64,000 nt of DNA, from positions 72,120 to 136,119 of the forward strand of contig JBAZCA010000001.1 of NCBI GenBank assembly GCA_041671125.1, in the 5' to 3' direction. Each line of letters starts with the position of its first letter. The stretch's first letter is position 1. Below the pieces are notes generated by a model. The model ran no database searches. It was not told the origin of the DNA and worked only from the letters and a program-made list of their open reading frames with translations. This document shows, one piece after another, positions 1 to 64,000 of the stretch. Made by a program: the position numbers and the translations under genes. This DNA comes from Patescibacteria group bacterium (GTDB lineage Bacteria; Patescibacteriota; Patescibacteriia; Patescibacteriales; JBAZCA01).

Positions 1-147
1 ATATTTCTCCGCCATCTGCTGGCTTAAAAAACAAATTCCGCTCGGCGCCCCGTCCCGATTCTTAAGAATGGACCGAATATTAAGTTCGTCATCACCGGCT
101 TTTTTAAACCACCTCCCGATTATAATTTTTTTATTTTCTTCTTTCAT
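1..147 (-). CDS. HEPN-domain protein (HepT-like toxin partner), N-terminal 49 codons only; runs off the window
   Basis: Not in the ORF track (edge). ATG at 147 lies 4 nt after the MNT stop. Translation MKEENKKIIIGRWFKKAGDDELNIRSILKNRDGAPSGICFLSQQMAEKY shows a HEPN-like N-terminus. Confidence 0.6.
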   Translation of the reverse strand, partial: MKEENKKIIIGRWFKKAGDDELNIRSILKNRDGAPSGICFLSQQMAEKY

Positions 148-150
148 GGC

Positions 151-459
151 TTATTTCGCGAATAACACCTTGCCCTCTTTAGCTATTTTAGAAACAAAAG
201 GCTCTTCCAATCTTAGTTCTTCTCTTGGCTTGGATGGAGTATATACAATCAAGTCTATAGGAAAAGGACGAGGCCATATGGAACGGTCTATTTCCATAGC
301 CGTATTCATAGTATTATCCGTCTCTTTAATTATAAACAAATCCACATCGCTGTCTTTATGCGGCTTTCCCCAAGCGTGAGAGCCGAAAAGGATTATTTTT
401 TCCGGCTTATACTCTTTGGCAATTTTATTGGTTATTTCCCTGATTTTTTTCTCGGACAT
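151..459 (-). CDS. Minimal nucleotidyltransferase (MNT-type antitoxin partner of HEPN)
   Basis: 102 aa with the pol-beta NTase motif LFGSHAWGKPHKDSDVDLFI. Immediately upstream of the HEPN ORF on the same strand. Confidence 0.8.
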   Translation of the reverse strand: MSEKKIREITNKIAKEYKPEKIILFGSHAWGKPHKDSDVDLFIIKETDNTMNTAMEIDRSIWPRPFPIDLIVYTPSKPREELRLEEPFVSKIAKEGKVLFAK

Positions 460-641
460 ATTTTTCGCTTATAGCATAAATATAGCAAAGGATGCATTAA
501 CAGTCAATGAATAAAAACCGTTCAAACTTTTTCCAATCTCAACATAACTATTATTAATATCTACGGTTCAAGTATTTTATCAGCGTCCTCAGTGATAACC
601 TGACTACCGGCCGACAGGTCAGCGGTTCAGACAATTTTCCC

Positions 642-700
642 AAAAAAAAGCGAGGCGAGGTCAGAATGATCGGTGTATTGATCATCCTGAACCTCGCCTC
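642..700 (-). terminator. Rho-independent terminator of the 737..1411 gene
   Basis: Arms gaggcgaggtcagaatgatc / gatcatcctgaacctcgcctc. On the minus strand they are followed by a U8 run (A-run 642-649). Confidence 0.8.
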
Positions 701-736
701 TTCGTGTTGCAGCTCCGTCCGAGCATTTACGACCTA

Positions 737-1411
737 CTAGAGGTCATCAACGCTTTTCAGGCCGCCGCCGCCCTTTTTCTGCGCCTCGCGGATGAGATCC
801 TGGTGGGCGTCCCAGGCGACCTTCCAGCCCTTCAAACCCATAATCGACTTCACAGAAGATACTATTTCGCCAGCAACAACGGCCATCAGCTTGTGTTTAT
901 GGCCGGTAGGGTGCTTTCGATCAGCCTTAGCGAAGTAAATTTCGTTCGTCCAGGCCGGAAGGATGAATCCGCCGTCGCTGGTTTGTGCCTGAAAGGCACA
1001 CAGCTTCGGTACTCCGGATTTGGTCGGGTTGGTAAACTTAAAAGTCACCGACCCTACACCATTTGCCGGAATAGTGGCGGAAGCAAACTCCGTTCCGGCA
1101 TGACTACCATCAGCATTAAAGTAGTCCATTCTGGCGCTCACTGATTCTCCCCCCGAAAAAAACGAAGGATCCTCGTGAACGTAATTGCCATTCGCGTCCA
1201 CCGGTGGCTTGCCCACGTACCGCAGGTGGCCACCCCTGGAGTTTGCATCCCCGGCGGATGCTGTGATAGTGAGAACAATCTCGCTGGCCGTGGCGGCGAC
1301 GACGTTCCGGTTCCCCGAATCGTCACTGCCCGCCAACTCTCCGCTCCAAGCCACCATGGGGGCGGCCAAGCAGAGCACCATTGCCAAAAACACACTCAAT
1401 AACCGGCTCAT
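737..1411 (-). CDS. Secreted hypothetical protein
   Basis: Signal-peptide-like N-terminus MSRLLSVFLAMVLCLAAPMVAWS. AGGAGG lies 5 nt upstream of the ATG. No recognisable domain. Visibly GC-richer than the core genes. Confidence 0.6.
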   Translation of the reverse strand: MSRLLSVFLAMVLCLAAPMVAWSGELAGSDDSGNRNVVAATASEIVLTITASAGDANSRGGHLRYVGKPPVDANGNYVHEDPSFFSGGESVSARMDYFNADGSHAGTEFASATIPANGVGSVTFKFTNPTKSGVPKLCAFQAQTSDGGFILPAWTNEIYFAKADRKHPTGHKHKLMAVVAGEIVSSVKSIMGLKGWKVAWDAHQDLIREAQKKGGGGLKSVDDL

Positions 1412-1496
1412 GAAAACCTCCTATGATTGAGCCAAGGGTCAAGAGAAAGCCTCCCACGAGAACATCTCGCGCTCAGCCTTCCCTGATTCACTGCCT

Positions 1497-1646
1497 CTTA
1501 GTAAGCAGGCGACTGAAATCAATGATCAATTATCAATTTACAATGATCAATGAAATTTTTGATTAAATTTCCAAAATAAATTGAAAATTTAATCATTGAA
1601 AATTCATTGTAAATTGATCATTGATTTAACCCATCTGCCTACTAAG
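1497..1646. repeat. Long AT-rich imperfect inverted repeat, copy 1 of the 'tcaatgatcaattatcaatttacaatgatcaatgaa' family
   Basis: Outer arms cttagtaagcagg / cctactaag. Inner arms pair as ...aatgatcaat...caatgaa / ttcattg...attgatcatt. The 36-nt core 1519-1554 is identical to 14174-14209. Confidence 0.85.
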
Positions 1647-1943
1647 ATTATTTTAAAAGAACATAGCTTCAGACAATTAGACTCATCTGAAATTATTTTC
1701 TTTCAAACCGTTACGAATAGCGCGGTAAAAAAGTGTACTTAGGCGGCCGAAAATGAATGAATCATCCCGACCGCCCTTATGTTAAGCCCAGCGAACCGGG
1801 CAGATTAACTGCTAAATCTTAAACGTCCATCCGTAGCTCCAAAACTGCCCTTGTAGATTAGCGGCAGTGCCCGAATGACCCGTTTTTAAAATGTTTAAAG
1901 AACAGTCTCTCTCCAGCCCGAAAGCCGGAAAAAGAAGCTTTCG

Positions 1944-3722
1944 CTACTTATCACCGATTGGGTAGCTAAATGAATCTACCCCTTCAGGATTTATCGGCGA
2001 AATTCCTCCGCCCTGGCTAGCAACTTCGGCCAAGGCATCCTGCTGTGCCTGCGTCTTGAGTTGGCACTGGCCGTCGTCGCAAGCAGGTGCGGCAGACAGA
2101 GGCAGTGTCTTAGCGGCTTTGCCCGCAACAGGAAAAGTTGTGATCAGCCCTTGAGGGATGTCCTCGTCAGACTTGCCTTCCCCTTTAATCAGCCGGTAAA
2201 TCTTAACCGGATTTACCTGGGCGGTCAACCCGATGCCGGTTGCGTTACTTACTTCGCCGCCTTTCTTATAGCTGGCGGCGCTGCCTTTAACTCCGATGCC
2301 AAAGGCCTTGTCAAAAAAATTGACATACAGTTTGCCGATGCCAACTTTCCGTTCTGGGCCAAATTTTCCGTAGACATCAGCAGTCAAAGTAATCTGCTTT
2401 TTGTCTCCGAACGATACCAGGTCAGCCTCGGCGGCTACGAACGGCCCTTCGTAGCTGGCCTGCTCGGCGGCTAGCCGAGTGACTCTGCCGGTCTTGTCAG
2501 TAAAAGTTGATTTTCCTCGGCTATTGAGCACATGCTCGTAGCCGAGGGTGACCTTATATTCCGAAAGATACTTCTCGTCCTTTCGTGAATAATCGGCCAA
2601 ACCGACCTCACCAACTAGACTATCCCGGTTGAAAGACGACTTTGATTCTCCCGCGGAGTCGGACATAGACATCTTGTCCCAACCCCAGAGGTATCCGAGC
2701 CGGGTAAACGGCTCGCGTCCGCTCGGTGTCATCATCCGGGCTTCGGCGCCGAGGGTAAACTCGCCGCCGTGGAAATTAACCGGAGACTTCACGACACCCT
2801 TGGGGTCGTTCCACTGGCCGGTGTAACCCGAGAGGCGAGTGTACGGACCTGCTGAGTACTTATTTCCCCAGCGGTCGGTGCCGACCTCCCAGCGAACCGC
2901 GCCATAGGTCCAAAAACTAGTGTCGTTGGCGCCGTCGGAGTACCAGGTTCTGTCAGCCCCACCGACTACGTCAACTTGGGGCTTCCTGATGACCTCACTG
3001 TACTGCTTTACTATTTCCTCAGGCGCGCTTGGCGGAGGGGGTGGTGGCAGTGGAGGTGGAGGAGGGATTATTTTCAAAAGTTGCAGGTAAATATTGTTGC
3101 AACTTTTTCCCTCTATTACCCTCAGCGAATAATCCTCGTTCAGAGGAACAACTGCTTTGGGGCCCTTGCTCCCTTTCTCTAGCCGGGTTTTAGTCCAGCC
3201 CTGAGCGCTCTTTCCATAGGTCACGACGGCATAAATCTGGCCGTCAATTTCAACCGTCTGGGTCGAGCTTTCAAGGGCGTTGACCATCCGTTCAACAGTT
3301 GCATTGGACAAATTAACCGGCAACCGCGCCTCCTGAAGACTCTTAGGGAGCTGTTCCAAGGCGGCTTTCACCGCTTCGCTCCTAGACAGCGTGGTCGGAT
3401 TTTCACCCGCCACGGTTTGTGTTAACACCAGTGGCCTCGGAAGCTCTAATTGCTGGCCAGTAAACACCCACAACTTCGGGTGAGTTACTTGACTTTTCCA
3501 GCCAGCCAGAGCTCGGATGCGTTTCGGAGATGCCGAATCAGAGTAATTTTGCTGATATATTTTACCCAGCGTATCACCCTTTTTCACGGCGTATTTCTCC
3601 TCCGTCTGTACCTGAGGCTCAACGACAACAACTTGCTCATCTTTCCCGTCCTCGGCGAGGACGGGATGAACAAGCGCGATTGCCAAGGCAATCGCCAAGA
3701 TGATCTTGAGAAACTTACTCAC
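1944..3722 (-). CDS. Secreted LysM-domain protein with proline-rich linker and beta-rich C-terminal domain
   Basis: GTG start preceded by AAGGAGG. Signal peptide ends ...VHPVLA. LysM-like segment YAVKKGDTLGKIY...FTGQQLELP. Linker PPPPPLPPPPPPS. The C-terminal ~330 aa show an alternating strand-like pattern. Confidence 0.65.
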   Translation of the reverse strand: MSKFLKIILAIALAIALVHPVLAEDGKDEQVVVVEPQVQTEEKYAVKKGDTLGKIYQQNYSDSASPKRIRALAGWKSQVTHPKLWVFTGQQLELPRPLVLTQTVAGENPTTLSRSEAVKAALEQLPKSLQEARLPVNLSNATVERMVNALESSTQTVEIDGQIYAVVTYGKSAQGWTKTRLEKGSKGPKAVVPLNEDYSLRVIEGKSCNNIYLQLLKIIPPPPPLPPPPPPSAPEEIVKQYSEVIRKPQVDVVGGADRTWYSDGANDTSFWTYGAVRWEVGTDRWGNKYSAGPYTRLSGYTGQWNDPKGVVKSPVNFHGGEFTLGAEARMMTPSGREPFTRLGYLWGWDKMSMSDSAGESKSSFNRDSLVGEVGLADYSRKDEKYLSEYKVTLGYEHVLNSRGKSTFTDKTGRVTRLAAEQASYEGPFVAAEADLVSFGDKKQITLTADVYGKFGPERKVGIGKLYVNFFDKAFGIGVKGSAASYKKGGEVSNATGIGLTAQVNPVKIYRLIKGEGKSDEDIPQGLITTFPVAGKAAKTLPLSAAPACDDGQCQLKTQAQQDALAEVASQGGGISPINPEGVDSFSYPIGDK

Positions 3723-4623
3723 TTGCTTGCCCTCCTTTCAGATGTTTACCATATTTTTTCTTCCAGACGGCCTGATCATCATCGTACTGCTGAAGCCGTC
3801 TAAGATAAGCCTCATCGGCCTGGGGGTTTGCCGGTGCTTGGCGCTCGGACTTGAGGTCGCGGAGCACCGATTTAAACCGGGTGTCCGGGGCAGTATCATA
3901 CCCCGGCTGACTAAGGTCGGCGGATCCGACCATTTCCATCAGAATCCCCAGAACCCGACCGCCAGCTATGCTGGCAAGACCCATAGGTCCTGCAGATGCA
4001 GCGGCGGCGTCTTCTGTAGATACGCTACCAATCCGCTCGAGTATTCGCTCTCCTAGTCCTGGGAATTTGAGCCTGGAGATGGATTCGATAATTCCGGCCA
4101 ATTCGGCCATGAGCTCTTTGTGACGCTCACTGCCGAACTCAACCCACTCAATCTTTACCTCAGGGTATTGATTGATTGGGCGGATATGCTTCCAGTTGAA
4201 TCTGGGCATGCCGGTGCCAAAAACCAGTTGCGCATCCGGCGCATACTGGTGTTCGGACGACCTGGAGTTGATGTAGGCCTGCCGGTTCCAGTCCCGGCCT
4301 TTAACATCAATGACCCAGAGGAGGGGTTGGCTCCCTCTCATGATATCAAGGCCACCGACACTTTCCTTCCCAGGCTTATCATCTTTCTCGTCGTTCCGAA
4401 AGATAATATTATGGGCTACTCCCCCGTCGACAACTTCACTCCTAAAAAGGAGTTCGTGCTCGGGAATCAAGACGGAGTAGTATCCCTTTGCGTTGCCCAT
4501 GTTTTTGAAATCCTGGGGGAGGCTATAAAGCTCATTTTTTCCCATCCGCCCGGTGGCACAGCCACTGAGCAGGGTTCCAATTGCCAAAAGTACCAGAATC
4601 CGTAAAACAACTTTCACTTTCAT
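3715..4623 (-). CDS. Lipoprotein, function unknown
   Basis: Lipobox LLSGC after a hydrophobic N-terminus. GAGGAGGAAGG directly upstream of the ATG. 8-nt overlap with the downstream LysM gene suggests translational coupling. Confidence 0.65.
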   Translation of the reverse strand: MKVKVVLRILVLLAIGTLLSGCATGRMGKNELYSLPQDFKNMGNAKGYYSVLIPEHELLFRSEVVDGGVAHNIIFRNDEKDDKPGKESVGGLDIMRGSQPLLWVIDVKGRDWNRQAYINSRSSEHQYAPDAQLVFGTGMPRFNWKHIRPINQYPEVKIEWVEFGSERHKELMAELAGIIESISRLKFPGLGERILERIGSVSTEDAAAASAGPMGLASIAGGRVLGILMEMVGSADLSQPGYDTAPDTRFKSVLRDLKSERQAPANPQADEAYLRRLQQYDDDQAVWKKKYGKHLKGGQASE

Positions 4624-4634
4624 AACCTTCCTCC

Positions 4635-5213
4635 TCAGACTTTCTCAGCCGCCTCACAGGCGGCATTGGCTTCAATGCTCACGGCCTTTGGGTCAGCTAC
4701 GACCCTCTGGCCGATCTCCCGGAGTTCTTCTTCGCGAAGCAACGTTGCGGTCGCCTCAACGAGAGAGCCCTCTCTCTTTTGCCAGAATTTCCGAAGCCCG
4801 CGACGGAGCTCTTTTAAAATCTCGCTCCGCGATTTGGGCTTCTGGTCATCCGGCCAAAGCGGACTCATATACCGCCCGGGAGAAACTTCTAAAACTTCTG
4901 CCTCCCAGTTTACCATCCGGACTTCACCGGGCTCAAGACCCGACTGATCCGTATCCGCGATTTCAAATGGAATAGTTACTATTCGCGGAAACTCGGCAAC
5001 CCCAGAGACTCCATTTCCTTCGACTATGGGCAGACCGCCCTCCCGCACCTTCCAACATACATACAACAGAAGGGGCAGAATTACGACCAACCCGTAAACG
5101 GCCGCAAAGTAAAGGCGACCGCCATTCTCCCACCATGAGGTGGGCGTCACAGCCACGCTCAAGCCGATAAAACCGACGAGCGCGGCCACCGTTACCGGAA
5201 GACGCTTTTGCAT
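4635..5213 (-). CDS. Membrane protein (two N-terminal TM segments), function unknown
   Basis: TM-like stretches VTVAALVGFIGLSVAV and YFAAVYGLVVILPLLLYV. First gene of the GC-richer four-gene minus-strand cluster. Confidence 0.55.
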   Translation of the reverse strand: MQKRLPVTVAALVGFIGLSVAVTPTSWWENGGRLYFAAVYGLVVILPLLLYVCWKVREGGLPIVEGNGVSGVAEFPRIVTIPFEIADTDQSGLEPGEVRMVNWEAEVLEVSPGRYMSPLWPDDQKPKSRSEILKELRRGLRKFWQKREGSLVEATATLLREEELREIGQRVVADPKAVSIEANAACEAAEKV

Positions 5214-5599
5214 CTTCTTCCGCCTTTCTCCCGGAACCTACCGGGTGTCAGGTTGCCGGTACCCGAACCACGGGTTTTCACTTCCGAACCTACGGACGCG
5301 AAATTACCGGCATGTTACTCTAATAAACTTCACCTATATCATCACAGCGCCGAAGCGCTGATGATCCTAAAATTGTCAAAGAAGCAATTTCCTCCCTTAC
5401 CTTCAGTCTTTAATAGAGATTGCCACCCGGTAAAACACCTAGCGGCTTACTTTTAAAGCGCGAGGGCAAAGAAAAAATAAATTTAACTCAACTTTATTAA
5501 TTTACCTTGAATTTCGCAGTATACTATAAACACCCAATACTGACAATTTAACACATTACCTTAGCAGATTTCAGCCTAACCGTCAAGGCCCTGAAAATA

Positions 5600-5624
5600 C
5601 AAAAAAGCGCCTAAATTAGGCGCT
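5600..5624 (-). terminator. Rho-independent terminator of the 5678..6712 gene
   Basis: Palindrome agcgcctaaattaggcgct (5606-5624), followed on the minus strand by a U6 run. Confidence 0.8.
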
Positions 5625-5677
5625 AATATTAAATAAGTTCATATTTTTTAAAACTACTTCCTGTCTATTAATACCCC

Positions 5678-6712
5678 TTACATTAAATTCTCCATGCTCC
5701 CCCGGCTTAAAATATCCTCAATCCGCGGGCGAGTTTCAGCGCGAAATCTTTCGTCTTCCAGAAAAACGGCAGAACCGGAACCATATTGGTCGCGACTACC
5801 TTCGCTGTCCTGAGCGTCCGCGTTTTTAGCCGCGCCAGACTGATCCGGATTTTCAAAAGCCATATTTCGGTTCGCCCGGCCAGTCTGGATATTAAATTCA
5901 TCGGACCGGATAAAACCGGAACCTTCTCCCTGAGCTTCCGCGCGAAGGCTTTCGCTTTGTCCAGGATAATTTTGTCCTTCTTTTTTAGCCGTAAGTACAC
6001 TAGCAAGGCTATGCCAATTATTTTCTTCGCGGCCAGGATTATTAAGAGTATTTTCATAATTTTTTCTCCGGTTAGTTTTTCCTTTCGGCCAAAAAGACAA
6101 GTCGTACTTTTCTTCCGGAAAAAGATAAATATAAGTAAAAGCGATTACGAGACCGATTATAAAAGCCAGACTGAGGTTAAGCGGCAGGTTCGGGCGGACA
6201 GGCCAGTCGGAAACTGCGGGTTTATCAATTACTTTTAATACCACATTTTCCCCGCCGCCGTGGTAATTTTGGTTTTTAGTCACTAAAACAAAATTGATCG
6301 CCCGGGCAATTTTTTCCGCCTCAGCGCGATTCGGATGAAAAACGCTTATATTAATCATTCCCGAATCAAGCCCTGGGCGGGCTTCAGCGGTTTCGCCCCA
6401 TTTTTTTAAAATATCCTTATTATTTTTCTCTTCGCTAAAATATTCCTCATTAATATTAAAGCCGGATTGCAAAACTTCGCCGTAGAATGAATCCGATTTT
6501 ACCACTTCGGCCAAAACCGAGCTTAAGTATTCGTTGGATCGGTTGATGGAATAAATATCGGTTCCGGCCGGAAATTTCTGGTAAACAAGGATTTTGCTGT
6601 CAGCGCCGTATTTAAACCCCCTGATAAGGCTTCCACCCAATCCGAAGATCAATAATAATAGCACCAGCGTTATGATTGTCCCTTTTTTTCTTTTAATCAG
6701 GTTGATGTCCAT
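5678..6712 (-). CDS. Wzz/polysaccharide co-polymerase-like chain-length determinant protein with disordered C-terminal tail
   Basis: N-terminal TM (IITLVLLLLIFGLGG). Second TM preceded by the proline motif PVRPNLPLNLSLAFIIGLVIAF, as in PCP/Wzz proteins. Confidence 0.55.
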   Translation of the reverse strand: MDINLIKRKKGTIITLVLLLLIFGLGGSLIRGFKYGADSKILVYQKFPAGTDIYSINRSNEYLSSVLAEVVKSDSFYGEVLQSGFNINEEYFSEEKNNKDILKKWGETAEARPGLDSGMINISVFHPNRAEAEKIARAINFVLVTKNQNYHGGGENVVLKVIDKPAVSDWPVRPNLPLNLSLAFIIGLVIAFTYIYLFPEEKYDLSFWPKGKTNRRKNYENTLNNPGREENNWHSLASVLTAKKEGQNYPGQSESLRAEAQGEGSGFIRSDEFNIQTGRANRNMAFENPDQSGAAKNADAQDSEGSRDQYGSGSAVFLEDERFRAETRPRIEDILSRGSMENLM

Positions 6713-6727
6713 AGTTAATCCAATTAC

Positions 6728-6814
6728 AAATTACAAATTAAAAATTACTAAAAATATCAATAATATTCATATATCAGGCAAAATTAGTAATTCGTAATTT
6801 TTAATTTGTAATTT
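6728..6814. repeat. AT-rich spacer hairpin (21-bp perfect stem)
   Basis: aaattacaaattaaaaattac (6728-6748) is the exact reverse complement of gtaatttttaatttgtaattt (6794-6814). The loop is 45 nt. Confidence 0.9.
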
Positions 6815-6971
6815 ATTGACTCATCACCTTAACAGGTTTAGCGGAAAAAGTAAAGAGGGCACCAAACAAAAAAACCTAATTATGAAAATTAGGCTAACAT
6901 TAAAATTATTTCCAATCTACAATTATTTATTAATTGAAGATTGTAGATTGAAGATTGTAGATTAATGCGGA

Positions 6972-7643
6972 TTACAGCAATCCGATTTCATCAATTAAAA
7001 CGATTTTTTTTCCTTCCAGGATGCTATACAAAAACACGTCAGTCATGTCTTTCCGATATCTGTATTCATCCGGATCCATGACCGTAAAATTCAGCTCTTT
7101 TTGGAGCTCTTTTTCCATGTCTTTTATGAGGAGAGAGAATTTGACTTTATTGATCTTGCCGACAACGAGGATATCAACCGGTCCGGCTTCGTTGCCGGCG
7201 AATATCCCTGAAAGAATAAGAAGCTTAAGATTCCCTATCCGCCTTATTTTTGTCGCGAAATCTTTTTCATAGAGGACCTGGGAGCGGATGATAAGATTTT
7301 TAAGCTCGCTTAAAAGGATAAAATCTCGGTTAGCCCGGTAATATTTCCTTTGCTGTTTTAAGAAACCGGTCGGCCGATACGCGGACTTTTTCTTTAATCC
7401 GTCAACCGCCTGCCCGCCGGCAGCCTCTCCGGCATTTTCCTTTTTAACCGGAATTTCAACAATTTCCATGCAGGAATTCAATAGTCCGAAAGCTTCAAGA
7501 TTATCAAGCTCCCTGGCGATTGAATTGACCGCGAGGCCGGAGCGCCGGCTAAGCTCGCGGACATAATATTTTTCTTCGGAGTTAAGAAGGAAAAGTTTTA
7601 AAAGCGATACCCTTGCCTTTGAACCGAAAAGTTTTTGAAGCAT
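6972..7643 (-). CDS. Winged-helix (ArsR-like) transcriptional regulator family protein
   Basis: N-terminus KARVSLLKLFLLNSEEKYYVRELSRRSGLAVNSIARELDNLEAFGLL has HTH/wHTH character. Confidence 0.55.
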   Translation of the reverse strand: MLQKLFGSKARVSLLKLFLLNSEEKYYVRELSRRSGLAVNSIARELDNLEAFGLLNSCMEIVEIPVKKENAGEAAGGQAVDGLKKKSAYRPTGFLKQQRKYYRANRDFILLSELKNLIIRSQVLYEKDFATKIRRIGNLKLLILSGIFAGNEAGPVDILVVGKINKVKFSLLIKDMEKELQKELNFTVMDPDEYRYRKDMTDVFLYSILEGKKIVLIDEIGLL

Positions 7644-7841
7644 ACATTACCGCAGACCTTTATTATTTATGGATTTATAGTATAATATTATCAGCTGTTA
7701 GTAAAGGACTCGCTTTTTGGTTGTTTTGGCGCCCATCATGTCTTTTAAATTAATGACAATAAAATTTTTAATTTTATAATTTTTAATTTTTAAATTAACT
7801 CATTAAAAATTACAAAATTAAAAATTAAAAATTCTGCATAA

Positions 7842-10220
7842 GTGTCCTACAAATTCGCCCAAGTAATATTAAGCTCAAAAACCGGCTCCAAAGTCTGGAG
7901 CGATATTTATTTATCGGAAACCGACGCGGAAAAAGAAATGCGGCTCGGGAAACTTTTTATTTTGGTTGAAATTAGCGGAAACCGGAATGACAGCCTGAAA
8001 ATAATTAACTTCCTTTTAGCGGAAATCCCGAAAAGTTATTACCAGAACGAGCAGTACTTTTTTAAGGAATCGGGTCTCATAAAAATTGACCTGCTGCTTG
8101 AATCCGCCCTGACCGCCACCAATAAATCCTTTTCCCGCTTTTGCCGGGACGAGCGGATCCGGCTCCCGGAAAAAAAATCAAGCCTCACTGTCGGGGTCAT
8201 CCATAAAGACGCGATTTATTTTTCCTCCAGCGGAACCAACAAGGCCTATCTCGCCGCCAGGATAAAGGAAAATGGCGGTGTAAGAACGAGGCTCATAAAC
8301 ATCTTAAGCGAGAGCCGCGGTCCGGCGGCGGAAACCGAATCGCGAAAATACCTTTTTTCCCATATCATAAGCGGCCCTTTTCCCCGCGGCGCCCATGCCA
8401 TTTTTACCAATGAAACCCTGCCGGAATATTTCAGTGAAAAAAAGCTTTCGGAAATAATCACCACCCTCCCTCCGGCGAGCGCCGCCGAATTGATTAAGAA
8501 CGAACTCTCGGGCATCAGCGCCATAACTTCCATTCTCGGGCTGATCATAAAAAACCTGAAAAACGAAAAATCCGCCCGGGAAAGCCTGTCCATAACTCCG
8601 CAAAGCGATCCGAGTGCCTCCCTTTCCTACCTTGATAAAACCGAAAAGCGGACCGAAACCTTTTTAAGCCCGTCCGGGCTTCTGCCGATAAAAAACTGGG
8701 GAACAAAAATCATTGAGCGGTTAAGGGCTGGCTCACGGAAGTATTTCCCCGGAGAAAATAAATTTATCCTGATCAGAGAAAAAATCATTTCCAAAAAAAG
8801 AACCAGCCGTTTTTCTCCGAAGAAAACGCTTTTTTCTTTAACCAGATTCATCACCAGACTGGCCGAGTTAGGCCTTAAACGCTTTTCCAAGGCCAAATCC
8901 GGCAACTTTACCCCGCCCGCCGGAGCCGCGATAACAGCCGCCTTGCCCGGGGAAGACAGTAGCCCCATGATTCAACCGCACGACGCGATACTAAACCTAA
9001 GACAGAAAAAATTCACTCTCGCTTCACTAGCCGCTTTGCCTTTTTATTGTTTTTCCAGAGCCCGCTCTCTAACCGCCGGCTTAAAAAATTGGTTTACGAG
9101 CCTTGGGCGCGCGGGAAAAATTTCACTCATTGCCGGAGCCGCCTGCCTGATCCTGTTTTCCGTAAATTTATCGGTCTTAGCTAATAAGAAAAAGGGTGAG
9201 GAAATAAAAAAAACTTATAGCCGGCTGGCTGAAGAGGTAACGCAAAAACAGAACCAGATTGAAGCCTCTTTCCTCTACGGCAATGAAAAAGGGGCTAAAG
9301 ACCTGATTATTGAAGTCGCGGGCATTCTTGATCAATTTCCCAAAAACGTTGGCGATATCGCCCGATATGAGGAACTTAAGAAAAAATTTCTGGAACAGGA
9401 AGAAAAACTGAGCCGCGCGATAAAAATCGCGGATCCGAAAACGCTCGCCGATTTCTCCATTGCCGCGGCCGGCGCCGACCCGCTCTATCTCGCCCAAGCG
9501 GGCGAAAAAATATTCGCTTACGACCGCGCCTTGGCGAGCCTTTTTAAGATTGATGAAAAAAACAAAGCTGTTACTTCAATAGCCATCCCGGCCGAATTTA
9601 AAAGCCTCTCGGCGCCAGTTACTGATAAAAATAACGACTGTCTTTTTAAATCAGAAAACAAGATCGCCGCCTTAAACCCGGCGGAGGAAAAATGGGCCAA
9701 CCGGGAGCTTGGTTCTGACCGAGCCGCCGGGCTGGACATCTTTTCCACCTATAACAACCGGCTTTATTTCCTTGACAAGGCCGGAGGCCAGGTTGTCCGC
9801 TTTAATAAATCCGGCGAAAGCTACGGCCCTGGCCAGAATTGGCTCACTGAAAAAGCCGATTTTAAAGATGCCCTTGACCTGGACATTGACGGCAATGTCT
9901 ATATTCTTAAGAAAAACGGAGAAGTCCAAAAATTCTTTTCCGGAAAAAAAGCCGAACTAAAAATGGAAGGGCTTATCCGCCCCATTACTGAAGCAGTAGC
10001 TCTTAAAGTGAGCCTCGAAGAAACCGGGTTTATCTATATTTTAGAACCGAAAGAAAAACGTTTGGCTGTCTTTAGAAAAGACGGCAGTTTTGTCCTCCAA
10101 TATCAGTCGGAAAAATGGAGCAACTTGAAGGATTTTATCGTTAACGAAAGCGCGAAAAAAATCTACGTCCTGAACGGCGCAGTGGTTTACGAAATAGAAG
10201 CGGAGCATTTGAAAAAATAG
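7842..10220 (+). CDS. Large hypothetical membrane protein (C-terminal beta-propeller-like repeats)
   Basis: 792-aa ORF with a GTG start. Central TM (ISLIAGAACLILFSVNLSVL). Repeated motifs NRLYFLDKAGGQVVRF, GNVYILKKNGEVQKF and KIYVLNGAVVYEI. Confidence 0.5.
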   Translation: MSYKFAQVILSSKTGSKVWSDIYLSETDAEKEMRLGKLFILVEISGNRNDSLKIINFLLAEIPKSYYQNEQYFFKESGLIKIDLLLESALTATNKSFSRFCRDERIRLPEKKSSLTVGVIHKDAIYFSSSGTNKAYLAARIKENGGVRTRLINILSESRGPAAETESRKYLFSHIISGPFPRGAHAIFTNETLPEYFSEKKLSEIITTLPPASAAELIKNELSGISAITSILGLIIKNLKNEKSARESLSITPQSDPSASLSYLDKTEKRTETFLSPSGLLPIKNWGTKIIERLRAGSRKYFPGENKFILIREKIISKKRTSRFSPKKTLFSLTRFITRLAELGLKRFSKAKSGNFTPPAGAAITAALPGEDSSPMIQPHDAILNLRQKKFTLASLAALPFYCFSRARSLTAGLKNWFTSLGRAGKISLIAGAACLILFSVNLSVLANKKKGEEIKKTYSRLAEEVTQKQNQIEASFLYGNEKGAKDLIIEVAGILDQFPKNVGDIARYEELKKKFLEQEEKLSRAIKIADPKTLADFSIAAAGADPLYLAQAGEKIFAYDRALASLFKIDEKNKAVTSIAIPAEFKSLSAPVTDKNNDCLFKSENKIAALNPAEEKWANRELGSDRAAGLDIFSTYNNRLYFLDKAGGQVVRFNKSGESYGPGQNWLTEKADFKDALDLDIDGNVYILKKNGEVQKFFSGKKAELKMEGLIRPITEAVALKVSLEETGFIYILEPKEKRLAVFRKDGSFVLQYQSEKWSNLKDFIVNESAKKIYVLNGAVVYEIEAEHLKK

Positions 10221-10250
10221 CTCCCGCACAATTTTCCATATACAGACATA

Positions 10251-10284
10251 AAAAAATACTCCTTTTGAATAAGGAGTATTTTTT
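10251..10284. terminator. Bidirectional intrinsic terminator between convergent genes
   Basis: aaaaaatactcctt-ttgaat-aaggagtatttttt. The stem is flanked by an A-run and a T-run. Confidence 0.8.
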
Positions 10285-10300
10285 ATCCCGCGCTGTAATA

Positions 10301-10723
10301 TTATTTCAAAGTGACTTTCGCGCCGGCTTCTTCCAGTCTCTTTTTCATGGCTTCGGCGTCCTCTTTTTTTATCCCTTCTTTAAGCATTTTCGGAGCGCCG
10401 TCAACTAAATCCTTGGCGTCCTTTAAGCCCATTTCGGTGAGTTCCCGAACCGCCTTAATCACTGCGATTTTGTTGGCGCCGGCTTCGGTGATCTCAACGT
10501 TAAAGCTGGTCTTTTCTTCAGCGGCTTCTACCGGAGCTCCCGGCATAGCGCCCATCATCATGGCCGGAGCCGCGGCGGATACGCCAAATTTCTTTTCCAA
10601 GATTTTAACCAGTTCGGCTAAATCTAGAACCGACATTTTTTCAATGGTCTCCACCAATGATTTAAATTTTTCCGGGATAACAACCTCTTCGGCTGCTTCG
10701 TCTTTTTTTACTTCGTCTGACAT
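10301..10723 (-). CDS. rplL: 50S ribosomal protein L7/L12
   Basis: C-terminus [56 protein letters not shown], with an Ala/Pro-rich hinge. Confidence 0.97.
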
Positions 10724-10813
10724 ATGTTTGAATTAAGAATTAAGAATTATGAATTAAGAATATTTTTTATTATTATTCATGATTCATTATTCATAATTCA
10801 TTTTATTAATAAA

Positions 10814-11344
10814 TCAGCTTGTTTTTTTCTCTTCAACTGCCTTAAGGACATAAACCAAATTCCTTAAATTCCCGGCCAAAGCGTTAACGAAGCCTGAAAC
10901 AGGAGCGTTAATGGAACCAACGATTTTCGCGTAAAGTTCGGTTTTGGACGGAAGGGTGGCTAGCATTTTTACCTCTTCGGCGGCCAGCGTTTTCCCTTCA
11001 AGGATACCGGCTAAAAATTCCAGCTTGCCTTCTTTTTCCTTTATGAACTTACTCGCTTCTTTGACCGGCGCCACTTCATCGCCGTAGCCAAAGATGATTC
11101 CGACCTGGCCTTCAAGGTTTTTCGCGTCAACCCCTTTAATCCCTGCGTCGGCGAGCGCCAGGTTGATTAAAGTCTTTTTGGCGACCAAAAATTCGCCGGA
11201 CTCTTTCCTTAAATCAGAACGCAATTTTTCGCTCTCTTCCACGGTCATGCGGCTGTAGCGGGCAAAAAATAATGATTTTGATTTTTTAACTTTTTCTTTT
11301 AATGTCCTTAAAATCTCGCTCTTTTGTAATCTGGTTTTAGGCAT
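10814..11344 (-). CDS. rplJ: 50S ribosomal protein L10
   Basis: 176 aa directly upstream of rplL. Typical L10 N-terminus (KSEILRTLKEKVKKSKSLFFARYSRMTVEESEKLR). Confidence 0.93.
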   Translation of the reverse strand: MPKTRLQKSEILRTLKEKVKKSKSLFFARYSRMTVEESEKLRSDLRKESGEFLVAKKTLINLALADAGIKGVDAKNLEGQVGIIFGYGDEVAPVKEASKFIKEKEGKLEFLAGILEGKTLAAEEVKMLATLPSKTELYAKIVGSINAPVSGFVNALAGNLRNLVYVLKAVEEKKTS

Positions 11345-11592
11345 ATTTGCGGTCTCGTATCACATATCACATATCTCATATCTCATATCTCATTTTCAGT
11401 ACCTTAAGTGGTCAATATTATGAGATGCGAGATATGAGCTTTGAGATACGAGATATAAGATTCAAGATAATAAAAAACTGCGGCTAAAGCCACAGCGCGC
11501 GACAATTGAAAAGCCAGCTTTTAATAAGCAGACTGCTTCATCGCCTCGGCAGGTCTTAATTTTTGCCTGCTGTCTGTGGCTAAGTTATCCTT

Positions 11593-11620
11593 AATATAAC
11601 ACAAGATAAATATTTGTCAA
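11593..11620 (-). promoter_or_regulatory. Sigma70-type promoter for rplJ-rplL
   Basis: On the minus strand: TTGACA (11620-11615), 16-nt spacer, TATATT (11598-11593). This predicts a ~240-nt leader. Confidence 0.55.
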
Positions 11621-11692
11621 TCCCCTGTCCCTTTTACCTAACCCCTCCCCGCGATGTCATAAGTCAGTAAGAGGTTAGGGGTGGGAGTTGCG

Positions 11693-12979
11693 TTAGAGTT
11701 CCTCCAAAATCGCAAGCGTCTCCCGGGCGCATTTTTCCCAGCTGTAATTCTTCGCCTGCCGGATGCCGGCCTCAACAATCCGCTTTCTTAAATCCTGATT
11801 AATAATTATTTCCCGGAGAGCCTCGGACATGGCGTAAACGTCGCTGGCGTCAAAGAAATATCCAGCGTCGCCGACGATTTCCGGTATCGGACTCCGGTTG
11901 GAGGTAGCAATCGGAATGCCGGTGCCCATGGCCTGCAAAAGCGGGATGCCAAAGCCTTCATAGCGGGAAGGAAAAACAAAAGCGTCGGCGCCTTTGTAAA
12001 AATAAGGCAGATCACTTTCTTCAATCCAGCCCGGCATAATCACTTCCCGGCCCACGTCATATTCTGAGGCCATGAAGTTGGCTTCATCATAACCGTAGCT
12101 GGCGTTGCCGGCCAAAACCAGTTTATGCCTAATCTCCGGATATTTATTTTTCATGATGCCGAAAGCTTCAACCAGGGACGGAATATTTTTCTTCCGCTCA
12201 AGCCTCCCGAGATAAAAAAGGTAAGGTTTTTCCACGCCGTATTTTTCAAGAATCATCGCGACTTTGTCCTCCCTGACTTCCGTATTGTAAAAATCTCTGT
12301 TAAGCCCGTTAGCCACCACTTTGATTTTATCCTTGCCGCCGCCATAAAGGCTAAGGATTTCGTTCTTCGTGAATTCCGATGGGCAGATGATGGCGTTGGC
12401 GCGCTTTAGGGCAAATTTTATTGACCAGGTCTGATAATCCCGGCTGTTGGCACCGTAGCGACCCAGAGTAAAAATCCTGACGAGCAAATCGGTAATACCC
12501 TGGATGCTTTTTGATTCAAAGCCGATCTTTTCCGCCTCGTAAAAATCACTCTCCCTTCCAAAGCCGACGTCATGGACCGTGACGGCGGATTTGCGCGGAT
12601 GGATAAAAGGCAGGGTGTGGGCCGGAATAAAAAGGATATCCGGCTTGCCGAACTTTCTTTTTAGCATGGCCACCGAAAGCCTTCCTTGAGTCCATAAAAA
12701 TTTAAAAGGCCAGGAAAGGACGCGGGCGCGAAAATTATTATGCGGGCTTTTTAATATCTGAAAGCCTTCCTTATCGTATTTTATTTCGCCGACGCATTCC
12801 CTTTCCATTTCCAGGCAGGTCAAATCCAATAATCCTCCGGTAAGGGGAATATCGGAATAAAGTATGTATTGGTTTTTCTTGTCCAGCCGGGCGAAATGTT
12901 TGATGATGTAATAGGAATACCATTCCGGCCCGTGGCGATGGGCGCGGTTAGCGCGGCTGGCGTCAATGCCGATAAGCAT
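11693..12979 (-). CDS. Glycosyltransferase, GT4 (GT-B fold) family
   Basis: C-terminal motif FVFPSRYEGFGIPLLQAMGTGIPIATSNRSPIPEIVGDAGYFFD (E-x7-E type). Confidence 0.85.
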   Translation of the reverse strand: MLIGIDASRANRAHRHGPEWYSYYIIKHFARLDKKNQYILYSDIPLTGGLLDLTCLEMERECVGEIKYDKEGFQILKSPHNNFRARVLSWPFKFLWTQGRLSVAMLKRKFGKPDILFIPAHTLPFIHPRKSAVTVHDVGFGRESDFYEAEKIGFESKSIQGITDLLVRIFTLGRYGANSRDYQTWSIKFALKRANAIICPSEFTKNEILSLYGGGKDKIKVVANGLNRDFYNTEVREDKVAMILEKYGVEKPYLFYLGRLERKKNIPSLVEAFGIMKNKYPEIRHKLVLAGNASYGYDEANFMASEYDVGREVIMPGWIEESDLPYFYKGADAFVFPSRYEGFGIPLLQAMGTGIPIATSNRSPIPEIVGDAGYFFDASDVYAMSEALREIIINQDLRKRIVEAGIRQAKNYSWEKCARETLAILEEL

Positions 12980-13046
12980 AGCTTATAAATTTCAAATATC
13001 AAAATCAAAATGGAAAATAACAGATTAAAATTTTAAATTATTTTAT

Positions 13047-13132
13047 CGTCATCCTGAGCGTAGCGAAGGATCCCGTGAATAGAGCTATTACCACGAGATT
13101 CTTCCCCGCCGATTCGGCGGGTCAGAATGACG
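13047..13132. repeat. Structured ~85-nt palindromic repeat, copy 1 (MITE/REP-like)
   Basis: The first 52 nt (gtcatcctgagcgtagcgaaggatcccgtgaatagagctattaccacgagat) are identical to 46757-46808. The ends pair (gtcatcctgag / gtcagaatgac). Confidence 0.85.
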
Positions 13133-13159
13133 AATTATTTTTGATTTTTACATTTTACA

Positions 13160-14167
13160 TCATTTCGTCGCCAGTATTGACCTCTTATAGCTATCCAAAT
13201 TGTCCAAGGCAATTCCCGTTCCCTTGGCCACGCACAATAATGAGTCGTCGGCGACATAAGCCGGGACGCCGGTAGTCCGGGAAACAAGCTGGTCAATGTT
13301 GCGTAAGAGCGAACTGCCGCCCGAAAGGACAATGCCTTTATCCATGATATCGGCGGCCAGCTCCGGCGGAGTGTCGTGCAAAACCCGCTTAGCGGCGTTT
13401 ATAATCGCTTCCAGTTCGTTTTGAATCGCTTCGGTCACATCGTCTGATTTTACGGTTATGGTCCGCGGCAGGCCGGTTACGAGATCGCGGCCCCGAACTT
13501 CCATGGTAAGTTTGTCCTCAAGATAAAGAGCCGAACCGATGTTGATTTTTATGTCTTCGGAAGTGCGCTCGCCGATGGCCAGGTTATATTTTCTCCGGAT
13601 GTATTCAAGAATGGCGGCGTCAAACTTATTGCCGCCTACCCGGACCGAAGTTGACGTAACAATGCCGCCTAAGGAGATGACTGCCATTTCCGAAGTGCCG
13701 CCGCCGATGTCTATGATCATATGCCCGGAAGCCGAGCCGATCGGAATGTCGGCGCCTATTGCCGCCGCTACCGGCTCCTTAATAATATAGGCGGCTTTAG
13801 CTCCGGCCGCGATAGTCGCGTCAATAACCGCCCGGCGCTCGGTTGAGGAAATTCCGGCCGGAACCGCGACCATGACTTCCGGCCGGAACAATTTTATTCC
13901 GCCCGTGGCTTTGTTGATAAAATAACGGAGCATGGCCTCCGTAGTCCGGTAATCGGCGATAACGCCATCCTTTAAGGGCTTTAGGGCAATAATAGTATCC
14001 GGCGTCCGGCCGATCATGTCCTTAGCTTCGTTTCCCACGGCGAGTACTTTGCGGTCAACCATGGAAACCGCGACAACCGAAGGCTCATTAATAACAATCC
14101 CCCTTTTTGGGAGATGGACCAGAGTATATGTTGTCCCCAGGTCAATGCCGATCCGTTTTATGAACAT
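13160..14167 (-). CDS. mreB: Rod-shape-determining actin homologue MreB
   Basis: IGIDLGTTYTLVHLPKRGIVINEPSVVAV..., DIGGGTSEMAVISLGG, and full length of 335 aa. Confidence 0.95.
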   Translation of the reverse strand: MFIKRIGIDLGTTYTLVHLPKRGIVINEPSVVAVSMVDRKVLAVGNEAKDMIGRTPDTIIALKPLKDGVIADYRTTEAMLRYFINKATGGIKLFRPEVMVAVPAGISSTERRAVIDATIAAGAKAAYIIKEPVAAAIGADIPIGSASGHMIIDIGGGTSEMAVISLGGIVTSTSVRVGGNKFDAAILEYIRRKYNLAIGERTSEDIKINIGSALYLEDKLTMEVRGRDLVTGLPRTITVKSDDVTEAIQNELEAIINAAKRVLHDTPPELAADIMDKGIVLSGGSSLLRNIDQLVSRTTGVPAYVADDSLLCVAKGTGIALDNLDSYKRSILATK

Positions 14168-14325
14168 AATTAATCAATGATCAATTATCAATTTACAATG
14201 ATCAATGAATTTTCAATTTTTCAATTAATCAATGAACTAAAAATTCGTTTGAAAATTAAATAATTGCTTAATTGAAAATTTACCTGCCTGCCGGCAGGCA
14301 GGTTGAAAATTGATCATTGATAATT
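14168..14325. repeat. AT-rich inverted repeat (family copy 2) enclosing a GC palindrome
   Basis: 36-nt core 14174-14209 is identical to 1519-1554. 3' arm ttgaaaattgatcattgataatt. Embedded palindrome acctgcctgccggcaggcaggt at 14282-14303. Confidence 0.85.
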
Positions 14326-14372
14326 CTTTTACTCAGACGCTTAATTAGCCTATAAGTCATTCTTGCTAACAA

Positions 14373-16631
14373 TTATTCCAAATCAACTCCGAACATTTTG
14401 TCCGTATTTAAATCCGTCTTCCAGATTATCATGTTATCCTTAACCTTATCCGCCGAAAATCCGGCCGGACTGTAAGCGGTGATATTTTTCCCGAAACTGA
14501 GTTCCACTTCGGCTTCGCTCACCCGGTTGCCGGGCTGTTTTTGCAAATACAGTTCATAACGGTCTTCAGCATATTTTTTATAAATACCGGCCGGCAAACG
14601 GTATTCAATGGCGATGTTTTTTATTTTTCCCGGCTCAACCGTAAAAAACCCACCAAAATAAGTTTTGTCGTCCGCAACGCTACCGCATTCGGACGGGAAA
14701 GAATTTTCCTTAAGTTCTTCCGCCACCGAACTCTCAAAGCCGTCAGCTGAAACCAACTCTGATCCGGCCGGAACGAAAATTCGGGTGTAGCTCCGGTACT
14801 TTGTTGACCGCCAGCTAAAATCCCCCTGATGGGCGTAATTAAGAGTCACTTTGGCGTAAAGGGCGCCGTCTTTTTCGCGGACTTCATAAATGATATTTTT
14901 ATTCATAACCGAATCGCTCTTAAAGGCGGCCAGGTTGGCGTCAACGGCCATAAAATAATCATTATCCGCCGGCTTCATTTCCCCGGCAATCCCCTCCTCA
15001 ACGGCGAGTCGCTCCAAATCGCAATCCTTGAAATACATCATAATGTTCTTCTCGTCAATATTGGAGTCAACGGCTTTAAAAATCTCGCCCCAGCGGCTAA
15101 ACGGCAAATCAAAAAGCCGAATTTTTAGTTCCTGGGCGATCATGCCTACCATCTCCTTCCGGTTCCATTCGCTTTCCCCTAAATCCCGGTAAGCCACTTC
15201 CACCCGCCATTCCAAAAGTTCGGAAAAATTATCCTTATTGTATTCATGGCCTCCAATAGTCATCGGGCCGGTGATGGCTAAAAGGTCGGTGATAAATTTC
15301 GGCGTTATCGCTATAATTCCGTCAAAATTTCCGGCCTCGGCGCTTACTCCGCCCGGCGCGGACGCGAATAATTCAGCGGCTTTAGCGTCCTTGCCTGAGA
15401 GTCTTGTTTCTTCGTTAAAAAACCATTCAGCCGTTCTCGCGGTTTCGGGAAAATCCGGCGACCAGTTGGAATCCCGGAAATACCACTTCTGCGCCAAATA
15501 CTCTTTTAAGGGCGCCGGAGGATCAACGTTAATCTTGTCTTTTACCGGCATGTCAAGATGATAGGAATCCTCAGTGTCAAATTTAACGATATCACCATAG
15601 TAAGTCTCCATTACCCCGTAGTTGCCGATAAAACCGCCGGCCGGCCGGAGTTCGTCATTGTTTTCAAGAAGGAAGAGAAAATTTTTCTTCTCCGGATAAC
15701 CAGCCAGCTCAGGCAAAAATTTCGCCGCCGGTATGGCTCGGGCGAGAAATTCCCTTCCCATATCCACCTGTTCTTTTAAGTCATTGATTTTTCCCTGCGC
15801 CGGATAAAGGATTAGCGGAAATCGGACCTTTTGAAGGTTTAGTGACGCGAGATCCAGGTTGGCTTTAAGGCCGGCCAGTTCGGGCCCGCTTTCGTAAAGA
15901 TACCCGAGAACCTTGCCTTTTTCCTCCTGGCTTAGTTTTGAAAAGTCATTATCTTCCCGGGCAATGAGGTTTTGGAGCTCCCGATAAAATATTGTTCCCC
16001 GACTGACAGTCCGGGCGAGTATGTCGGCGGTTACGGTGAGGTATTTTAAGTCTTCCGCCGTACTGCCAACGAGGGGAATATATCTTAAAACACTAGAATT
16101 TATTTCATCCGCCTTGGCTGACGCGGATTTAAAATTCATTTCCGCCGATCGGCTTAGCGCCATAGAACCCTCAAAGTCCTTTTCCCGGGCTAAGGCCGCG
16201 GCAGAGAGTAAATTCTCCCGGCCCTCCAGAGACTTAAAAATTATAACCGAAAACATCCAGGCGGAAATTCCGGTTAAAACAACGAGAAGCGCCGCCAACC
16301 CGATTAAAAGCGGGGCGAATAATCTCAGGCGTCCGGCTATTTTGGCGAGCCGCCTTTTCTTTTTGACCGGCGGCAGGTTCCCATAAAATTCTTTTGCCTG
16401 ACCAATGATTTTTTTCTCTTCGGCAACAATAAAATCTCCGACCTTTTTTTCCGCCTCTTTCGCGCTGGCAACAATTTTTTCTTCCCCAACCCTAACGAAC
16501 CGGGCGGCATTTTCCGCCTCTTTTAAGGCAAAACGGCCAACCTCTTTTATCTCCCGCCCGACCCGCTCATAAGCCCGGGCAAAATCAATTTTTTTCTCTT
16601 TATTAAACATAATTGAACATAAAAAAACCAT
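14373..16631 (-). CDS. DUF4012-like membrane-anchored protein
   Basis: N-terminal TM (LFAPLLIGLAALLVVLTGISAWMF). Motif NNDELRPAGGFIGNYG, which I associate with DUF4012. The start may instead be the internal ATG at 16610. Confidence 0.55.
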   Translation of the reverse strand: MVFLCSIMFNKEKKIDFARAYERVGREIKEVGRFALKEAENAARFVRVGEEKIVASAKEAEKKVGDFIVAEEKKIIGQAKEFYGNLPPVKKKRRLAKIAGRLRLFAPLLIGLAALLVVLTGISAWMFSVIIFKSLEGRENLLSAAALAREKDFEGSMALSRSAEMNFKSASAKADEINSSVLRYIPLVGSTAEDLKYLTVTADILARTVSRGTIFYRELQNLIAREDNDFSKLSQEEKGKVLGYLYESGPELAGLKANLDLASLNLQKVRFPLILYPAQGKINDLKEQVDMGREFLARAIPAAKFLPELAGYPEKKNFLFLLENNDELRPAGGFIGNYGVMETYYGDIVKFDTEDSYHLDMPVKDKINVDPPAPLKEYLAQKWYFRDSNWSPDFPETARTAEWFFNEETRLSGKDAKAAELFASAPGGVSAEAGNFDGIIAITPKFITDLLAITGPMTIGGHEYNKDNFSELLEWRVEVAYRDLGESEWNRKEMVGMIAQELKIRLFDLPFSRWGEIFKAVDSNIDEKNIMMYFKDCDLERLAVEEGIAGEMKPADNDYFMAVDANLAAFKSDSVMNKNIIYEVREKDGALYAKVTLNYAHQGDFSWRSTKYRSYTRIFVPAGSELVSADGFESSVAEELKENSFPSECGSVADDKTYFGGFFTVEPGKIKNIAIEYRLPAGIYKKYAEDRYELYLQKQPGNRVSEAEVELSFGKNITAYSPAGFSADKVKDNMIIWKTDLNTDKMFGVDLE

Positions 16632-16754
16632 TTCCGTTTACAGACAGATTATAGCACTAAATCCGGATTTTACAATATCCCAAGCATCAAATTCCAAATT
16701 ATAATATTTAGACTTTTGTATTTGAACTTTGAAATTTGTTATTTGGAATTTTTT

Positions 16755-18008
16755 TTATTCCCTCCTTAACGCTTCCACCGGATCCAGGCGGGCGGCTTTC
16801 CGCGCCGGATACAGCCCAAAAGCTAATCCGAATAAAAGCGAAAAACCGATTGCCACCGGATAAGCCCTGATTGGCACGGCAAATTCCCAGGCCAGACCGA
16901 AATTGGCGGCGAGAAGCGAAATAAGATAGGAAGCGATTATGCCAAAGACAATACCGATAGCGGCTCCGGCCAGGGTGATGAGAATTGATTCAAATAAAAA
17001 CTGGGCCATGATGTCGGAGTACTTGGCGCCGATTGATTTCCGCAGGCCGATTTCCGGAGTCCGCTCCGAAACCATGACGTACATGATGTTCATTACTCCG
17101 ACACCGCCGACAACGAGCGAGATAGCGACAATGGCAAGAAGGAGAAGCGTAAGGGCGCCGGTTACGGTATCCAAAATTTTCATCATCTCAGCCATGGTAA
17201 TAACAGCGAAATCGTCGCGGTCCGGGTCGGTGATGTTGTGATTTTCACGGACGATAAGACGGATTTCATCGGCGGTTTCATCAGCCAGGTTAACGTCGTT
17301 TAATTCATGGATTATGTACATGACATGGTCAATGCCCATGATCTTTTTCTGCAAAGTCCTGATCGGGACGTAAACATAATCGTCAAAATTCATGAAAGCC
17401 ATGGCTCCGCGCTCCTCCATCACCCCGATCACCCGAAATTTCTGCTTCCTAATCCTTATTGACTGTCCAATCGGGTCGCTATCGCCGAATAATTTTTCCT
17501 TTATTTTCGCGCCGAGCACCGCCACTTCCATGAGCGAGCGATCTTCGGCGTCGGTAAAAAACCGCCCAATCCCGATTTCCGACTGGTCAATGTCTATATA
17601 AGTCGCGCTGGTTCCAAAGAGAAAGGATTTTTTCAGTTCATTGCCATAGCTTACCTGCTCCTGCCCGAGAATCCCGGCGTAGCTTCGCGCCACGTTCGGC
17701 AGTTTATCAATATCTTCCATATCCGAAATTTTCAGGGTAGTTACCTGGACGCCCTGAGCTTGAGCCATCCCTTGCTCGGTGTCCGAAGCCCGGCCGGTGG
17801 CAGTTTTTTTCGGCACCCGGAATTCGGTTTCAATAATGTTGGTGCCGAAAGCCTCAACCTGGCCGACAACCAGCCGCCGGATACCCTCGCCCGCGGAAAA
17901 AACAATTATCACCGAAGCGATGCCGATAACAATTCCCAAAATCGCCAACGCGGTCCGGCCTTTATTCGCCCTCAGAGCTTTTGAAGCGATTTTTAAGGAA
18001 GAAAACAT
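16755..18008 (-). CDS. ABC transporter permease, MacB/FtsX family (paralogue B)
   Basis: 417 aa. N-terminal TM, large periplasmic-type domain, then C-terminal FtsX-like 3-TM bundle (ERTPEIGLRKSIGAKYSDIMAQFLFES). Same length and architecture as 21840..23093. Confidence 0.85.
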   Translation of the reverse strand: MFSSLKIASKALRANKGRTALAILGIVIGIASVIIVFSAGEGIRRLVVGQVEAFGTNIIETEFRVPKKTATGRASDTEQGMAQAQGVQVTTLKISDMEDIDKLPNVARSYAGILGQEQVSYGNELKKSFLFGTSATYIDIDQSEIGIGRFFTDAEDRSLMEVAVLGAKIKEKLFGDSDPIGQSIRIRKQKFRVIGVMEERGAMAFMNFDDYVYVPIRTLQKKIMGIDHVMYIIHELNDVNLADETADEIRLIVRENHNITDPDRDDFAVITMAEMMKILDTVTGALTLLLLAIVAISLVVGGVGVMNIMYVMVSERTPEIGLRKSIGAKYSDIMAQFLFESILITLAGAAIGIVFGIIASYLISLLAANFGLAWEFAVPIRAYPVAIGFSLLFGLAFGLYPARKAARLDPVEALRRE

Positions 18009-18083
18009 ATTTAATCTTCAATTTTTCAATCTACAATCTTCAATTATAAAAGCTGATTAAAGATTATTTTATTGAATAATTGA

Positions 18084-19004
18084 TTACAGCGGACTTTTTA
18101 TTTTTTCTAAAACATTTCCCGCCACCTTGGTATAAATTTGCGTCGTTTCCAGTTTAGCATGACCGAGGAGTTCCTGGATATACCTGATGTCGGTACCATT
18201 TTCCAGTAAATGCGTGGCAAAGCTGTGGCGCAGGCAGTGACAGGAAGCATGTTTTTTCACGCCGGATTTTTTTAAGGCATTGGAAAAAACTTTCTGCGCT
18301 GATCGCTCGGTTAACCGGTTCTTTTTACTTCCAGTCTCCGCGCCGCCATTTTTCAATTTTTCATCCACCGTTCCGGAATTCGCGTTTAGCACCCGGCTTC
18401 TCTCGCTTTCAAAAACATAATCATCCGGATTTTTACGGCAGACGTATTTTTTCAGGACGCCAATCATCTTTTCCGACATAATAGTTATCCGGTCTTTCTT
18501 GCCTTTGCCGGCGCGGATAAAAAGCATCATCCGGTCAAAATCAAGATCTTTGACTTTCAGCTTAACCGCCTCGGACACTCTTAATCCGGAGGAGTATATC
18601 AGTCCGAGCAGGAGCTTATGCTTCACATTCTGTATTGTCCCCAGTATTTTTTTAACTTCCTCTTTACTTAAGACTTCCGGCAGTTTTTTCGGCGTTTTTG
18701 CCCGCGGAATATTCATGAAAAACCGTCGGCAAAGAATTTTTTCAAAATAGAATTTCAGGGCGCTATAGGCGGTGTTCAGGGTGGATGCTGATTTGCCGTC
18801 ATCCGCCATTTTTTCAAGATAACCGCGGATATTCTCCGAAGTTACGTTTTTCGGCCCGGAATTTGCAAATCTTAGCGCGTCCGTGATATAATACAGATAA
18901 GATTTGATGGTCTTTCCGCTGAAATTACGCAATTTCATTTCCTGCTTCAGCTTTAATATCGGATCCTGGCTTGGATAATAATTCTGTTTCATACTTTGCT
19001 TCAT
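18084..19004 (-). CDS. Tyrosine recombinase, integron-integrase-like
   Basis: Catalytic set LRVSE / HCLRHSFATHLL / LLGHAKLETTQIYTKV. IntI1-like LKVKDLDFDRMMLFIRAGKGKKDR. Extra ~20-30 aa (ERSRVLNANSGTVDEKLKNGGAETGSKKNR) relative to XerC/D. Divergent from the cassette array. Confidence 0.7.
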   Translation of the reverse strand: MKQSMKQNYYPSQDPILKLKQEMKLRNFSGKTIKSYLYYITDALRFANSGPKNVTSENIRGYLEKMADDGKSASTLNTAYSALKFYFEKILCRRFFMNIPRAKTPKKLPEVLSKEEVKKILGTIQNVKHKLLLGLIYSSGLRVSEAVKLKVKDLDFDRMMLFIRAGKGKKDRITIMSEKMIGVLKKYVCRKNPDDYVFESERSRVLNANSGTVDEKLKNGGAETGSKKNRLTERSAQKVFSNALKKSGVKKHASCHCLRHSFATHLLENGTDIRYIQELLGHAKLETTQIYTKVAGNVLEKIKSPL

Positions 19005-19082
19005 ATCCCTCTTATGATTTAAAGTATCTACCGAAATTCTAGCTTATTTTAAACAACCAGTCAACGAGTTCGGATATAAGGA

Positions 19083-19089
19083 GTTAGGC
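19083..19089 (+). other. attI-like core site GTTAGGC (GTTRRRY)
   Basis: Located 79 nt from the recombinase start, on the cassette strand. TTAGGC complements the R'' box GCCTAAC of the first attC. Confidence 0.6.
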
Positions 19090-19141
19090 AAAATTGTGCT
19101 GATTTTTATTCATTAATCCTTAGCAATTAAATTTAAAACGC

Positions 19142-19723
19142 ATGAAGAAACTAACATTAATTATTTTTTTGTCTATTTTTGCGGCTATCTTTTCGGGTTG
19201 TACACAAAAGAACACTGAAACTAAAAATCTATCAAAGACTGACCCAATACAACAAACTGATGAAAAGCAAACCGTAGGATGGGTAAATTTTACAAGCCCG
19301 CTAAACGATTATACTCTGCAACACCCAAAAAACTGGATTACTGGTTCAATGGGAAAGTTATATACTACAATTAACAGCCCTGAAAACGAACAAAATAAAA
19401 AGGAGGGTGAGCAATATATGGATGATATTACAATTACTTACTATGAGAGCGGATATAATTTTGCCGGCTATTCAACTTTTATTGATTGGTTAAATGACAC
19501 CAGCAATCCTGATCGCAATATTTTCAACGTCAATAAAATTTCATTTGCTGGAATAGACGCCTGGGATATGGTAATGACCGGAAGTAGAACAGGTTATGTT
19601 ATCATGGTTGAAAATAACGAACATCTTTACCAAATCGGATTTAACAACAGGGTGTCAAAACCAAAGTTAACTAACATAGACAAAAAAATAATTAATTCGT
19701 TTAAATTTATAAACCAACAATAA
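19142..19723 (+). CDS. Cassette 1: lipoprotein, function unknown
   Basis: Signal peptide plus lipobox IFSGC. 193 aa. Followed by attC-like site 1. Confidence 0.65.
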   Translation: MKKLTLIIFLSIFAAIFSGCTQKNTETKNLSKTDPIQQTDEKQTVGWVNFTSPLNDYTLQHPKNWITGSMGKLYTTINSPENEQNKKEGEQYMDDITITYYESGYNFAGYSTFIDWLNDTSNPDRNIFNVNKISFAGIDAWDMVMTGSRTGYVIMVENNEHLYQIGFNNRVSKPKLTNIDKKIINSFKFINQQ

Positions 19724-19806
19724 AAATCAGCACAACTCAAGGGGGCGCTGCGCTTTCATTTTGGCTTTAATTTGATAAAATAATAATGAGGCTATAATGA
19801 ACCCTC

Positions 19807-19904
19807 GCCTAACAAGTGATAACCGGAAAATGCCTCAGCTCGGCATTTTCCCAAATTTGTTTTCCCTTCGGTCAAACGAACTTCGGTTATCGCTAACGTT
19901 ATAC
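19807..19904 (+). other. attC-like site 1 (98 bp)
   Basis: R'' GCCTAAC (19807-19813) and R' GTTATAC (19898-19904). Inner arms gataaccgga (19818-27) and ttcggttatc (19882-91). Central hairpin aaaatgcc/ggcatttt. Confidence 0.65.
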
Positions 19905-19939
19905 GATATGACAAAAATCCCTTTATTAGATAGATTTGC

Positions 19940-19969
19940 TTGAAAAAAGCATGGTTCTTGAGTTATAAT
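19940..19969 (+). promoter_or_regulatory. Candidate cassette-internal promoter
   Basis: TTGAAA (19940-45), 18-nt spacer, TATAAT (19964-69). Lies 20 nt upstream of the 19990 ATG. Confidence 0.45.
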
Positions 19970-19989
19970 ACAACAATTAACTAAAATAT

Positions 19990-20694
19990 ATGTTTGAAAA
20001 ATTATTAGGAAAAACAGGCTCCGCAAAAGAAGCACAAAAAGGAAATGATTTTGGTTTTGAATCTTCAATCAAGGACACGCGACAAGAAATAGACGACGTA
20101 ATAGATCCAAAAGCAACGAAACTTATCATAGAAAGAGAAGATGGTACTGCTGAAAATAGTTCATCTAAACAACGCTTCGATGTAAAGCTTTTGAATCTTG
20201 GACGAAGTCAAATTAATAAACCTTATAGCTATTATCGTTTGTCAAATTTGTCAAGAACAGATAACATTCAAGTTTTAATGAGAACTGATCAGGGTTTAAA
20301 AAATATTCGTCTTCCTGAACAGATGTTATCAAATATTGCAAGGTTCATCAGGGAAGATTCAAAACCAAGAGAAGAAAGATTTGATTGTGCTTCTTTTGCT
20401 CATCTTGTAAACGACATACCCTATGAATTTGGTAATTATCAAGCTAAAAATTGGGATATGCGTTTATTAAGCGACGAAAATAACCTTAAACCAGGTGATA
20501 CAATTGCCATAGCAAATACAGACAATCCTAATAATTTTTCAAACGGAGACATAACTCATTTCGGAATCTATTTAGGAGATAGTCTTTATCTTTCAAAGTT
20601 TGGAAATAAAGGAAAGTTAATCGTTGCGAATCTTGAAGAAATGAAAAAAGGATTTGGTGGAGACTATTTTTTTCAAGCAAATCCAAAAAAATAA
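19990..20694 (+). CDS. Cassette 2: NlpC/P60-like (papain-fold) cysteine peptidase/amidase family protein
   Basis: Cys motif RFDCASFAHLV and His motif GDITHFGIYLGDSLYLSKFG, in the order and spacing typical of NlpC/P60. No signal peptide. Confidence 0.55.
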   Translation: MFEKLLGKTGSAKEAQKGNDFGFESSIKDTRQEIDDVIDPKATKLIIEREDGTAENSSSKQRFDVKLLNLGRSQINKPYSYYRLSNLSRTDNIQVLMRTDQGLKNIRLPEQMLSNIARFIREDSKPREERFDCASFAHLVNDIPYEFGNYQAKNWDMRLLSDENNLKPGDTIAIANTDNPNNFSNGDITHFGIYLGDSLYLSKFGNKGKLIVANLEEMKKGFGGDYFFQANPKK

Positions 20695-20714
20695 GGAAGG
20701 ATTTTTGTCACATC

Positions 20715-20859
20715 GTATAACAGCGTGTATCTGGTTCGGCAGATTTGACGCAATTAGATTCAATAGGAATGTCAAATCAGCCTCTCCCAAATTTCGCAAA
20801 AAACAATTAGATTTTCAAAGGAATTTTTGCGAAACTTCAGATACACGCGAACGTTAGAC
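20715..20859 (+). other. attC-like site 2 (145 bp)
   Basis: R'' GTATAAC (20715-21) and R' GTTAGAC (20853-59). Perfect 11-bp inner arms gcgtgtatctg (20723-33) and cagatacacgc (20838-48). Additional internal stems. Confidence 0.7.
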
Positions 20860-20989
20860 AAAATGTGCTCGCTCCGCTCGCGTAATATTTCCTCTATATT
20901 TTTGAAAAGAATTTTTGGCAATTTTGCGGGTCGATAAATCAATGTCTCATAAAAAATAATCTAAGTAAATAATTAAATAAATTATATTT

Positions 20990-21208
20990 ATGCAAAAATC
21001 AAAAATATCAGGAATTTTAATGATTTCCTCGGCTATAATTCTCATAGTCTTAATAATTGGGTATGCTGTTTTATTTTCTGTTTTTGGAATCAATTCCGGT
21101 GGATCATTTTTAATGATCACCCCCCTACTTATAATCGCTATTGCCCTAATTATAGCTCTATCTTTTCTTTTACGCGCAGGAATTAAACAAATAAAAAATA
21201 AAAAATAA
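20990..21208 (+). CDS. Cassette 3: small two-TM membrane protein
   Basis: 72 aa, two hydrophobic stretches. This is the only ORF in the cassette orientation. Confidence 0.4.
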   Translation: MQKSKISGILMISSAIILIVLIIGYAVLFSVFGINSGGSFLMITPLLIIAIALIIALSFLLRAGIKQIKNKK

Positions 21209-21275
21209 TTTAACATTGCCTCATTATGAAGAATTGCCAAAAATTTTTTATTAGTACAAAATTTTTAGTTTCATC

Positions 21276-21473
21276 GCCTAACAACGCATATCTGGCTACA
21301 GGAAATTGACTTATAGATATTAATAAGGAGTGTCAATTTCCCTCCGCCCAAATTTTCATCCCTTAGTTTTGATGAAGGTTTAGGTAGAGATAATTAAACA
21401 AAGCATTGTCTGAAACAAAAGTTTATCCCGCTAAGTCGGGATGAAAACTTCAGATGATACGTAAACGTTAGAC
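21276..21473 (+). other. attC-like site 3 (198 bp, imperfect)
   Basis: R'' GCCTAAC (21276-82) and R' GTTAGAC (21467-73). Inner arms gcatatctg / cagatgatacg pair with a bulged G. Its 3' end (21448-21497) is nearly identical to that of site 2 (20835-20883). Confidence 0.5.
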
Positions 21474-21580
21474 AAAATGTGCTCGCTCCGCTCGCGATTT
21501 TCCTGAACGCGCGCGGGTGCTCCTCGTCCGGCTCTTTCGCTCGCTGCGCCTGCCTGCCGGCAGGCAGGCTCGCACACATC

Positions 21581-21587
21581 GTCTAAC
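21581..21587 (+). other. Orphan R'' box GTCTAAC of an eroded fourth cassette
   Basis: Exact complement of GTTAGAC at 21467-73. No partner R' box before tRNA-Arg. Confidence 0.4.
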
Positions 21588-21676
21588 TCGGGATATCCGA
21601 AATGCCCTCCAGCCGGTCGCTTCCTGCCTATCGGCAGGCAGGGAACCTGCAAAATAGAGTCTAGATGAAAAAATTG

Positions 21677-21748
21677 TGTCCCCGGCAGGAATCGAACCTG
21701 CATCACAAGTTCCGGAAACTTGCGTCCTATCCATTGAACGACGGAGAC
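21677..21748 (-). tRNA. tRNA-Arg (anticodon CCG)
   Basis: GTCTCCG...CGGGGACA acceptor stem. Anticodon arm CAAGT-TTCCGGA-ACTTG. T-arm GCAGGTTCGATTCCTGC. No encoded CCA. Confidence 0.9.
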
Positions 21749-21839
21749 ATACGAATTTTCAATTGCCAATTTACGATTTTCAATTAATAGTATGACGAAT
21801 TTAGCGGAAAAATGAATTTTTCACGCTTATCCGTGCTAC

Positions 21840-23093
21840 TCATTCATACCGCAAAGCTTCAATCGGGTCAAGCCTGCCGGCTTTATCCGCCGGATAAAGC
21901 CCAAAAATAAGGCCGACAAAACCGGAAACGCCGACCGCGAGCAGGATTGAAATAATTGAAATACTAAATTCCCATTCATAACCCAAAGCGCCTGCGACTA
22001 AGGCGACGAGAAAAGCAATCAGGGTTCCAAAAATTATGCCGGCAATCCCGCCGATCAGGGTTATGGCCATGGATTCAACGAGGAACTGGCTCAGGATATT
22101 CGCGCGCGTCGCTCCCACCGCTTTCCTTAAACCGATTTCGCGCGTCCGCTCCGAAACCGAAACCAGCATGATGTTCATGATGCCGATACCGCCGACTAAA
22201 AGCGAGATGGCCGCCATGGCCGCTAAAAAATATTTTAAAGCGTCGGTAACCGTTGTGATCGTGTCCAGCGCTTCGGAAGCGCTCTGCACGGTAAAATCGT
22301 CCTGGTCGCCCGAAAGGTCGGTTATGTTATGCTGTTCGCGCAAGGTTTTTTCTATATCGGCGATGACCCGGCCGATATTTTCTTCGCTATCCGCTTTGGC
22401 TCGGGCCATGGTAATATGGTTAATGCCGAGAATTAATTTTTGGGCGGTTGAAATCGGGATTAATATCTGGTCATCGTAATTCTGGAAAGCCACGGTTCCC
22501 TTTTCAGCCATCACGCCGATCACTTCAAAGCCGTGCTTTTTTATTTTTATCTTATGGCCGATCGCTTCGCTCTGGCCGAATAGATCCTCTTTTACTTTGG
22601 ATCCCAAAACCGCGACCCGGGCAAGACTCCTTTCTTCGTCTTCAGTAAAAAACCGCCCTTCTTCAACATTACTGGATTCAATTTCCGTGTAACTCGCTGT
22701 TGTTCCGTTCAGGTTCGTATCCAGCTCGTTATTTTCCCAGACAACGGTTTCCACGCCTTTGACGTAAGCGGCCGCGTTAAGAAGATTGGGGACGTTATTT
22801 TTTTTCTTTAGCGCCTCTATATCGTCGTAAGTAAGGGTAGTAATTACTATTCCCATAACCGAGGCCGGCGGGCCTTTGTCGTCCGACTTCCCCGGCAGGA
22901 TGCCGATCAAGTCGCTCCCGATGCCTTTAATCTGCGCGAGAATCAGGCTCTGCGCTCCGGCGCCGACCGCCATGATAATAATTACCGCCGCCACGCCGAT
23001 TATAATCCCGAGCATGGTCAAAAAGCTCCTTGTCTTATTAGCAAGGAGCGCGCGGAATGAATTTTTAAAGCTTTGGGTAAAAAAAGTAAGCAT
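21840..23093 (-). CDS. ABC transporter permease, MacB/FtsX family (paralogue A)
   Basis: 417 aa with the same architecture as 16755..18008 (ERTREIGLRKAVGATRANILSQFLVES). Confidence 0.85.
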   Translation of the reverse strand: MLTFFTQSFKNSFRALLANKTRSFLTMLGIIIGVAAVIIIMAVGAGAQSLILAQIKGIGSDLIGILPGKSDDKGPPASVMGIVITTLTYDDIEALKKKNNVPNLLNAAAYVKGVETVVWENNELDTNLNGTTASYTEIESSNVEEGRFFTEDEERSLARVAVLGSKVKEDLFGQSEAIGHKIKIKKHGFEVIGVMAEKGTVAFQNYDDQILIPISTAQKLILGINHITMARAKADSEENIGRVIADIEKTLREQHNITDLSGDQDDFTVQSASEALDTITTVTDALKYFLAAMAAISLLVGGIGIMNIMLVSVSERTREIGLRKAVGATRANILSQFLVESMAITLIGGIAGIIFGTLIAFLVALVAGALGYEWEFSISIISILLAVGVSGFVGLIFGLYPADKAGRLDPIEALRYE

Positions 23094-23096
23094 TTT

Positions 23097-23816
23097 TTAT
23101 TTCAGCATCTCTCCGTCTTTCGCTATCCTTCTCTTTGCCACGAGGTAATCATCAACAATTCTTCCGTCCATGATTTTAATAATCCGTTTCGCGTGCTCCG
23201 AGGTGTAGGTTTCATGGGTGACCATGACAATCGTATTGCCTTCGTTATTTAAGTGCTGGAGGATTTCCATGATCTGGGTTCCGGATTTTGAATCAAGGTT
23301 GCCGGTCGGCTCGTCGGCGAAGATTATTGACGGCTCGTTGACGAGCGCCCGGGCGATCGCCACCCTTTGCTTTTCGCCGCCCGAAATCTGGTTGGTAAAA
23401 TAGGTGAGCCGGTGTTCCAACCCGACGTTTTTTAAAATCGCTCCGGCCCGGCTGTCCATGCTGGATTTATCATTAGAATAAGCAAGCGGCAATTTTACGT
23501 TTTCCAGAACAGAGGTTCTCGGGAGAAGGTTAAAGGCCTGAAAAACAAAGCCGATTTTTTCGTTACGCATCTTCGCCAGTTCGTTATCGGATAATTTAGT
23601 GACGTCCACGCCCTCAAATTCATACAGGCCGGAAGAGGCGCGGTCTAAAAGCCCGAGGATATGCATTAGCGTTGATTTTCCCGAACCGGACGGACCCATG
23701 ATTGAAACAAACTCGCCTTTCTCTATTTTAAAAGTTATCCCGCGCAGAACGCGGGTTTCAATATCTCCTGATAAATAAACTTTTTGGAGGTTTTCCACGT
23801 TAATTAGAATGGACAT
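23097..23816 (-). CDS. ABC transporter ATP-binding protein (MacB/LolD type)
   Basis: Walker [10 protein letters not shown], signature [15 protein letters not shown], Walker [13 protein letters not shown]. Confidence 0.93.
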
Positions 23817-23924
23817 GATATAAAATTTTTAATTTTGTAATTTTTAATTTTTAAACAATTTCAAATTTTTCAATGACTTAATTTCCAAACATTTAATCAT
23901 TGAATAATTAATACATTAAAAATT

Positions 23925-25868
23925 TTATTTTATTTCTTTCACGAAAGTCACAACTTCATCCCCTTCTTTAACTCCGGAAATAACTTCCACCATGCCTTCG
24001 TCGCCTTTTAAGCCGATTTCCACCGGAATTTCTTTTAATTCTTCGTTCCGGAGGACGCGGACAAACTTGCCAAGGCCGTTTTTATCAACAACCGCCCTTT
24101 GTGGCATAATTAATACATCGTCTTTTTTAGCGGCAAAAATGTCAATATTGGCGGTCATGCCGGCTTTTATTGCCGCGAGGCTCTCGGGGATTAACGCTTC
24201 ATTTTTCGCGCCTTCCGGCAATATGCTCGCCTTAACTTTGTAATAAACCACGTCCTGGATTATGGTTGGAGCCGTGTCAATAAAATAAACCCGACCGATA
24301 AACTTCTTCTCGGTCCCAAAGGCGTCAAAAGTAATTTCACACTCGTTTCCTAGGCTGATTTTTGAAACGTCAATTTCCGAGATATCCACCCGGGCGTTAA
24401 AATCATTGTCGCCGACAATGATTACAGCCGGAGAATTGGCCGTAACGGTTTCACCGATGTCAAAATTAATCCTGGTTATTGTCCCGGCTATCGGCGCCTT
24501 AATAATACTGTCTTCAATCTGTCTCTCTATCGCCTCCAGTCCGGCTTGAGCCTGGGTTAGATTCGCTTCGGCCGCCCGGATGTCATAATCGTTTGATCCG
24601 GAAAGGATTTTATCAAGGCTCGCCTTAGCCGAATCAAGCGATTTTTCCGCCGCGTTTACTTTTGATTCGCCTGCTGTTATCTCTCGTTCGCCGGAAGCCT
24701 TCGCGCTTAGAACGCTGTTTTTCGCTGACTGGAGGGCGTTATCAAAACTAGCCCGGGAAAGATTCAGGTTTTCTTCGGCTTCCCGGACTTTAAGGTCATA
24801 ATTGGAAATTGCCGTATCAAGGCTTTGTTCCGCGGCATCCAGGCTCTGAATACCGGCGCTAATAATCCCGATTTGGGCGGAGATGGAAATTTTGTAAGCG
24901 TCTAACTCAGCCTGGGTGAAAGACGAAGAAGTAAGGCTCTTTTCCAGCCCTTTAAAGCAGTTTTCCAGCGTGTCTAAGGAAGAATTGAGAAGATCCTGCG
25001 CGCCGCCAGCCGCCTTTTTTACTTTATCATCAGACCGGTCAGCCCGGGCCGCGGCAACCGACGCTTCAACTCCGGGAATTTTTCCGGAAGCTGACGCAGC
25101 GCCGTTTTTCGTGTTGGTTGAAAATTGCGGATCCCTGACGCTAAACAGCGTATCAGCGTCATCATCCTCCAGTACCGCGTTAACTTTATCCAAAGCCGTC
25201 CGGCTATCTAAAATAGCGTCATCCGCTGTTGTTAAGGCGTTGGTTTTCGCCGTTTCCAGGGACGCGAGATAAGTCGTTTTTGCGGTTTTTAGCGCCGCTT
25301 CGGCCTGAGTAATCGCCTGCTCGTAAGTAGTTATGTTTTCCGACGCGGCGCTTTCAAGATCGCTTAAATTCTTTCGCGCCTGCCGTTCGTTTTCAACGAC
25401 TGTATTTTTTACTTTAACCAATTCGGCGGAAGCCGCGGAAAAAGCCGCTTCGGCCTGCGCGACGTTGGCCTGCGCGACTTTAATTTCCTCACCGCTCGCG
25501 CCGCTCAAAAGCTTCTGCAGATTGGCGCTCGCGGCCGTCACTCCGGCCGACGCTTCTTTTTCTTTTATGGTGAGCGCACCATAATCCAGCTCGGCGATCG
25601 CTGAGCTGGCTTCAGCCCTTTCCCCTTCTTTAAAATAAATTTTTTCCAGCCGTCCGGAAAGAGGAAAAGCAAGGTTAAGGTCGTCGCTCGCTTCAACGAT
25701 CCCGGTTTCCGAAACCGTCTGTTTTATGGTTCCTTTTTCAACTTTAGCCAAAGTGTATTCGGGCTGTTTTTCCTTATTAAAAAATATGAACCAGCCCGCG
25801 ATAAAAACCGCGGGTATAATAATTAGGAGCCATTTTTTACTGAGTAAAATTCTAAATATTTTCTTCAT
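23925..25868 (-). CDS. HlyD/MacA-type periplasmic adaptor with very long coiled-coil hairpin
   Basis: N-terminal TM. Lipoyl-like halves (GIVEASDDLNLAFPLSGRLEKIYFKEG ... IKAPIAGTITRINFDIGE). About 350 aa of Ala/Glu/Ser-rich coiled coil. Confidence 0.8.
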   Translation of the reverse strand: MKKIFRILLSKKWLLIIIPAVFIAGWFIFFNKEKQPEYTLAKVEKGTIKQTVSETGIVEASDDLNLAFPLSGRLEKIYFKEGERAEASSAIAELDYGALTIKEKEASAGVTAASANLQKLLSGASGEEIKVAQANVAQAEAAFSAASAELVKVKNTVVENERQARKNLSDLESAASENITTYEQAITQAEAALKTAKTTYLASLETAKTNALTTADDAILDSRTALDKVNAVLEDDDADTLFSVRDPQFSTNTKNGAASASGKIPGVEASVAAARADRSDDKVKKAAGGAQDLLNSSLDTLENCFKGLEKSLTSSSFTQAELDAYKISISAQIGIISAGIQSLDAAEQSLDTAISNYDLKVREAEENLNLSRASFDNALQSAKNSVLSAKASGEREITAGESKVNAAEKSLDSAKASLDKILSGSNDYDIRAAEANLTQAQAGLEAIERQIEDSIIKAPIAGTITRINFDIGETVTANSPAVIIVGDNDFNARVDISEIDVSKISLGNECEITFDAFGTEKKFIGRVYFIDTAPTIIQDVVYYKVKASILPEGAKNEALIPESLAAIKAGMTANIDIFAAKKDDVLIMPQRAVVDKNGLGKFVRVLRNEELKEIPVEIGLKGDEGMVEVISGVKEGDEVVTFVKEIK

Positions 25869-25871
25869 AAA

Positions 25872-26282
25872 TTATCGCTTTTCCAGGTTAGAAATTATTT
25901 TTACCACCTTTTCAACAAATTCATCGGTATTTAGTTCATTTTTAATCAGGTAATGGCTTACTCCGAGCTTAAGCCCTTTTTCCCGGCTCTCGGAATCGTT
26001 TAAATCGGTAAAAGCAAAAACCGGCAGTCCGGCCAGTCCGCCGGGCGCTTTGATCGCGGACAATACTTTAAACCCGTCAGCCTTAGGAAGAATTAAGTCA
26101 AGGATAAGATAATCCGGCTTAGCGGCGACTATTCTTCCGGCAATCTCGGACTCGGACTCATTTCCCGGACTGACCGCCACTTCAAAACCGGCCACGGAAA
26201 ATTTAGCCTGCAGGCCATACAGAATATTAGCGTCATCTTCAACGATAAATAATTTTTTACGCATATTTTTTTCCTGCCTCAC
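25872..26282 (-). CDS. Stand-alone response-regulator receiver domain protein
   Basis: KKLFIVEDDANILYGL...PDYLILDLILPKADGFKVL...FAFTDL. No output domain. First gene of the efflux operon. Confidence 0.8.
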   Translation of the reverse strand: MRQEKNMRKKLFIVEDDANILYGLQAKFSVAGFEVAVSPGNESESEIAGRIVAAKPDYLILDLILPKADGFKVLSAIKAPGGLAGLPVFAFTDLNDSESREKGLKLGVSHYLIKNELNTDEFVEKVVKIISNLEKR

Positions 26283-26319
26283 GCCCTTGGTAATTTTTAA
26301 ACACGTTCATTCTCCGTCT

Positions 26320-26355
26320 CCCCTTTCCAAGCCGGCGCGCCGGCTTGGAAAGGGG
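26320..26355. repeat. Perfect 36-nt GC-rich palindrome (terminator-like)
   Basis: cccctttccaagccggcgcgccggcttggaaagggg, located between the fpg stop and the receiver gene start. Confidence 0.8.
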
Positions 26356-26426
26356 CTGGGGGTGAGGCCATTCACCTAAATTATCGCACAAAACAGTCCA
26401 AATGAAAAGTTGTTTTGCCGACCTGC

Positions 26427-27326
26427 CTACTTCTGACATCCTTCGCAAAAAAACGAACTCCTTTGCTTATGCTTTTCCCTTTTCACGATTCCCCGGCAGT
26501 TTTTCCTTTGGCAGACCGCGCCTTCCCGGTTATAGACTTTTAAGACTTCCTGGAAGCCGCCCGGCGCGCCGTCCGTATCCCGGTAATCCGAGTCAGACGT
26601 CCCGCGCAGTTTAACGGCTTTTTTAAGCACATTTTTTATCTCAAGATAGACTTTTTTTATTTCACCGTTTTCCAAATCTTTTGCCCGCCGCTTCGGCATT
26701 ATTCCCGCCTCAAAAAGAATTTCTGAAACATAAATATTGCCGATACCGGCAATAAGGCTTTGTTCCATTAATATATCCCTTACCGCCCATTTTTCTTTTT
26801 TCTTAAGAATCTCCCGGAATTTTTTTAGCGTAAACTCATCCGCTAAAGGCTCAGCCCCGAGCCGCCCTAAATCCGCGTCCGCTTCCAGTTCATCCGCTTT
26901 TAACAATCTTATTTTCGCAAACTTCCTTAAGTCGGAAAATTCCAGCTGAATGTTTTTTTTGCCTTTTTTTAAAAACCAGATGTGATGAATATACTGATTA
27001 ACTTTTTCATTGAAATAACTTTTAACTTTTAACTTCCCGCCCGACTGAACGAATTCAGTCGTTCGGGCGGGTGAACTTTTAACTAATAAATGTCCAGTCA
27101 TCTTTAAATGAACGTGCATGACGACTTTGCCGGACAAATAAAAAAGCAGGTTTTTACCCCGCCGTTTTACTTCAAGGATTTTCTTTCCGCTGATTGCTTT
27201 TTTAAATTTCGCTAAATCAATTTTTACGGCTTTTTTCCAGTCAGTCCAAAAACCCGAAATTACCGCGCCTTTTACTTTGCGGTTCAGATCACCCGCTATA
27301 GTTTCAACTTCCGGAAGTTCAGGCAT
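26427..27326 (-). CDS. fpg: Formamidopyrimidine-DNA glycosylase
   Basis: N-terminal MPELPEVET. H2TH region. C-terminal zinc finger CQRKNCRGIV...FFCEGCQ. Confidence 0.93.
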   Translation of the reverse strand: MPELPEVETIAGDLNRKVKGAVISGFWTDWKKAVKIDLAKFKKAISGKKILEVKRRGKNLLFYLSGKVVMHVHLKMTGHLLVKSSPARTTEFVQSGGKLKVKSYFNEKVNQYIHHIWFLKKGKKNIQLEFSDLRKFAKIRLLKADELEADADLGRLGAEPLADEFTLKKFREILKKKEKWAVRDILMEQSLIAGIGNIYVSEILFEAGIMPKRRAKDLENGEIKKVYLEIKNVLKKAVKLRGTSDSDYRDTDGAPGGFQEVLKVYNREGAVCQRKNCRGIVKREKHKQRSSFFCEGCQK

Positions 27327-27539
27327 GGTTTTTACAGGCTAAGCGGTTTATTCCGCAAATATTCATTTTCGCGCTGACTTTTTTCTTTATGAAACTCGCC
27401 GGAGTCCGGTAAGCGGGTTTTCCTTTTTTACCTCCCACTTTGGCGTAATTTTTCATAACAACCCAAGACGCGTTAAACGCGCAAAAATTCCAAAATAAAT
27501 TTCAATCGTAAATCGTAAATCGGCAATCGTAAATTCCTA

Positions 27540-27621
27540 TGTGGGCCGGGGTGGACTCGCCCGGCATGCGCCGGGCGGGGAGCGCACTTGTCGGGCGCAT
27601 GCCCGATGCTCCCCGAACCAC
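27540..27621 (-). pseudogene. tRNA-Tyr 3' fragment (T-arm plus acceptor 3' strand) with a ~56-nt GC-rich insert in the T-loop
   Basis: 27540-27559 is identical to 27656-27675. gaaccac (27615-21) completes the T-stem. The insert forms hairpins gcccggc-atgc-gccgggc and ggggagc...gctcccc. No 5' half is present. Confidence 0.6.
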
Positions 27622-27657
27622 TTTAGTGTCTCTTCTTGATTTTCGTTTCAATATCTG

Positions 27658-27740
27658 TGGGCCGGGGTGGACTCGAACCACCGAAGGCCGAAGCCAGCAG
27701 ATTTACAGTCTGCCCCAGTTGACCGCTTTGGTACCGACCC
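27658..27740 (-). tRNA. tRNA-Tyr (anticodon GUA), class II with long variable arm
   Basis: GGGTCGG...CCGGCCCA acceptor stem. Anticodon loop CTGTAAA. Variable arm TGGCTTCGGCCTTC. T-arm GGTGGTTCGAGTCCACC. Confidence 0.92.
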
Positions 27741-27986
27741 ATTGTGATTTCCGATTTACGATTTAGAATACGCTGTAAAAACAAAACTAACGCCATTCAG
27801 CGTTTTATGCGTATCCTGTTATTATTAATATCATAATCCGGGATTATTTTCAAGGACTTCGCGGCCATAAACCATTAAGGCAAAAGAAACCGCCAAACAT
27901 CGCCAAAAGCAAAGCGCCCTCCCGTATTATGGAAGAGCGCTTTCAGGCGGTTTAATTAATCCGAAAGCCGTTTCGGCTTAGCGGAA

Positions 27987-28277
27987 TTAATTATGGCCGT
28001 TAAAGTCAAAATCCCGGTTAAGCTCATTTCTTACCCGGATTTCGCCGTCGTTATCCACTTTAACCCTGAATTCCTTTTTCACGTCAAAATCGTTAAAAAG
28101 ACCGTCATTGTCTTTTTTCACTTCAACGCGGAATTCATCATCCTTAACCCTGATTCTTGCTTCATCGTCGTCATGATCATCGCCGCCTCCGCTTCTGCCC
28201 GAAGAGGCCGAAACCGCGGCCGGAACCATTACGGCCGCCATAGCGGCTCCGAGCATTAATTTTTTAGTTAAACCCAT
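27987..28277 (-). CDS. Small secreted acidic repeat protein
   Basis: Signal peptide MGLTKKLMLGAAMAAVMVPAAVSASS. Repeats of the form EFRVxVKKDNDG / EFRVKVDNDGEIRV. Terminator hairpins lie downstream. Confidence 0.5.
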   Translation of the reverse strand: MGLTKKLMLGAAMAAVMVPAAVSASSGRSGGGDDHDDDEARIRVKDDEFRVEVKKDNDGLFNDFDVKKEFRVKVDNDGEIRVRNELNRDFDFNGHN

Positions 28278-28580
28278 ATATTTATTTTGCGCCTGAAAAT
28301 TGATTCATGATCAACATCCAGGCCGGTTAATGTTTATAAGGTAAAATACAATTTCCGCATTTTACCTAAAATAACTGACGAACATCTTTTTCTTCTTTTA
28401 CAGACCCATGTTTTCGCGCCCGAATTTTTTCTTATAACAACCGGCCTTCATTAAGTTTTAACGCGGTCAGGCCAGCCAGCCGTTTGACAATATCCAAAAA
28501 AACATGCAAAATGCAAGCTAACGGCAGAATTCGGTGATCTTTCAATCCAAAACACACAACGTACAAAAGGAGAAAAACGG

Positions 28581-29720
28581 ATGGACAGACAGAAAGTTAT
28601 TTCTTTCGGCAGAGGCGTCCCGGCTACAGAGGCAATAAACCGGGTCAAAAACGAATGGTACCGTATCCAGCCCGAAATCCAGGAAATGTACGGCAATTCA
28701 GGATTTGAATACAAGAGCGCTTTTGGGGACTTCGGCGGAGCCTTCGGCCTGAGAGAATCAATCGCCGAGAGATTCGAAGTGTCCGGAGACCCAAAACAGC
28801 GAGTAATCTGCTCTAATGGCGGAATGGAGATGATTGCTCATGTGATCAATTCGCTTCCGCCCGGGCCGGTTCTTGTGGAGGAAGCAACCTACAACCGAGT
28901 CTTGGAGCATCTCGGACACATCAACAGACAAGCGATTGGCGTGAAGCTCGGAGAGGATGGAATTGATCCTCGCCAACTGGAAGAGACTATAAATACCTAT
29001 AGTCCCGTCGCGCTTTACCGTATCCCATTCCACCAGAACCCGACGGGAATATGCGCAAGCGAAGGGAACCTCTACTATGTGGGCGCTGTCTGTGCACGCT
29101 ACAATATCGTTGACATTGCAGACATTGCTTACATAGATCTCCGCTACGATAGTGCTCTGAATTTTCTCCCCGACACTAGCGCTATCAATCTGAGAAATAC
29201 CATCTTTATCGGCTCATTCTCTAAAACTCTGTCGCCGGGAGCCAAATGCGGATTTGGCATTATCCCGGAATCATTCACAAAAAGAATCCAGTCCGTGGTT
29301 GATAACGCCCGACTCAACCCAAGCTACATCACTCAGTTCACCTATGACCAGATAATGAGGAACGGTTTCTTTGATGAGCAACTCCTTTTCCTTTGGGAGC
29401 TTTACGCGCCCAGAATGAACGCGCTGGACTCATCAATCAGAGACCACCTCTTCTTGAATGTTACGCCTACCACGGGCGGATTTTTCAGATTCCTCGCTCT
29501 GTCGAATATTTCTGATGGCAATGCTCTTGTCCAAGCGGCAAAGGCAAACAATCTGATCATTGAACCAGGGATTGATTGTGTCCCTCTCAACTTCCGCTCT
29601 CAGTACAACGGCAGATTCCCAATCCGACTCACCTTCCCGGCGTTGACACCGGAAGAGATCGTTGAAGGCACTAGACGATTAGCCTGTGCATACGAAGGAG
29701 TGATAGATCTGCCTGTCTAA
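28581..29720 (+). CDS. PLP-dependent aminotransferase, class I/II fold
   Basis: 379 aa. PLP-lysine motif IGSFSKTLSPGAKCGFG. AAGGAG SD 9 nt upstream. Candidate promoter TTGACA(28484)-17-CAAAAT. Confidence 0.75.
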   Translation: MDRQKVISFGRGVPATEAINRVKNEWYRIQPEIQEMYGNSGFEYKSAFGDFGGAFGLRESIAERFEVSGDPKQRVICSNGGMEMIAHVINSLPPGPVLVEEATYNRVLEHLGHINRQAIGVKLGEDGIDPRQLEETINTYSPVALYRIPFHQNPTGICASEGNLYYVGAVCARYNIVDIADIAYIDLRYDSALNFLPDTSAINLRNTIFIGSFSKTLSPGAKCGFGIIPESFTKRIQSVVDNARLNPSYITQFTYDQIMRNGFFDEQLLFLWELYAPRMNALDSSIRDHLFLNVTPTTGGFFRFLALSNISDGNALVQAAKANNLIIEPGIDCVPLNFRSQYNGRFPIRLTFPALTPEEIVEGTRRLACAYEGVIDLPV

Positions 29721-29888
29721 ACCTCCTGCCCAACGGCACGACCGTCGCGTTTAAGGGCAGACTGTTCTTAAAACATTTTAACCAACAACCAGCCTGGCGG
29801 GCATCTATCGTTTCACACCACGTGAAAAGAAGATGTCCCGCCTAGCTTTACTTAAAATGTATTGAAAAGAAAAATAGTTAACACAAAA

Positions 29889-30368
29889 CTATTTTGATAA
29901 AAACCTCGGAAGAGGGTTTTTTTGTTTCAGGGACTTTTTGTATTCTACAATAATCCGGTAATGGTCAAAAGCAAAATCATCTTTCGGCGGAAGATCGTTT
30001 AATTTGCGCCACATAACTTCCGAAACTTCATAATCCGGCGCGCCGGTCTTTTTTAACGCTTCCAATAAAAAAACAAATGCTATATTCTGCCGACCGGCTT
30101 CGTTCCGCTCGGGAGCGTCAACAATGAATAATAATTTTTGAACTTCTGCCTGATAACCGGTTTCCTCCATAACTTCCCTTTTAACCGCCTCTTCCACGCT
30201 CTCGTCATGCTCAATAAAACCGCCGGGCAGGCAATATTTTCCGCCCTGGAACATCTCCGGCGACCGCTTAACGATTAGAATTTCGTCCCCGCGCGTTAAA
30301 ATCGCGTCAACGACAGCGTGCCTCGCGTTATTAACTTCATGTCCGTTTTCAAATTTGCAAGTAATCAT
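29889..30368 (-). CDS. NUDIX hydrolase
   Basis: Nudix box GGKYCLPGGFIEHDESVEEAVKREVMEETG. I prefer ATG 30368 (MITCKF...) to the track start 30470, which overlaps the upstream gene by 86 nt. Confidence 0.85.
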   Translation of the reverse strand: MITCKFENGHEVNNARHAVVDAILTRGDEILIVKRSPEMFQGGKYCLPGGFIEHDESVEEAVKREVMEETGYQAEVQKLLFIVDAPERNEAGRQNIAFVFLLEALKKTGAPDYEVSEVMWRKLNDLPPKDDFAFDHYRIIVEYKKSLKQKNPLPRFLSK

Positions 30369-30384
30369 AAATTTACCATCCTCC

Positions 30385-32034
30385 TCATCCGACTTCGGCT
30401 CGCTCTTCAAAATTAAATCTTCCTCCTCTTGTCTCCGTTGCCGAACCCATAAAGGGTTTGTCCAGCTCAATCATTTCTATCTTTCTCTTCGCGTTATTCA
30501 TAAGAGCGGAAAAAACATATTTTGTAAAACGTTTTCGCGCGTTAAACTTTGGAGTATAGGCGTACATGCATCGCTTTATCACCGCTTCCATTGCCATCAT
30601 GTCATGCGAGTAAAAGGTTAGTTCACTATTTCTTGCTGACCACTCGGTCGCCATTATGCCAATAAAATAAATAATTTTTTCTTCGGCCAGAGTATTGCCG
30701 CTCTTGGCCAGTGTTATTAATTCCCGGTACATTTTTTCCCTCAATTCGTCGTCGCCGGCATCATCATATATTAATAGATAAAGACTGTTCCTGTATTTTT
30801 CAAGAATATTACTCACATCCTCGGGAAAATTACTTAAAGCCAATCTGGGCTTAAACTCTTCATCCAGCGACTCCCTTATTTTTTCCCATCCCGCATTCCC
30901 GTTTTCGCGCTTTGCGACATTATTTCTTAAGTATCTATAAACGTTAGGAGCTTCAATCTCAATATAACTAAGGGAAAAAATCGGAGGATTTTTTTTCTTT
31001 AATACCCTGCTTAATTCAGTCATTGCCTCGCTAAATGTGTATTCACGCTCTTCAGCCGAACCACTGCCCTCATTCTCGTTTATAAACTGCGGCTGCCATC
31101 TTGATTGCCAGTCCCGGGGAAGGATGTCAATTAGCTTTCTCCAATGGATTTTATCAAACTTCCTCGGAAGATATAACCGCCCGAAATCATAAACTTTTCT
31201 CGCGTTATGATATATCCAGCCGGGGCCGAAACTCGGCGGGTTAATTTCCCTTAATTTCTCCTCCAGTAACTCGCCGTTTCCGTACAAATCCCGGTGATGC
31301 CGCGGCTTATAGTCCCATAGCGCGGCCAAATCAGAAGGTAAAAAATCAGGTAATATCCACCAAGCGATATCGCCGTTCGACAAACGCAACTTCTTTTCAA
31401 AAAAAGCTTTGGTCGTGGTATTATGCTTCACCCAAGATGGGTTTATAACCGACGGATTTTCCTCTCTGGCTTTCTTTATAACCTCGTTAACGCAAGTCTC
31501 AAAAGTCCTGTTCCTGTCAATGTTTATTTCTTTATTATGAAACTTTGACTCCCATTCCGATCCCAAAAGAGAAACAAAGTCCGAGTAATCTCTTTTCCCG
31601 TCGATTTTTTCAAAATATCTGTTCTTAATTTGATTAGCCAAGTTTTTATCAAACTTTTTCACCCACGCCCAACCGAAAGATTCCGGTTTTTCCCTTTCTA
31701 AAAGCGCTTTAACCTTTTCCGCGCGTTCTTGCCTGACTTTCTCCTTATCTTTAGCCGCCTTAATATGGGAAAATCTTGACTCCCAAGGCTCGCCTAAAAT
31801 ACTGATAAACCCCAGATAGTCCCTTTGGCCGCCAACAGTTTCATAATAACTTTTTTTTATCCTACCGGCCAATTTATCATCAAATCCTTCCACCCAGCCT
31901 AAACTAAACTTTTCCGGGTTTTCAGCCTCCAGCAAACCAAGCAGTAAGCGCGCGTCGCGTAATTTTATTGCTTCCTTGTCCGGTTTGTCTTCTGTCGGCG
32001 CGCCAATCGCTTCAACCGATCTTATGTTATACAT
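30385..32034 (-). CDS. Hypothetical protein: five ~55-aa Trp-rich repeats plus a sigma70-region-2-like C-terminal segment
   Basis: Repeats such as ENPEKFSLGWVEGFDDKLAGRIKKSYYE...EPWESRF and EKPESFGWAWVKKFDKNLANQIKNRYFE...SEWESKF. Tail DMMAMEAVIKRCMYAYTPKFNARKRFTKYVFSALMNNAKRKI. ATG 32034 preferred over TTG 32088. Confidence 0.6.
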   Translation of the reverse strand: MYNIRSVEAIGAPTEDKPDKEAIKLRDARLLLGLLEAENPEKFSLGWVEGFDDKLAGRIKKSYYETVGGQRDYLGFISILGEPWESRFSHIKAAKDKEKVRQERAEKVKALLEREKPESFGWAWVKKFDKNLANQIKNRYFEKIDGKRDYSDFVSLLGSEWESKFHNKEINIDRNRTFETCVNEVIKKAREENPSVINPSWVKHNTTTKAFFEKKLRLSNGDIAWWILPDFLPSDLAALWDYKPRHHRDLYGNGELLEEKLREINPPSFGPGWIYHNARKVYDFGRLYLPRKFDKIHWRKLIDILPRDWQSRWQPQFINENEGSGSAEEREYTFSEAMTELSRVLKKKNPPIFSLSYIEIEAPNVYRYLRNNVAKRENGNAGWEKIRESLDEEFKPRLALSNFPEDVSNILEKYRNSLYLLIYDDAGDDELREKMYRELITLAKSGNTLAEEKIIYFIGIMATEWSARNSELTFYSHDMMAMEAVIKRCMYAYTPKFNARKRFTKYVFSALMNNAKRKIEMIELDKPFMGSATETRGGRFNFEERAEVG

Positions 32035-32095
32035 AAAGATATTTATTCTGAAATAAATGCCGACCCTAAAAATTTTACCCCGAAACAAACATCGT

Positions 32096-32175
32096 CGGAG
32101 GGTTTTTTGTTTCAGGGACTTTTTGTATTCTAAAATAATCCGGTAATGGTCAAAGGCGAATTCTTCGGCCGGAAG
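32096..32175 (-). pseudogene. Orphan 3' fragment of a NUDIX gene
   Basis: About 88% identical to 29907-29993. Translates to LPAEEFAFDHYRIILEYKKSLKQK, versus LPPKDDFAFDHYRIIVEYKKSLKQK in the intact gene. Confidence 0.75.
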
Positions 32176-32190
32176 TAGGTGATCATAAAT

Positions 32191-33924
32191 CTACCATCCG
32201 CCACCTCCGCCTCCGCCGCCTCCGCCGCCGGCTCCTCCCGCTCCCCCGCCCCCGGACGGAGCCGAAGTGTTAGCGGCAATGGCTGATGACAGGCTTTCTA
32301 TTGACTTATTAAAACTATCGGCGTCAAAAGCGCCGATATGCCCGGCGTACCAGGCCGGAGCGTATGTATTAAAATATTTTTCACCGTAAATTTCTTTCAT
32401 TTTCTTTATCCAGAGCCCGGTGATGCCGAAGACAATGGCGTAAGGGAGAAATTTTTCAAAGATATTTTCTTTTTCATAAAATTCGGCCCGGTGCTTGTCA
32501 ACGGTTTCCATGAACAGCTTAAAGCCTTTTATTTTCCAGTTTGCTTCCGCCCCCTCAGGCGTCCGCTTTGGCATGATGACGGCAAAAATAAAAATAATCA
32601 AGGCCGAAGAAAAGAGACCGGCCGCGAAAAAAATCATCTGAAAAATTCCGGAAAAAACCGCGGCCATAACCAGAAAAACGCCTAAGATAATAAATAGAAC
32701 CTGAAAACGCGATCCCGAAGCCGCGATTAATCCTTTATCGCTGAGAAGTTTTTTTGAGCCGCTTTTTATTCCGGCCAGGCTTTTATAAAATTCATTTTTT
32801 AAATCCGAAAGTTTCACGCTGTCGCCGCCCTTAAACACATTTTCCAGGATGGCTTTCTGCGGCGCGTTTAAGCCGGCCTCAATCCGGGTGTCGGGCTTTT
32901 TTGTCAGTTCATAATCCCTAGAGCTGAACATCAACACTTTCTTTTCAATTTCTTTTACGCTCAGAAGTCCTTTGGCCGCCAGGTTGATTATTTCCGCGGT
33001 TACGAGTTTATTGGAAAAAATTCCGTTAGTCATGAGCATTCCGGTTTCCAAAGGCGTTAAATTTTCCGGCGCCTCGTATTCAGGAATCACGGTCTTATCC
33101 ACCCGCGGATCCCGGCCGTATTTTCGCCAAAAATAATAGCCGACAAAAAAGACAAAAAGCGGAATCAAAGGCCATAGATATTTCCCGTAAATTTCCAGGA
33201 AGCTAAATTCGTAGGGCGTAAAAATGTTTTTAGGAAAAATCACTGAAGCCGTAATTCCCTCTCCGATTTTAAGCGTTCCCTTTGAGCGGAATTCAAGCGT
33301 ATCAGGAGCGATCCGTTGGTAAGCCGCTAAATCTTTAGCTTTGCTTTTGAGCGCTCCGGCGTAATAATCAACCTTTATATCGGCTTCGTCCGCTCCGGAC
33401 GGTAAGATAATTTTCGCCTGAAAATTGTCAATTTCCAAGTCCCAAAAATTACCGCTTAAATTCCAGTACAGCTCGTCAAAATCATCATTAAACCGGATGG
33501 CGTTTTTTACCCGATATTTTATCCGGTAATAATTCACGCCGCTCACTTCAATATCCGGGTCGCCGATTTTCCAGGTTATGGTTTTATCAAAGAAATTCTT
33601 TGTCTCCTTGTATTTCAATTTATGGCCTTCAAAATCGGTAATGCCGATTAATTCCACCGGAGTTTTTACGGCGGTTATTTTTCCATCCGCTGATTCAATT
33701 CTTACTGCATCGGGGAGAATCCGGAATATGCCGTGCTTATCCGAAGCGTTGCCGCAATCGGCAATGATGTTTTCCGTGATGTCCAGGCTGGAATCTTTGT
33801 TAACGATAATTTCCGACTGAAAATCCTTTATATACCAATCAGTAACATTCTCCCGAGCCCGGCCGGTAAGAGGCGCGAACAGCGGGATGAAAATAAAAAC
33901 CAATAAAATGAATTTTTTAAACAT
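32191..33924 (-). CDS. DUF2207-like membrane protein with C-terminal poly-Gly tail
   Basis: Signal peptide, large extracytoplasmic domain, several TMs, and tail GGGGAGGAGGGGGGGGGGGW, which I associate with DUF2207 proteins. Confidence 0.6.
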   Translation of the reverse strand: MFKKFILLVFIFIPLFAPLTGRARENVTDWYIKDFQSEIIVNKDSSLDITENIIADCGNASDKHGIFRILPDAVRIESADGKITAVKTPVELIGITDFEGHKLKYKETKNFFDKTITWKIGDPDIEVSGVNYYRIKYRVKNAIRFNDDFDELYWNLSGNFWDLEIDNFQAKIILPSGADEADIKVDYYAGALKSKAKDLAAYQRIAPDTLEFRSKGTLKIGEGITASVIFPKNIFTPYEFSFLEIYGKYLWPLIPLFVFFVGYYFWRKYGRDPRVDKTVIPEYEAPENLTPLETGMLMTNGIFSNKLVTAEIINLAAKGLLSVKEIEKKVLMFSSRDYELTKKPDTRIEAGLNAPQKAILENVFKGGDSVKLSDLKNEFYKSLAGIKSGSKKLLSDKGLIAASGSRFQVLFIILGVFLVMAAVFSGIFQMIFFAAGLFSSALIIFIFAVIMPKRTPEGAEANWKIKGFKLFMETVDKHRAEFYEKENIFEKFLPYAIVFGITGLWIKKMKEIYGEKYFNTYAPAWYAGHIGAFDADSFNKSIESLSSAIAANTSAPSGGGGAGGAGGGGGGGGGGGW

Positions 33925-34137
33925 AATATTTTTTATGTTTTAAGCTTATTCTCACCTAAGCTTATCACCAAATCTCCTTAAACTCAATAAAACCGCCAGG
34001 CGTAAAATCCGCGAAGGGCGTCCCTTAATCAAAAATTAACTTTTAAGCTGTAGCATAAAGCCATGATTTAATACGTTTAACATACTTAATTCATTAAGGT
34101 TCTTTATGGCATTAGCCGAGAGAACCGAAAAGCATTT

Positions 34138-34953
34138 ATGAAGAACAAAAACCTGGCGATCGCCATTATCATCGGCGTCATCGTCATCGCCGGCCTCGTC
34201 TGGCTCGCGTCCCGGAACGCTAACGCTCCGGAAAACAACGGAACGCAAAACCCGCCCGCTTCCGTCGGCCCCGGCGCCATGAAATTCGCGGAAAACGAAA
34301 AACTCGGCAAGATCCTTACCGACGGCAAAGGCATGACCCTCTATTATTTTTCCAAAGACGTTTTGGGAAAATCAAACTGCTTCGGCGGCTGTGTAACCGC
34401 CTGGCCGCTTTATAATCCGGCCTCCTTTACCGCTCCGGCCGGAACGATTGCCGCCGATTTCACGAACATTAACCGCGGCGACGGAACGAGTCAGCTCGCC
34501 TACAAAGGCTGGCCGCTTTACTATTATTTCCAGGATAAAAACCCGGGCGATACTTTAGGCGAAAACGTCGGTGAAGTCTGGTTCGTTATTCCGGATCCGT
34601 TTTATAACGTCATGATCGTTAATAAAGAGCCGCACGGCAATTACCTTTCCGACGAAAAAGACATGGCCCTTTACTATTTTACCAATGACGCGAAAGGGAC
34701 GGCCACCTCATCGCCGGTATCAAACTGCTCGGGACAGTGCCTCGTAAACTGGCCGCCGTTCTACGAAAAAATTGAAAACCTTGTAATTCCTTCTACTATG
34801 AAAAAAACTGATTTCACTGAACTAAAAACGCCTGACGGAAACGATATTCTGGCCTACAAAGGCCTCCCGCTCTATTACTACATTAACGACAAAAACCCTG
34901 GCGAAACCAACGGGCAGAATGTCGGCAATGTCTGGTTCCTTGTTAAGCCGTAA
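34138..34953 (+). CDS. Secreted repeat protein with Yx(FWY)xxD motifs (COG4315-like)
   Basis: Four repeats: MTLYYFSKD, WPLYYYFQD, MALYYFTND, LPLYYYIND, with C-x2-C...WP segments. N-terminal TM anchor. Confidence 0.7.
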   Translation: MKNKNLAIAIIIGVIVIAGLVWLASRNANAPENNGTQNPPASVGPGAMKFAENEKLGKILTDGKGMTLYYFSKDVLGKSNCFGGCVTAWPLYNPASFTAPAGTIAADFTNINRGDGTSQLAYKGWPLYYYFQDKNPGDTLGENVGEVWFVIPDPFYNVMIVNKEPHGNYLSDEKDMALYYFTNDAKGTATSSPVSNCSGQCLVNWPPFYEKIENLVIPSTMKKTDFTELKTPDGNDILAYKGLPLYYYINDKNPGETNGQNVGNVWFLVKP

Positions 34954-35030
34954 GAAACGCGCCTGATAATTATAATTTTTTTCGCCGGACAATAATTCAG
35001 CTTGCATGATTATTGTCCGGCGTCCGCCTT

Positions 35031-35575
35031 ATGAATAAATCATACTATCTTATTGGTGCGATTTTGGTTCTCATTATTGCCAGTCGCTCGCTAACTCGGC
35101 CGGAGCCGGCGACCGAACTTGGCGCGCCTATTTAAGCGCCAATGCCGCTGACGGCCAGTCGGCGGTTAACGCCCGCGACCGGATTGGTGAAGGCCCCTGG
35201 TATAATTTTAACGGCGAACTTATCGCCGCCAATATTGAAGAATTGCATAGCGATAACAACATCACCAAACAAACCGCTTTGACCGAAAAAGGCGGAATGA
35301 TAAGCGGCCGGGGCGACGAGGTTAATTTGCATGACATCCTCACCGGCTCCACTCCCGAAGGAACAGCCATCGCGACATCAACCGATGCCACCTGCAAAAA
35401 TGGACCGAAGACGGCGAAGGCTCGGCCATGCTCGGCCATCACGACCGCCAGGGCCTCCGCGACGACGCGCCGTCCAAAATCCTGGAACTCTTCGCACTTT
35501 TCCCGCGGCTGTAGCCTGGAAGCCCTGAAAAGCACCGGCGGCGGCGGACTATTCTACTGCTTCGCGGCGGATTAA
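35031..35575 (+). pseudogene. Frameshifted secreted-protein gene (C-terminus ...GGGGLFYCFAAD)
   Basis: Signal anchor MNKSYYLIGAILVLIIASRS is in one frame and stops at 35127-29. The body is in a second frame. The segment 35397-35480 reads better in the third frame (NWTEDGEGSAMLGHHDRQGLRDDAPSK). The switches fall at A-runs. Confidence 0.55.
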
Positions 35576-35589
35576 AAATTTAAGTACAT

Positions 35590-35627
35590 AAAAACATCCC
35601 GCGTTTATGGCGGGGTGTTTTGATTTT
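35590..35627. terminator. Bidirectional hairpin terminator; left copy of the island-flanking repeat
   Basis: acatcccgcg-tttat-ggcggggtgt flanked by A- and T-runs. About 75% similar to the terminator next to tRNA-Thr (38282-38316). Confidence 0.6.
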
Positions 35628-35941
35628 GAGCCACCGCAACGGGTGCATTTTCCTTTTAATACTATATCGTTTAAGTCGTTTAGAAAAATGTCGTAATCAA
35701 AAATGTGGCATCGTAACCGCCTCCGGTGCAGGGGCAATGGCAATTACTAAGAATTTTTTCCGTAAAAAAACTCCAGTCATTGTTGTAGATATATTTTAAC
35801 TGTTCATCGGTTATTTTTGTTTCTTTTCTCGCATTTGACCTCATATTATTATTTCCCATTGAGCCTCTAATCATATATCAATTGACTATATATTAAAATT
35901 ATCTAAAATTAGCTATTTTTATTAAAGGCCTCTAAAAGCCT

Positions 35942-36763
35942 CTAAAAAGATAACTTGTAGAATATATTTATAGAAGTTCCAAAGGGCTCAATTATTTTAA
36001 GAAATCTCATATCCTTTAGATCTTTATTAATTGTTGCTCTTGGAACCCCTTTTAGAACTTTCATGCAGGCTCTAATGTTAATGGAGCCCTTTATCAAAAG
36101 GCTATTTATTATTTTGATCTGTCGTTCATTTAAGGAACTAAACTTATGCCCCAATAATGTCACTTCAAAACTATTAATGGTATTTCTGAAAAGCGGGGGT
36201 TGCAGATTCCATTGATGCATTTTATCAAAAACAATATCAATTCCTCTTCCATATTCCTCTAAATAATCCAGATCCTTCAAGCGAGCGGCAATTATCGGAT
36301 TTCTGCTGAATTGAGCTTCTTTGATATTATCAATGGTCACTCCGGGAGGTAAGCACCCAGGATTCTTTATTTCTATCCTATTTTCAAAAATGTTAATCTG
36401 CGGATAAGTTTCGATGATTTTGTAATCTCTATGGATAATCGCATTGGCTATCAATTCTCTTATCGCCTCTTCTGGGTACTCATATTTTTCAACCCTTTTT
36501 GTTCCTTCAATAAAAGCCATTTTACGAATATTCTTTAAAATAAATTTATAGCTTTCATCAATTTGGTTATCGAGTGTTCCTTTAATATCAAGTTTATCTA
36601 TGATATCGCTTGAGGTATTGTTGCCCGAATATTTTACACACCTAATTGTATATCTTTCAAAAGGGTAGCGACTTAGGGGGTCTTTTTTTGAAAAGAGAAG
36701 ATAACCTGCAACCGTAGGCCTAAATTCGTGATCAAATTTTGAGATTATTCCTAAATTATTCAA
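35942..36763 (-). CDS. HATPase_c_4-like / wHTH C-terminal part of a split AlbA_2-family (Schlafen-like) protein
   Basis: HRDYKIIETYPQINIFENRIEIKNPGCLPPG...RNPIIAARLKDLDYLEEYGRGID. Only a TTG start. Begins mid-domain (PTVAGYLLF). Confidence 0.6.
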   Translation of the reverse strand: MNNLGIISKFDHEFRPTVAGYLLFSKKDPLSRYPFERYTIRCVKYSGNNTSSDIIDKLDIKGTLDNQIDESYKFILKNIRKMAFIEGTKRVEKYEYPEEAIRELIANAIIHRDYKIIETYPQINIFENRIEIKNPGCLPPGVTIDNIKEAQFSRNPIIAARLKDLDYLEEYGRGIDIVFDKMHQWNLQPPLFRNTINSFEVTLLGHKFSSLNERQIKIINSLLIKGSINIRACMKVLKGVPRATINKDLKDMRFLKIIEPFGTSINIFYKLSF

Positions 36764-37356
36764 AAGTTTCTTTTCAATGTCTTTCGAGTTAGCTCCCCTT
36801 TTTTCTGACTTTCACTCTTTTCCAACAACAATCTTATTCTTTTAACAGATAAGTCATTAATTGAAGTATTGCTTGCTTCAGATAAATCAAAAAGGAATTC
36901 CTTGGATGAAGCAACGTATGTCCTAAATTCATTGTCAGTAATTTTACGACTTGAATTTCCTTCCCTTATATATGCCCCATTAGGCAATCCAACCGGTTTA
37001 AAAAAACAAGGCATATAATCTTTCGGGCATTCAGGCACATAAACTGCCAAAATGGTTACTTTTGAAGAATATGGTATGACAAATACATCTGGACGAAGCA
37101 CAAAACTCATTTTTTTATTAAAATACTCACCCAATTTGGTTTGCATCCCATCAATGTTTTCACAACCCACTACTTCAAAATTTTGAGTTACCCCAAACAC
37201 CACAATCCCTCCTCCTCTTCGATTTGCAAAGGCCGAAATTGTTCGCCAAATATCATTCGGAATATTGGTGCGTGATGTCTTAAATTCTAAATCAGGCAAT
37301 TCGCTACAAAGACCTATTCCTAATTTAATTTTTTTCACTATATCTTTTTCTGTCAT
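36760..37356 (-). CDS. AlbA_2 (Schlafen-type DNA/RNA-binding) N-terminal part of the split gene
   Basis: ELPDLEFKTS...IWRTISAFANRRGGGIVVFGV. The stop overlaps the next ORF by 4 nt, which is consistent with a frameshift. Confidence 0.6.
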   Translation of the reverse strand: MTEKDIVKKIKLGIGLCSELPDLEFKTSRTNIPNDIWRTISAFANRRGGGIVVFGVTQNFEVVGCENIDGMQTKLGEYFNKKMSFVLRPDVFVIPYSSKVTILAVYVPECPKDYMPCFFKPVGLPNGAYIREGNSSRKITDNEFRTYVASSKEFLFDLSEASNTSINDLSVKRIRLLLEKSESQKKGELTRKTLKRNF

Positions 37357-37545
37357 AAGAGTTATTTAAAGCTACTAATAATACTCATGTTTTCGTTTGC
37401 AAACAAAAATTGACATCAAACCGGCCTTTCTTGTCAATTTTTATTTACATGATTTTTTTAATATACTTTTTATGCTAAAATTAGAACATTTTATTTAATT
37501 TTTCTTGTCATTGCTTACCATTTTCCCGGCGTCAGGAAAATGGTC

Positions 37546-37830
37546 TTTATAACTTTACCCCAATTTTCCCCAATTGCTTCTTTATCTCCTCATTCATCTT
37601 CCCCTCCTCCTCCATCTGCGCCTTTAACTCTTTAGTTAAAACCGCCATTTTTTTTCAAAAGGTATGCCGTCGTCTTCTTCGTCCGGAATACCGACGTATC
37701 GGCCGGGAGTCATAATAAAATTATGCTTTTCAATTTCTTCCATCTTAGCCGACTTGCAAAGACCTTTTTTAACCTGAGTTCCGCTTATATTACTAATTTT
37801 GCTCCATATCGGCCATGAAGTCAACGGCAA
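37546..37830 (-). pseudogene. hsdM: 3' remnant of a type I R-M methyltransferase gene (hsdM), frameshifted
   Basis: CKSAKMEEIEKHNFIMTPGRYVGIPDEEDDGIPFEKK. After a -1 shift in an A8 run it continues MAVLTKELKAQMEEEGKMNEEIKKQLGKIG, a typical HsdM C-terminus. There is no N-terminal catalytic part. Confidence 0.6.
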
Positions 37831-38281
37831 ACCCTCTCTCCCTTGCCCTTTCCTCCCGTTATGCTAAAATTGAATCAATAAGTTAATAACACAATTTAAT
37901 AACCGCACGCAAATGCTTTACAAAGCCCTCATCAGGCCTTGCATTTGCGTGCGGAACTGCTCTTCGGAGCTGTTAAAACTGGTGAGGGCCTTTTAGTTGG
38001 GCAATCGCGAATTATGTTTCGGGAATTTTCTCTCCGAACTTATTCGCTGGAAGATCCCGGCCAGGCGATTCACCGGAGAAAATTTATGAAGTTAAGTATG
38101 ATGGCCTGCCAAATCATCTCCGACAGCCTGGCGCTCTATTTTTTAGAGGCAGGAAAACTGAATCTTGCGAATAAAAAGACCGAAATTTTAAGGACTGTTT
38201 CCGAATTTAACGATTACATCCACTCTATCCGGGAGGAAAATAAAAAAGAGGCTTGAACTGGCCATGAAGTCAACCAGAACA

Positions 38282-38316
38282 CAAAAAAACATCCCGACCT
38301 TTTAAAGGCGAGATGT
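38282..38316 (-). terminator. Intrinsic terminator downstream of tRNA-Thr
   Basis: On the minus strand: acatctcgcc-tttaaaa-ggtcgggatgt followed by a U7 run. Confidence 0.65.
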
Positions 38317-38327
38317 CTTAATTTTTG

Positions 38328-38400
38328 AGCCGTTGCGCGGAATCGAACCGCGGACCTACTCCTTACCATGGAGTTGCTCTACCGGCTGAGCTACAACGGC
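38328..38400 (-). tRNA. tRNA-Thr (anticodon GGU)
   Basis: GCCGTTG...CAACGGC acceptor stem. D-arm GCTCAGCCGGTAGAGC. Anticodon arm ACTCC-ATGGTAA-GGAGT. T-arm CGCGGTTCGATTCCGCG. Confidence 0.9.
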
Positions 38401-38477
38401 CTATTCAATTAAAAATTACGAATTATCAATTACAAATTAATTCGGAAAAATTTTAATTCGTAATTTTTAATTCGTAA

Positions 38478-39329
38478 TTACAACTCCCCGATCCTTTCTT
38501 TAAATTCCTTTAACTTCTGGTTTTCGGGGTTGGCTTTTTCCAGCCGCTTTAAGGCGTCCAGAGCGGCGATTTTATCTTTACCTATTATACTTATTTCAAT
38601 CATGGTGTCAAGGTATTTCGGATTTAACGGCTCAATTTTCAGGGCTTCTTTCATGTTCTTCGCGGCCTCATCGTAATTCTCTTTTTCGCTGAAAACCCGG
38701 GACAATTCAAAATAAACCTGGCCGCGCTCAAGGCTCAAATTTTTTAACTGTTCTTCGGAATTTTCATCCCGGCTATTTACGATGCCGGCCTCCTCGTCCT
38801 CAATGAGCTTTAAGATATGGGCGTAAGATTGCCGCGCTTCTTCATACTGTTTTTTCAGGCTGTAAAGGCCGCCGAGCTTTTTAAAAGCTTTTAAATTCCG
38901 GCTTTGGAGGGAGATAATTTCAATCAGCTTCTTTTCCGCCTCTTCGTATGATTCGGATTTTATGGCCGCGTCGGCTTCGTTTAAAAGTTCCAAAACCGGA
39001 CGGGCGGTTTTTTCTTCGTTACCGCTTTTTGTTAAATCCCGGTCCGCCCGGTATTTTTCTTTCAGGCGCAAAAGCCGGGCGAGAAGAAATGAAAAAAGTT
39101 CTCCGAGTTTCCCTCCGATGAAAGAAAATGACTTAAAAGTTTTCGCGTTCCAATAAGTAAGGTTTCTTTTTAGGCGGTTGCCGATTATCCGCTCCTTAAA
39201 GCGGCTTTCCTTTTCCGCCGGAATGCTTTCAATATCAAGGTTCGCGAGTGCCGAAAATTTCCGAACCACGATTCCGGTCATGACCGCGAGCGAAAGCAGG
39301 ATTAAAATTAAGGGGATTATGTTATACAT
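38478..39329 (-). CDS. TPR-repeat protein with N-terminal membrane anchor
   Basis: TM segment IIPLILILLSLAVMTGIVV. TPR-like repeats (YEEAEKKLIEIISL, YEEARQSYAHILKL, YDEAAKNMKEALKIEPLNPKYL). Confidence 0.7.
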   Translation of the reverse strand: MYNIIPLILILLSLAVMTGIVVRKFSALANLDIESIPAEKESRFKERIIGNRLKRNLTYWNAKTFKSFSFIGGKLGELFSFLLARLLRLKEKYRADRDLTKSGNEEKTARPVLELLNEADAAIKSESYEEAEKKLIEIISLQSRNLKAFKKLGGLYSLKKQYEEARQSYAHILKLIEDEEAGIVNSRDENSEEQLKNLSLERGQVYFELSRVFSEKENYDEAAKNMKEALKIEPLNPKYLDTMIEISIIGKDKIAALDALKRLEKANPENQKLKEFKERIGEL

Positions 39330-39330
39330 G

Positions 39331-39467
39331 ATTCAATTACCAATTATCAATTTACAATGATCAATGAATTTTTAATTACCAATTTTTCAATTTTCAAACG
39401 TTTGAAAATTTTATCATTTGGTCATTGAAAATTCATTAAAAATTGATCATTGATAATTGAAAATTAC
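39331..39467. repeat. AT-rich inverted repeat, family copy 3
   Basis: caattatcaatttacaatgatcaatgaa (39341-39368) is identical to the cores at 1527-1554 and 14182-14209. 3' arm ttgaaaattcattaaaaattgatcattgataattg. Confidence 0.85.
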
Positions 39468-39541
39468 TCTTTGACTCCCGACGTTTTTTATACTACCATA
39501 ATATCATACTCTTTTAATAACTCAAAGGTCAAATACAACCT

Positions 39542-41023
39542 ATGACTATCGGGCAAATTATCGCCAAAGTAAAAGAAAATAACGAAAAAGCTGATACTGA
39601 CGTACTGGAGCTTGCCTTTGAGTTTGCCGATAAAGCCCATCTTAACCAGAAAAGAAAAAACGGCGAACGCTATATTGAGCACTCACTCCACACCGCTTTC
39701 ATCCTCGCGCAGATGCGGGCCGATTTAAATACGATCGCCGCCGGGCTCTTGCATGACGTCCCCGAAGACACCGAATACACTTTGGCCGACGTGGAAAAAA
39801 ATTTCGGCAAAGATATAGCCATGCTGGTTGAAGGCATAACTAAGCTGTCAAAAATAAAATACCGCGGAGTGGAACGCTACCTTGAAAGTTTAAGGAAAAT
39901 GTTTATCGCCATGGCGAACGACCTCAGGGTAATTTTAATAAAATTCGCCGACCGCCTGCATAACCTCCGGACGCTTGAAGCCCTGCCGAAAGAAAAACAG
40001 GAACGCATCGCCCGGGAAACCATGGAAATTTACGCCCCGATCGCCGGACTCTTAGGAATCTGGCGCTTAAAATGGCAGATGGAAGACATCTGCTTTAAAT
40101 TTATTTATCCGGAAGAATACAAGAAGCTGGAATATATTTATGAAGTGGAAAAGAAAGTTGAAAGAAACCAGTACATCCAGAAAATAAAAAATCTTCTCGG
40201 CAAAGAGCTCGTCGCCGTCGGCATAGAGCCGCTCGTAGAAGGCCGGTTTAAACACCTTTTCAGCATTTACAAAAAAATGCAGATTAAAGACCGGAAGTTC
40301 AATGAAATTACCGATGTATTCGCCCTGCGGGTAATCGTAAGCAACGTTGAAGAATGTTATAAGACCCTCGGGGTAATCCATTCGCTCTGGAAGCCGAAAA
40401 AAGACCGCTTTAAAGACTATATTGCCCTGCCAAAGCCGAACGGCTACCAAAGCCTCCATACGACGGTTTTCGGGCCGGGCGGAAAACTAACCGAGTTCCA
40501 GATCCGAACCCATAAAATGAATGAAGAAGCGCTCTACGGAATTTCGGCTCATTGGTATTATAAGCAAAAAGAAGGCGGCGGCGATCCGGAACAGCAAAAC
40601 CAGCCGGCCTGGGTCAAGGAAATCCTTGAAATCCAGCGGAACGCCGTAACCAGCCATGAGTTCGTTAAAGACGTTAAGTTCAACATCTTTAAAAACCGGA
40701 TTTTCGTCTTTACCCCCAAAGGCGACGTTTACGACCTGCCCGAAGGCGCCACGCCGGTGGACTTTGCTTACGAAGTCCATACCGACATCGGTAATAAATG
40801 CACCGGCGCGCTGGTCAACGACCGGATGGCGCCCCTGGACACGGAATTAAAAAACGGCGATCTGGTGGAAATTATCATTGACAAAAACCGGAAATCGCCC
40901 AATGCCGACTGGATTAAATTCGTAAAGACGTCAAAAGCCCGCGGCCGGATAAAGCAATTCATAAAGACCGGCAGATTCCAGCAGTTAAAGCACCTGAAAA
41001 AATATATTCCTGGAATGAAATAA
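39542..41023 (+). CDS. rel: RelA/SpoT-family bifunctional (p)ppGpp synthetase/hydrolase (short form: HD + synthetase + TGS)
   Basis: HD motif HSLHTAFILAQM...LLHDVPEDT. Synthetase region YIALPKPNGYQSLHTTV. TGS segment FTPKGDVYDLPEGATPVDFAY. Confidence 0.9.
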   Translation: MTIGQIIAKVKENNEKADTDVLELAFEFADKAHLNQKRKNGERYIEHSLHTAFILAQMRADLNTIAAGLLHDVPEDTEYTLADVEKNFGKDIAMLVEGITKLSKIKYRGVERYLESLRKMFIAMANDLRVILIKFADRLHNLRTLEALPKEKQERIARETMEIYAPIAGLLGIWRLKWQMEDICFKFIYPEEYKKLEYIYEVEKKVERNQYIQKIKNLLGKELVAVGIEPLVEGRFKHLFSIYKKMQIKDRKFNEITDVFALRVIVSNVEECYKTLGVIHSLWKPKKDRFKDYIALPKPNGYQSLHTTVFGPGGKLTEFQIRTHKMNEEALYGISAHWYYKQKEGGGDPEQQNQPAWVKEILEIQRNAVTSHEFVKDVKFNIFKNRIFVFTPKGDVYDLPEGATPVDFAYEVHTDIGNKCTGALVNDRMAPLDTELKNGDLVEIIIDKNRKSPNADWIKFVKTSKARGRIKQFIKTGRFQQLKHLKKYIPGMK

Positions 41024-41042
41024 CCAGAATCACAGAATAATT

Positions 41043-41075
41043 AAAAACAGCCCCGAATATTGGGACTGTTTTTTT
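41043..41075. terminator. Bidirectional intrinsic terminator (rel / rpsU)
   Basis: aaaaacagcccc-gaatatt-gggactgttttttt. Confidence 0.75.
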
Positions 41076-41088
41076 GCGCGCTTTCTTT

Positions 41089-41322
41089 TTACCGGTGATA
41101 AGTTTCTTCTTTTATTTTTCCGGTCTTCCTTAAATATTCCTGTTTGGCTTTGTATTTGAGCCGGATAAGGGCGGACTTCTTTTTCAGGTTGCGGCTTTTT
41201 TTTCCGGTATGGCGCTGATTGGACCGGGCTTCAATAAGCTTGCCGCTCTGAATCAGCCTCCGGTTAAATCTTCGGAGGAAGCTTTCAAAACTCTCGCCTT
41301 TTTTCCTTTTAAATTCTACCAT
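41089..41322 (-). CDS. rpsU: 30S ribosomal protein S21
   Basis: 77 aa, basic. ESFESFLRRFNRRLIQSGKLIEARSNQRH resembles the S21 core. One of the few core genes with an SD (GGAGGTGA). Confidence 0.8.
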   Translation of the reverse strand: MVEFKRKKGESFESFLRRFNRRLIQSGKLIEARSNQRHTGKKSRNLKKKSALIRLKYKAKQEYLRKTGKIKEETYHR

Positions 41323-41430
41323 AGGTCACCTCCATTTCTAAGAGTAATCCCGAATATGCAAATATAAAATTAATATACGAATAACTACTTTTAAAAATTC
41401 GTATATTTGGGATTACTCCTTAAATTATAC

Positions 41431-42873
41431 TTATTTTTTTTCCGCGATCCTTTTTTCCAGATTGGATTTTATTTTATTAAAGTCAATTACTTCTTGGATT
41501 CCCGACTCCATGTCGCGAACGAGAATCGTCCCGTCCATCACTTCTTTCTGCCCTAAAATCAGGCTGAACTTTGATTCCAGCCGGTTAGCTTCTTCAAGCT
41601 GAACTTTTAAGCTGTCCTTAGTAAAGGCCTGCCGAACGGAAAAACCGGCCCGCCGGAGATCCTCAAAAAGAACCATGGCTTTGCGCTTTGAAGCGTCGCC
41701 GAGCTGGGCGACGAAAACGACCGGCCTCCCGTCTTTTTTAAACGGGATATTTTTTTCTTTGATTTTAGCAATAGTCCTTTCAATCCCTAATCCGAACCCG
41801 AGCCCCGGAGTCGGCCGGCCGCCCATGTATTCAACCAATCCGTCATACCTGCCGCCGCCGCCCAAAGAAGCCTGGCGCGGAAGACCGGTTGATCTTTCAC
41901 CGGCTTCCCGCTCGCCTTCCCCGGAAAAAGCAACTGCTCCCGCTTCATCAGAAGCGGGTTTGGCCTCCGCGACCGAAGGGCTGGAAGGCCAGACTTCAAA
42001 AACCGTCCGGTTGTAATAATCCAGTCCCCGGACAAGATAAGGGTTAAGGTTATAGGAAACATTCAGCTCATCAAGGTATTCCAAAACTTTAATGAAATGA
42101 TTCTTGCAGGGTTCGCACAAAAAGTCAACTATCTGAGGGGCGTCCTCCCGGGCCGCGACGCAGGCCGGCTCTTTGCAGTCTAAAAGCCTTAAAGGATTTT
42201 TCTTAAGCCTTTTCTTACAGTCCAGGCAAAGCTTTGACCGCTTTCCCCGCTCGTTGTAAAAATCAATCAGTTTTTTTTCGTATTCGCTCCGGCACTCTTT
42301 ACAGCCGATGCTGTTTATCTGAACCTGGACGTCAAGCTGGAGCTCTTTAAAAAAATTGTAAGCGACCAAAATAATTTGGGCGTCAGCCGAGGGCTTTTCT
42401 TCGCCGAACATTTCCAGGCCGAACTGGTGGTGCTGGCGCTGGCGTCCAGACTGGGGCTTTTCGTGACGAAAGCAGGATCCAACCATAAACATTTTTACCG
42501 GCTGGGGAAGGTTAAACATGCCATGTTCAATATAAACCCGAACTAAAGAAGGCGTGAGCTCCGGCCGCAGAGCCACCCGATCGCCGTTTTTATCGGGAAA
42601 AACATACATCTCTTTGGAAACGATATCAGTGGTTTTTCCGGTGGCCCGCTCGTAGAGCTCGGCCTTTTCCAAAACCGGAGTAAGGACGCGCCGGAAACCG
42701 TAAACCTCCGCGAGATCCCGGGCTTTGCCCTCCACCAAATCGTAATAGCGGTATTCGTCAAAAAGCACATCCCGCATCCCCCTTAAACGGCTGTAAGTCC
42801 GCTCCCGTTTTTCTTTCGGAAATTTTTCTTTCTCTTTTAGTTTATTTTCTCTTCTCATTTTGGCGCGAGGCAT
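41431..42873 (-). CDS. hisS: Histidine--tRNA ligase (with N-terminal Lys-rich extension and internal insert)
   Basis: RGMRDVLFDE, RPELTPSLVR, FRHEKPQSGRQRQHHQFG, GGGGRYDGLV, plus an anticodon-binding domain. Confidence 0.92.
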   Translation of the reverse strand: MPRAKMRRENKLKEKEKFPKEKRERTYSRLRGMRDVLFDEYRYYDLVEGKARDLAEVYGFRRVLTPVLEKAELYERATGKTTDIVSKEMYVFPDKNGDRVALRPELTPSLVRVYIEHGMFNLPQPVKMFMVGSCFRHEKPQSGRQRQHHQFGLEMFGEEKPSADAQIILVAYNFFKELQLDVQVQINSIGCKECRSEYEKKLIDFYNERGKRSKLCLDCKKRLKKNPLRLLDCKEPACVAAREDAPQIVDFLCEPCKNHFIKVLEYLDELNVSYNLNPYLVRGLDYYNRTVFEVWPSSPSVAEAKPASDEAGAVAFSGEGEREAGERSTGLPRQASLGGGGRYDGLVEYMGGRPTPGLGFGLGIERTIAKIKEKNIPFKKDGRPVVFVAQLGDASKRKAMVLFEDLRRAGFSVRQAFTKDSLKVQLEEANRLESKFSLILGQKEVMDGTILVRDMESGIQEVIDFNKIKSNLEKRIAEKK

Positions 42874-42974
42874 AAAAATAATTCAAAATTAAAAGTTAAA
42901 AATTATGGAGTCCGCCCGAGGCGGACGGAATAATTTACCTAAATTTTGCATTTTTAATTTTTAATTTTGAATTT

Positions 42975-43544
42975 TTATAGGTTATACGCTTCTCCCTTAT
43001 TAAATAATTTTATCTTGTCAAAAGGAAATCCCCGCAGTAGCACCCGACCGACTAAAAAACTTTCATTCACCGGTCCAAAGCTTCTTCCGTCTTTGGACGA
43101 ACCGCGGTTGTCGCCGAGGACGAAATATTCATTGCTTTTCAGTTCCGTGGTTTCGTCGTCCGAATAACCGTAAGTTTTTAGTCCGTCCGGGAGGTAAGGC
43201 TCTTCCAGCTTAACGCCCTGGGGATTTTTTTCGTTAATTATGTAAACACTCCCGTCCGCGATCCGCACAGTCTCACCCGGCAGTCCGATCACCCGTTTTA
43301 TAAAAAATTCCTGGGGATCCTTTGGATAACGGAAAACAATTATATCGCCGCGCTTTGGGACGCCGAGATGGTAAGACAGCTCGTCAATGATAAGGTATTC
43401 GTGGTCATGGAAATTCGGCTCCATGGAAGCGCCTTTGACGTAAAACGGCTGGATTAAAAACTGCCTCACTGGAATGATGATGACGAGAGAGATGACAACG
43501 ATTTTTACCAGCTCCAAAAGGAACGTGAAAAAGTTTTTTATCAT
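42975..43544 (-). CDS. lepB: Signal peptidase I
   Basis: N-terminal TM. Catalytic Ser box KGASMEPNF. Lys box YFVLGDNRGSSKDGRSFG. Confidence 0.92.
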   Translation of the reverse strand: MIKNFFTFLLELVKIVVISLVIIIPVRQFLIQPFYVKGASMEPNFHDHEYLIIDELSYHLGVPKRGDIIVFRYPKDPQEFFIKRVIGLPGETVRIADGSVYIINEKNPQGVKLEEPYLPDGLKTYGYSDDETTELKSNEYFVLGDNRGSSKDGRSFGPVNESFLVGRVLLRGFPFDKIKLFNKGEAYNL

Positions 43545-43713
43545 ATTGGATAAAGCTGTTCGCGCTAAAAAATTATAATGGCGTTTAACCCGTTTAATAT
43601 AACATTAATTTTTTCTCCTGGCAATAGCGGTAATTCCCGCTCCGACGGAAACTTGTTAAATTATGAAAAATAAATTATAATAAAAAGCAGTTAAAAATAA
43701 AGTTTTTATAAAT

Positions 43714-45171
43714 ATGACTGATTTAAAAAACACCCCTCCCCTTTCCGATGAAGAAAAAGGCGCCGATATCGCGGCTCCGGAATACGCGAAGAAAAAAAAG
43801 TGGCCGAAAAGAGCCGTTTATTTTTTAATTTTCCTCGGTATAAGCGTTGCTTTCTTTTTTTCCCAGGCGATTATCTCGGACCGCAGTTCCTACTCCTGGA
43901 TAAAAAGGATGCCAATCGTAAAACAGTTTAACACCCTGGTGGAAGGGGCTGATAAGAAATTAAAAGGCGAAGATGAAGACCGGGTTAATATCCTTCTTTT
44001 AGGCATGGGCGGCAAAGGCCATGACGGGGCTTATCTGACCGATACGATTATGCTCGCGAGCTTAAAACCGAGCGAAGGCAAAGTTTTTCTCCTCTCCATC
44101 CCCCGCGATCTGGTTGTTCCGGTTGAAGGCCAGGGCTGGAGAAAAATAAATTCCATCAATTCTTTCGCCGAGGCAAAAGAGCCTGGTTCCGGCGGCCAAG
44201 CCACGGCCGACGCGATCGGGGATTTACTGGACCTGCCAATTCATTACTACTTAAGGGTGGATTTTGAAGGTTTCATGAAAATAGTTGACGAACTCGGGGG
44301 AATTAACGTTTACGTTGAAAATACGCTGGATGATTATTCTTATCCGGTTCTCGGTAACGAAGACGCGGCCTGGAATTCCCGTTATGAACATCTTCACGTT
44401 GATACCGGCTGGCAGGAAATGGACGGATCGCTCGCCTTAAAATTTTCCCGTTCCCGCCACGCTTACGGCTCCGAAGGCTCGGACTTCGCCCGCGCCCGGC
44501 GCCAGCAAAAAGTGATTGAAGCCGTTAAAGACAAGGCTCTATCGTTAAACATGGTTTTTAAGCCCATGGCCATAAAAAATATCATTGACGCTTTAAACGA
44601 ACATGTAAGCACCAGTTTTGAAATTTGGGAAATCTACAAATTCTACGACCTGGCGAAAAATATCTCCAAAGAAAACATCTCCAACAAAGTCCTGGATACG
44701 AGCGCCGAAGGGCTTTTAGTTAACGGTACCGGGCAGGACGGAGCCTACATCCTTTCCCCTCGCTCGGGCGACTTTGCCGAAATCCAGTATCTCGCGAAGA
44801 GCGCCTTTTCCGCCCCCTCAACAGTTGAGAGCGAAAAAGTTAGCGTTGAAAAAACCACTATTGAGGTAAAAAACGGGACCTGGATTAACGGGCTGGCCGG
44901 CCAGGCTTCGGTTGACCTTGAACGGTACGGCTTCGTCGTAACGAAAATTTCAAACTCCAGCCGCCAGAATTTTCAAAAATCAGTCATCTATGACCTCACT
45001 TTCGGAGAGAAAAAAGAATCCCTGCAGATGCTAAAAGAAAAAACCGGCGCTAACGTTTCCTTTAACCTGCCGGACTGGCTGACCGAAGAACTGAAAACGG
45101 AAAATGAAAATAAAGCTAATACAACGCCGCCCGACTTTATCCTAATACTGGGAACCGATGCCAACAAATAA
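43714..45171 (+). CDS. LytR-CpsA-Psr (LCP) family phosphotransferase with LytR_C-like C-terminal domain
   Basis: TM anchor. NILLLGMGGKGHDGAYLTDTIMLASL...FLLSIPRDL...ALKFSRSRH. Confidence 0.88.
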   Translation: MTDLKNTPPLSDEEKGADIAAPEYAKKKKWPKRAVYFLIFLGISVAFFFSQAIISDRSSYSWIKRMPIVKQFNTLVEGADKKLKGEDEDRVNILLLGMGGKGHDGAYLTDTIMLASLKPSEGKVFLLSIPRDLVVPVEGQGWRKINSINSFAEAKEPGSGGQATADAIGDLLDLPIHYYLRVDFEGFMKIVDELGGINVYVENTLDDYSYPVLGNEDAAWNSRYEHLHVDTGWQEMDGSLALKFSRSRHAYGSEGSDFARARRQQKVIEAVKDKALSLNMVFKPMAIKNIIDALNEHVSTSFEIWEIYKFYDLAKNISKENISNKVLDTSAEGLLVNGTGQDGAYILSPRSGDFAEIQYLAKSAFSAPSTVESEKVSVEKTTIEVKNGTWINGLAGQASVDLERYGFVVTKISNSSRQNFQKSVIYDLTFGEKKESLQMLKEKTGANVSFNLPDWLTEELKTENENKANTTPPDFILILGTDANK

Positions 45172-46735
45172 TCTCCTAAAAATCGTCATCTTCGGCCGAA
45201 CTAATGTCGGTAAATCAACCCTCTTTAACCGCCTTACCGAAGACGACCACGCCCTGGCCGCCGATGAGGAAGGCACGACCAGGGATTCTAATTTCGGCCA
45301 TGTTGAATGGGGCGGGATGGAATTTGAAATTATTGATACCGGCGGAATTATTAACCTCCGGGAGCTTACTGTCCCTTTGTCCGGCCGGCAAAAAAAACTG
45401 GCGACGGCGAAAATGAAGCTCGCCCCGGACCGGGAAACAATAGATAAGAAAGTCCAGCTCCAGGCCCGCGAACATCTGACGCGGGCTGATTTGATTTTAT
45501 TCCTTATTGACGCCAAAGCCGGAATGACTCCCGAAGACCGGCAACTAGCCCTGTTCTTAAAGGAATTCGCCAAAGATAAAAAGATCATCCTCGCGGCCAA
45601 TAAGACCGATTCGCCGAAAGATATCCACCGTCTCTCCGAATTCTATAAACTCGGACTCGGCGAACCGCTTCCGATTTCCGCCGCCACCGGCTCGGGAACC
45701 GGAGATTTGCTTGACGAAATAGTTAGCGCGCTAAAAAATAAAACGCCCCTTAAAACCGCCGGCAAAACTTCGGGTAAAGAAAAACCCGGCGCCGATTTTC
45801 AACCCGAAGATTCCGAAACAACCGCTGACGAAGAAGCGCCTTCCGACCAGACCCCGGCGCCGATTCGCGTCAGCATTATCGGCAAACCGAACGTCGGCAA
45901 ATCAAGCCTTATCAATTCCATTTTCGGCCGGGAGCGGGTAATAGTAAGTTCTGTTCCCCATACGACCAGAGAGCCGCAGGACACAGAATTTATCCATAAA
46001 GACCGAAAAATGATACTGGTTGACACGGCCGGAATAACCAGAAAAGCTTCCCAAAGCCGGCGTTCGCGCACGCCCGGCCGGGGATCAAAAAATAAAGTTG
46101 ATTTGGTGAAGGAAGGCATCCACCGCTCCTTAAAAAGCCTAAACCGGGCCGATATCGCCATTTTAGTGCTTGATATTTCAAAAGAAATCACCCGCGAGGA
46201 CCAAAGGATTGCCGACGAAATAATCGGAAGAAAAAAAAGCATTATCATTATCGCCAATAAATGGGATCTTGTTCCGGAAAGGGACGTAAAAAAATATACT
46301 GAGTACATAAACGACCGCCTGCCCTTTATTAAATGGGCGCCGATAATTTTCGTCTCAGCCCTGACCGGCCGCCGGACCGGCGATATTCTCAGCCTTATCG
46401 CTGACATCCGCGACGAGCGGGCAAAGACCATCCGGGAAAAAGACCTGGATAAATTTTTAAAAAGAATCGTAAAGATCCATAGGCCGGTTCGCTACCGGGC
46501 CTCGGACAAATATCCCTACATAAGAAAAATCCGGCAGGCCGATTCGGATCCGCCGGAGATGGAAGTTTTAATCGGCGCCCGGGAAAGCATTGATTCCACC
46601 TATCTCAGATTTATTGAAAACCAGCTTCGGGATCAGTTCCGCTTCATCGGCTCCCCGATCAGCGTTCGGGTGTTTAAAGGAAAATGGATCCATGGAAAAA
46701 GCGAAAAGAAAAAAGATAAAACAGAAGAAGAATAA
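45158..46735 (+). CDS. der: Ribosome-biogenesis GTPase Der/EngA (two GTPase domains plus KH-like domain; acidic insert)
   Basis: GRTNVGKSTLFN...DTGG and GKPNVGKSSLIN...DTAG. 14-nt overlap with the LCP gene. Confidence 0.92.
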   Translation: MPTNNLLKIVIFGRTNVGKSTLFNRLTEDDHALAADEEGTTRDSNFGHVEWGGMEFEIIDTGGIINLRELTVPLSGRQKKLATAKMKLAPDRETIDKKVQLQAREHLTRADLILFLIDAKAGMTPEDRQLALFLKEFAKDKKIILAANKTDSPKDIHRLSEFYKLGLGEPLPISAATGSGTGDLLDEIVSALKNKTPLKTAGKTSGKEKPGADFQPEDSETTADEEAPSDQTPAPIRVSIIGKPNVGKSSLINSIFGRERVIVSSVPHTTREPQDTEFIHKDRKMILVDTAGITRKASQSRRSRTPGRGSKNKVDLVKEGIHRSLKSLNRADIAILVLDISKEITREDQRIADEIIGRKKSIIIIANKWDLVPERDVKKYTEYINDRLPFIKWAPIIFVSALTGRRTGDILSLIADIRDERAKTIREKDLDKFLKRIVKIHRPVRYRASDKYPYIRKIRQADSDPPEMEVLIGARESIDSTYLRFIENQLRDQFRFIGSPISVRVFKGKWIHGKSEKKKDKTEEE

Positions 46736-46756
46736 GAATTAAAAAACTGTTTTTTT

Positions 46757-46836
46757 GTCATCCTGAGCGTAGCGAAGGATCCCGTGAATAGAGCTATTAC
46801 CACGAGATCCTTCGGCCTAATCGGCCTCAGGATGAC
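46757..46836. repeat. Structured ~80-nt palindromic repeat, copy 2
   Basis: Outer stem gtcatcctgag / ctcaggatgac (11 bp). Inner stem cgaaggatc / gatccttcg (9 bp). 5' 52 nt are identical to copy 1. Confidence 0.85.
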
Positions 46837-46847
46837 GATAAAAATCT

Positions 46848-47426
46848 ATGCGTATTATCGCCGGACTGGGCAATCCCGAAGATAAATACTATCTCACGCG
46901 CCATAACGCGGGCTTTCTCGCGGTTGACCAAATCGCCAACCTCCATAACGCGGACTGGAATTATAATAAGAAATTCAAATCGGATATCTGCGCTCTCTTT
47001 GGCGGAACGGACGGAAATAAATCCGTCCTGCTCGTAAAGCCGCGGACTTACATGAATAAATCCGGCGAAGCGATCGCGAACGTTTTAAACTATTACCATC
47101 TTTTGCCAAAACGCCTGGGATTTATTCCGGTTTCTGACGCGCCGCTCGCCGACAGTTTGACTGTCATCCATGATGATCTTGATATTGAGCTTGGAAAATT
47201 TAAAATTTCTCTTGATTCCCGAAGCGCCGGCAACCGCGGAGTGCAATCCATTATTGACCGGATTAAAACTAAAAATTTTACGCGCGTCAGAATCGGCATC
47301 CGCGCTTTGGCGCTTATAAAAATCCCGGCCGAAAAATTCGTCCTGCAAAAATTTTCTCCGGATGAAATGAAAACGGTCAGCGCCCTGATTGACGACCTCG
47401 TCCGCCGGGAATTAAAACTCTTCTGA
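46848..47426 (+). CDS. pth: Peptidyl-tRNA hydrolase
   Basis: MRIIAGLGNPEDKYYLTRHNAGF...VIHDDLD. Confidence 0.93.
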   Translation: MRIIAGLGNPEDKYYLTRHNAGFLAVDQIANLHNADWNYNKKFKSDICALFGGTDGNKSVLLVKPRTYMNKSGEAIANVLNYYHLLPKRLGFIPVSDAPLADSLTVIHDDLDIELGKFKISLDSRSAGNRGVQSIIDRIKTKNFTRVRIGIRALALIKIPAEKFVLQKFSPDEMKTVSALIDDLVRRELKLF

Positions 47427-47435
47427 AACATCCAT

Positions 47436-47643
47436 AAAAAAACTCCGCCCAGCGGGACGGAGACAGAGTCTGTATAATGTCCGGATTACTACTTGCCATT
47501 GGGGGACAATCAATCTATAAGCGGGTAAGGAGGGAACCCGTCCCATAAACCAATGCCCTGTGACAAGTAGTAATCCAGGGGGGACACTATTATTAAAATT
47601 TTTATGGCGGTCGTTATCCACCTTTTCCGGTTACTGCCATTGA
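47436..47643 (-). ncRNA. Unclassified structured small RNA (~205 nt)
   Basis: Bounded by an exact consensus promoter and an intrinsic terminator (ctccgtcccgctgggcggag + U7, 47462-47436). 13-bp perfect helix between 47564-47576 and 47483-47495. No credible ORF. Confidence 0.6.
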
Positions 47644-47649
47644 CTTTAG

Positions 47650-47678
47650 ATTATAGCACCGCCATTAACCGGTGTCAA
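47650..47678 (-). promoter_or_regulatory. Consensus sigma70 promoter of the small RNA
   Basis: On the minus strand: TTGACA (47678-47673), 17-nt spacer, TATAAT (47655-47650). Confidence 0.75.
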
Positions 47679-47730
47679 GGCTAAAATTCACCTCATCCGA
47701 TCAAAAAGACCGTAAAATCAAGTAAAAAGG

Positions 47731-48816
47731 ATGGACATAAAATACCTGGCCGCCCTGAATACTTATACGAAATTCGGGCCGGTTCGCTTCAAAAAATTAA
47801 AGGCGCGCTTCCCTTCCTGGCAGGCGGCTTTTTACGCCGGAGTAAGCGAATTAAAAAGCGCCGGGATTGACGAAAATATCGCCCTGGATTTTATAAGCCG
47901 GAGAAAAGCTATCAATCCCGACGCGATCATGGAAGAAATAATCCGGGAAAAAATCAGTCTTATAACTCCGGAAGACCGGCGCTATCCCGGGATACTAAAA
48001 GAAATCCCCGATTTTCCCCCGCTCCTTTATCTGCGGGGCGAATTAAAAACCGAGGATGATTTTTCTTTGGCCGTAGTCGGGGCGAGAAAATTTTCTTCTT
48101 ATGGCAAACGGCTTACCGAAGATATCGTCCGCGAACTCGCGCGGTATAAAATTACCATAGTGAGCGGCTTGGCTTTAGGAATTGACGCTTTAGCCCATTC
48201 CGCCGCGCTTTTAGCCGGCGGCCGGACTATTGGGGTTTTAGGTTCCGGAGTTGACCGACAAAGCGTTTATCCGGTCGCTAACCAAAATATCGCGGAAAAA
48301 ATTATCGCCGAAGGCGGGGCGATTATAAGCGAATTTCCTTTGGGCACCCCCGGATTAAGGCATCATTTCCCTCAAAGGAACCGGATTATCGCCGGACTGG
48401 CAAAAGGCGTCCTCGTTATTGAAGCCGGAGAAAAATCCGGTTCGCTTATTACCGCCCGTTTCGCGCTTGATTTTAACCGGGAGGTTTTCGCGGTCCCTGG
48501 TAGCGTCTATTCTCCGGTTTCGGCCGGCGCCAACGCGCTCATAAAAGAAGGCGCAATCCTCACCCGAAACGGCAACGATATAATTGAGGCGCTTGACCTT
48601 AAGCGCGTATCCTTATATATTGAAACTAAATCCGTAATGCCGGAGACCAAAGAGGAAAAAATCCTTCTTTCTTTTTTAAGCGGCGAATCGGTTCATGTGA
48701 ACGAATTAATCCGCCTTTCCGGCCTGCCCGCTTCAACGGTTACCGGTTCATTAACCATCATGGAAATGAAAGGCATGATAAAGAATCTCGGGGGGATGGA
48801 GTATGTGTTAGTTTAG
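47731..48816 (+). CDS. dprA: DNA-processing protein DprA (Smf)
   Basis: VSGLALGIDALAHSAALLAGGRTIGVLGSGVDRQSVYPVAN...FPQRNRIIAGL, plus a C-terminal wHTH. Confidence 0.9.
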   Translation: MDIKYLAALNTYTKFGPVRFKKLKARFPSWQAAFYAGVSELKSAGIDENIALDFISRRKAINPDAIMEEIIREKISLITPEDRRYPGILKEIPDFPPLLYLRGELKTEDDFSLAVVGARKFSSYGKRLTEDIVRELARYKITIVSGLALGIDALAHSAALLAGGRTIGVLGSGVDRQSVYPVANQNIAEKIIAEGGAIISEFPLGTPGLRHHFPQRNRIIAGLAKGVLVIEAGEKSGSLITARFALDFNREVFAVPGSVYSPVSAGANALIKEGAILTRNGNDIIEALDLKRVSLYIETKSVMPETKEEKILLSFLSGESVHVNELIRLSGLPASTVTGSLTIMEMKGMIKNLGGMEYVLV

Positions 48817-48910
48817 TCCCTAAGTCAAGAAGTAAAAAGTCAAAAGTTAAAGTCCACAAGCAAGAATTTAAATTGACTTTGGACTTTTGGACTTTCCGAC
48901 TAATTTTTTT

Positions 48911-51148
48911 ATGAAATTAATCATCGTTGAGTCGCCAACCAAGGCCAAAACCATTTCCAAATTCATTTCCAAAGACTATAAGGTTGAGTCTTCTTTCGGG
49001 CATATTCGCGACCTGCCAAAAAGCGAAATGGGAATTGATATTGAAAACGATTTTACGCCCGAATACGTAATTCCGCTAAAAAGCCGGAAAACCGTAGCTA
49101 ACCTAAAGGCTTTGGCTAAAAAAGCGGAAAAAATTATCCTGGCCTCGGACGAAGACCGGGAAGGAGAAGCGATTGCCTGGCATTTAGCCGAAGCGCTGAA
49201 GCTTAATAAAAGCCAGACCCAACGGATTGTTTTCCATGAAATTACCAAGCCAGCCATACTTAAAGCCATTGAAAATCCCCGGGAGATCAATAGCCACCTC
49301 GTTGACGCCCAGCAGGCGCGCCGGGTTTTAGATCGCCTCGTCGGCTACGAGCTTTCGCCCTTTTTATGGAAAAAAGTCGCTCGCGGACTATCGGCCGGCC
49401 GGGTGCAATCGGTGGCCGTCCGGTTAATCGTTGAACGGGAACGCGAAATTAAAGCTTTTAAAGCCGAAGAATACTGGAGCGTCTCAGCCCTCCTGGCCCG
49501 GACCAAAGAAAAAGATTCCCAATTTGAAACCAGGCTCCATAAAATAAACGGCAAAACCGTTGAAAAACTCCAGATAAAAAATGAAGTTGAGGCCGATAAA
49601 ATCTTATCCGACCTTAAAGGCGCGGAATACAAGGTCGCGGAAGTCGTAAAAAAAGAAGGAACAAAAAACCCTCCCCGGCCGTTTACTACTTCCACCCTCC
49701 AGCAAACTGCCAACCGCTGGCTCGGATTCTCCGCCAAGCAGACCATGACCCTAGCTCAAAGGCTCTACGAAACCGGCCTTATTACTTACATGCGTACCGA
49801 TTCGGTAAACCTCTCGGAAAAATTCCTCGCCGACGCCGGAGTTTACCTTAATAACGCTTTAGGCGGAGAATACGCGCTTAAAACTCCGAACCGCTACAAA
49901 ACAAAAAGCAAAGGCGCCCAGGAAGCCCATGAGGCTATCCGGCCGACCGAAGCGGCCGATGACCCTGAATCCGTAAAAGACAAGCTGGAGTCCGGCCAGT
50001 ACCGGCTCTATAAACTGATCTGGCAAAGATCAATCGCCTCGCAGATGCCGCCAGCCAAGGTTGACGCTACGACCATAGACGTTGACGCGGAAAAAGACGG
50101 CCGAGCCGACTACCAATTCCGGGCGACCGGCCAGGTAATAAAATTTGACGGTTATTTAAAAATTTATCCGGAGAAAAGCGCCGAAATTGAATTGCCAGAA
50201 GTGGAAGTTGAAGAAGCGCTTGATCTTATAAAACTAAGTGGCGAAGAACATTTTACTAAGCCGCCGGCCCGCTACTCGGACGCCGGACTGGTTAAAGTTT
50301 TAGAAAAATACGGTATCGGCCGGCCGTCCACTTACGCCCCGACGATCGCGACGATTGAGACGCGGAATTACATGGAGCGGGACGAAAATAAAAAATTAAA
50401 GCCGACTGATATCGCTTTCGTAGTAAACGACCTTTTGGTCGCCCATTTTCCCAATATCGTTGACTTTCAGTTTACGGCCGGCATGGAAAACAATCTTGAT
50501 GAAATTGCCGAAGGGCGGCAGAAATGGCAGCCGGTGATAGGAGAATTTTATGTTCCTTTCCATGATAATTTAATAAAAAAGCAGGACGAACTGAAAAAAT
50601 CCGACATCATCCCCGAAGAAAAATCCGAGGAGGTCTGCGAAAAATGCGGCTCGGCCATGATCATTAAAACCGGACGCTGGGGAAAATATCTTGCCTGTTC
50701 CAATTTTCCGGAATGTAAAAATATCAAATCATTGCCTAAAGCGGGCGTAACCGCCGATCCCGAGACGGAAGCAAAGCTAAAAGCGCTTCAGGAAAAATAC
50801 AAGGACGAAGTTTGCGAAAAATGCGGCTCAGCGATGGTTATAAAAAACGGCCGCTTTGGACCGTTTTTAGCCTGCTCCGGCTATCCGAAATGCAAAAACA
50901 TAAAAAGCATTACTGAAAATTCCGGCTCTACCGGAATAAAATGCCCTGTCTGCGGAGAGGGGGAAATTGTCATGAAGCGAAGCCGACGCGGCCCCTTTTA
51001 TGCCTGCAACCGCTACCCGGACTGCAAAACTTCTTTTTCTTCTAAACCCACCGGCGAAAAATGCCCGGACTGCGGCGCGCTTCTTCTAGAAGCAAAAGAC
51101 GGCGGAGTTAAATGTTCGGCTAAAGGTTGCGGGTATAAGACCGCGTAG
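48911..51148 (+). CDS. topA: DNA topoisomerase I (four C-terminal zinc ribbons)
   Basis: MKLIIVESPTKAKTI (Toprim). ITYMRTDS active-site Tyr region. Four C-x2-C...C-x4/5-C fingers. ATG 48911 preferred over TTG 48887. The stop TAG lies inside a REP stem. Confidence 0.93.
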   Translation: MKLIIVESPTKAKTISKFISKDYKVESSFGHIRDLPKSEMGIDIENDFTPEYVIPLKSRKTVANLKALAKKAEKIILASDEDREGEAIAWHLAEALKLNKSQTQRIVFHEITKPAILKAIENPREINSHLVDAQQARRVLDRLVGYELSPFLWKKVARGLSAGRVQSVAVRLIVEREREIKAFKAEEYWSVSALLARTKEKDSQFETRLHKINGKTVEKLQIKNEVEADKILSDLKGAEYKVAEVVKKEGTKNPPRPFTTSTLQQTANRWLGFSAKQTMTLAQRLYETGLITYMRTDSVNLSEKFLADAGVYLNNALGGEYALKTPNRYKTKSKGAQEAHEAIRPTEAADDPESVKDKLESGQYRLYKLIWQRSIASQMPPAKVDATTIDVDAEKDGRADYQFRATGQVIKFDGYLKIYPEKSAEIELPEVEVEEALDLIKLSGEEHFTKPPARYSDAGLVKVLEKYGIGRPSTYAPTIATIETRNYMERDENKKLKPTDIAFVVNDLLVAHFPNIVDFQFTAGMENNLDEIAEGRQKWQPVIGEFYVPFHDNLIKKQDELKKSDIIPEEKSEEVCEKCGSAMIIKTGRWGKYLACSNFPECKNIKSLPKAGVTADPETEAKLKALQEKYKDEVCEKCGSAMVIKNGRFGPFLACSGYPKCKNIKSITENSGSTGIKCPVCGEGEIVMKRSRRGPFYACNRYPDCKTSFSSKPTGEKCPDCGALLLEAKDGGVKCSAKGCGYKTA

Positions 51149-51173
51149 AGACGCGATTAATCGCGTCTCTACG
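51144..51173. repeat. REP hairpin a (GTAGAGACGC family)
   Basis: cgtagagacgcg-attaat-cgcgtctctacg. Contains the topA stop codon (51146-48). Confidence 0.9.
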
Positions 51174-51253
51174 GATGTAATTTTACCGTTTCGTCCGGAC
51201 GCAATCATCCGCACCGCGCGCGCGTCATCCCGCGGCGCAACCCGATTAACCGC

Positions 51254-51282
51254 GTAGAGACGCCCCGTCGGGGCGTCTCTAC
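51254..51282. repeat. REP hairpin b
   Basis: gtagagacgcccc-g-t-c-ggggcgtctctac. Confidence 0.9.
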
Positions 51283-51293
51283 AAAATGCGTCT

Positions 51294-54218
51294 TTACCTT
51301 TTCGCTCCTGAGTAAGCAATCGCTCTCACAATATCCCAGGCCATCGCCGATTTCGGCGCGTAACCGTAGATGTTTTTGAAGAATTGGATGGATTTTTTCT
51401 CTGAGTTCAGATTTCTATTTGTTGGCCTGAGGCCATAGGAAATAACGGCAATGGCGTTTTGGTCGCGTGGGTTATTCTTGTCCGGCAGTCTCAGGTAAAT
51501 CTTTTTGAACGCGGCCGAGGCATTAGCCTCGGTTTTTTCGTTCTTTTGGGCGGGCCATCGGCCGTTAGCGATTTTAATTATGTCCTGCCAGTCAATTTCA
51601 GTGGCCGGGTTCCGGCCGTAGGCCGATTTAAACGAGTTTACTACCCCTGAGCGCTCGCCCGAGCCGAGGATTTTAGTGGTGTCCGTGCCATTGGTGATAA
51701 AATTGGTTAATACATCTTTCTTGGCGGCGACTATCTCTTTGGCCTCGGACATTAGTTTTTCCAGCGTAGAGATGCCCCGCCGGGGCGTCTCTACGCTGTT
51801 TTGCCGGGTTGCTGTTTTATTCTCCTGATTATCACTAACATCACTTCCCTCACTATCATCTCCTGCCGCGTCATCACCCGGGCTGGTATCGTTATTACTG
51901 TCATTGCCAGTATTGGCAGTGGCGCTGTTGCTATTTTGGCTATTCAGTAAATAGACCGGAATTGTATTGCAGTCCCGGGTATAGTTAAACGTGTTGGAAT
52001 TGGTAGTATTGCCGTTATTATCCACGGCTATGACATACCAACTATGGGAACCGCAGGATAGGTTCTGACCCGGGGTTTGGGAGGCGGCAATATTGGAGAT
52101 ATTGTCAGAGTCCAGGGTATTGTCTATGTAGAGCTGGTATTTAGCTATTCCTGATTCCGTGTCAGACGAGGCGTTCCAGCTGAGGGTCGGGCGGGAGTCG
52201 GAGTTAACCGTATTATTGGCTGGCGAAGAGGCAGTAAAACTCGCCGGGCTGGTTATATCTTTTTCCAGTTCAAATGTATGGGTAGAATAGCCGCCGGAGT
52301 AGGTGAATTGGACAATGCCCGAGGAGTCGGAGAGGCAGGTCAGGTTGGTGCCGTTTCCGTAACTGGTTTGGCAGGTGGTAGCGCCATAACCGGTGATGGC
52401 AGTCGTAGTCGCCGTATTGTCAATCTTGAACGTGTAGTAGCTATCCGGGGCTAAATCGCCAATGGTGTAAACCGTAGAGGTGGCGTGGGTATTTCCCGCT
52501 CCCTCGGTTGAGGTCGCCGTCCAGGATTTATTCTTGTCGCCCGCGGTTTCCCAGGTATTAATATTTAAATCCATGAATGCCGAGGTGGAGGCGGTGTAGT
52601 ACCCGCCTCCGGCGGGTACTACCGAGAAGTTAGAGGTAGCAATGGTGTCAGCGGTGGTAGTGGCGACGAGAGCCCGGTATTTGCCGTTAGAATATATTCG
52701 GACCGAGCCGGTTTGGGGGATAGCGTTAGAGCCCACGGTATATGGCGGTTGGTATTCGTAAGCCCCAATGTCGGGAGTGCCGTAGATGGGGTTGCCGGCG
52801 TAGTCGGTGGTGAGGGAGACGTCGGTGCCAGAGTCGATGGCGGGGGAGGTGGGGTCGGGGATGTAGGTGCCAGTTTGGAAGAGGGGGTCAGATGTCATTT
52901 CGTTTGTTGACGTAACAGTCCCTGATGTCTTCGCGGTATTACCATAAAACCCATTATAATCTACCGTGGGCGTTCCGGCAACCTGTTGAATCCCCATCGC
53001 TAAGTTCATAAATTCATTATTCTTGACCACCAGAGTTCCCTGAGCATAGATACCCTTTCCGTCTTTTGTCGCTTCATCGTAAAAAACATTATTAATGATA
53101 CTGCACGTTGCGTTGGTTCTACAGGCAACCCCAAACTTCGCACTTGCTATGGTGTTAAATATATTATGGCTTATGTTTGCGGTAACAGTGCCGGTCCCTA
53201 CCGTGTCAATAATATGATCCGTGATACCATTAAAGATTGACCGTTTGACTGTTAGCGCAACCGCCGCCCCTTGTATTTCTATACCTGCCGCTCCTGTATT
53301 GGTTGCATTTCCGTTGAGCGTCAATCCGTTGATGGTCATGCTTCCACCATTCAAGTTGATATATTTAGTAGTTGTCCCAACGGGAATATTGGATATTGTT
53401 ACTGTATTTATGGTCAGATTAACATTATTGTTTCCTGTGACCAATATTATTGGATTAGTTAGTCCACCACCTGTTTTATTAATAGTAAGACGGTTATATG
53501 TCGCGTTTATAGTTCCTGCCACATCGGTATGAAATACATCCTCAAGCGTTGTGCCACTGATCGTAATATCGTTGGCAGTAAGGGTTGTTGTGCTATCCGA
53601 TGCTACGGTATTAACCCCTTGGGAATTTCCCGTGAACGATCCTGTATTAATGACCGCTGTTCCCCCGTGCATTGAAAAGCCATCATCGGTGTTATTATTT
53701 GCGCTTATATTGTTAAACGTGACAGTTGAGTTCCCTTCCATCTGGAACCCTTGGTTCCCCATAGAATTGCACGATACATTACTCACTGTTCCAATGGATG
53801 CTCCCCTAAACTGTATTCCATCAGTGGTCATATTGGTTATAGTGCCATTCATAATAACTATACCCGTGCGACCATTTATATCAATTCCTGTAATTGTATT
53901 TACACCATCTCCACTGATTGCAAATCCGCCAAGGTTAATCGTGATGTCATTTCCCCCCACATTCAAGACATCCCCCGCATTGGTACACGAGAGATTTCCA
54001 GCCAGTGTATATGAGGAGGTTACGGTATCACCACAGTTACAGGCAGTCACTCCACCACAATTAGCCGCACTCGCCTTCCCCACTCCCAAAACAAAAAAAC
54101 TTCCCAAAAATAACAGGAAGAAAAAAACAAATCTGGAAAATTTTAGATTTTGAGGTTTAGTTAAGAGAGAGAGAGAGAGAGAGACGGCTTTCATGTTTTT
54201 GTATTTATCCCGACGCAT
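51294..54218 (-). CDS. Large secreted right-handed beta-helix (PbH1-type) surface protein with conserved C-terminal domain
   Basis: Signal/TM segment FVFFFLLFLGSFFVLGV. Many G-x-N/T-rich ~22-aa turns (IMNGTITN, FNNISANNN, ...). Low-complexity linker. The start could be ATG 54218 or 54194. An in-frame REP lies at 51765-96. Confidence 0.7.
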   Translation of the reverse strand: MRRDKYKNMKAVSLSLSLLTKPQNLKFSRFVFFFLLFLGSFFVLGVGKASAANCGGVTACNCGDTVTSSYTLAGNLSCTNAGDVLNVGGNDITINLGGFAISGDGVNTITGIDINGRTGIVIMNGTITNMTTDGIQFRGASIGTVSNVSCNSMGNQGFQMEGNSTVTFNNISANNNTDDGFSMHGGTAVINTGSFTGNSQGVNTVASDSTTTLTANDITISGTTLEDVFHTDVAGTINATYNRLTINKTGGGLTNPIILVTGNNNVNLTINTVTISNIPVGTTTKYINLNGGSMTINGLTLNGNATNTGAAGIEIQGAAVALTVKRSIFNGITDHIIDTVGTGTVTANISHNIFNTIASAKFGVACRTNATCSIINNVFYDEATKDGKGIYAQGTLVVKNNEFMNLAMGIQQVAGTPTVDYNGFYGNTAKTSGTVTSTNEMTSDPLFQTGTYIPDPTSPAIDSGTDVSLTTDYAGNPIYGTPDIGAYEYQPPYTVGSNAIPQTGSVRIYSNGKYRALVATTTADTIATSNFSVVPAGGGYYTASTSAFMDLNINTWETAGDKNKSWTATSTEGAGNTHATSTVYTIGDLAPDSYYTFKIDNTATTTAITGYGATTCQTSYGNGTNLTCLSDSSGIVQFTYSGGYSTHTFELEKDITSPASFTASSPANNTVNSDSRPTLSWNASSDTESGIAKYQLYIDNTLDSDNISNIAASQTPGQNLSCGSHSWYVIAVDNNGNTTNSNTFNYTRDCNTIPVYLLNSQNSNSATANTGNDSNNDTSPGDDAAGDDSEGSDVSDNQENKTATRQNSVETPRRGISTLEKLMSEAKEIVAAKKDVLTNFITNGTDTTKILGSGERSGVVNSFKSAYGRNPATEIDWQDIIKIANGRWPAQKNEKTEANASAAFKKIYLRLPDKNNPRDQNAIAVISYGLRPTNRNLNSEKKSIQFFKNIYGYAPKSAMAWDIVRAIAYSGAKR
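51765..51796. repeat. REP hairpin c, in-frame inside the beta-helix protein gene
   Basis: gcgtagagatgccccgccggggcgtctctacgc. Translated as ...SVETPRRGISTLE.... Confidence 0.9.
54164..54184. repeat. (AG)10 dinucleotide microsatellite within the 5' coding region
   Basis: agagagagagagagagagaga encodes SLSLSL, between the candidate start codons and the signal-peptide core. Confidence 0.95.
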
Positions 54219-54263
54219 ATCCGCCGAGCGGATTTAACGGGGTTTGATTTTATTATTTATCCC

Positions 54264-54291
54264 GTAGAGACGCATTGCAATGCGTCTCTAC
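54264..54291. repeat. REP hairpin d (45 nt downstream of the RAYT stop)
   Basis: gtagagacgca-ttgcaa-tgcgtctctac. Confidence 0.9.
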
Positions 54292-54336
54292 CCTGCACAT
54301 ATTATAGCTGATTATTTTTTCTTTTTCAATAGCTTT

Positions 54337-54957
54337 TCACATCCAAATATTCTCCACGTTATTCCTGTCACGTTCCCACATCGCCGGATTGTTAATAATA
54401 TATTCCCGGATTCGGTTTAAAGATTCGTCGTTCCTGATAATGTGATCGTAAAAACGGGATTGCCAGGCGAAATTAGGATATTCGGATTTCCAAATTTTTT
54501 TCGTGCAGACCGATTTAATTTGATTTATAATTGAACCCAATGAATTTGGTTTCCATTGCGGATTATATCCGCCACGTTTCAATTTATCATCAACCGCAAC
54601 CATCGCGGTGGTAGAGACGCCCCGGCGGGGCGTCTCTACCGTCGCGCGGGGCGTCTCTACGGATGATTTGATCTTGCACAAAATTTCCAAAATTGCGTGC
54701 AAATGATTCGGCATAATTATCCATTCATCCAAAATTACATTCTGACGAATTATCGGCGTTTGCGACAATTCCTCCTGAACGATTTTCCCGATATCATTTA
54801 AACTCATTTTTCCGTTTTTAACCTCTCCAAAATAATGTTCTCTGTCTTTCGTGCAAATCGTTATGAAATATACGCCGTTTTGACTATAATCATAGCCTTC
54901 CAATCTGGCGGATTTGATGCGAAATTTATTTTTAAATCTTTGTGATATTGGCAACAT
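54337..54957 (-). CDS. REP-associated tyrosine transposase (RAYT; IS200/IS605 Y1 HUH family)
   Basis: YDYSQNGVYFITICTKDREHYFG. HUH motif IMPNHLHAIL. Tyr helix WQSRFYDHIIRNDESLNRIREYI. Interrupted in-frame by REP sequence. Confidence 0.8.
   Translation of the reverse strand: MLPISQRFKNKFRIKSARLEGYDYSQNGVYFITICTKDREHYFGEVKNGKMSLNDIGKIVQEELSQTPIIRQNVILDEWIIMPNHLHAILEILCKIKSSVETPRATVETPRRGVSTTAMVAVDDKLKRGGYNPQWKPNSLGSIINQIKSVCTKKIWKSEYPNFAWQSRFYDHIIRNDESLNRIREYIINNPAMWERDRNNVENIWM
54611..54660. repeat. REP hairpin e plus an extra half-site, in-frame inside the RAYT gene
   Basis: gtagagacgccccggcggggcgtctctac followed by cgtcgcgc-ggggcgtctctac. Translated as SVETPRATVETPRRGVSTTA. Confidence 0.9.
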
Positions 54958-54970
54958 TCACGATTATCAC

Positions 54971-55270
54971 TCACTTCTTCCCTTTTCCGCCTCCCTCTTT
55001 CCTTCCGCCTTTCTCTTTAACGTAATCCATTACCTTTTTCATGCCCTCGTTCATCATGACGAAAAAGGCGGCGGCTTCTTTAACTTTGCCGCGAAAGGCT
55101 CTTACCGTTTCTTTTGCTTCGGTTATTATTTCGCGAATGTCTTTACTAACCTGATAAACGTTCCGCAAGCTCATGGCCAGGTAGTACATAAGCCAGCAAA
55201 GAAAAAAAGCCACTCCGGCGACGGAGACGGCGAGTACCAAATTTAAAATGTCTCGACTGGTAGAAAACAT
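54971..55270 (-). CDS. Small membrane-anchored coiled-coil protein
   Basis: 99 aa. One N-terminal TM (LVLAVSVAGVAFFLCWLMYYLAM), then a helical region and a Lys/Gly tail. Confidence 0.5.
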   Translation of the reverse strand: MFSTSRDILNLVLAVSVAGVAFFLCWLMYYLAMSLRNVYQVSKDIREIITEAKETVRAFRGKVKEAAAFFVMMNEGMKKVMDYVKEKGGRKEGGGKGKK

Positions 55271-55365
55271 ATGGTACGAGTCCAGCAGTCCATTAGCCGA
55301 ATAGTCAGACTGTCAGACTACGGACTAATTGACTAACTGACTAACTGACTATTAGACTATTTTGG

Positions 55366-55683
55366 CTAATCCGGATTTTCGTCAATCTCAATTTTAATTC
55401 CTCCGATTTTTTTGGCGACAAAATTGTAGATCGCGGCGATTACGTAACCGATAATCCAGCCGAACGCGCCGCAAACGACAAAAGTCAGGACGCCAAAAAG
55501 GATGCCGGCGGCGACATGGAAAAAGACGACCGCCGCGGCTGATCCGGCGAAACTCGCCTGAGCTATTATATTGCCGCCGACTAAAATCGCGAGAACTATG
55601 CTTACGAAAAACCCGATAGTCCCGTAAACCGCGCCGATAATTTTAGCCAGGCTCGCGTTGTTGATTTTTTTTATTTCAGTCAT
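55366..55683 (-). CDS. Small integral membrane protein (3 TM)
   Basis: 105 aa, hydrophobic throughout. Confidence 0.5.
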   Translation of the reverse strand: MTEIKKINNASLAKIIGAVYGTIGFFVSIVLAILVGGNIIAQASFAGSAAAVVFFHVAAGILFGVLTFVVCGAFGWIIGYVIAAIYNFVAKKIGGIKIEIDENPD

Positions 55684-55763
55684 AAATCAGACAATAGACA
55701 TCAGTAAATAGTAAATAGAAACTTTATAACTCTATTGACTATTGTCTATTTACTGTTTACTAA

Positions 55764-58238
55764 TTAAAAGTCTCTTACTCTGGCCCCGAACTTATCCCCA
55801 AGATGTTTTACCAGCGCGTTCTGCGCTTCTTCAACCTCTTCGGACTTCATGGTTCGGTCGGCCTGATAAATAATATGGAACGCGAGGCTCTTCTTTCCGA
55901 TTTCCAGCTTTTCTCCCTCGTAGGCATCAAACACTTCAGCGCTCTTAACGAGTTCGGAAAATTTTTCTATCTCTTCTTTTATATCATTATACAATATTTT
56001 CGCGTCAAGGACAAAGGCTAAGTCGCGGATTATTGGCGGATATTTTTCAAACTCCGAATAACCGGCTGGCCGGGGGAAAAATTGCTCCAGCTCCAGAAGG
56101 TCAAATTCGGCGATGGCTGTTTCTTTTTTTACGCCAACGCGTTTCGCGATCCGGGAATCAAGACATCCGACAATTCCGATCCGGACGCCTTCGGCTGAAA
56201 TTCCGGCCGCGCGAACGCCATCCATCCAGCCCGGTTTTTCATCAAGCAGGCTAAACTTAACTTTCAGCCCAAGGCTTTCAAAGAGAAAGCCGGTTATTGA
56301 TTTTACTTTCAAAAAAACTTCATCCGCTTCGCCGCCGGCAACCGCTATCCCTAACCGCTCAAACTGCGCCGGAAGCTTATCTTTTCCCAAAGCGTCCCTG
56401 TCAATTTCTCCGGGCCGGTTAAAATAAACCGTGCCGATTTCAAAAAGTCCGATCCGATCCCGGCGAGCCTGGTTCTTTTTTATGTTTTCTATAAGATTGG
56501 GGGCGAGCGCCGGCGTTAAAAAGTTCATGGTCTCTGCTATCGGGTTTAAAAGTTTTATCGCGCTCCCGGCGTCAATCTGGAGCTTTGAGAGCTGTTCCTC
56601 GCCTACGAAAGAATAGTTATAGCTTTCGGTCAGACGGGCGCCAAAAGCCAGGATCTCCCTGATCTTTTTTTTCATGTCCGGCGCTTTTTCGCGCGGCATC
56701 CGGCCAAGACTTATTTCCGGCATGTCCGGCGTAATTTTATTGTAGCCGTAAATCCGCGCCACTTCCTCAACAACATCCTCTCTGATACTTACGTCTTTTC
56801 CGGCTCGCCAAGTCGGGATTGTTAAAGAAAATGAGCTATTTTTCTTCGCGATGCCGAAACCGAGGCTCTTTAATATCCTCGTAACTTCCTGTTCCGGAAT
56901 ACCTTCCCCGATCCGCTCCTCAATCCAGCTTAACTTTATTTCCAGCGGCCCGGTAAACTGCTGAAAATTATTTTCATCCGTTGTTTCGCTTATCACTCTC
57001 GCCGAAGGGCAGATTCGCTTTATCAATTCCGTAGCGCGGTAAAGGGCGATTGCGGCCAGATTGGGGTCAAGTGATTTTTCAAAGCGCATTGATGATTCGC
57101 TCCGCACTCCCAGGTAGCGGGAAGTTTTTCTTATGGAAGCAAAATCAAAATTGGCCGATTCAAGGACTATAGAATCAGTTTCTTCCGATATTTCGCTTAA
57201 AACCCCGCCCATTACCCCGGCAATCGCGATTGGCTTTTCCTTATCGGCGATTACGAGCGTTTCTTCGTTTAATTCCCGCTCTTTCCCGTCAAGCGTCGTT
57301 ATCGCCTCGCCTTTCTTCGCCCGTCTCACGTTTATATCGCATTCAAAAATTTCTTTTTTATTTAATTCCGGCTCCAGTTTCGCGAGGTCAAAAGCGTGCA
57401 GAGGCTGGCCAACGTCAAGCATGACGTAATTCGTCGCGTCAACGATATTATTAATCGGCCGGACTCCGGCGGCGATAAGCCTTTGGCTAAGCCATTCGGG
57501 CGAAGGTCCGATTTTAATTCCGCCCATGGCAAGCGCCATGTACCTCGGCGCCAGCTTATTATCTTCAACCGCCACCCTGATGCGGGCAAGCTTATCATCG
57601 GTTTTTATTTTCAATTTGCCGGATTTTTGCCCGGACAATGCCGCGTTAATTTCTTCGGCTTTTTTCGTTAGCCGGGAATCTAAAAACGCGGCGATTTCCC
57701 TCGCCACCCCGAGATGCGACCAAAGATCCGGCCGGTTGGTTATGGATTTATTATCTACCTCAAAAATCACGTCGCTTAGCCCAAGGACTTCAACGAGCGG
57801 TTTTCCGGTTTTAGTATTTTTATCTAAAATCATGATGCCCGCGTGATCATCCCCGAGACCGAGCTCGTCCGGAGCGCAGAGCATGCCCTGGGATTTTACT
57901 CCCCGGACTTCCACCTCTTTAATTTCAAGGCCGTTAGGTAAAACCGCTCCGATAAGAGCGAGCGGAACCATCTGTCCGGCTTCTATGTTCGGCGCGCCGC
58001 AGACGATTTCCAATTTTTCTTTTCCGGTATCAACCAAAGCCAACCGCAAACGGTCGGCGTCGGGATGCTTTTTTACCTCAATAATTTCCCCGGCAATGAC
58101 GTTCTTAAACTTTTCGGCCTGACTGGAAACACCTTCAATCTCAACCGTATGCAAAGTTAAAAGCCGCGCCAGCTCGCCGGGCGTAATATTTTTCGGAATT
58201 TCAACGTAATCTTTTAGCCAGTTTAGGGATAGATACAT
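55764..58238 (-). CDS. pheT: Phenylalanine--tRNA ligase beta subunit
   Basis: MYLSLNWLKDYVEIP, tRNA-binding OB domain (HPDADRL), B3/4, B5 and FDX-ACB-like C-terminus. ATG 58238 preferred over the track start 58277. Confidence 0.93.
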   Translation of the reverse strand: MYLSLNWLKDYVEIPKNITPGELARLLTLHTVEIEGVSSQAEKFKNVIAGEIIEVKKHPDADRLRLALVDTGKEKLEIVCGAPNIEAGQMVPLALIGAVLPNGLEIKEVEVRGVKSQGMLCAPDELGLGDDHAGIMILDKNTKTGKPLVEVLGLSDVIFEVDNKSITNRPDLWSHLGVAREIAAFLDSRLTKKAEEINAALSGQKSGKLKIKTDDKLARIRVAVEDNKLAPRYMALAMGGIKIGPSPEWLSQRLIAAGVRPINNIVDATNYVMLDVGQPLHAFDLAKLEPELNKKEIFECDINVRRAKKGEAITTLDGKERELNEETLVIADKEKPIAIAGVMGGVLSEISEETDSIVLESANFDFASIRKTSRYLGVRSESSMRFEKSLDPNLAAIALYRATELIKRICPSARVISETTDENNFQQFTGPLEIKLSWIEERIGEGIPEQEVTRILKSLGFGIAKKNSSFSLTIPTWRAGKDVSIREDVVEEVARIYGYNKITPDMPEISLGRMPREKAPDMKKKIREILAFGARLTESYNYSFVGEEQLSKLQIDAGSAIKLLNPIAETMNFLTPALAPNLIENIKKNQARRDRIGLFEIGTVYFNRPGEIDRDALGKDKLPAQFERLGIAVAGGEADEVFLKVKSITGFLFESLGLKVKFSLLDEKPGWMDGVRAAGISAEGVRIGIVGCLDSRIAKRVGVKKETAIAEFDLLELEQFFPRPAGYSEFEKYPPIIRDLAFVLDAKILYNDIKEEIEKFSELVKSAEVFDAYEGEKLEIGKKSLAFHIIYQADRTMKSEEVEEAQNALVKHLGDKFGARVRDF

Positions 58239-58326
58239 ATAAATTTCATATAACACATAACATGGAACACGTAACAAATAGTTTTAACCAAGATTATTAT
58301 GTGTTGTGTGTTCTATGTTATGCAAG

Positions 58327-59373
58327 TCAGAATTGCTCAAGAAATCTCAAATCTCCGCTATTAAATAATCTTATATCTTCAATGCCGTATTTTAGCTGGA
58401 CAATCCGGTTTAAGCCGAATCCGAAAGCGAAACCGGTGTATTTTTCCGGATCAATTTTACCGGCTTTGAGCACGTTCGGATGGACCATCCCGGCGCCGAA
58501 AATTTCCAGCCAGCCGGTCTGTTTGCAAAGCCGGCAACCTTGGCCATGGCATAAAAAACAGGTTACTTCCCCGTTAAATCCCGGCTCAACGAACGGATAA
58601 AATTTTGGCCGCAGGCGCACTTCGGTTTCCGGGCCGTAAAGATGTTTGGCCATGGCTTCTAAAATCCCTTTTAAATGCCGGATGTTTATATTCTTATCAA
58701 CCATCAAACCTTCCAGCTGATAAAAAGTATGTTCGTGCCGGACGTCGGTCGCTTCGGAACGGAAACATCTTCCGGGGACGACGCATCTTAAGGGAGGGCC
58801 GTATTTCAGCATTGACCGGACCTGCATGGGCGAAGTATGGGTGCGCATGACTAAATCCGGCGCTCCGCCTTCTTCGCCTTTGACGTTAAGGCCTTTCGGG
58901 TCAATATAAAAAGTATCCTGCATGTCGCGGGCCGGATGCCACTTCGGGATATTTAAAGCCTCAAAGCAGAAATAATCGCTTTCCAGCTCCGGGCCTTCCA
59001 AAACCATGAAATTAAGGCCGCGAAAAAAATCCTCCAGGTCTTCGCGGACTATGGTTATCGGATGAAGATGGCCGCGCGCGATTTTTCCGCCCGGCAGAGT
59101 CGGGTCGGAAAAGCCCGGTTTTTTCGCGGCGCTTTCAAAAATTTCCTTGGCTTCTTCAAACTTTTTTCTTATTTCCGATTTCAACTCATTAGCCAGCTTT
59201 CCGGCTTCTTTTTTTTCTTCATCAGTAAGCTTAGCAACGTCTTTTAATATTCCGGCCAATTCCCCTTTGCGCCCGAGAATTTTTATTTCCAGTTCGCGCA
59301 AAACCCCGCCGTCTTTCACTTCGGACAGTTTACTTAATATTTCTTCCTTAAATTTTTCAATTTTATTTTTCAT
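58327..59373 (-). CDS. pheS: Phenylalanine--tRNA ligase alpha subunit
   Basis: HPITIVREDLEDFF, class II motifs (RTHTSPMQVR, FRSEATDVRHEHTFYQLEG, GAGMVHPNVL). Confidence 0.95.
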   Translation of the reverse strand: MKNKIEKFKEEILSKLSEVKDGGVLRELEIKILGRKGELAGILKDVAKLTDEEKKEAGKLANELKSEIRKKFEEAKEIFESAAKKPGFSDPTLPGGKIARGHLHPITIVREDLEDFFRGLNFMVLEGPELESDYFCFEALNIPKWHPARDMQDTFYIDPKGLNVKGEEGGAPDLVMRTHTSPMQVRSMLKYGPPLRCVVPGRCFRSEATDVRHEHTFYQLEGLMVDKNINIRHLKGILEAMAKHLYGPETEVRLRPKFYPFVEPGFNGEVTCFLCHGQGCRLCKQTGWLEIFGAGMVHPNVLKAGKIDPEKYTGFAFGFGLNRIVQLKYGIEDIRLFNSGDLRFLEQF

Positions 59374-59750
59374 ATTGCTTTTTTATAACTCACCAAAAAG
59401 AATTCAAGGATGCTTAAACCTAAAACCAGAAATCCGAGGTTCGCCCAGTTAAATAAATCTTTGGATAAAAGGATTAGCGCGACAATAACCAGAGCGGCGA
59501 ATAAAAACGACTGGCGAAAAGCTTCTATGACTGAGCGGCCGGCTAGTTGCCGTTTTAGGGTAATAAACCGGATTACAAAACCGAAGATGGCCGCCGCGCC
59601 GGTTATGGCCATGAAAAGCGAAGCGTAAAAAAGGATAAAACCGACCCAGTTCGTAATCTCCGGGTTGACAGTCCAGGCGACGTAAGAAAAAACCGCGAAG
59701 CAGGCAACGGCCGCCAGAGTCATGATGAATAAATACATTTTCAGTCCCAT
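59370..59750 (-). CDS. Integral membrane protein (4 TM), function unknown
   Basis: 126 aa. 4-nt overlap with the pheS start. Confidence 0.5.
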   Translation of the reverse strand: MGLKMYLFIMTLAAVACFAVFSYVAWTVNPEITNWVGFILFYASLFMAITGAAAIFGFVIRFITLKRQLAGRSVIEAFRQSFLFAALVIVALILLSKDLFNWANLGFLVLGLSILEFFLVSYKKAI

Positions 59751-59881
59751 GGAAAAAAATTACAAATTACGAATTACGAATTACGAATTACGAATTTTTC
59801 CAACCTTAATTATTAATCCGTAATTTTTAATTCTACAAACATGTTATCACTTATCGGCTCATTTTTCAACACCCCGCGGCC

Positions 59882-59911
59882 GGTAGAGACGAAAAATTTT
59901 GCGTCTCTACC
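59882..59911. repeat. REP hairpin g
   Basis: ggtagagacg-aaaaatttt-gcgtctctacc. The helicase stop codon TAG (59909-59907, minus strand) lies in its arm. Confidence 0.9.
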
Positions 59912-62900
59912 GGCTCACTTTCCTGAACTCGCAAATTCCGTTAAAGTCGCACCAGCCGCAGGCCATGCCCGGTTTAGGAGCAAAGTTACAGGAGCGAATG
60001 CCGGAAATCAGGCTAAAAGTTATTTCTTTAAACTTTTCAAGATCTTTTTCTTTGGCCTCAAAAGAAACCGCGGTCCCGTTATCAAGGTAATAATAAGCCA
60101 GCTCGGAAACTTTATGGCCAAAAAGGCTTTCCACCGCGATCTTATATAAAATCAGCTGTTTCTTCTCGTCAAAAGTAAGTTTTTCTTTCGGCGAACCGGT
60201 CTTATAATCAAGAATGCGGACTGTCCCGTCCGGAAGGCGGTCCACCCGGTCAATCGCGCCGCGGAACATATACTCTCCGAGCCGGACGGCAAAACTTTTT
60301 TCAAGGTATATCGGTTCGGGCCAACCGTTTTCTTCCAGGCTCTTATAAAACATTTTAAGCGATTCCCGGCCTTTCTTTTTATAACCTTCCCTCTGTTCTT
60401 TACTATCATAGCCATCATCCTCCCAGCGGGTTTCAAAAATTTCCATGAGCCTTTCTTTATCCGGCTTTTTAATTTCTTTTTCCGCTGAACCGAAGAGCCC
60501 CGGCTGGGCAATATCGCCCTTCATGAGCGTAAAAAGGAAATCCCTTAAGATGCCGTGCATCACCCGGCCGTAAGTAAAGACCGGTTTGCCGGGCGTCGGG
60601 ATCTTTAGAATATAGTTAAATTTATATTGCAAAGGGCAGGTTGCGTAGGTCTCAGTCTGGGAAAAAGAAAATTTCTGGGGCAGATAATATTTATCGTTGC
60701 AATCCGGCGCTTTGGAAAAAGAGGCCGCTCCGGCCAGATCCCTTAAAAAATCATTTGTTTCGCCTTTTAGAACCAAGGTCGCCGGCAAAACAGACATATC
60801 TTCCATTCCGGCTTCGGCTAAAAAGCGGGAAATTTTTTTCTTTCTTACCCCGCCGTAATCCTCGGCGCTCGTAAAGAAAAGCTTTTCTTTGGCCCGGGTC
60901 ATGGCAACGTAAAAAAGCCGGCGCTCTTCTTCTAAATGCGCGTCGCTCGTCTCCGGCAATTTCTCCCGCACTAACGCGTCGGGAATAGCGATTTTTTCCG
61001 AACGCCCGACGGTCGGAAATTTCTTATCAACGACATTAACAATGAAAACGTATTTGAATTCTTTTCCTTTGGCCGCGTGGACGGTCATTACTTTTATTGT
61101 GTCCGCGTCGTCGGCTTGCGTGTTTAAGGAGCCGGTCTCGCCTGATTCCATTTCCAGGGCTAGAAGCTCCATGAACGCCCTTAACCGCAAATCCGGATCA
61201 TTATCCTCGTAAAACTTTATCCTTTTATAAAACTGACCGATATGGTTAAAAATTTCCTTGTCGCGGTCAAAATCATAATCCTTAATAAGACCCGATTCGT
61301 TAATGAAATTTAAAAAAATCCGCGAAGGCTTTTCCCGGCGCGATAATTCCGAATGACGCCGAACCATGGCAACGAGCTTTCCGGCGGCCGCGGCCGATTC
61401 CGGGCTGACTTTCGGCACGGCGGTGATATTTAAAATCCCCTCGTACATGGACCAGCCCTTGGCGCGGACAAAATAATTAACGGCGATAATATCGGCGTGG
61501 CTTAAGCGGAAAGCCGGAATATTTAAAACCCGGTAGAGAGCCGATGACTCATGGTAATTGTCCAGCAGTTTAAAATAAGCAATAATATCTAAAATCGCCG
61601 GTTTATAATAAAGCCCTCTTTGCGAAACAAAATCTACCGGAATATCGCGCCGCTTTAATTCGGCGATGAATTTTCCGGCCGTATCGTTAGCGCGGGTTAA
61701 AATCGCGAAGTCCAGCCAGGCCGCGTCTTTATCAGCGTCCTTCAGGCTAACGATTTTTTCCACGACGTTTCGCGTTTCTTCTTCTTCGTTGGCAAAGCGC
61801 AAATGCGCGACTTCGCCTTTTTCTTTTTTTCCGGCTTTTAAATCTTTATTAATTTTCAATTTTACTTCCAGCCGGTTCGGGTCGTTATGCTTAATAAATT
61901 CATACGCCTTATTAAGGATTGCCTGTCCGGAGCGGTAATTCACGCCCAAAACCACTTCGCTGGCTCCCGGAAAATCGTCTTTAAACTGCATGATGTTGGA
62001 TAATGACGCCCCGCGGAATTTATAGATTGACTGGTCATCATCCCCAACAACAACCAGATTTTTTTTCTCTCCGGCCAAAAGTTTTATCATTTCATACTGC
62101 GCCCAGTTGGTATCCTGAAATTCGTCCACCATGATGTATTTGAATTTTTTCCGGTAAAAATCCAGTATGTTAGGACGTTCTTTAAAAAGCTTAAGTGTGT
62201 AATAAATGAGATCGCCGAAATCAAGATAACCATTATCCAGTAATAATTTATTATAAACATGATAGGCGTTGGCGAGCTCCATGATCCTTAAAACCTCCAT
62301 TCCGTCAATTTTATTTTTATCTTCGGTTTTGATTTTGGATTCGGGTTTTGACGTGGATTTATGATTTTTCGTTTGGAAATTGGAAATTTTATTTGTCTTG
62401 CTTCCGGATAGCATAGCGTCGCCATCCTGCTCTAATTCACCCGCGTACGCTAAGTATTCCGCCGGGGTTATATCTTCGTCCTTTAACCGCGAAAAATGCT
62501 TTAAAAGTTCGTGGATGAACTTAGTCGGATTGCCGAGCGGCCGGTAATAATCCAGGTTAAATTCTTTCAGGTTCTTTTTAACCATCACCCAGGCTTCGGT
62601 TTCAGTAATCACTTTAAAATCACCGGGCAGGCCGATGTCTAAAGCGTGTTCGCGCAAAATCCGTCCGCAAAAATCATGAAAGGTTGAAATCCAGCGGTCA
62701 ACATAACCGTAAGGAAGAAGCTTATCCGCCCGCTCGTCCATTTCTTCGGCCGCTTTGCGGGTAAAAGTGATTAAGAGAATTTCCTCCTGCTTTGCCAGAC
62801 CCTTTTCAATTAGAAAAGCCAGCCGGCTTATTAGCGCCGTCGTCTTTCCGGTTCCGGCGCCGGCCACGATTAAAAGCGGCCCGTCCGTATGCGTCGCCGC

Positions 62901-62942
62901 CTTTTTCTGCTCGGGGTTAAGGCTGTCTATATAGTTATTCAT
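59907..62942 (-). CDS. UvrD/PcrA-family helicase fused to a C-terminal PD-(D/E)XK nuclease with a 4-Cys cluster (AddB/Cas4-like)
   Basis: Walker A AGAGTGKT. DEFQDTN. C-terminal CPLQYKF...IDRVDRL...ILDYKTG...CNFAPKPGMACGWCDFNGIC. Confidence 0.88.
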   Translation of the reverse strand: MNNYIDSLNPEQKKAATHTDGPLLIVAGAGTGKTTALISRLAFLIEKGLAKQEEILLITFTRKAAEEMDERADKLLPYGYVDRWISTFHDFCGRILREHALDIGLPGDFKVITETEAWVMVKKNLKEFNLDYYRPLGNPTKFIHELLKHFSRLKDEDITPAEYLAYAGELEQDGDAMLSGSKTNKISNFQTKNHKSTSKPESKIKTEDKNKIDGMEVLRIMELANAYHVYNKLLLDNGYLDFGDLIYYTLKLFKERPNILDFYRKKFKYIMVDEFQDTNWAQYEMIKLLAGEKKNLVVVGDDDQSIYKFRGASLSNIMQFKDDFPGASEVVLGVNYRSGQAILNKAYEFIKHNDPNRLEVKLKINKDLKAGKKEKGEVAHLRFANEEEETRNVVEKIVSLKDADKDAAWLDFAILTRANDTAGKFIAELKRRDIPVDFVSQRGLYYKPAILDIIAYFKLLDNYHESSALYRVLNIPAFRLSHADIIAVNYFVRAKGWSMYEGILNITAVPKVSPESAAAAGKLVAMVRRHSELSRREKPSRIFLNFINESGLIKDYDFDRDKEIFNHIGQFYKRIKFYEDNDPDLRLRAFMELLALEMESGETGSLNTQADDADTIKVMTVHAAKGKEFKYVFIVNVVDKKFPTVGRSEKIAIPDALVREKLPETSDAHLEEERRLFYVAMTRAKEKLFFTSAEDYGGVRKKKISRFLAEAGMEDMSVLPATLVLKGETNDFLRDLAGAASFSKAPDCNDKYYLPQKFSFSQTETYATCPLQYKFNYILKIPTPGKPVFTYGRVMHGILRDFLFTLMKGDIAQPGLFGSAEKEIKKPDKERLMEIFETRWEDDGYDSKEQREGYKKKGRESLKMFYKSLEENGWPEPIYLEKSFAVRLGEYMFRGAIDRVDRLPDGTVRILDYKTGSPKEKLTFDEKKQLILYKIAVESLFGHKVSELAYYYLDNGTAVSFEAKEKDLEKFKEITFSLISGIRSCNFAPKPGMACGWCDFNGICEFRKVSR

Positions 62943-63088
62943 GAAAAAACAAATACGAAACTTAAAGAAAATTTAAATTTTCAATTTACAAACAATTTCT
63001 AATTTAGAAATGACTCAATTTTCTAAAATTTTAAAATTGTAAATTGATAATTAAAAATTAATTTTCTTCGCTCCGGCAAAATCTAAGA

Positions 63089-64000
63089 TCATAATTTTAA
63101 CAGCTTTTCAAATTTCTTCTCATCCTTATACGGTCCGATAACCGCGAGATTAAGGCTTTGAGTTTTAAAAATCTCCTTTGCCAGATCCTGGATTTCTCCG
63201 GCTCGCGTCTTATCCACCTGGCGAAAGAATTCTTTCGGGGTCAGTATTTCTTTTTTATAATCCGGAGCGCCGCCTAAGGCTTCGGCTTTTTCCAGGGCTA
63301 AAACCGCCTGCCGGCCGTACCAGGAAGCAATAGAATCGGATGATTCAAGCTGGATAGCCATCCGGCCTTTTATGAGATCCTTAATCCTTTTTAATTCAGC
63401 CGGTCTAACGGATTCCCGGACGATTTTTTTAAATTCCCGGAGTATTATTTCAATTGATTCCTCAACTTTTTCCACCCTAAGTCCGGCCTGGGCGGCGAAA
63501 TAGCCGGTGTCGCTATAAAATTCGCTTTGGGCTCGGACGTAATAAGCGAGGCCGCGGCGTTCGCGGAGTTCAGTAAAAAGCCGGGAGCCCATGGAGCCGC
63601 CTAAAATCACGCCTAAAAGTTTTTCCGCCATCTCGGTTTTCGCCCCGTAAGGAAAAGACCGGACGCCGAGCATGAGATGAGCCTGGTCGGTTTTTTTAAA
63701 ACTCACTTTTACCCGGGGAGATTTTTGCTCTTCCCGAACCGCGGCTTTTTTCAGCCTTTGCGCTTTAGCCAGACCGGAAAAATATTTTTCCAGAAGTTTA
63801 TGAATTTTTTTTTCGTCAATATTTCCGGCCGCGGCGATTACAATATTCCCGGCTCCGTATTGCGAAGAAACATAACTTAAAAAATCATCACGCCGGAGGC
63901 CAGTAATGCTTTTCTTCGTCCCGATAATTTCCCAGCCGGCCGGGGTGTCGCCGTAAAGGCATTCCTCAAAAACATCGTCAATATGCATGATCGGATTATC
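63089..64000 (-). CDS. M16-family (pitrilysin-like) peptidase, C-terminal part; N-terminus lies beyond the window
   Basis: The frame stays open to position 64000. M16 C-domain-like SRLFTELRERRGLAYYV. Confidence 0.7.
   Translation of the reverse strand, partial: DNPIMHIDDVFEECLYGDTPAGWEIIGTKKSITGLRRDDFLSYVSSQYGAGNIVIAAAGNIDEKKIHKLLEKYFSGLAKAQRLKKAAVREEQKSPRVKVSFKKTDQAHLMLGVRSFPYGAKTEMAEKLLGVILGGSMGSRLFTELRERRGLAYYVRAQSEFYSDTGYFAAQAGLRVEKVEESIEIILREFKKIVRESVRPAELKRIKDLIKGRMAIQLESSDSIASWYGRQAVLALEKAEALGGAPDYKKEILTPKEFFRQVDKTRAGEIQDLAKEIFKTQSLNLAVIGPYKDEKKFEKLLKL

Follow-up and report, generated by a model that had tools for sequence, protein, structure and literature searches.

OmpA of E. coli and OmpM of diderm Firmicutes and other Terrabacteria tether the outer membrane to peptidoglycan, and the barrel of OmpA has 8 strands. 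In diderm bacteria, loci for Wzy-dependent glycans commonly encode an outer export component between the Wzz/PCP and Wzy genes. In the Bacteroidota, few genes keep strong Shine-Dalgarno (SD) sites. The ultra-small CPR bacteria (Patescibacteria) count as monoderms that have lost the OmpM-type porins (bioRxiv 10.1101/2021.05.31.446380); with a single membrane assumed, a barrel of the outer-membrane type would not be expected in them. We analysed a module of four genes, g1 to g4, in a stretch of 64,000 nt from a Patescibacteria group bacterium (contig JBAZCA010000001.1, positions 72,120 to 136,119; the window), for which such a barrel is predicted. The module occupies positions 737-5213 of the minus strand, and its surroundings are as follows (window positions, in the direction of transcription):

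5678-6712, minus strand: Wzz/GNVR-like polysaccharide co-polymerase (PCP-like) gene, directly upstream of the module, with no SD site
5606-5624, minus strand: terminator-like hairpin (AGCGCCTAATTTAGGCGCT, then a T run) closing the Wzz-like transcription unit; from a terminator scan and the sequence
5372-5379, minus strand: -35-like box TTGACAAT at the module head; alignment A9, six loci
4635-5213, minus strand: g1, 192 aa, two hydrophobic segments at the N-terminus; variable slot of the module
3715-4623, minus strand: g2, 302-aa lipoprotein with the lipobox LLSGC
1944-3722, minus strand: g3, 592-aa secreted protein with a GTG start; signature gene of the module
1906-1935, minus strand: terminator-like hairpin directly past the g3 stop codon
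1651-1708, minus strand: conserved element GTTTGAAAGAAAATAATTTCAGATGAGTCTAATTGTCTGAAGCTATGTTCTTTTAAAA upstream of g4; alignment A8, six loci
1497-1646, minus strand: AT-rich, MITE-like host repeat with the inverted repeat CTTAGTAGGCAG / CTGCTTACTAAG at its bounds, inside the g4 leader
737-1411, minus strand: g4, 224 aa, secreted, with a signal peptide
642-700, minus strand: long, GC-rich hairpin (GAGGCGAGGT...ACCTCGCCTC) followed by T8, the likely intrinsic terminator of g4

The positions of the four genes and of their SD motifs given in a first-pass annotation were borne out on recheck, as were the 8 nt overlap of g2 and g3 and the gap of 11 nt between g1 and g2. The description of the cluster as tightly packed held for g1-g2-g3 but not for g4, which lies separately, 532 nt downstream of g3, with the terminator-like hairpin and a conserved promoter-like element of its own in between. 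Our best reading is that the module forms two transcription units, g1-g2-g3 and g4. The box at 5372-5379 is a candidate promoter element of the first unit: its TTGACA core was kept by five of the six loci in the alignment, the exception being L010 with CTTACAAT, and roughly 130-160 nt of GC-rich leader separate it from g1. A further promoter-like match at 5518-5546 was not conserved. The element at 1651-1708 comprises a -35-like TTGTCT and an inverted repeat, TTTCAGA/TCTGAA, the arms of which covary between loci, and may act as promoter or operator of g4; a promoter-like match was found at 1647-1676, ahead of g4. The hairpin at 642-700 was read straight from the sequence; a simple scanner missed it on account of its long loop.

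The g3 protein belongs to a rare family, with 24 representatives in a set of 1.84 billion clustered proteins and sizes of 440-675 aa among the matches listed, one fragment excepted. The AlphaFold2 model of g3 (mean pLDDT 80) consists of a signal peptide, a LysM domain, an alpha/beta domain, a proline hinge and a 12-stranded barrel, an architecture common to the 21 aligned family members:

3417-3632, minus strand: LysM (peptidoglycan-binding) domain, g3 residues 31-102, pLDDT 84-92
3069-3383, minus strand: conserved alpha/beta middle domain, residues 114-218, with the motifs NPTT, AQGWT and CxNxYxQL, pLDDT 82-93
3024-3068, minus strand: proline-rich hinge (PPPPPLPPPPPPSAP), residues 219-233, modelled as disordered
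2214-2978, minus strand: predicted 12-stranded antiparallel beta-barrel of the outer-membrane type, residues 249-503, AlphaFold2 pLDDT mostly >90
1947-2213, minus strand: short helix and disordered tail, residues 504-592, from the AlphaFold2 model

The LysM domain, which had been named from the g3 sequence at first reading, was clear at the level of the family, with a Pfam match in 15 of 21 members and E=1.9e-14 for the family profile against LysM domains of solved structures. For the g3 protein of the window alone the match was weak (NCBIfam 1.2e-4; PHROG endolysin 1e-4, residues 35-116) and stayed below the Pfam threshold. A proline-rich stretch was found in most family members. The last 50 residues of g3 (PACDDGQCQLK...GGGISPINPEGVDSFSYPIGDK) shared 82% identity with the tail of a family member that could not be aligned along the rest of its length.

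The suspicion that the C-terminal part of g3 might be a beta-barrel was strongly supported by the model, in which 12 long antiparallel strands follow a short helix (residues 235-244). This prediction is based on the alignment of 21 sequences. In a Foldseek search of the PDB the barrel matched the beta-domains of BrkA, NalP, Hbp, AIDA-I and EspP best (E 1.5e-7 to 5e-6, target-normalised TM 0.41-0.52), followed by FadL, intimin, OmpG and porins. Autotransporter beta-domains were also the best matches in a viral structure library, and the top matches in both libraries were outer-membrane barrels throughout. Most strands showed alternating faces, with hydrophobic residues conserved over 4-5 alternate positions, and the barrel contained 13.7% Gly and 12.9% aromatic residues. 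Against this reading, the TM-scores reached only about 0.5, none of the 21 members matched any Pfam outer-membrane family by sequence, and no gene for BamA-type barrel assembly was seen in the sequence read. The C-terminal part of g3 is predicted to be a barrel of the outer-membrane type, and it may insert into a membrane or an outer layer.

Homologues of g2 were present at the same position in L003, L005, L009, L010 and L011 (23-32% identity, alignment A5); g2 had no match in Pfam, NCBIfam, PHROG or the sequences of the PDB, and AlphaFold2 gave no recognisable fold (pLDDT 32). Proteins of the g4 family have 195-237 aa and are always encoded downstream of g3. They share invariant G, F, P, W, P, H and H residues (alignment A6, seven loci), and g4 was 59% identical to the copy in L008. 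Profile and structure searches with g4 returned no family or structure match. In relatives, the slot of g1 holds a protein with a signal peptide, an OmpA-like domain, a coiled coil, a TM segment and a CxxC tail; the Pfam OmpA match was below threshold (3.9e-5) and present in all three members. No relationship between this protein and g1 of the window was detectable (hhalign probability 0.8%).

All four genes of the module are preceded by an SD site, as the first-pass annotation had claimed, with duplex energies of -7.4 to -12.4 kcal/mol:

5223-5232, minus strand: SD-like GGGAGAAAGG, 9 nt upstream of the g1 ATG, -7.4 kcal/mol
4626-4636, minus strand: SD GAGGAGGAAGG, 2 nt from the g2 ATG, -11.5 kcal/mol
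3730-3737, minus strand: SD AAGGAGGG, 7 nt from the g3 GTG and within the 3' end of g2, -12.4 kcal/mol
1417-1422, minus strand: SD AGGAGG, 5 nt from the g4 ATG, -10.9 kcal/mol

The claimed contrast to the rest of the genome was also real. The median duplex energy with the anti-SD was -1.3 kcal/mol for the host, and canonical SD sites were found for 4/4 module genes versus 1/43 of the other genes of the window (Fisher p=2.8e-5); the gene at 28581 was the sole non-module gene that reached -7.4. Local composition did not explain these sites, because just 7.5% of the 20-nt windows on the sense strand of the module reached this value. In relatives (genome GC 27-48%), about 34 of 35 module genes had duplex energies of -7 or lower, compared to about 6 of 91 flanking genes, and the counterpart of the g3 site was located in an intergenic spacer. 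Since the sites were retained in the modules but are rare in the flanks, they appear to have been kept by selection across the clade. Start regions of host genes were AT-rich and unstructured (GC of the upstream 30 nt 0.28, mean folding energy -5.7), versus a GC of 0.43-0.60 and folding energies of -7 to -18 for the module. The GC-richer and more structured start regions of the module would depend on canonical SD pairing, and the rest of the genome would start translation on AT-rich, unstructured leaders. We infer that the 16S rRNA of the organism carries an anti-SD sequence, a motif that about half of the Parcubacteria reportedly lack (PMC9297842).

The four genes had a GC content of 0.525-0.561, compared to a mean of 0.451 (sd 0.048, maximum 0.531) for the 43 other genes (Mann-Whitney p=2e-5), in agreement with the earlier impression of a cluster GC-richer than the rest of the window. 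The largest tetranucleotide distance in the window was also found here (4.5 kb, 501-5000; 0.030 versus a mean of 0.0155, sd 0.0045). While GC and tetranucleotides were distinct, synonymous codon usage was host-like, with residuals of z = 0.7-1.0 that ranked 3rd-13th of 44. The GC excess of +7.3 points was made up of +5.9 from amino-acid composition (about 80%) and +1.5 from synonymous choice, and the GC richness of the module follows mainly from the amino acids of its proteins, which are secreted and rich in Gly, Val, Pro and Trp. The compositional islands proper of the window are found outside the module, at 19142-21240 and 35942-37356. In the relatives L003, L005, L009 and L011 a residual synonymous excess of +3 to +5 points remained beyond the amino-acid effect. 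Across relatives the GC of the module tracked that of the host from 0.36 to 0.57, which argues that its nucleotide composition has long since equilibrated.

Besides the window's own, genomic contexts were recovered for 10 members of the g3 family, and none lay outside this neighbourhood. Where flanks were recovered, the order was Wzz-like gene, variable g1, g2, g3, g4, Wzy_C gene (on the opposite strand), radical-SAM genes (of the radical-SAM/SPASM type) and GT4 gene, and it was conserved despite a g3 identity of just 20-35%. The Wzz-like homologue was present at the same position in L003, L005, L009, L010, L011, L014 and L015; in the window, its product had sub-threshold Pfam matches (GNVR 6.9e-5, Wzz 0.0029). 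L003 also has the rplJ-rplL-(785/792 aa)-HTH genes found upstream in the window. An NTP_transf_2/HEPN toxin-antitoxin pair adjoins g4, and in L014 a type IV pilin gene adjoins the module. The repeat in the g4 leader recurs in the window as an identical 32-mer at 14174-14205 (upstream of mreB) and with 2 mismatches at 39333-39364, and in L008 this element has the same position. A host repeat within this leader indicates that the region is embedded in this genome. The stretch was assembled independently three times: a Logan contig from a second assembler was 100% identical to 1596-6037 and spans the junction 5214-5680, and the g1, g2 and g4 proteins are recorded in NCBI MAG assemblies named 'Patescibacteria group bacterium', on contigs of up to 275,724 bp. 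No relatives of the module were found in phage, IMG/VR or PADLOC collections.

These results supported the view of the locus as an envelope cluster, and its sequence and context appear to exclude both a recent import and an artefact of assembly. We consider it probable, at roughly 60%, that it is an envelope module peculiar to one clade of Patescibacteria and vertically inherited there, and that it encodes an SD-translated, wall-anchored barrel complex at a surface-glycan locus. The module is inserted into a locus for surface-glycan assembly, with the Wzz/PCP-like gene on one side and the Wzy_C, radical-SAM/SPASM and GT4 genes on the other. After export of g3 by means of its signal peptide, the N-terminal LysM domain would bind peptidoglycan, the proline-rich hinge would act as a spacer and the 12-stranded barrel would sit in or form an outer layer, as an anchor and/or a pore. 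Judged from gene order, its partners would be the g2 lipoprotein, the small secreted g4 protein and, in most relatives, the OmpA-like wall-binding membrane protein of the g1 slot. The position between glycan genes suggests that the module serves the anchoring or the passage of the glycan made by its neighbours, and a link to glycan export or anchoring would follow from this position.

A tentative second view, which we regard as rather unlikely, concerns the origin only and is compatible with this reading of the present role. The ancestor of the clade may have taken up from a diderm a cassette of outer-membrane proteins, namely the barrel, the lipoprotein and the OmpA-like protein, and the SD sites and a part of the GC excess would be features of the donor, fixed since expression of the operon depends on them. 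The parts are typical of diderm envelopes, GC-richer genes led by SD sites stand within SD-poor, AT-rich genomes, synonymous GC excess is left in several relatives, and the family is very narrowly distributed. However, no donor-like relative emerged and all recovered contexts lay in the same Patescibacteria-type neighbourhood. The barrel has no match to a Pfam outer-membrane family, codon usage in the window is host-like, and the module GC follows that of the host. Retention of SD sites across such divergence needs selection, whatever the origin.

More doubtful is the idea that the barrel is directed at another cell. LysM would hold g3 on the own wall, and the hinge would project the barrel outwards for insertion into the outer membrane of a bacterial host, for attachment of an episymbiont or for nutrient uptake; an outer membrane of its own would then not be needed. 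An outer-membrane-type barrel in a lineage regarded as monoderm, joined to a wall-binding domain and a spacer, fits this idea, as does the pilin gene beside the module in L014. Furthermore, the body of g3 is hypervariable between close relatives, as expected of a surface protein under diversifying selection: that of the window had no BLASTP-detectable match to that of L008, although both loci share the repeat element, g4 proteins of 59% identity and g3 tails of 82% identity. A phage receptor, or indeed any envelope protein exposed at the surface, would be expected to vary just as much; no genes for toxins or secretion systems are nearby, and the idea is wholly inferential.

The checks proposed in the first-pass annotation pointed to a foreign island or a chimeric join. 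The high GC and the tetranucleotide distance of the module, its SD usage and the neighbouring toxin-antitoxin pair might indicate a fragment that was recently transferred or mis-joined. Host-like synonymous usage, the same chromosomal slot and gene order in related genomes, identity across 5214-5680 in a second assembler and the presence in NCBI MAGs largely refuted this; the host-specific repeat inside the cluster, the location of the true islands and the missing relatives in phage, IMG/VR and PADLOC collections also spoke against it, and we consider it highly improbable. Least probable of all is a remnant phage lysis cassette (2-TM protein as holin, lipoprotein as o-spanin, LysM protein as endolysin), to which the gene order superficially corresponds and the PHROG 'endolysin' match lends some support, but which is contradicted by the restriction of that match to LysM with no catalytic domain found, by proteins far too large for these roles, by the conserved chromosomal synteny with glycan genes and by the lack of phage genes nearby and of relatives in phage genomes or viral contigs.

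As a wall-anchored barrel module, the locus can be compared to several known systems. Like OmpA and OmpM, g3 is predicted to join a barrel and a wall-binding domain through an extended linker in one polypeptide. The proline-rich hinge resembles that of OmpA, an OmpA-like domain protein adjoins g3 in three relatives, and the domain order, wall-binding first and barrel last, is that of OmpM (PMC10628300). The wall-binding domain of g3 is LysM, though, and not OmpA_C or SLH, 12 strands are predicted instead of the 8 of OmpA, and g3 has no sequence similarity to either family. It is moreover encoded in Patescibacteria, a group considered monoderm for which loss of OmpM has been reported (bioRxiv 10.1101/2021.05.31.446380).

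The inverse autotransporters of the intimin/invasin type (type Ve) have the closest domain inventory, with a signal peptide, a periplasmic LysM domain and a 12-stranded barrel, and the intimin beta-domain 4e1s was among the Foldseek matches (E=4.2e-5). Its TM was just 0.37, and the 21 g3 members had no match to a Pfam outer-membrane barrel. Unlike intimin, g3 has an extra alpha/beta domain and the proline hinge between LysM and barrel, and a disordered tail of about 90 residues in place of a C-terminal Ig-like or lectin passenger. The type Va beta-domains of BrkA, NalP, Hbp, AIDA-I and EspP were the best structural matches and share with g3 the short helix directly before a 12-strand barrel. 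However, g3 has no Pfam Autotransporter match, its barrel is not C-terminal, a small wall-binding module takes the N-terminal place of the beta-helical passenger, and a BamA-type gene was not among the sequence read here.

The location between the Wzz/PCP-like and Wzy_C-family genes recalls the pairs of an outer-membrane barrel and a lipoprotein that export exopolysaccharides, such as AlgE/AlgK and PgaA/PgaB, and Wza with Wzc of the Wzy-dependent pathways, an analogy drawn from position. In sequence, g2 and g3 resemble neither Poly_export/Wza nor any other known family, and a barrel of 12 strands, as predicted here, is smaller than those of AlgE and PgaA. Finally, the module resembles the selective SD use of SD-poor bacteria such as the Bacteroidota, in that most genes have AT-rich leaders without SD sites and a small conserved set has strong ones; here, an envelope operon rather than a ribosomal-protein gene has kept them.

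The module consists of four minus-strand genes in positions 737-5213 of the window, referred to as g1 to g4 in the direction of transcription:

4635-5213, minus strand: g1, protein of the variable first slot, 192 aa, two N-terminal hydrophobic segments
3715-4623, minus strand: g2, lipoprotein, 302 aa, lipobox LLSGC
1944-3722, minus strand: g3, LysM and predicted barrel protein, 592 aa, GTG start, signal peptide
1906-1935: terminator-like hairpin between g3 and g4
737-1411, minus strand: g4, small secreted protein, 224 aa, signal peptide

Direct reading of the sequence gave the same four open reading frames as the first-pass annotation, with the 8-nt overlap of g2 and g3, the 11-nt gap between g1 and g2 and the Shine-Dalgarno (SD) motifs quoted for all four genes. 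The description as one tight cluster holds for the packed genes g1, g2 and g3, but not for g4, which is a separate unit 532 nt downstream of g3 and beyond the terminator-like hairpin.

The contrast between the SD sites of the module and the leaders of the other genes was real. Anti-SD duplex energies were -7.4 to -12.4 kcal/mol for the module genes and had a median of -1.3 for the host genome. The only other gene of the window that reached -7.4 kcal/mol was the gene at 28581, an aminotransferase (Fisher p=2.8e-5). Since only 7.5% of the 20-nt windows on the module sense strand reach this value, the SD sites are not created by local composition. The leaders of the other genes were AT-rich, as had been noted by eye, with a GC content of 0.28 in the 30 nt upstream and a mean folding energy of -5.7, compared to 0.43-0.60 and -7 to -18 for the start regions of the module. 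SD sites are not a general trait of secreted proteins in this window, as the signal-peptide or lipoprotein genes at 19142, 27987, 32191 and 51294 lack them.

We also determined the occurrence of SD sites in related loci from genomes with a GC content of 0.27-0.48, after correcting three mis-called starts. A canonical GGAG/GAGG at 5-10 nt from the start with a duplex energy of ≤-7 was present in about 34/35 module genes, and about 6/91 flanking genes reached this duplex energy. The GC content of the module tracked that of the host genome and exceeded it by +7 to +10 points in most loci. Locus L011 had values of 0.35-0.36 versus 0.20-0.29, and locus L014 showed zero offset. Since L014 lacks the GC offset and the SD sites are kept across the loci, the SD sites are the universal trait. 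The degree of protein divergence shows that the loci separated long ago, and selection must therefore have kept the SD sites; from this maintenance we infer that these organisms would have a working anti-SD. A search of the window and the related loci revealed no rRNA. One survey found the CCTCCT motif in just 48% of the 16S genes from Parcubacteria (PMC9297842). The module would depend on SD pairing for its translation because of its GC-richer and more structured leaders, while the rest of the genome would rely on AT-rich ones. The module would represent a natural case of two initiation modes within one small genome, which could help to reveal how the anti-SD is used in SD-poor bacteria and whether it has been retained in this clade.

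Conserved promoter-like elements were found ahead of the module (TTGACAAT, 5372-5379) and ahead of g4 (1651-1708). The g4 element holds an inverted repeat, both arms of which co-vary between loci. No credible riboswitch or leader family was found when the long leaders and the g3-g4 spacer were searched for Rfam-type RNA elements. The g4 leader also contains one copy of an AT-rich repeat family with ATTGATCATTGA-type units (1497-1646, 14169-14320, 39328-39460 and about 62940-63054). These repeats usually abut start codons of host-genome genes (mreB; gene 38478-39329). The inverted repeat CTTAGTAGGCAG/CTGCTTACTAAG delimits the copy at g4, and CTGCCTGCCGGCAGGCAGG is found within the mreB copy. 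The 32-nt core of the g4-leader copy has an exact match upstream of mreB (14174-14205) and a match with 2 mismatches at 39333-39364, and the related locus L008 also has the element. In appearance, the element is MITE-like or carries a promoter. Two further repeats were observed. A 70-nt intergenic repeat (13035-13104 and 46744-46813, 93% identity) contains GTCATCCTGAGCGTAGCGAAGGATC, and the g3-g4 spacer of L008 (about 3150-3200) has a related GTCATCCTGAGG...GAAGGATC motif. A 67-nt direct repeat (29915-29981 and 32100-32166, 91% identity), which directly follows two neighbouring minus-strand genes, may serve both as a terminator or regulatory element.

The module had been described as distinctly GC-richer than its surroundings, and this was borne out by the numbers. 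Its genes have a GC content of 0.525-0.561, compared to a mean of 0.451 for the 43 other genes of the window (sd 0.048, maximum 0.531), and 501-5000 showed the largest tetranucleotide distance among all 4.5-kb windows. From the excess of +7.3 points, +5.9 points were due to amino-acid composition and +1.5 to synonymous codon choice. The module proteins are enriched in Gly, Val, Pro, Gln, Trp, Ser and Ala and depleted of Ile, Phe, Lys and Asn, and in the GC content expected from amino acids every module gene ranks first of 44. The synonymous residuals rank 3rd-13th of 44 (z = 0.7-1.0), and this host-like synonymous usage speaks against the foreign composition implied by the first-pass annotation. 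A raw GC or tetranucleotide anomaly can stem from the amino-acid make-up of secreted proteins and not from foreign origin. High-expression codon bias need not be invoked as the cause, because the synonymous shift in the window is too small to require it; only two ribosomal-protein genes were available in the window for testing such a bias. We consider it highly probable that vertical inheritance, selection on the SD sites and an amino-acid-driven GC excess apply jointly.

Truly atypical synonymous usage was confined to genes at 19142-20694 and 35942-37356. The former belong to a low-GC island at 18084-21748 (GC 0.26-0.33, synonymous GC residual -0.07 to -0.115) bordered by a tyrosine integrase (18084-19004) and, at the opposite end, by tRNA-Arg (21676-21748). 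The cargo comprises a PsbP-like lipoprotein (19142-19723), a weak NlpC/P60 protein (19990-20694) and a 97-aa ORF. This island, and not the g1-g4 cluster, looks like the recent integrated element of the window. At 35942-37356, two adjacent ORFs overlapping by 4 nt (GC 0.33-0.35, synonymous residuals -0.07 and -0.10) encode Schlafen/AlbA_2 and HATPase_c_4 domains, with tRNA-Thr at 38327-38400; they may represent a foreign gene that is split or made up of two parts. The second-highest tetranucleotide distance was found in the region of 51294-54218, which encodes a secreted protein of 974 aa that includes a right-handed beta-helix domain and shows a local GC-skew reversal (+0.245 at 52001-53000).

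A check for the breaks of a chimeric assembly at 460-740 and 5214-5680 had been proposed. The junction at 5214-5680 is spanned by a 4,442-bp contig of the Logan assembly of SRR6484324, a second assembly, which is identical to window 1596-6037. NCBI MAG assemblies named 'Patescibacteria group bacterium' also contain the g1, g2 and g4 proteins (locus tags WCW25_02625-02640), on contigs of up to 275,724 bp. The AT-rich repeat in the g4 leader, copies of which lie elsewhere in the window, likewise speaks against a chimera or a recent import. The module has neither an integrase nor a tRNA at its borders and a host-like synonymous residual, while window region 19142-21240 shows the features of a horizontally acquired island that the module lacks.

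Standard libraries gave almost no match to the module proteins, and word-indexed searches, for which g3 and the alignments of the g3 family and of g2 served as queries, recovered nothing beyond the queries themselves and unrelated LysM proteins. When 1.84 billion representative proteins were searched exhaustively, this yielded only 24 relatives of g3, which have 440-675 aa except for one fragment; the 21 that were aligned share one common architecture. NCBI names for family members are 'hypothetical' or 'LysM domain-containing'. A locus search with a four-sequence alignment found one genome locus, titled 'uncultured Gammaproteobacteria', and one metagenome locus, but no viral loci. Genomic context was obtained for ten relatives of g3, and the module occupied the same slot in every family context recovered. 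In all contexts with flanks, a Wzz/GNVR-like gene precedes the variable first gene, which is followed by a lipoprotein of the g2 family, g3 and a secreted protein of the g4 family; next come Wzy_C in the opposite orientation, radical-SAM/SPASM genes (two or three) and GT4. On the short contigs L007, L008, L015 and L016, the order was seen in part only. The g2, g4 and Wzz-like proteins each form alignable families. A nucleotidyltransferase/HEPN (NTP_transf_2/HEPN) toxin-antitoxin-like pair lies between g4 and Wzy_C in this genome (151-459, and 13264-13974 of L001, the contig extending the window start). It is a genome-specific insertion, since the relatives have no such pair at this position.

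The g1 protein of the window has no detectable relation to the first-slot protein of loci L003, L005 and L009, a protein that combines a signal peptide with an OmpA-like domain, a coiled coil, a TM segment and a CxxC tail. The PF00691 match of these proteins is weak (24.3 bits, Pfam threshold 27.2 bits). L003 also has the same genes as the window upstream of the module (rplJ-rplL-(785/792 aa)-HTH). Rfam RF00557, the ribosomal protein L10 leader, is present upstream of rplJ in L003 (1-126); upstream of rplJ in the window (10814-11344), no Rfam match was found at the gathering threshold. L009 (CAZEHL010000013.1) is a GTDB-collection MAG contig titled 'uncultured Gammaproteobacteria bacterium' and has the same order as L003 (Wzz-like, OmpA-like, lipoprotein, g3, g4, Wzy_C, radical-SAM, GT4). 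Because of this Patescibacteria-type synteny, the title is probably wrong and the contig mis-binned or mislabelled.

The structure of g3 was modelled with AlphaFold2 from the 21-member alignment (mean pLDDT 80), which gave the following residue ranges:

1-23: signal peptide
31-102: LysM domain, pLDDT 84-92
114-218: alpha/beta domain, pLDDT 82-93
219-233: disordered proline hinge
235-244: short helix
249-503: 12 long antiparallel strands, pLDDT mostly above 90
504-592: short helix and disordered tail

As criterion for a LysM domain, we used a significant profile match over roughly 45-65 residues. The LysM domain that had been assigned to g3 is secure at the family level, but g3 of the window itself is below the Pfam threshold (no match at E≤1; NCBIfam LysM, 1.2e-4). 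PF01476 matched 15 of the 21 family members (best 4.4e-13), and the family profile matched solved LysM structures including LytE (1.9e-14, profile positions 43-95).

The early hunch of a C-terminal beta-barrel was supported by the model, in which the 12 strands have 11-21 residues each. The predicted fold has the features of an outer-membrane barrel, defined as a closed antiparallel sheet of at least 8 long strands with likeness to solved barrels. A Foldseek comparison with the PDB gave 76 matches at E≤1e-3, of which the top ones were without exception outer-membrane barrels. The best were the 12-stranded autotransporter beta-domains of BrkA, NalP, Hbp, AIDA-I and EspP (E 1.5e-7 to 5e-6, TM 0.41-0.52), followed by FadL, intimin, OmpG and porins. 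A viral structure library also placed 'autotransporter beta-domain' first. Most strands show a hydrophobic alternation that is conserved in the family over 4-5 alternate residues, and the domain is rich in Gly and aromatic residues. None of the 21 members matched Pfam outer-membrane barrel families at E≤1. No BamA/Omp85 was found among the ORFs screened in about 72 kb of the genome (window and L001, partial annotation). The AlphaFold2 model of g2, built from two aligned sequences, was too poor for use (pLDDT 32), and the g2 and g4 profiles had zero matches to PDB sequences.

The tails of g3 and g4 were compared with those in L008. The last 50 residues of g3 (543-592, window 1947-2096) are 82% identical to the L008 tail, and the g3 bodies are unalignable by BLASTP. 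The g4 proteins are 59% identical, and their last 22 residues (203-224, window 740-805; HQDLIREAQKKGGGGLKSVDDL) are identical. This suggests that the tails may be interaction or sorting signals and that the g3 body may be exchanged or fast-evolving.

The module is a conserved operon inside a Wzz/Wzy glycan locus, and its purpose is probably the anchoring or passage of the glycan of this locus. LysM would hold g3 on the peptidoglycan, the proline hinge would span the cell wall, and the barrel would sit in, or make up, an outer layer as an anchor and/or channel. Partners would be the g2 lipoprotein, g4 and, in most relatives, the OmpA-like wall binder. We assign a probability of about 0.6 to the whole package of inheritance, SD selection, amino-acid-driven GC and wall-tethered barrel. 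The proposed placement of such a wall-tethered barrel in an outer layer is tentative when taken by itself. It is somewhat unlikely that this CPR (Patescibacteria) clade conserves a genuine outer-membrane-type system composed of a LysM-anchored 12-strand barrel, a lipoprotein, an OmpA-like binder and a Wzy-type glycan locus. Current accounts of the transitions between two membranes and one treat CPR bacteria as a clean monoderm lineage that lacks outer-membrane proteins and has lost all outer-membrane porins (bioRxiv 10.1101/2021.05.31.446380). If the reading is true, the cells have a second lipid or outer layer built without a known BAM machine, or plant the barrel in a host's outer membrane, and the module is translated via a conserved SD-dependent channel abandoned by the rest of the genome. 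A conserved wall-tethered barrel in this clade would be an outer-layer relic or reinvention, or an episymbiont host-contact device.

An ancient capture of the module from a diderm donor is unlikely: a set of parts like those of diderms and the synonymous GC excess that is left in some relatives would fit, but a donor-like homologue is absent. Such a capture is compatible with the proposed present-day function. We regard as improbable that g3 is inserted into the outer membrane of a host, a view in keeping with the monoderm status of CPR and with the mosaic nature of g3, as the window and L008 share the repeat element, g4 and the g3 tail, but not the g3 body. A recent island or an assembly chimera is contradicted by the Logan contig, the NCBI MAG records and the host-like synonymous usage and is very improbable. 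Hardly any weight remains for a phage lysis cassette, since the match to a PHROG endolysin is restricted to the LysM part, a catalytic muralytic domain is absent and zero phage or viral relatives were found. A defence-system reading of the module was rejected.

Among the papers searched, no description of outer-membrane-type barrels in CPR/Patescibacteria was found. We compared g3 to OmpA, OmpM and intimin, to which it is likened without membership because it lacks defining sequence and domain features of each. Like g3, OmpA and OmpM combine a barrel, a wall-binding domain and a linker. The OmpA_C-like domain PF00691 of the OmpA family is absent from g3 and from g1 of the window. In OmpM the wall-binding domain precedes the barrel, an order analogous to that of g3, but its N-terminal SLH is not matched in any member of the g3 family. 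Intimin shares LysM and a 12-strand barrel with g3. However, IAT_beta of the inverse autotransporters (type Ve) is unmatched in the g3 family, the structural match to intimin 4e1s is weak (TM 0.37), and the Ig-like/lectin passenger is absent; the g3 tail of about 90 residues is mostly disordered (pLDDT 26-65), and C-terminal tails in the family are short and variable. The best fold likeness of all classes was to the classical autotransporters (type Va), as likeness and not membership. Their C-terminal Pfam Autotransporter domain is unmatched in g3, the barrel of which ends at residue 503 of 592, and in place of a large passenger the N-terminal part of g3 consists of LysM and a domain of about 100 residues. 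As modelled, g3 would be a variation on wall-tethered barrel proteins in an unexpected phylum, paired with an unusual conserved translational signature.

Follow-up and report, generated by a model that had tools for sequence, protein, structure and literature searches.

Heptanucleotide-repeat palindromes in the gene spacers of a Patescibacteria genome

Spacers between genes in the 64,000-nucleotide stretch of DNA analysed here (the window), from a CPR/Patescibacteria bacterium near Falkowbacteria, carry AT-rich hairpins whose arms are tandem arrays of seven-nucleotide words. These heptad palindromes are real and lie far above chance expectation. With moderate confidence, we interpret them as fast-turnover, lineage-specific extragenic palindromes resembling REP/REPIN elements or MITEs, with arms made of heptamer simple sequence repeats (SSRs) of the STRR type.

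Hairpins of tandem seven-nucleotide words

AT-rich ungapped hairpins scoring at least 12, 14 and 17 number 15, 12 and 7 in 46 spacers, compared with 0.41, 0.04 and 0 in 100 dinucleotide shuffles of those spacers. Fold z-scores range from -1.9 to -8.3 when each element is shuffled locally and alone. Intergenic self-identity at lag 7 is 0.328, where neighbouring lags give 0.27-0.29 and coding DNA gives 0.25, and this autocorrelation peak is restricted to spacers, which also hold nearly all of the 38 period-7 arrays (2.1-5.9 copies each) found by TRF. The arms pair with a complementarity of 0.83-1.00 in register 0, 0.40-0.88 with a shift of ±7 nt and 0.18-0.47 with a shift of ±3/4 nt; pairing in registers 0 and ±7 but not ±3/4 identifies true tandem-word stems. 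The arrays, written in at least 12 different AT-rich words, come as inverted pairs that form A·T stems of 20-35 bp (arm GC 0.00-0.32) around loops of 10-70 nt, usually without a T-run, and none of these hairpins falls within any CDS of the window. Chance self-complementarity in AT-rich sequence, inflated by a spacer GC content of 0.12-0.34, is refuted by the observed excess, by local-shuffle z-scores down to -8 and by the specificity of the lag-7 signal. The parallel suggestion of an assembly artefact is ruled out by an independent assembly (L056) that is 100% identical across 20.4 kb, hairpins included.

All of the inverted repeats first listed for this DNA are present, among them the 21-bp perfect stem at 6728-6814, with the one exception that the site at 41340-41420, although a hairpin, lacks 7-nt periodicity. 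Further sites were found at 1518-1625, 12987-13160, 14168-14330 and 39330-39480. Sense and antisense folding energies (ΔG) show no stability asymmetry (13 vs 8, p=0.52) and there is no G·U strand bias, a strand symmetry that points to an origin at the DNA level.

Position among genes and transcripts

Of 45 curated spacers of at least 40 nt in this one genome, 21 bear hairpins: 19 of 30 co-oriented, 2 of 7 divergent and 0 of 8 convergent (1.8 kb in total). The claim that nearly every spacer carries such an element was therefore too broad. A crude automated scan of relatives gave too few elements for a test of the orientation bias. Landmarks, where available, place the hairpins in what would be transcribed, untranslated DNA, whether past the L10 leader, in a 5'UTR, between a stop codon and a terminator within a 3'UTR, or where two genes of an operon meet.

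Several hairpins appear to lie in 5'UTRs, one of the locations originally proposed. The AATTACA/AATTAAA hairpin with the 21-bp stem (6722-6814, minus strand) stops 15 nt short of the ATG of gene 5678-6712, and a promoter-like block upstream of it, ttaaggtgatgagtcaa, conserved in L062, suggests a 5'UTR position. An ATATCTC/GAGATAT hairpin (11353-11455, minus) separates the L10-leader terminator (11496-11477) from the rplJ ATG (11344); relatives have no such hairpin and their rplJ ATG lies 1-95 nt past that terminator. The ATTGAAG/ATTGTAG hairpin (6916-6966, minus), which has 22 nt in common with 18009-18083, lies 5 nt past the stop of 6972-7643, and the canonical terminator of this gene (about 6897-6865) is further downstream, so that the hairpin would belong to the 3'UTR. 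An ATTTGAA hairpin (16690-16752, minus) begins 2 nt past an ftsX-like stop, with the conserved extended -10 of the DUF4012 gene (gTGcTATAATc) downstream of it.

Other elements occupy junctions between genes on one strand. They include the rplJ-rplL intercistronic hairpin (10730-10802, minus; GAATTAA vs ATTCATA words), a CACATAA/TGTGTT hairpin at the pheS-pheT junction whose 3' arm overlaps the annotated pheT start (58243-58322, minus), a TAAATAG/CTATTGA hairpin filling a co-oriented spacer (55690-55763, minus), and an AATCTTC/AATCTAC hairpin, absent in L001, that fills the spacer from an xerC-like stop to an ftsX-like start (18015-18083, minus). AATTAAA/AATTTTT arms of 24 nt, whose loop holds a GC hairpin (gtccgcc..ggcggac), fill the lepB-to-hisS spacer (42876-42975, minus), and AAAATCA arms at 12987-13011 and about 13125-13160 fill the mreB-to-glycosyltransferase spacer (12987-13160, minus), a dispersed GC-rich palindromic element of roughly 70 nt being nested in their loop. 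Degenerate palindromes fill the HlyD-to-ABC spacer (AATTTTT/ATTAAAA, 23820-23928, minus) and lie between the 63089 stop and the 62942 start (TAAAAAT/CAATTTA, 62965-63062, minus). A weaker AAGTCAA/TTGGACT example lies between dprA and topA (48820-48900, plus), and an array of GACTAACT with an 8-nt unit has partial inverted copies (gtcagact; 55300-55360, minus). An AATCGTA array (27495-27538, minus), with a later 115-nt insertion, and a GATTTAC array (27741-27768, minus) form the 3'-side and 5'-side arms of a pair flanking tRNA-Tyr, and an AATTACG/AATTAAA hairpin lies between a TPR-gene stop and the 5' end of tRNA-Thr (38403-38477, minus).

A terminator role, one of the functions first suggested, finds no support: the stems are A·T and mostly without a T-run, one hairpin is inside the rplJ 5'UTR, and the convergent spacers have separate terminators of the canonical GC-stem/T-run kind. 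A scan for intrinsic terminators passes over the heptad stems and picks the canonical sites 11496-11477 and 5624-5606 together with a nested GC palindrome.

The hairpins do adjoin start codons, and the genes concerned were originally said to lack a Shine-Dalgarno (SD) motif. SD-like motifs precede 0 of 16 hairpin-adjacent genes vs 10 of 34 others (p=0.02), a deficit that is partly tautological because a hairpin arm occupies the SD position. This arrangement would suit signals read in DNA, such as promoters or UP-elements, curved DNA, cruciform insulators or sites for a heptad-reading DNA- or RNA-binding protein, the last of which is a function suggested for the TAACTGA repeats of Beggiatoaceae and the heptamers of Nostoc. 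Start-proximal heptamers have precedents (PMC4679880; bioRxiv 10.1101/2022.06.06.494920), strand-symmetric palindromes fit DNA recognition, some loops contain promoter-like hexamers, and the region's best promoter match (ATGACA-16-TATAAT, at 7753-7780) overlaps the 5' arm of the AATTTTT/ATTAAAA hairpin at 7760-7833 (plus; 25-nt arms, 1 mismatch), which ends 15 nt before the start of 7842-10220 and has no counterpart in L001/L060. We nevertheless consider such signals improbable: the words are too diverse for a single binding protein, conserved promoters (ftsX-to-DUF4012, the GNVR gene, the L10 leader) lie outside hairpins, promoter-rich divergent spacers are seldom occupied, relatives do without the hairpins, and promoter-like matches number just 46 vs 32.8±6.5 in shuffles.

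Turnover among relatives and dispersal of words

Two syntenic blocks were compared with 5-6 relatives at 80-88% CDS identity, and across them no hairpin is conserved in sequence, which speaks against a conserved structural role at each locus. The hairpins are mostly absent from relatives, whose orthologous spacers measure 2-31 nt compared with 108-205 nt here; window spacers are 4-100 times longer, or about 2 times at relA/TPR. At the DUF4012-to-mreB junction the spacer is 205 nt in the window and 2-31 nt in all relatives, and at HlyD-to-ABC it is 108 nt as opposed to 12-26 nt in L067/L068/L070. The same blocks conserve promoters, the L10 leader, canonical terminators and one 213-nt spacer. 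Arms that are 83-100% complementary despite large synonymous divergence from relatives indicate that the palindromes are young.

The sole clean pair of filled and empty sites is the relA/TPR divergent spacer, 212 nt in the window (filled at 39330-39480) and 99 nt in L068. Its junction is flanked by AATT, which is indistinguishable from the repeat itself and uninformative in such composition. The insert belongs to family A, whose loci at 1518, 14168 and 39330 have in common an irregular string of words, identical over 33-38 nt, giving three copies in 64 kb plus non-syntenic copies in two other metagenome contigs (L065, L066). The first copy (1518-1625, strand unassigned; ATCAATG/TCAATTA words; z -8.3) has arms at 1525-1546 and 1604-1625, nested within an outer inverted repeat, cttagtaagcag...ctgcctactaag; the second (14168-14330, minus) adjoins the mreB ATG, with CCTGCCTGCCGGCAGGCAGG nested at 14281-14300; the third (39330-39480, minus) is palindromic through its centre, ttttcaaaCGtttgaaaa, and adjoins the ATG of 38478-39329. 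Other groups sharing words are 6713/38401/59751 with 7750/23817/42874, 6905/18009 and 27480/27741/21749. The original statement that the word differs by locus holds only in part: irregular strings of words recur within each of at least four families. Many words are unique across the ~300 kb examined, and this counts against a REP/MITE-like reading. Matches also link non-orthologous loci: 55690-55763 and the ftsX-to-DUF4012 hairpin of L057 have 27/28 nt in common, and L065 has 36/40 nt in common with a non-orthologous window locus. These strings, the dispersal of family A and the filled and empty site contradict in part the view that this is not a transposing repeat, and the dispersed families and the filled/empty pair support a copying step. 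No conserved terminal motif or unambiguous target-site duplication was found among the heptad hairpins, nor was any transposase found in the window except a RAYT-like ORF. That gene (54337-54957) accompanies a separate, genuine GTAGAGACG REP family in the window, distinct from the heptad hairpins.

Single arms record changes in place, in agreement with the earlier idea of a local generative mechanism. The hairpin at 59755-59836 (minus), adjoining the ATG of 59370-59750, combines a 96% perfect array of 5.6 AATTACG copies (59758-59796) with a degenerate opposite arm, an asymmetry that indicates recent one-arm slippage; 11353-11393 and 10730-10761 are further examples. One arm of the rplJ-rplL hairpin has been homogenised to GAATTAA. 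Assemblies of the same populations have neither indel variation nor length differences in the arrays, so over such a period slippage is not rapid. Phase-variable contingency loci, in which 7-nt copy number switches expression of the adjacent gene, could be read from tandem SSRs immediately upstream of start codons. The equal array lengths in independent assemblies, the housekeeping character of the neighbours (rplJ, rplL, mreB, hisS, pheST, topA) and the needlessness of an inverted arrangement make them very unlikely.

RNA-level selection, as operon punctuation, deserves more weight and is a possible alternative: A·U stems would be kept as RNase III sites, 3'-exonuclease barriers or both, with the sequence free and the stem retained. 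T7 early and rplJL-rpoBC intercistronic sites, rRNA- and tRNA-flanking stems and REP stabilisers are comparable cases. Its strengths are the preference for one-strand stop-to-start junctions (19/30 vs 2/15 divergent and convergent combined), a position within the transcript wherever landmarks exist (past the L10 leader or a conserved promoter, before a terminator), arms that flank tRNA-Tyr and precede tRNA-Thr here and occur at tRNA-Trp in L022, and stems of RNase III substrate size. Four spacers with hairpins, in different words, in both the window and its closest relative also favour this alternative and count against the REP/MITE-like reading, but 4 of 9 is just what the two occupancy rates would give by chance. 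The L057 spacer matching 16690-16752 has a heptad hairpin in different words, as does L068 at the position of 38403-38477. Stems in orthologous spacers, whose co-variation had been proposed as a check, are absent or made of unrelated words, and most orthologous junctions are hairpin-free with genes 2-31 nt apart. The sense strand lacks the G·U-type bias of a selected structured RNA, stems are decaying at 10730-10802, 59755-59836 and 16690-16752, the tRNA-Tyr arms are missing from L068 and from L067, which has only direct upstream units, and no RNase III gene lies within the window. The rplJ-rplL spacer has some AT-rich hairpin in every relative, with one arm 97% identical to L001 over 35 nt and the other remodelled in the window. 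Its hairpin in every relative is a point for operon punctuation, and this hairpin and the conserved arm count against the REP/MITE-like reading.

Origin, significance and likeness to known systems

A REP- or MITE-like origin with SSR arms would proceed in steps. Replication slippage expands and homogenises 7-nt units in AT-rich untranslated DNA, as one-arm perfect arrays show. Strand or template switching of the quasi-palindrome type would then make the inverted copy or, alternatively, short homology or transposition would carry a whole palindrome to another AT-rich spacer, the enzymology of both being conjectural. Copies would survive only where DNA is transcribed but not translated, as beside tRNA genes, at operon junctions, in 5'UTRs and in the stretch of a 3'UTR ahead of its terminator, and would decay afterwards. 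In such places a self-folding insert may return stop and start to within about 7-35 single-stranded nt, and an A/U-rich 3' arm could replace the leader in a largely SD-independent host. Once transcribed, the copies would fold into A·U stems of 20-35 bp able to slip by 7 nt, any effect as RNase III target or 3'-exonuclease barrier being secondary, generic and not locus-specific. No class of long SSR is commoner in bacteria than that of heptamers, a fact ascribed to polymerase slippage (Mrazek 2007, as related in PMC4679880 and PMC4692102).

Heavy filling of spacers that are 2-31 nt in relatives, with 1.8 kb of convergent spacer empty, exceeds simple neutral insertion; positive selection or a transcription-linked mechanism could be responsible. 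Control DNA of other phyla (48 loci, 655 kb) has no such hairpins, and the same architecture occurs independently in L022 (Nitrospirota) and L010. A more speculative, rather doubtful reading is that CPR and at least one Nitrospirota genome independently harbour an undescribed class of element or process that writes register-sliding 7-nt-word palindromes into transcribed stop-to-start junctions, through a transcription- or replication-linked mechanism (slippage combined with snap-back or template switching) or as a new non-autonomous mobile family, the A·U hairpins then serving as operon punctuation of the RNase III type and as leaders that need no SD.

CPR phyla rank top in a survey of inverted-repeat density that offers no explanation (PMC13155455), and heptamer-microsatellite palindromes, which occupy about 63% of co-oriented spacers here and stretch spacers of 2-31 nt to 75-205 nt, are one concrete source. 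Graded relatives, filled and empty sites and one-arm expansions make a tractable system for palindrome birth and decay. The orientation bias, if true genome-wide, would imply a transcription-linked origin or a generic RNA-processing role in minimal-regulation organisms. In CPR genomes, the prediction of terminators, sRNAs and miRNA-like RNAs will be misled by these hairpins, one of which scores in Rfam as plant miRNA precursors.

Intrinsic (Rho-independent) terminators share with heptad hairpins a spacer stem-loop downstream of a gene, whereas the long A·T stems and 10-70-nt loops described here also occur in 5'UTRs and inside operons. MITEs (Correia, RUP, BOX, ERIC) and the small dispersed repeats of Nostoc are likewise non-coding, 60-175 nt long and folded into long hairpins, with dispersed families, filled/empty polymorphism and, as in Nostoc, nested small GC palindromes. 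Family A, palindromic to its centre, forms dispersed non-coding copies as MITEs do; other loci share strings of 14-36 nt or are unique. For the heptad hairpins neither defined terminal inverted repeats nor a target-site duplication or parent IS was found, and they differ from MITEs in their mostly unique words and in microsatellite arms that also evolve in place. REP/BIME and REPIN elements, associated with RAYT transposases, are palindromic, extragenic, multicopy and able to nest, are confined to transcribed untranslated regions and are unconserved between related genomes; heptad hairpins similarly lie in extragenic, apparently transcribed DNA at sites empty in relatives, but are AT-rich rather than GC-rich, without a GTAG/CGTC head or single consensus, and have an internal 7-nt period.

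Heptanucleotide SSRs, such as the cyanobacterial STRR of Calothrix/Nostoc, the TAACTGA repeats found in marine Beggiatoaceae (PMC4679880) and, in Xanthomonas and Nostoc, GGGAATC/GGGGAYT (PMC4692102), have the same 7-nt unit in 3-6 tandem intergenic copies, often end a few nt from the start codon of genes without an SD, vary among close relatives and are ascribed to slippage. The present arrays are likewise tandem direct repeats of a 7-nt unit outside genes, in 2.1-5.9 copies. Those systems reuse one or a few words genome-wide as direct arrays (STRR1-3, TAACTGA; in BOGUAY, 169 direct sets and 1 inverted), unlike the heptad hairpins, in which almost every array has an inverted partner giving a 20-35-bp stem and a dozen or more AT-rich words are used, in a CPR host. 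The heptad hairpins thus join two literatures, that of start-adjacent heptamer SSRs in SD-poor bacteria and that of REP/MITE-type extragenic palindromes.

Heptad palindromes in AT-rich spacers

Approximately 45% of the window is G+C. Its three tRNAs and approximately 51 protein genes, most of the latter encoded by the minus strand, are separated by AT-rich spacers. Reading and folding all of these spacers recovered a long imperfect palindrome at every locus of the original prediction, although that at 41340-41420 is a hairpin without periodicity, and revealed four more at 1518-1625, 12987-13160, 14168-14330 and 39330-39480. TRF reports 38 period-7 arrays along with 14-, 15- and 21-nt multiples and two 8-nt cases, in nearly all cases spacer-located and inverted-paired. 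Base identity at lag 7 reaches 0.328 in intergenic DNA, compared with 0.27-0.29 at adjacent lags and 0.25 in genes, and the peak is echoed at lags 14 and 21.

The palindromes exceed shuffled expectation. An ungapped inverted-repeat search of 46 spacers, with arms of at most 36% G+C, found 15, 12 and 7 hairpins at scores of at least 12, 14 and 17, against means of 0.41, 0.04 and 0 in 100 dinucleotide-preserving shuffles. When each element was shuffled singly, retaining its own extreme composition, fold z-scores ranged from -1.9 to -8.3, and chance is a weak explanation of these hairpins. An assembly artefact is ruled out by an independent second assembly that is 100% identical over 20.4 kb, hairpins included. 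Complementarity between arms amounts to 0.83-1.00 in the best register, falling to 0.40-0.88 after a 7-nt slide and to 0.18-0.47 after a slide of 3-4 nt; the 7-nt effect is absent from the ordinary window hairpins tested (the terminator at 10251 and the GC element at 46750). In each stem, therefore, an irregular heptad string faces its mirror copy, and the arms are also able to pair out of register.

Occupancy falls short of the claim that nearly every spacer carries such a hairpin, since only 21 of the 45 spacers that measure 40 nt or more, delimited by curated genes and tRNAs, hold an element. These are distributed over 19 of 30 co-oriented, two of seven divergent and none of eight convergent spacers (convergent versus the rest, Fisher p=0.004), the convergent ones containing canonical GC-stem/T-run terminators or GTAGAGACG palindromes instead. 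An automated attempt to replicate this bias in relatives, with crude ORF calls that ignore tRNAs, yielded too few elements to bear on it. The word also does not always differ from locus to locus, as several groups of loci share strings. Loci 1518, 14168 and 39330 (family A) have 33-38 identical nt of the irregular string ATCAATGATCAATTATCAATTTACAATGATCAATGAA in common and are alignable over 110-160 nt; AATTACA/AATTACG/AATTAAA strings are common to 6713, 38401 and 59751 and also to 7750, 23817 and 42874; 22 nt are common to 6905 and 18009; and AATCGTA-type strings occur at 27480, 27741 and 21749.

STRR, GTAGAGACG and "PLTPSP"-type repeats, which we take to be cyanobacterial, prompted the idea of a cyanobacterial origin. 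A heterocystous cyanobacterium as host, suggested by the STRR-like heptamers, is ruled out by homologues of the rplJ product and MreB, which place the host in Patescibacteria near Falkowbacteria. The best matches of the rplJ product are patescibacterial, with one MAG 94% identical (L001), Falkowbacteria at 49-60% and Moraniibacteria and others lower, and MreB and Fpg homologues give the same placement.

Orthologous spacers and dispersal

Orthologous spacers were compared in two syntenic blocks whose coding sequences are 80-88% identical to those of the window: ftsX-DUF4012-mreB-GT-rplJ-rplL-(792 aa)-223 aa-GNVR, in L001, L057, L060/61 and L062/63/64, and hisS ... relA-TPR-tRNA-Thr ... tRNA-Tyr-fpg-RR-HlyD-ABC-ftsX, in L067, L068/69 and L070/71. 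The DUF4012-mreB spacer, with its family-A palindrome, measures 205 nt in the window and 2-31 nt in relatives, the HlyD-ABC spacer 108 nt compared with 12-26 nt, and the mreB-GT spacer 180 nt compared with 6 nt in L062. The hairpin preceding gene 7842 is missing from L001 and L060, the arms flanking tRNA-Tyr are missing from L068, and L067 has direct upstream units only. The divergent relA/TPR spacer presents a clean filled (212 nt, window) and empty (99 nt) site with alignable flanks; at this one clean junction, the sequence checked for a target-site duplication is AATT-like and ambiguous. Four spacers (ftsX-DUF4012, mreB-GT, hisS-S21 and TPR-tRNA-Thr) hold hairpins of different words in the window and its nearest relative, where occupancy rates of the two genomes predict approximately 3.6 coincidences by chance. 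The rplJ-rplL spacer alone contains an AT-rich heptad hairpin in all relatives; over 35 nt, one arm of the window hairpin shows 97% identity to L001, and the other arm has undergone homogenisation to GAATTAA in the window.

What the same alignments do preserve is the L10 leader, canonical terminators and a 213-nt divergent spacer, as well as two promoter features, an extended -10 (gTGcTATAATc) and a promoter-like block that precedes the GNVR gene. With hairpins mostly missing or built from different words in relatives, the comparison gives no support to a conserved role at each locus and indicates that locus-specific constraint is absent. Arm complementarity of 83-100%, set against large synonymous divergence, shows that the hairpins are young.

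Two other non-coding regions emerged from these alignments. The 213-nt spacer (33925-34137), between a Lipoprotein_15-repeat gene and a DUF2207 gene, is near-identical in L068 where coding DNA is approximately 88% identical; it has no Rfam match and, judged from this alignment, is a strongly constrained non-coding region. The convergent spacer between rplL and the 792-aa gene in L060 (13717-13933) and L062 (13574-13799) contains an AT-rich long palindrome of approximately 130 nt without a 7-nt period, with a GC hairpin at its centre and a canonical terminator adjoining it, another class of palindromic element in the clade.

Heptad strings also recur outside orthologous positions. The family-A core is found at non-syntenic loci of two other metagenome contigs, L065 and L066; 27 of 28 nt are common to the ftsX-DUF4012 hairpin of L057 and window 55684-55763, and 36 of 40 nt to L065 5807-5846 and one arm of the rplJ-rplL hairpin in the window, with null maxima well under the observed scores for both the L057 and L065 comparisons. 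Three hairpin loops hold nested small GC-rich palindromes (CCTGCCTGCCGGCAGGCAGG, the gtcatcctgagcg... element and gtccgcc...ggcggac). Near-perfect arrays confined to one arm (AATTACG x5.6 at 96%, TCTCATA x5.9 at 91%) show slippage at work after palindrome formation.

The window, L001, L057, L065 and L066 all show strong heptad periodicity in the arms of AT-rich hairpins, which was found neither in more distant Falkowbacteria loci nor in 48 control loci of other phyla (655 kb). Tandem-word hairpins like those of the window do occur in a Moraniibacteria locus (L010) and are abundant at nusG-rplKAJL-rpoBC junctions of a Nitrospirota MAG (L022), so the architecture arises repeatedly. In the latter, GATTTTG and CAATTAA palindromes lie at operon junctions (4774-19309), a 46-nt palindrome, gattataggacttatagg...cctataagtcctataatc, is present three times, with one copy between rpoB and rpoC, and the palindromes are followed by normal SD sites.

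Transcription signals and tests of function

Upstream of rplJ, 11462-11597 (minus strand) gives a full-length match to the Rfam L10 leader (RF00557; 39.9 bits against a gathering threshold of 44, E=3e-5) that takes in the AGACAGCAGG...CCUGCCGAGG core and terminator. The leader (11462-11620, minus strand) has its own TTGACA-16-TATATT promoter and is kept with covarying stems in L001, L060 and L062, which extends its range to Patescibacteria. The ATATCTC hairpin lies between the leader terminator and the rplJ ATG, that is, in the 5'UTR of an essential operon. Similarly, the 6722-6814 hairpin follows a conserved promoter-like block, which would place it in a 5'UTR, and that at 6916-6966 falls after a stop codon and before the canonical terminator of the same gene, which would place it in a 3'UTR. 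At 16690-16752, a hairpin separates a stop codon from the conserved promoter of the following gene, the 5' arm of 7760-7833 is overlapped by the best promoter match, approximately ten hairpins fill operon junctions, and no heptad element was found inside a coding sequence. Placements relative to leader, promoters and terminators suggest that, wherever position can be deduced, the elements sit in presumably transcribed untranslated DNA.

Hairpins had been described as abutting the starts of genes that lack an SD. An SD-like motif is indeed found in none of 16 genes with a hairpin within 30 nt of the start, compared with 10 of 34 others (p=0.02), but most genes here have no SD anyway and the arm takes up the SD position. 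The suggested terminator role was rejected, as most hairpins have no following T-run. At the gathering threshold, Rfam detects only tRNAs in the window, and miRNA-precursor matches of a hairpin at E-value thresholds are spurious. Leaderless mRNAs or embedded promoters, sought by eye and by consensus scan, gave inconsistent positions and weak enrichment over shuffles, and a DNA-level signal is a weak explanation of the hairpins. Independent assemblies of the same populations are identical or indel-free, with no copy-number variation; this rules out hypervariable contingency loci, and phase variation is likewise a weak candidate.

The main rival is a selected, sequence-free role in RNA, for example as a target of RNase III or an element that stabilises RNA. 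It is favoured by the strong bias towards co-oriented junctions, by the flanking of tRNAs and by the heavy occupancy here of spacers that in relatives are tiny, but conservation is lacking, as is strand asymmetry: among 21 elements folded on both strands, 13 are more stable in the sense and eight in the antisense orientation (Wilcoxon p=0.52), with no G·U or sense-strand bias. We regard such a role as rather unlikely.

Other elements and known systems

A RAYT-like Y1 transposase ORF (54337-54957, minus strand) has an HUH motif (PNHLHAI) and SRFYDHIIRN and weakly matches PF01797 and PDB 4er8 (TnpA-REP). GTAG-headed REP palindromes (GTAGAGACGC...GCGTCTCTAC) accompany it at 51144-51173, 51254-51282, 51762-51798, 54264-54291, 54611-54660 and 59879-59914, with one REP doublet in frame within the RAYT ORF and one within a 974-aa beta-helix gene. 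Gene and palindromes together make up a REP/RAYT system in the genome of a CPR bacterium. The idea that the RAYT-like gene is connected with the heptad hairpins is unsupported; the GTAG-headed REPs form a separate family.

Directly 3' of tRNA-Tyr (27539-27656), a second copy of the tRNA 3' end (ggttcg...gagtccaccccggcccaca) is interrupted by a 55-nt GC-rich palindromic insert. The duplicate is missing in L067 and L068, where the fpg ATG follows the tRNA by approximately 14 nt, and the arrangement resembles either a scar left by integration at the 3' end of the tRNA or a duplicated fragment whose T-loop has taken up a small element. The 20-nt perfect palindrome CCTGCCTGCCGGCAGGCAGG, a dispersed repeat of very small size, occurs at 14281-14300, 21549-21568 and 21623-21642, one copy with a single change and one nested within a heptad hairpin. 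A GC-richer hairpin element of approximately 70-80 nt (gtcatcctgagcgtagcgaaggatcc...ctcaggatgac) is found at approximately 13035-13110, at 46755-46840 and at L065 10424-10534, one copy nested in a heptad-hairpin loop. Finally, a block of five ORFs (737-5213) with 50-54% G+C, clear GGAGG Shine-Dalgarno sites and no Pfam hits is missing from the equivalent position in L001; the block was probably acquired as an island, and its translation signals are unlike those of the SD-poor host genes.

The reading we prefer, with confidence that is about evenly balanced, is that the heptad hairpins are REP/MITE-like extragenic palindromes with heptamer-microsatellite arms. Slippage of 7-nt units would be both source and reshaper of the arms, while inverted duplication and copy-paste among AT-rich spacers, by a putative enzymology, would supply the palindromes. 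Copies would survive only in DNA that is transcribed but untranslated, where an insert that folds on itself may be tolerated because it brings back a short effective stop-to-start distance.

No account of heptad palindromes in CPR turned up in the literature search. The highest density of perfect inverted repeats in a survey of 118,019 genomes is found in CPR phyla (PMC13155455). Heptamers are the favoured class of long SSR in bacteria, arising by slippage of 7-nt units, according to Mrazek 2007 as cited in PMC4679880 and PMC4692102. Direct heptamer repeats of unknown function lie beside start codons in cyanobacteria, Beggiatoaceae, Bacteroidetes and Xanthomonas (PMC4679880, PMC4692102, bioRxiv 10.1101/2022.06.06.494920). 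The heptad palindromes differ from the BOGUAY heptamer repeats, which comprise 169 direct sets and a single inverted one.

Follow-up and report, generated by a model that had tools for sequence, protein, structure and literature searches.

An integron-like gene-cassette array that probably runs on an Xer/dif module in Patescibacteria

Within the 64-kb window, meaning the whole stretch of DNA analysed, a tyrosine recombinase gene is followed on its upstream side by a dif-like site and an array of three cassettes and a terminal unit, with a GC content of 30–35% in the array compared to about 48–52% in the backbone. The features are as follows:

18084–19004, minus strand: XerA-type tyrosine recombinase gene (ORF of 306 aa, with Pfam and NCBIfam profile matches)
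19036–19064, minus strand: candidate sigma-70-like promoter of the recombinase gene (TTGACT-17-TAGAAT)
19067–19094, plus strand: dif-like 28-bp core, attI-like (left arm AGTTCGGATAT, centre AAGGAG, right arm TTAGGCAAAAT)
19084–19898, plus strand: cassette 1 (ORF 19142–19723 and hairpin site 1)
19802–19909, plus strand: hairpin site 1 (R'' GCCTAAC 19807–19813; GTT 19898–19900)
19899–20853, plus strand: cassette 2 (ORF 19990–20694 and hairpin site 2)
20710–20865, plus strand: hairpin site 2 (R'' GTATAAC 20715–20721; GTT 20853–20855)
20854–21467, plus strand: cassette 3 (ORF 20990–21208 and hairpin site 3)
21271–21479, plus strand: hairpin site 3 (R'' GCCTAAC 21276–21282; GTT 21467–21469)
21468–21650, plus strand: terminal GC-rich unit without ORF, containing an orphan inverted dif-like site
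21576–21603: orphan inverted dif-like site (ACATCGTCTAA-CTCGGG-ATATCCGAAAT), with no partner arm

The first cassette encodes a lipoprotein-like protein of 193 aa with a PsbP_2 match, the second a protein of 234 aa with a weak NlpC/P60 match, and the third a hydrophobic product of 72 aa that is probably a membrane protein. A promoter-like site lies inside cassette 2 (19940–19969), the ends of which are joined by a 23-nt inverted repeat (19898–19920 with 20699–20721; I4 in the repeat scan). The 98-nt hairpin 1 is 95% identical to a copy at locus L013, and L025 also has one, with a different ORF ahead each time. In the terminal unit, which is ~72% identical to elements directly adjoining dif at three other loci (L026, L032 and L034), the orphan site gave a weak '' arm hit and pairs with the dif-like site as an inverted repeat (I17). 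A putative split efflux operon plausibly flanks the array.

The preliminary description had read this arrangement as a small integron, with an extra segment in the recombinase roughly where integron integrases carry their additional domain. The recombinase ORF and the catalytic motifs that it quoted are indeed present. In Pfam searches the protein matched PF00589 (E 4.9e-42) and PF13495. Against NCBIfam it passed the XerA equivalog NF040815 over the full profile length (224.4 bits vs a cut-off of 220) and failed the integron integrase model TIGR02249 (230.8 bits vs a cut-off of 265), the match to the latter being restricted to profile positions 3–179 and the C-terminus, with the middle of the profile unmatched. 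Five typical family members showed the same profile behaviour. TIGR02249 scores came to 221–231 bits, and those on NF011946, for which the cut-off is 435, to 136–165 bits. No counterpart in the family was found for about 43 aa of IntI1, among them the ALERKYP...WFWVF segment of the IntI-specific domain. The extra segment does exist, as an insert of ~25 aa at about residues 203–228, but its likeness to the IntI additional domain was not borne out: it is missing from 12 of 14 close homologues, one of the 14 (P0002) has a shorter and different insert at the same position, and comparison with the additional domain of IntI1 revealed no resemblance. These results indicate that the recombinase is of the XerA type, without the IntI-specific domain. 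Its gene would be driven by the putative promoter at 19036–19064, for which a consensus scan matched 10 of 12 positions. A gap of 2 nt separates the -35 box from the dif-like site, and the flank with RTCAAC, the reverse complement of this box, is conserved across loci.

The GTTAGGC core reported earlier at 19083–19089, 79 nt from the recombinase start codon, was confirmed, and is part of the 28-bp dif-like site, in which two 11-bp arms form inverted repeats around a 6-bp centre (11-6-11). A single nhmmer dif-site hit was obtained in the window (19063–19095, E 1.4e-06). The arms match E. coli dif at 15 of 22 positions, and at certain other loci the right arm does so at 10 of 11 (E. coli sequence from PMC3025954). 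The site is conserved upstream of homologous recombinase genes in about 50 Patescibacteria genomes; a hand-built pattern, in which the 11-6-11 register was assumed, found the 28-mer ahead of 37 homologous genes out of 61 and gave two more matches that were spurious. By its arms and spacing, the attI-like site is classed as a canonical 11-6-11 dif-like site, where crossover would take place between G19083 and T19084 (G|TT). GC skew is negative to either side of the locus (-0.095 and -0.08), so no skew switch coincides with the dif-like site within the 64-kb window.

Three palindromes had been proposed behind the ORFs, at 19807–19904, 20715–20859 and 21276–21473, and all three were found. Single-strand folding of their bottom strands, the check suggested with them, yielded z-scores of -5.05, -6.99 and -4.51 with respect to shuffled versions, none of which folded as strongly; z-scores overall ranged from -4.4 to -7.0. 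The bounding boxes, described as RYYYAAC and GTTRRRY, are present, but GTTATAC and GTATAAC deviate from the strict consensus, which is why a strict scan for both motifs found no site. The AAC and GTT of the boxes never vary, and the box tetranucleotide is not limited to RRRY. The fold mimics dif, with an R box in which TTnnnnGAAAT is paired with ACATCnnnnAA, a 1x4 internal loop and an 11-bp L box (CAGATATnnn). Among 71 independently detected arm pairs, a perfect 11-bp stem is formed in 32, compared to 0.9% with random partners, and the ' arm is longer than the '' arm by 3 nt in 47 pairs and by 2 nt in 18. The L helix is 92.9% paired across arm pairs; at four L-box positions that selection of the pairs had not imposed, 10, 11, 5 and 8 compensatory double changes were counted, with zero single changes. 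On duplex DNA the '' arm constitutes a proper 11-6-11 site, and in the ' sites the centre measures 9 nt. For thirteen ''-to-' pairs the loop spans 256–764 nt, a size unlike that of compact attC sites. The loops carry motifs conserved in sequence, such as CCCAAATTT, and part of this conservation may therefore serve another role.

The permuted cassette boundaries claimed in the preliminary description stood up in the window, where 0, 0, 1 and 0 mismatches separate the unit starts from their own downstream boxes. At 56 related loci, 47 of 77 tetranucleotides following GTT were complementary at all four positions to the next box downstream, against a chance expectation of 9.7% from random pairs (binomial P about 3e-28). 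As a control, the two boxes of one hairpin were complementary in the tetranucleotide in 10 of 72. Between dif and the first box the match was found in 20 of 27 cases, involving 10 different tetranucleotides. Circular permutation thus generalises beyond the window locus.

The same layout of recombinase, dif and cassettes was found in dozens of related genomes. Across the 64-kb window no arm motif occurred outside the array (arm-model hits only within 19802–21601), and at 58 loci 133 arm hits lay upstream, on the dif side, in the same orientation and one in the opposite orientation, with none on the downstream, non-dif side of the recombinase gene. Successive sites in the array have opposite orientations (dif, '' inverted, ' direct), and 56 of 63 cassette bodies have their longest ORF pointing away from the recombinase gene. 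Arrays reach at least seven units, with a single hairpin family common to many taxa, and contig ends lie at most 500 nt away on the dif side at 23 of 60 loci vs 2 of 60 on the other side. The cargo consists of accessory genes, mostly single, including GNAT, NUDIX, cupin, isochorismatase and methyltransferase genes; no phage or replication genes were found in the units, and a scan of viral contigs revealed no carrier.

Comparison with relatives, also suggested earlier, revealed polymorphism at the cassette boundary. Loci L039 and L064 are identical at 207 of 209 positions up to GTTA and unrelated past that point, and the segments common to L024/L050 and to L007/L046 stop exactly at GTT. Moreover, cassette 3 was detected in foreign arrays: region 20884–21299 shows 97.1% identity with L072, despite only 54% identity between the recombinases, and region 20953–21356 is 89% identical to L100, the two copies lying in different array contexts. 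These identities indicate that cassette 3 is horizontally shared. The three copies are alike in the ORF and '' arm and differ in the loop and ' arm, their 5' homology begins 30–100 nt past G|TT, and certain homology boundaries are located in the '' arm; boundaries off G|TT imply other crossover points or secondary recombination. In this exact species no cassette polymorphism was seen, the sole other contigs being identical or having the same first cassette, and a species-specific metagenome scan found nothing.

We consider an integron-like gene-cassette array running on an Xer/dif module instead of IntI/attI to be the best explanation, with a probability of roughly 0.75. From the integron originally proposed, it retains the layout, the G|TT permutation, the co-oriented single-ORF units and the foldable palindromes, but not the IntI-type integrase, the attI or the attC geometry. 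A cassette palindrome of 100–200 nt would fold as single-stranded DNA, probably the bottom strand, into a dif mimic in which the 1x4 loop replaces the central region. The adjacent XerA-type recombinase, as the likely catalyst, would then swap a single strand of the folded site with dif, the exchange point being AA|C in the bottom strand, or G|TT in the top one. Once replication had resolved the junction, dif would be regenerated beside the new cassette, and older cassettes would have moved distally.

It is possible, though unlikely, that the locus is a housekeeping chromosomal dif with a graveyard of Xer-exploiting elements (IMEX, as at Vibrio cholerae dif1) and no dedicated platform. The Xer-class recombinase and the dif-like site would fit, a dif adjoining its own recombinase gene has precedent in xerS/difSL, where the site is immediately upstream of the gene (PMC1914069), and CTXphi integrates via folded single-strand hairpins that mimic dif with an aberrant central region (PMC3442271, PMC3025954). 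The likeness of the array to CTXphi-type IMEX would extend to the use of a host Xer recombinase and dif site, to one strand exchange with replication expected to follow, and to the stacking of elements at dif. Against it, the units are single accessory genes without phage or replication functions, dozens of different cassettes, in arrays that reach at least seven units, share one hairpin family over many taxa, viral contigs gave no carrier, and the site is away from any GC-skew switch in the window. From CTXphi-type integration the locus also differs in that its recombinase gene adjoins the site and that a single Xer is used and not XerC/XerD. In mechanism this reading overlaps with the best explanation; what mainly separates the two is the autonomy of the cassettes as elements.

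A double-strand module or inversion system without hairpin intermediate, comparable to Acinetobacter pdif or Mycoplasma Xer1/vpma, is improbable. As in pdif modules, Xer-type sites in inverted orientation bracket genes and alternate along the DNA; the '' arm is a proper duplex site in which some homology boundaries fall, and the first ORF is lipoprotein-like. However, the near-uniform orientation of arms (133 vs 1) and ORFs (56/63) argues against frequent inversion, which would scramble arrays, the ' sites would be poor duplex substrates with their 9-nt centres, and in the window array the central regions of dif and '' sites share only 1–3 nt. Intramolecular pairing, and not duplex recombination, accounts for the matching tetranucleotides at both unit ends and for the covariation in the L box. 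In addition, pdif modules are plasmid-borne, lack an adjacent recombinase gene and are proposed to move as duplexes between canonical XerC/D sites, whereas at this locus every other site, with its 9-nt centre, forms a hairpin with the adjacent site.

Improbable, too, is a true integron (IntI family, attI, attC) that is divergent owing to its candidate-phylum host. The locus shares with integrons a recombinase gene divergent from the adjoining insertion site, arrays in which the ORFs, mostly single, share one orientation and are each closed by a structurally conserved imperfect palindrome, permuted boundaries from G|TT crossover, invariant AAC and GTT, and diverse accessory cargo; furthermore, the ' arm end AAACGTTAGAC is similar to the R' end of class 1 attC sites, and the N-terminal 180 residues of the recombinase score well on TIGR02249. 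In its defined sense, though, the integron does not hold: both integrase cut-offs were missed while the XerA equivalog was passed at full length, the IntI1 domain is absent, a symmetric 11-6-11 dif-like core takes the place of attI, and the box tetranucleotide is free. Asymmetry in the hairpins comes from a 1x4 internal loop whose extra bases lie between the boxes on the ' arm, unlike the inspected class 1 attC of aac(6')-Ib, with its extra base in the L box of the '' arm. Loops with conserved sequence motifs and at least one cassette with its own promoter-like site also set the locus apart from integrons.

Finally, a tRNA-Arg genomic island made by a phage-type integrase, or chance terminators or REP-like repeats, is hardly credible: tRNA-Arg (21676–21748, minus strand) does abut the array, its GC is low and one hairpin scores as terminator-like, but a repeat scan listed D14, right beside the tRNA, as its sole tRNA-like repeat and none duplicating the 3' end of the tRNA at the recombinase end of the region, arm motifs stay within the array over the 64 kb and, at 58 loci, keep to the dif side of the gene, the arms show homology with the very dif-like site, and the tRNA neighbour pointed out earlier is incidental, tRNA genes being absent from most related arrays and of different kinds in the others.

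Within the literature searched, no description of an Xer/dif cassette platform was found. The xerS/difSL system of streptococci and lactococci and archaeal XerA/dif resemble the locus in having a single Xer and a site of two imperfect inverted arms; unlike here, cassette arrays or hairpin sites are not described for them, and this locus differs from them in not being at a GC-skew switch within the window. On the best reading, the Xer/dif cassette platform would be mechanistically close to CTXphi-type hairpin integration, and its dif-like site may also resolve chromosome dimers.

The recombinase gene of the window and the DNA upstream of it comprise the following features:

18084-19004, minus strand: tyrosine recombinase ORF, 306 aa, with strong matches to PF00589 and PF13495
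19067-19094: dif-like site, AGTTCGGATAT-AAGGAG-TTAGGCAAAAT in an 11-6-11 parse
19084-19898, 19899-20853 and 20854-21467: cassettes 1, 2 and 3, each an ORF followed by a hairpin site (sites 1-3)
21468-21650: terminal GC-rich unit, without an ORF, which ends the window's array
21576-21603: orphan inverted dif-like site within the terminal unit, without a partner arm

The recombinase motifs quoted in the preliminary description were present in the 306-aa ORF, and no paralogue of this gene was found within the 64-kb window. Among the NCBIfam models, the protein scored 224.4 bits against NF040815 (XerA_Arch equivalog), above the cut-off of 220, and 230.8 bits against TIGR02249 (integron integrase), below the cut-off of 265 and with only positions 3-179 and the C-terminus matched. 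Five typical relatives of 277-282 aa gave 227-247 bits with NF040815 across positions 4-261 of 263, and 221-228 bits with TIGR02249, where the best match stops near position 181 of 315. In a comparison with solved structures, XerA of P. abyssi and IntI4 of V. cholerae received similar scores, and segment 183-237 of IntI4 was left unaligned. Direct alignment with IntI1, for which a copy from a Klebsiella plasmid served as reference, left about 43 aa of IntI1 without counterpart in the recombinase family. The extra segment that had been likened to the additional domain of integron integrases is real in the window protein, but it shows no sequence similarity to the IntI1 segment. It has no equivalent in 12 of the 14 close homologues compared; one of the 14 (protein P0002) carries a shorter, different insert at that place. 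Neither the window recombinase nor its family has the IntI-specific additional domain (I2 helix region). Judged from these scores and alignments, the window recombinase is Xer-class rather than an IntI. The family is large, with more than 7,700 database proteins at E<=1e-20, and the taxon-named relatives among the matches listed are Patescibacteria (Moranbacteria, Falkowbacteria, Parcubacteria). Many plasmids of Clostridium estertheticum and C. tagluense (NZ_CP077608, NZ_CP077611, NZ_CP077623 and others) also encode XerA-class recombinases, with 41-43% identity to the window protein, where they are annotated "site-specific tyrosine recombinase/integron integrase".

The GTTAGGC core noticed earlier beside the gene was found at 19083-19089, within the dif-like site. 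Eighty loci of recombinase relatives were fetched and the DNA upstream of each gene was read; nearly all Patescibacteria loci contain a dif-like site 55-105 nt before the start codon. Its consensus is AGTTCGCATAT-AACTWG-TTnnnnGAAAT, in an 11-6-11 parse that comes from a hand-built pattern presupposing this register, with 2 of 39 matches spurious. The left and right arms are mutually inverted repeats. With respect to E. coli dif, GGTGCGCATAA-TGTATA-TTATGTTAAAT (PMC3025954), the window arms agree at 15 of 22 positions, and the right arm TTATGTGAAAT, present in several loci, at 10 of 11. Thus, as in Xer/dif systems, a recombinase that passes a curated Xer model is accompanied by a 28-bp site with inverted 11-bp arms and a 6-bp centre. 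A single Xer with its site directly upstream of the gene is likewise the arrangement of xerS/difSL (PMC1914069). The conserved left flank of the site includes a promoter-like TTGACT-17-TAGAAT for the recombinase gene; on the other side, conservation breaks past the GTT, returns at GAAAT and then stops. Contig ends within 500 nt were found on the dif side of the gene in 23 of 60 cases, compared with 2 of 60 on the other side. GC skew, used as a marker of the replication terminus, does not change sign across the locus within the 64-kb window; elsewhere it keeps its sign at 10 of 15 loci and flips at 5, with arrays occupying the flanks of those loci.

Three plus-strand ORFs, each followed by a palindrome, had been described beyond this site, and all are present (19142-19723, 19990-20694 and 20990-21208). 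The bottom strands of sites 1-3 fold at -20.7, -31.3 and -29.2 kcal/mol, with z values of -5.05, -6.99 and -4.51 against shuffles. Over the whole 64 kb, the motifs AACGTTAKAC and TCGYMTAAC are confined to 19805-21587, and GC content is 30-35% across 19000-21400 and about 48-52% on either side. As for the boxes RYYYAAC and GTTRRRY by which the palindromes had been defined, their AAC/GTT portion is invariant in 26 of 26 sites, but two of the six window boxes (GTTATAC and GTATAAC) lie off the consensus. The four bases adjoining AAC/GTT are free (e.g. GTAC, ATCG, CTGC, AGCT). A strict scan of the window for this consensus with arm complementarity detected no site, because those two boxes break the consensus and the arm pairing of site 3 falls under the threshold; it was superseded by relaxed patterns and then by nhmmer models of each arm and of the dif-like site.

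In the loci scanned, the hairpin sites were found on one side of the recombinase gene only. Crude scanning of the 199 kb upstream of recombinase genes yielded 25 sites; the 380 kb downstream yielded none. The nhmmer models matched only the known places in the window, and at the 58 other loci 133 upstream arm matches share one orientation, 1 is oppositely oriented, and the downstream side has 0. At least one arm was present at 28 of the 31 loci having at least 1.5 kb of upstream DNA, and the densest locus has 7 sites inside 8 kb. Distant recombinase relatives, archaeal (DPANN) and bacterial (loci L061-L082), gave no arm or dif matches except L064, L065 and L072, which are of the Patescibacteria type. 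Several records labelled "uncultured Gammaproteobacteria" or "Bdellovibrionales" (L016, L021, L023, L027, L037, L039-L041, L044, L046, L048, L054, L072) have a Patescibacteria-type recombinase, dif-like site and hairpins, and the taxonomic labels of those bins look unreliable.

Each hairpin consists of a first, R''-side arm ('' arm) and a second, GTT-side arm (' arm), with R boxes and 11-bp L boxes. In the 26-site alignment, the '' arm consensus is ACATC-nnnn-AAC-A-nnn-ATATCYGG and that of the ' arm is AACTTCRGATAT-nnn-(T/G)A(A/T)AC-GTT-nnnn-GAAAT. Although the arms were detected independently, a perfect 11-bp stem is formed in 32 of 71 neighbouring arm pairs, compared with 0.9% with random partners. 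The L helix is 92.9% paired on the alignment, and its four positions not fixed by the choice of sites show double-sided changes in 10, 11, 5 and 8 sequences and single-sided changes in none. The ' arm is the longer by 3 nt in 47 of the 71 pairs and by 2 nt in 18, the surplus bases lying between the boxes. Set in register, the '' strand, ACATCnnnnAA-CA(A/C)nnn-ATATCTGGnTC, equals the bottom strand of the dif-like site with 11-6-11 spacing, and the ' strand has a centre of 9 nt; on folding, the site thus mimics dif, with an internal loop of 1x4.

A CCCAAATTT-type motif occurs in the loop of every window hairpin, just past the internal stem-loop (19851-19859, ~20783-20793 and ~21352-21362), and is conserved in the loops of the 26-site alignment (columns 92-103). 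The stem-loop of site 1 together with this motif has a terminator-like score (19825-19851), and TAAGGA is present in many hairpin loops; the hairpins may additionally terminate transcription or bind a host factor. A search of the window against Rfam, at E up to 10, returned tRNA and chance matches only. In 13 cases, '' and ' arms with matching L boxes stand 256-764 nt apart, compared with 26-151 nt otherwise. Examples, counted upstream from the recombinase start codon, are L012 (114-704), L050 (719-1536) and L045 (784-1278). Here the hairpin loop seems to have received an insertion of DNA, possibly of an ORF.

Across the related arrays, 56 of the 63 cassette bodies have a longest ORF that runs outward from the recombinase gene, and the median ORF coverage is 0.72 per body, so that the arrays consist mostly of single co-oriented ORFs parted by sites, as in integrons. 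The window cassettes encode a PsbP_2 protein, a weak NlpC/P60 match and a third product without match. In related arrays, 39 cassette ORFs with Pfam matches belong to metabolic and accessory families (methyltransferases, NUDIX, cupin, isochorismatase, SDR, GNAT, NlpC/P60, DKNYY, PsbP-like, PQ-loop) plus one IS transposase. The latter, with an rve integrase core domain, sits in an L051 cassette that starts 2575 nt before the start codon of the recombinase gene; insertion sequences therefore also enter these arrays. The terminal unit has internal hairpins of the form GCCTGCC..GGCAGGC, and related units are direct neighbours of dif in L026, L032, L034, L037, L044 and L051. Many contigs break within this GC-rich unit. 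L037 and L044 have it complete, with a degenerate ' arm.

Two MacB/FtsX-type permease paralogues, 46% identical (16755-18008 and 21840-25868, minus strand), flank the block of recombinase, array and tRNA, and beyond the second of them lie an ABC ATPase gene and an HlyD-like gene, all on the minus strand. Such an arrangement would fit an operon that the block has split. No intact version of the efflux operon was found among the related genomes, the 58 other loci having no nearby MacB, HlyD or DUF4012 homologues at all. A 70-nt repeat of 93% identity in the same orientation (~13035-13104 and 46744-46813, about 34 kb apart) surfaced as a secondary BLAST match of L001 against the window.

The cassette boundaries are permuted, as the preliminary description had proposed: in 47 of 77 instances, all 4 nt after GTT complement those of the '' box that follows downstream (binomial P ~3e-28). 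Random pairs do so in 9.7%, and the two boxes of a single hairpin in 10 of 72. Between the dif-like site and the first box, complementarity holds in 20 of 27 cases and involves 10 different tetranucleotides. For cassette 2, the complementarity of its ends extends to 23 nt, well past the 7-nt box (repeat I4). Hence, as in integrons, an insertion site beside the recombinase gene, a G|TT crossover (inferred for the top strand) and permuted boundaries occur together. Boundary polymorphism among relatives, suggested earlier as a check, was observed. Loci L039 and L064, whose recombinase genes are 93% identical, agree at 207 of 209 positions from the beginning of the gene across promoter and dif-like site up to ...AACTAGTTA, beyond which only GAAAT is common. 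GTT is also the exact end of the segments shared by L024 and L050 and by L007 and L046. The contigs with an identical recombinase were uninformative on polymorphism because L001 does not differ from the window and L002 shares its first ORF, and a metagenome scan using the dif flank of the window species gave no match.

Cassette 3 recurs elsewhere with different neighbours. Window positions 20884-21299 are found at 97.1% identity in L072, whose recombinase is only 54% identical, and 20953-21356 at 89% identity in L100, a JGI metagenome contig. The three copies have the ORF and the '' arm in common, and neither the loop nor the ' arm; the nnn of the L072 site is non-complementary, chimera-like. 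From these differences it follows that exchanges also occur in or near the '' arm. Moreover, the 5' homology starts about 30 nt (L072) to 100 nt (L100) past G|TT, and, owing to a 38-nt direct repeat of 95% identity (repeat D2; 20845-20882 and 21459-21496), cassette 3 and the terminal unit begin with the same 30 nt. Repeat D2 and the differing 5' ends point to a second kind of exchange near the cassette starts.

We infer from the anatomy and the comparison a model with candidate catalysis, strandedness and resolution. In a circular, single-stranded cassette, the palindrome would fold up as the dif mimic. The recombinase would then exchange a single strand between this fold and the dif-like site, at AA|C, which reads G|TT in the top strand; the strand-exchange product would be resolved by replication. 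The dif-proximal junction is always GAAAT, as in ' arms, and never GATGT, as in '' arms. The model accounts for this, as well as for the matching unit ends, the covariation of the L boxes and the one-sided, co-oriented arrays. According to the accounts in PMC3442271 and PMC5027507, respectively, the same single-strand route is established for CTXphi integrating at dif and, with IntI, for integron cassettes.

This mechanism would be shared by a graveyard of Xer-exploiting mobile elements (IMEX, CTXphi type) at a housekeeping dif, for which a folded single-strand attachment site mimicking dif, with an unpaired or heterologous centre, is indeed found. We consider such an origin unlikely, as it leaves unexplained why units of one gene each share a single hairpin family in many taxa. 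The arrays show no phage genes and no phage, plasmid or replication functions of their own, and no carrier turned up on viral contigs. On viral contigs, the ' arm pattern gave 17 stretches attributable to chance, none with recombinase, dif-like site or '' arm, and a single phage ORF contains both strong matches. Duplex modules and inversion switches are quite improbable, being contradicted by the uniform orientation and the 9-nt centres. In pdif modules both flanks are canonical duplex XerC/D sites, whereas the ' sites here have a 9-nt centre; and pdif modules are plasmid-borne, whereas the window locus is on a chromosomal-type contig (94 kb to 276 kb) with ribosomal protein, MreB and tRNA genes. 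The odds of a true integron are similarly slim: layout and permuted boundaries agree with one, but TIGR02249 stays below its cut-off, the stretch present in IntI1 is absent and the insertion site is dif-like in nature. In the integron attC inspected (an aac(6')-Ib copy), the extra base lies on the '' arm within the L box, whereas here the extra bases lie on the ' arm between the boxes; extrahelical L-box bases on the '' arm were not seen, the ' arm being 2-3 nt longer in 65 of 71 pairs. The IntIs of archaeal integrons have the IntI domain (PMC9668308), unlike the window family. A tRNA-Arg island or chance repeats were ruled out, since a repeat scan did not list the 3' end of the tRNA a second time at the recombinase end, related loci show no consistent placement of tRNAs at the ends of their arrays, and the arm motifs occur only within the window's array in the 64 kb.

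We rate the system, from its sequence features, as integron-like by layout and logic, and Xer/dif- and CTXphi-like in its parts. We give even odds (about 0.5) to its being an undescribed, widespread cassette-capture system of Patescibacteria, in which a XerA-type recombinase and its adjacent dif-type site would act as IntI and attI and the dif-mimic hairpins as attC; it would then be a relative or analogue of the proposed step from Xer/dif to integrons, with single-strand hairpin recombination in the absence of an I2 domain. No description of integrons or Xer/dif-linked cassettes in Patescibacteria/CPR was found in open-access full text and bioRxiv.

IntI is thought to derive from Xer-like recombinases by gaining a domain for folded single strands (PMC4792948, PMC7790495). 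If a hairpin-cassette system at a dif-like site is truly widespread without that domain, the transition from Xer to integrons would become testable, the question then being whether an ordinary Xer-class enzyme suffices for cassette capture. It also suggests that such systems would escape integron surveys that rely on the IntI domain. If true, a recurrent break in MAG assembly, with 23 of 60 contigs ending at the dif-like site, would be explained, and the Patescibacteria, a huge uncultured radiation with tiny genomes, would have a major gene-exchange route not listed to date.
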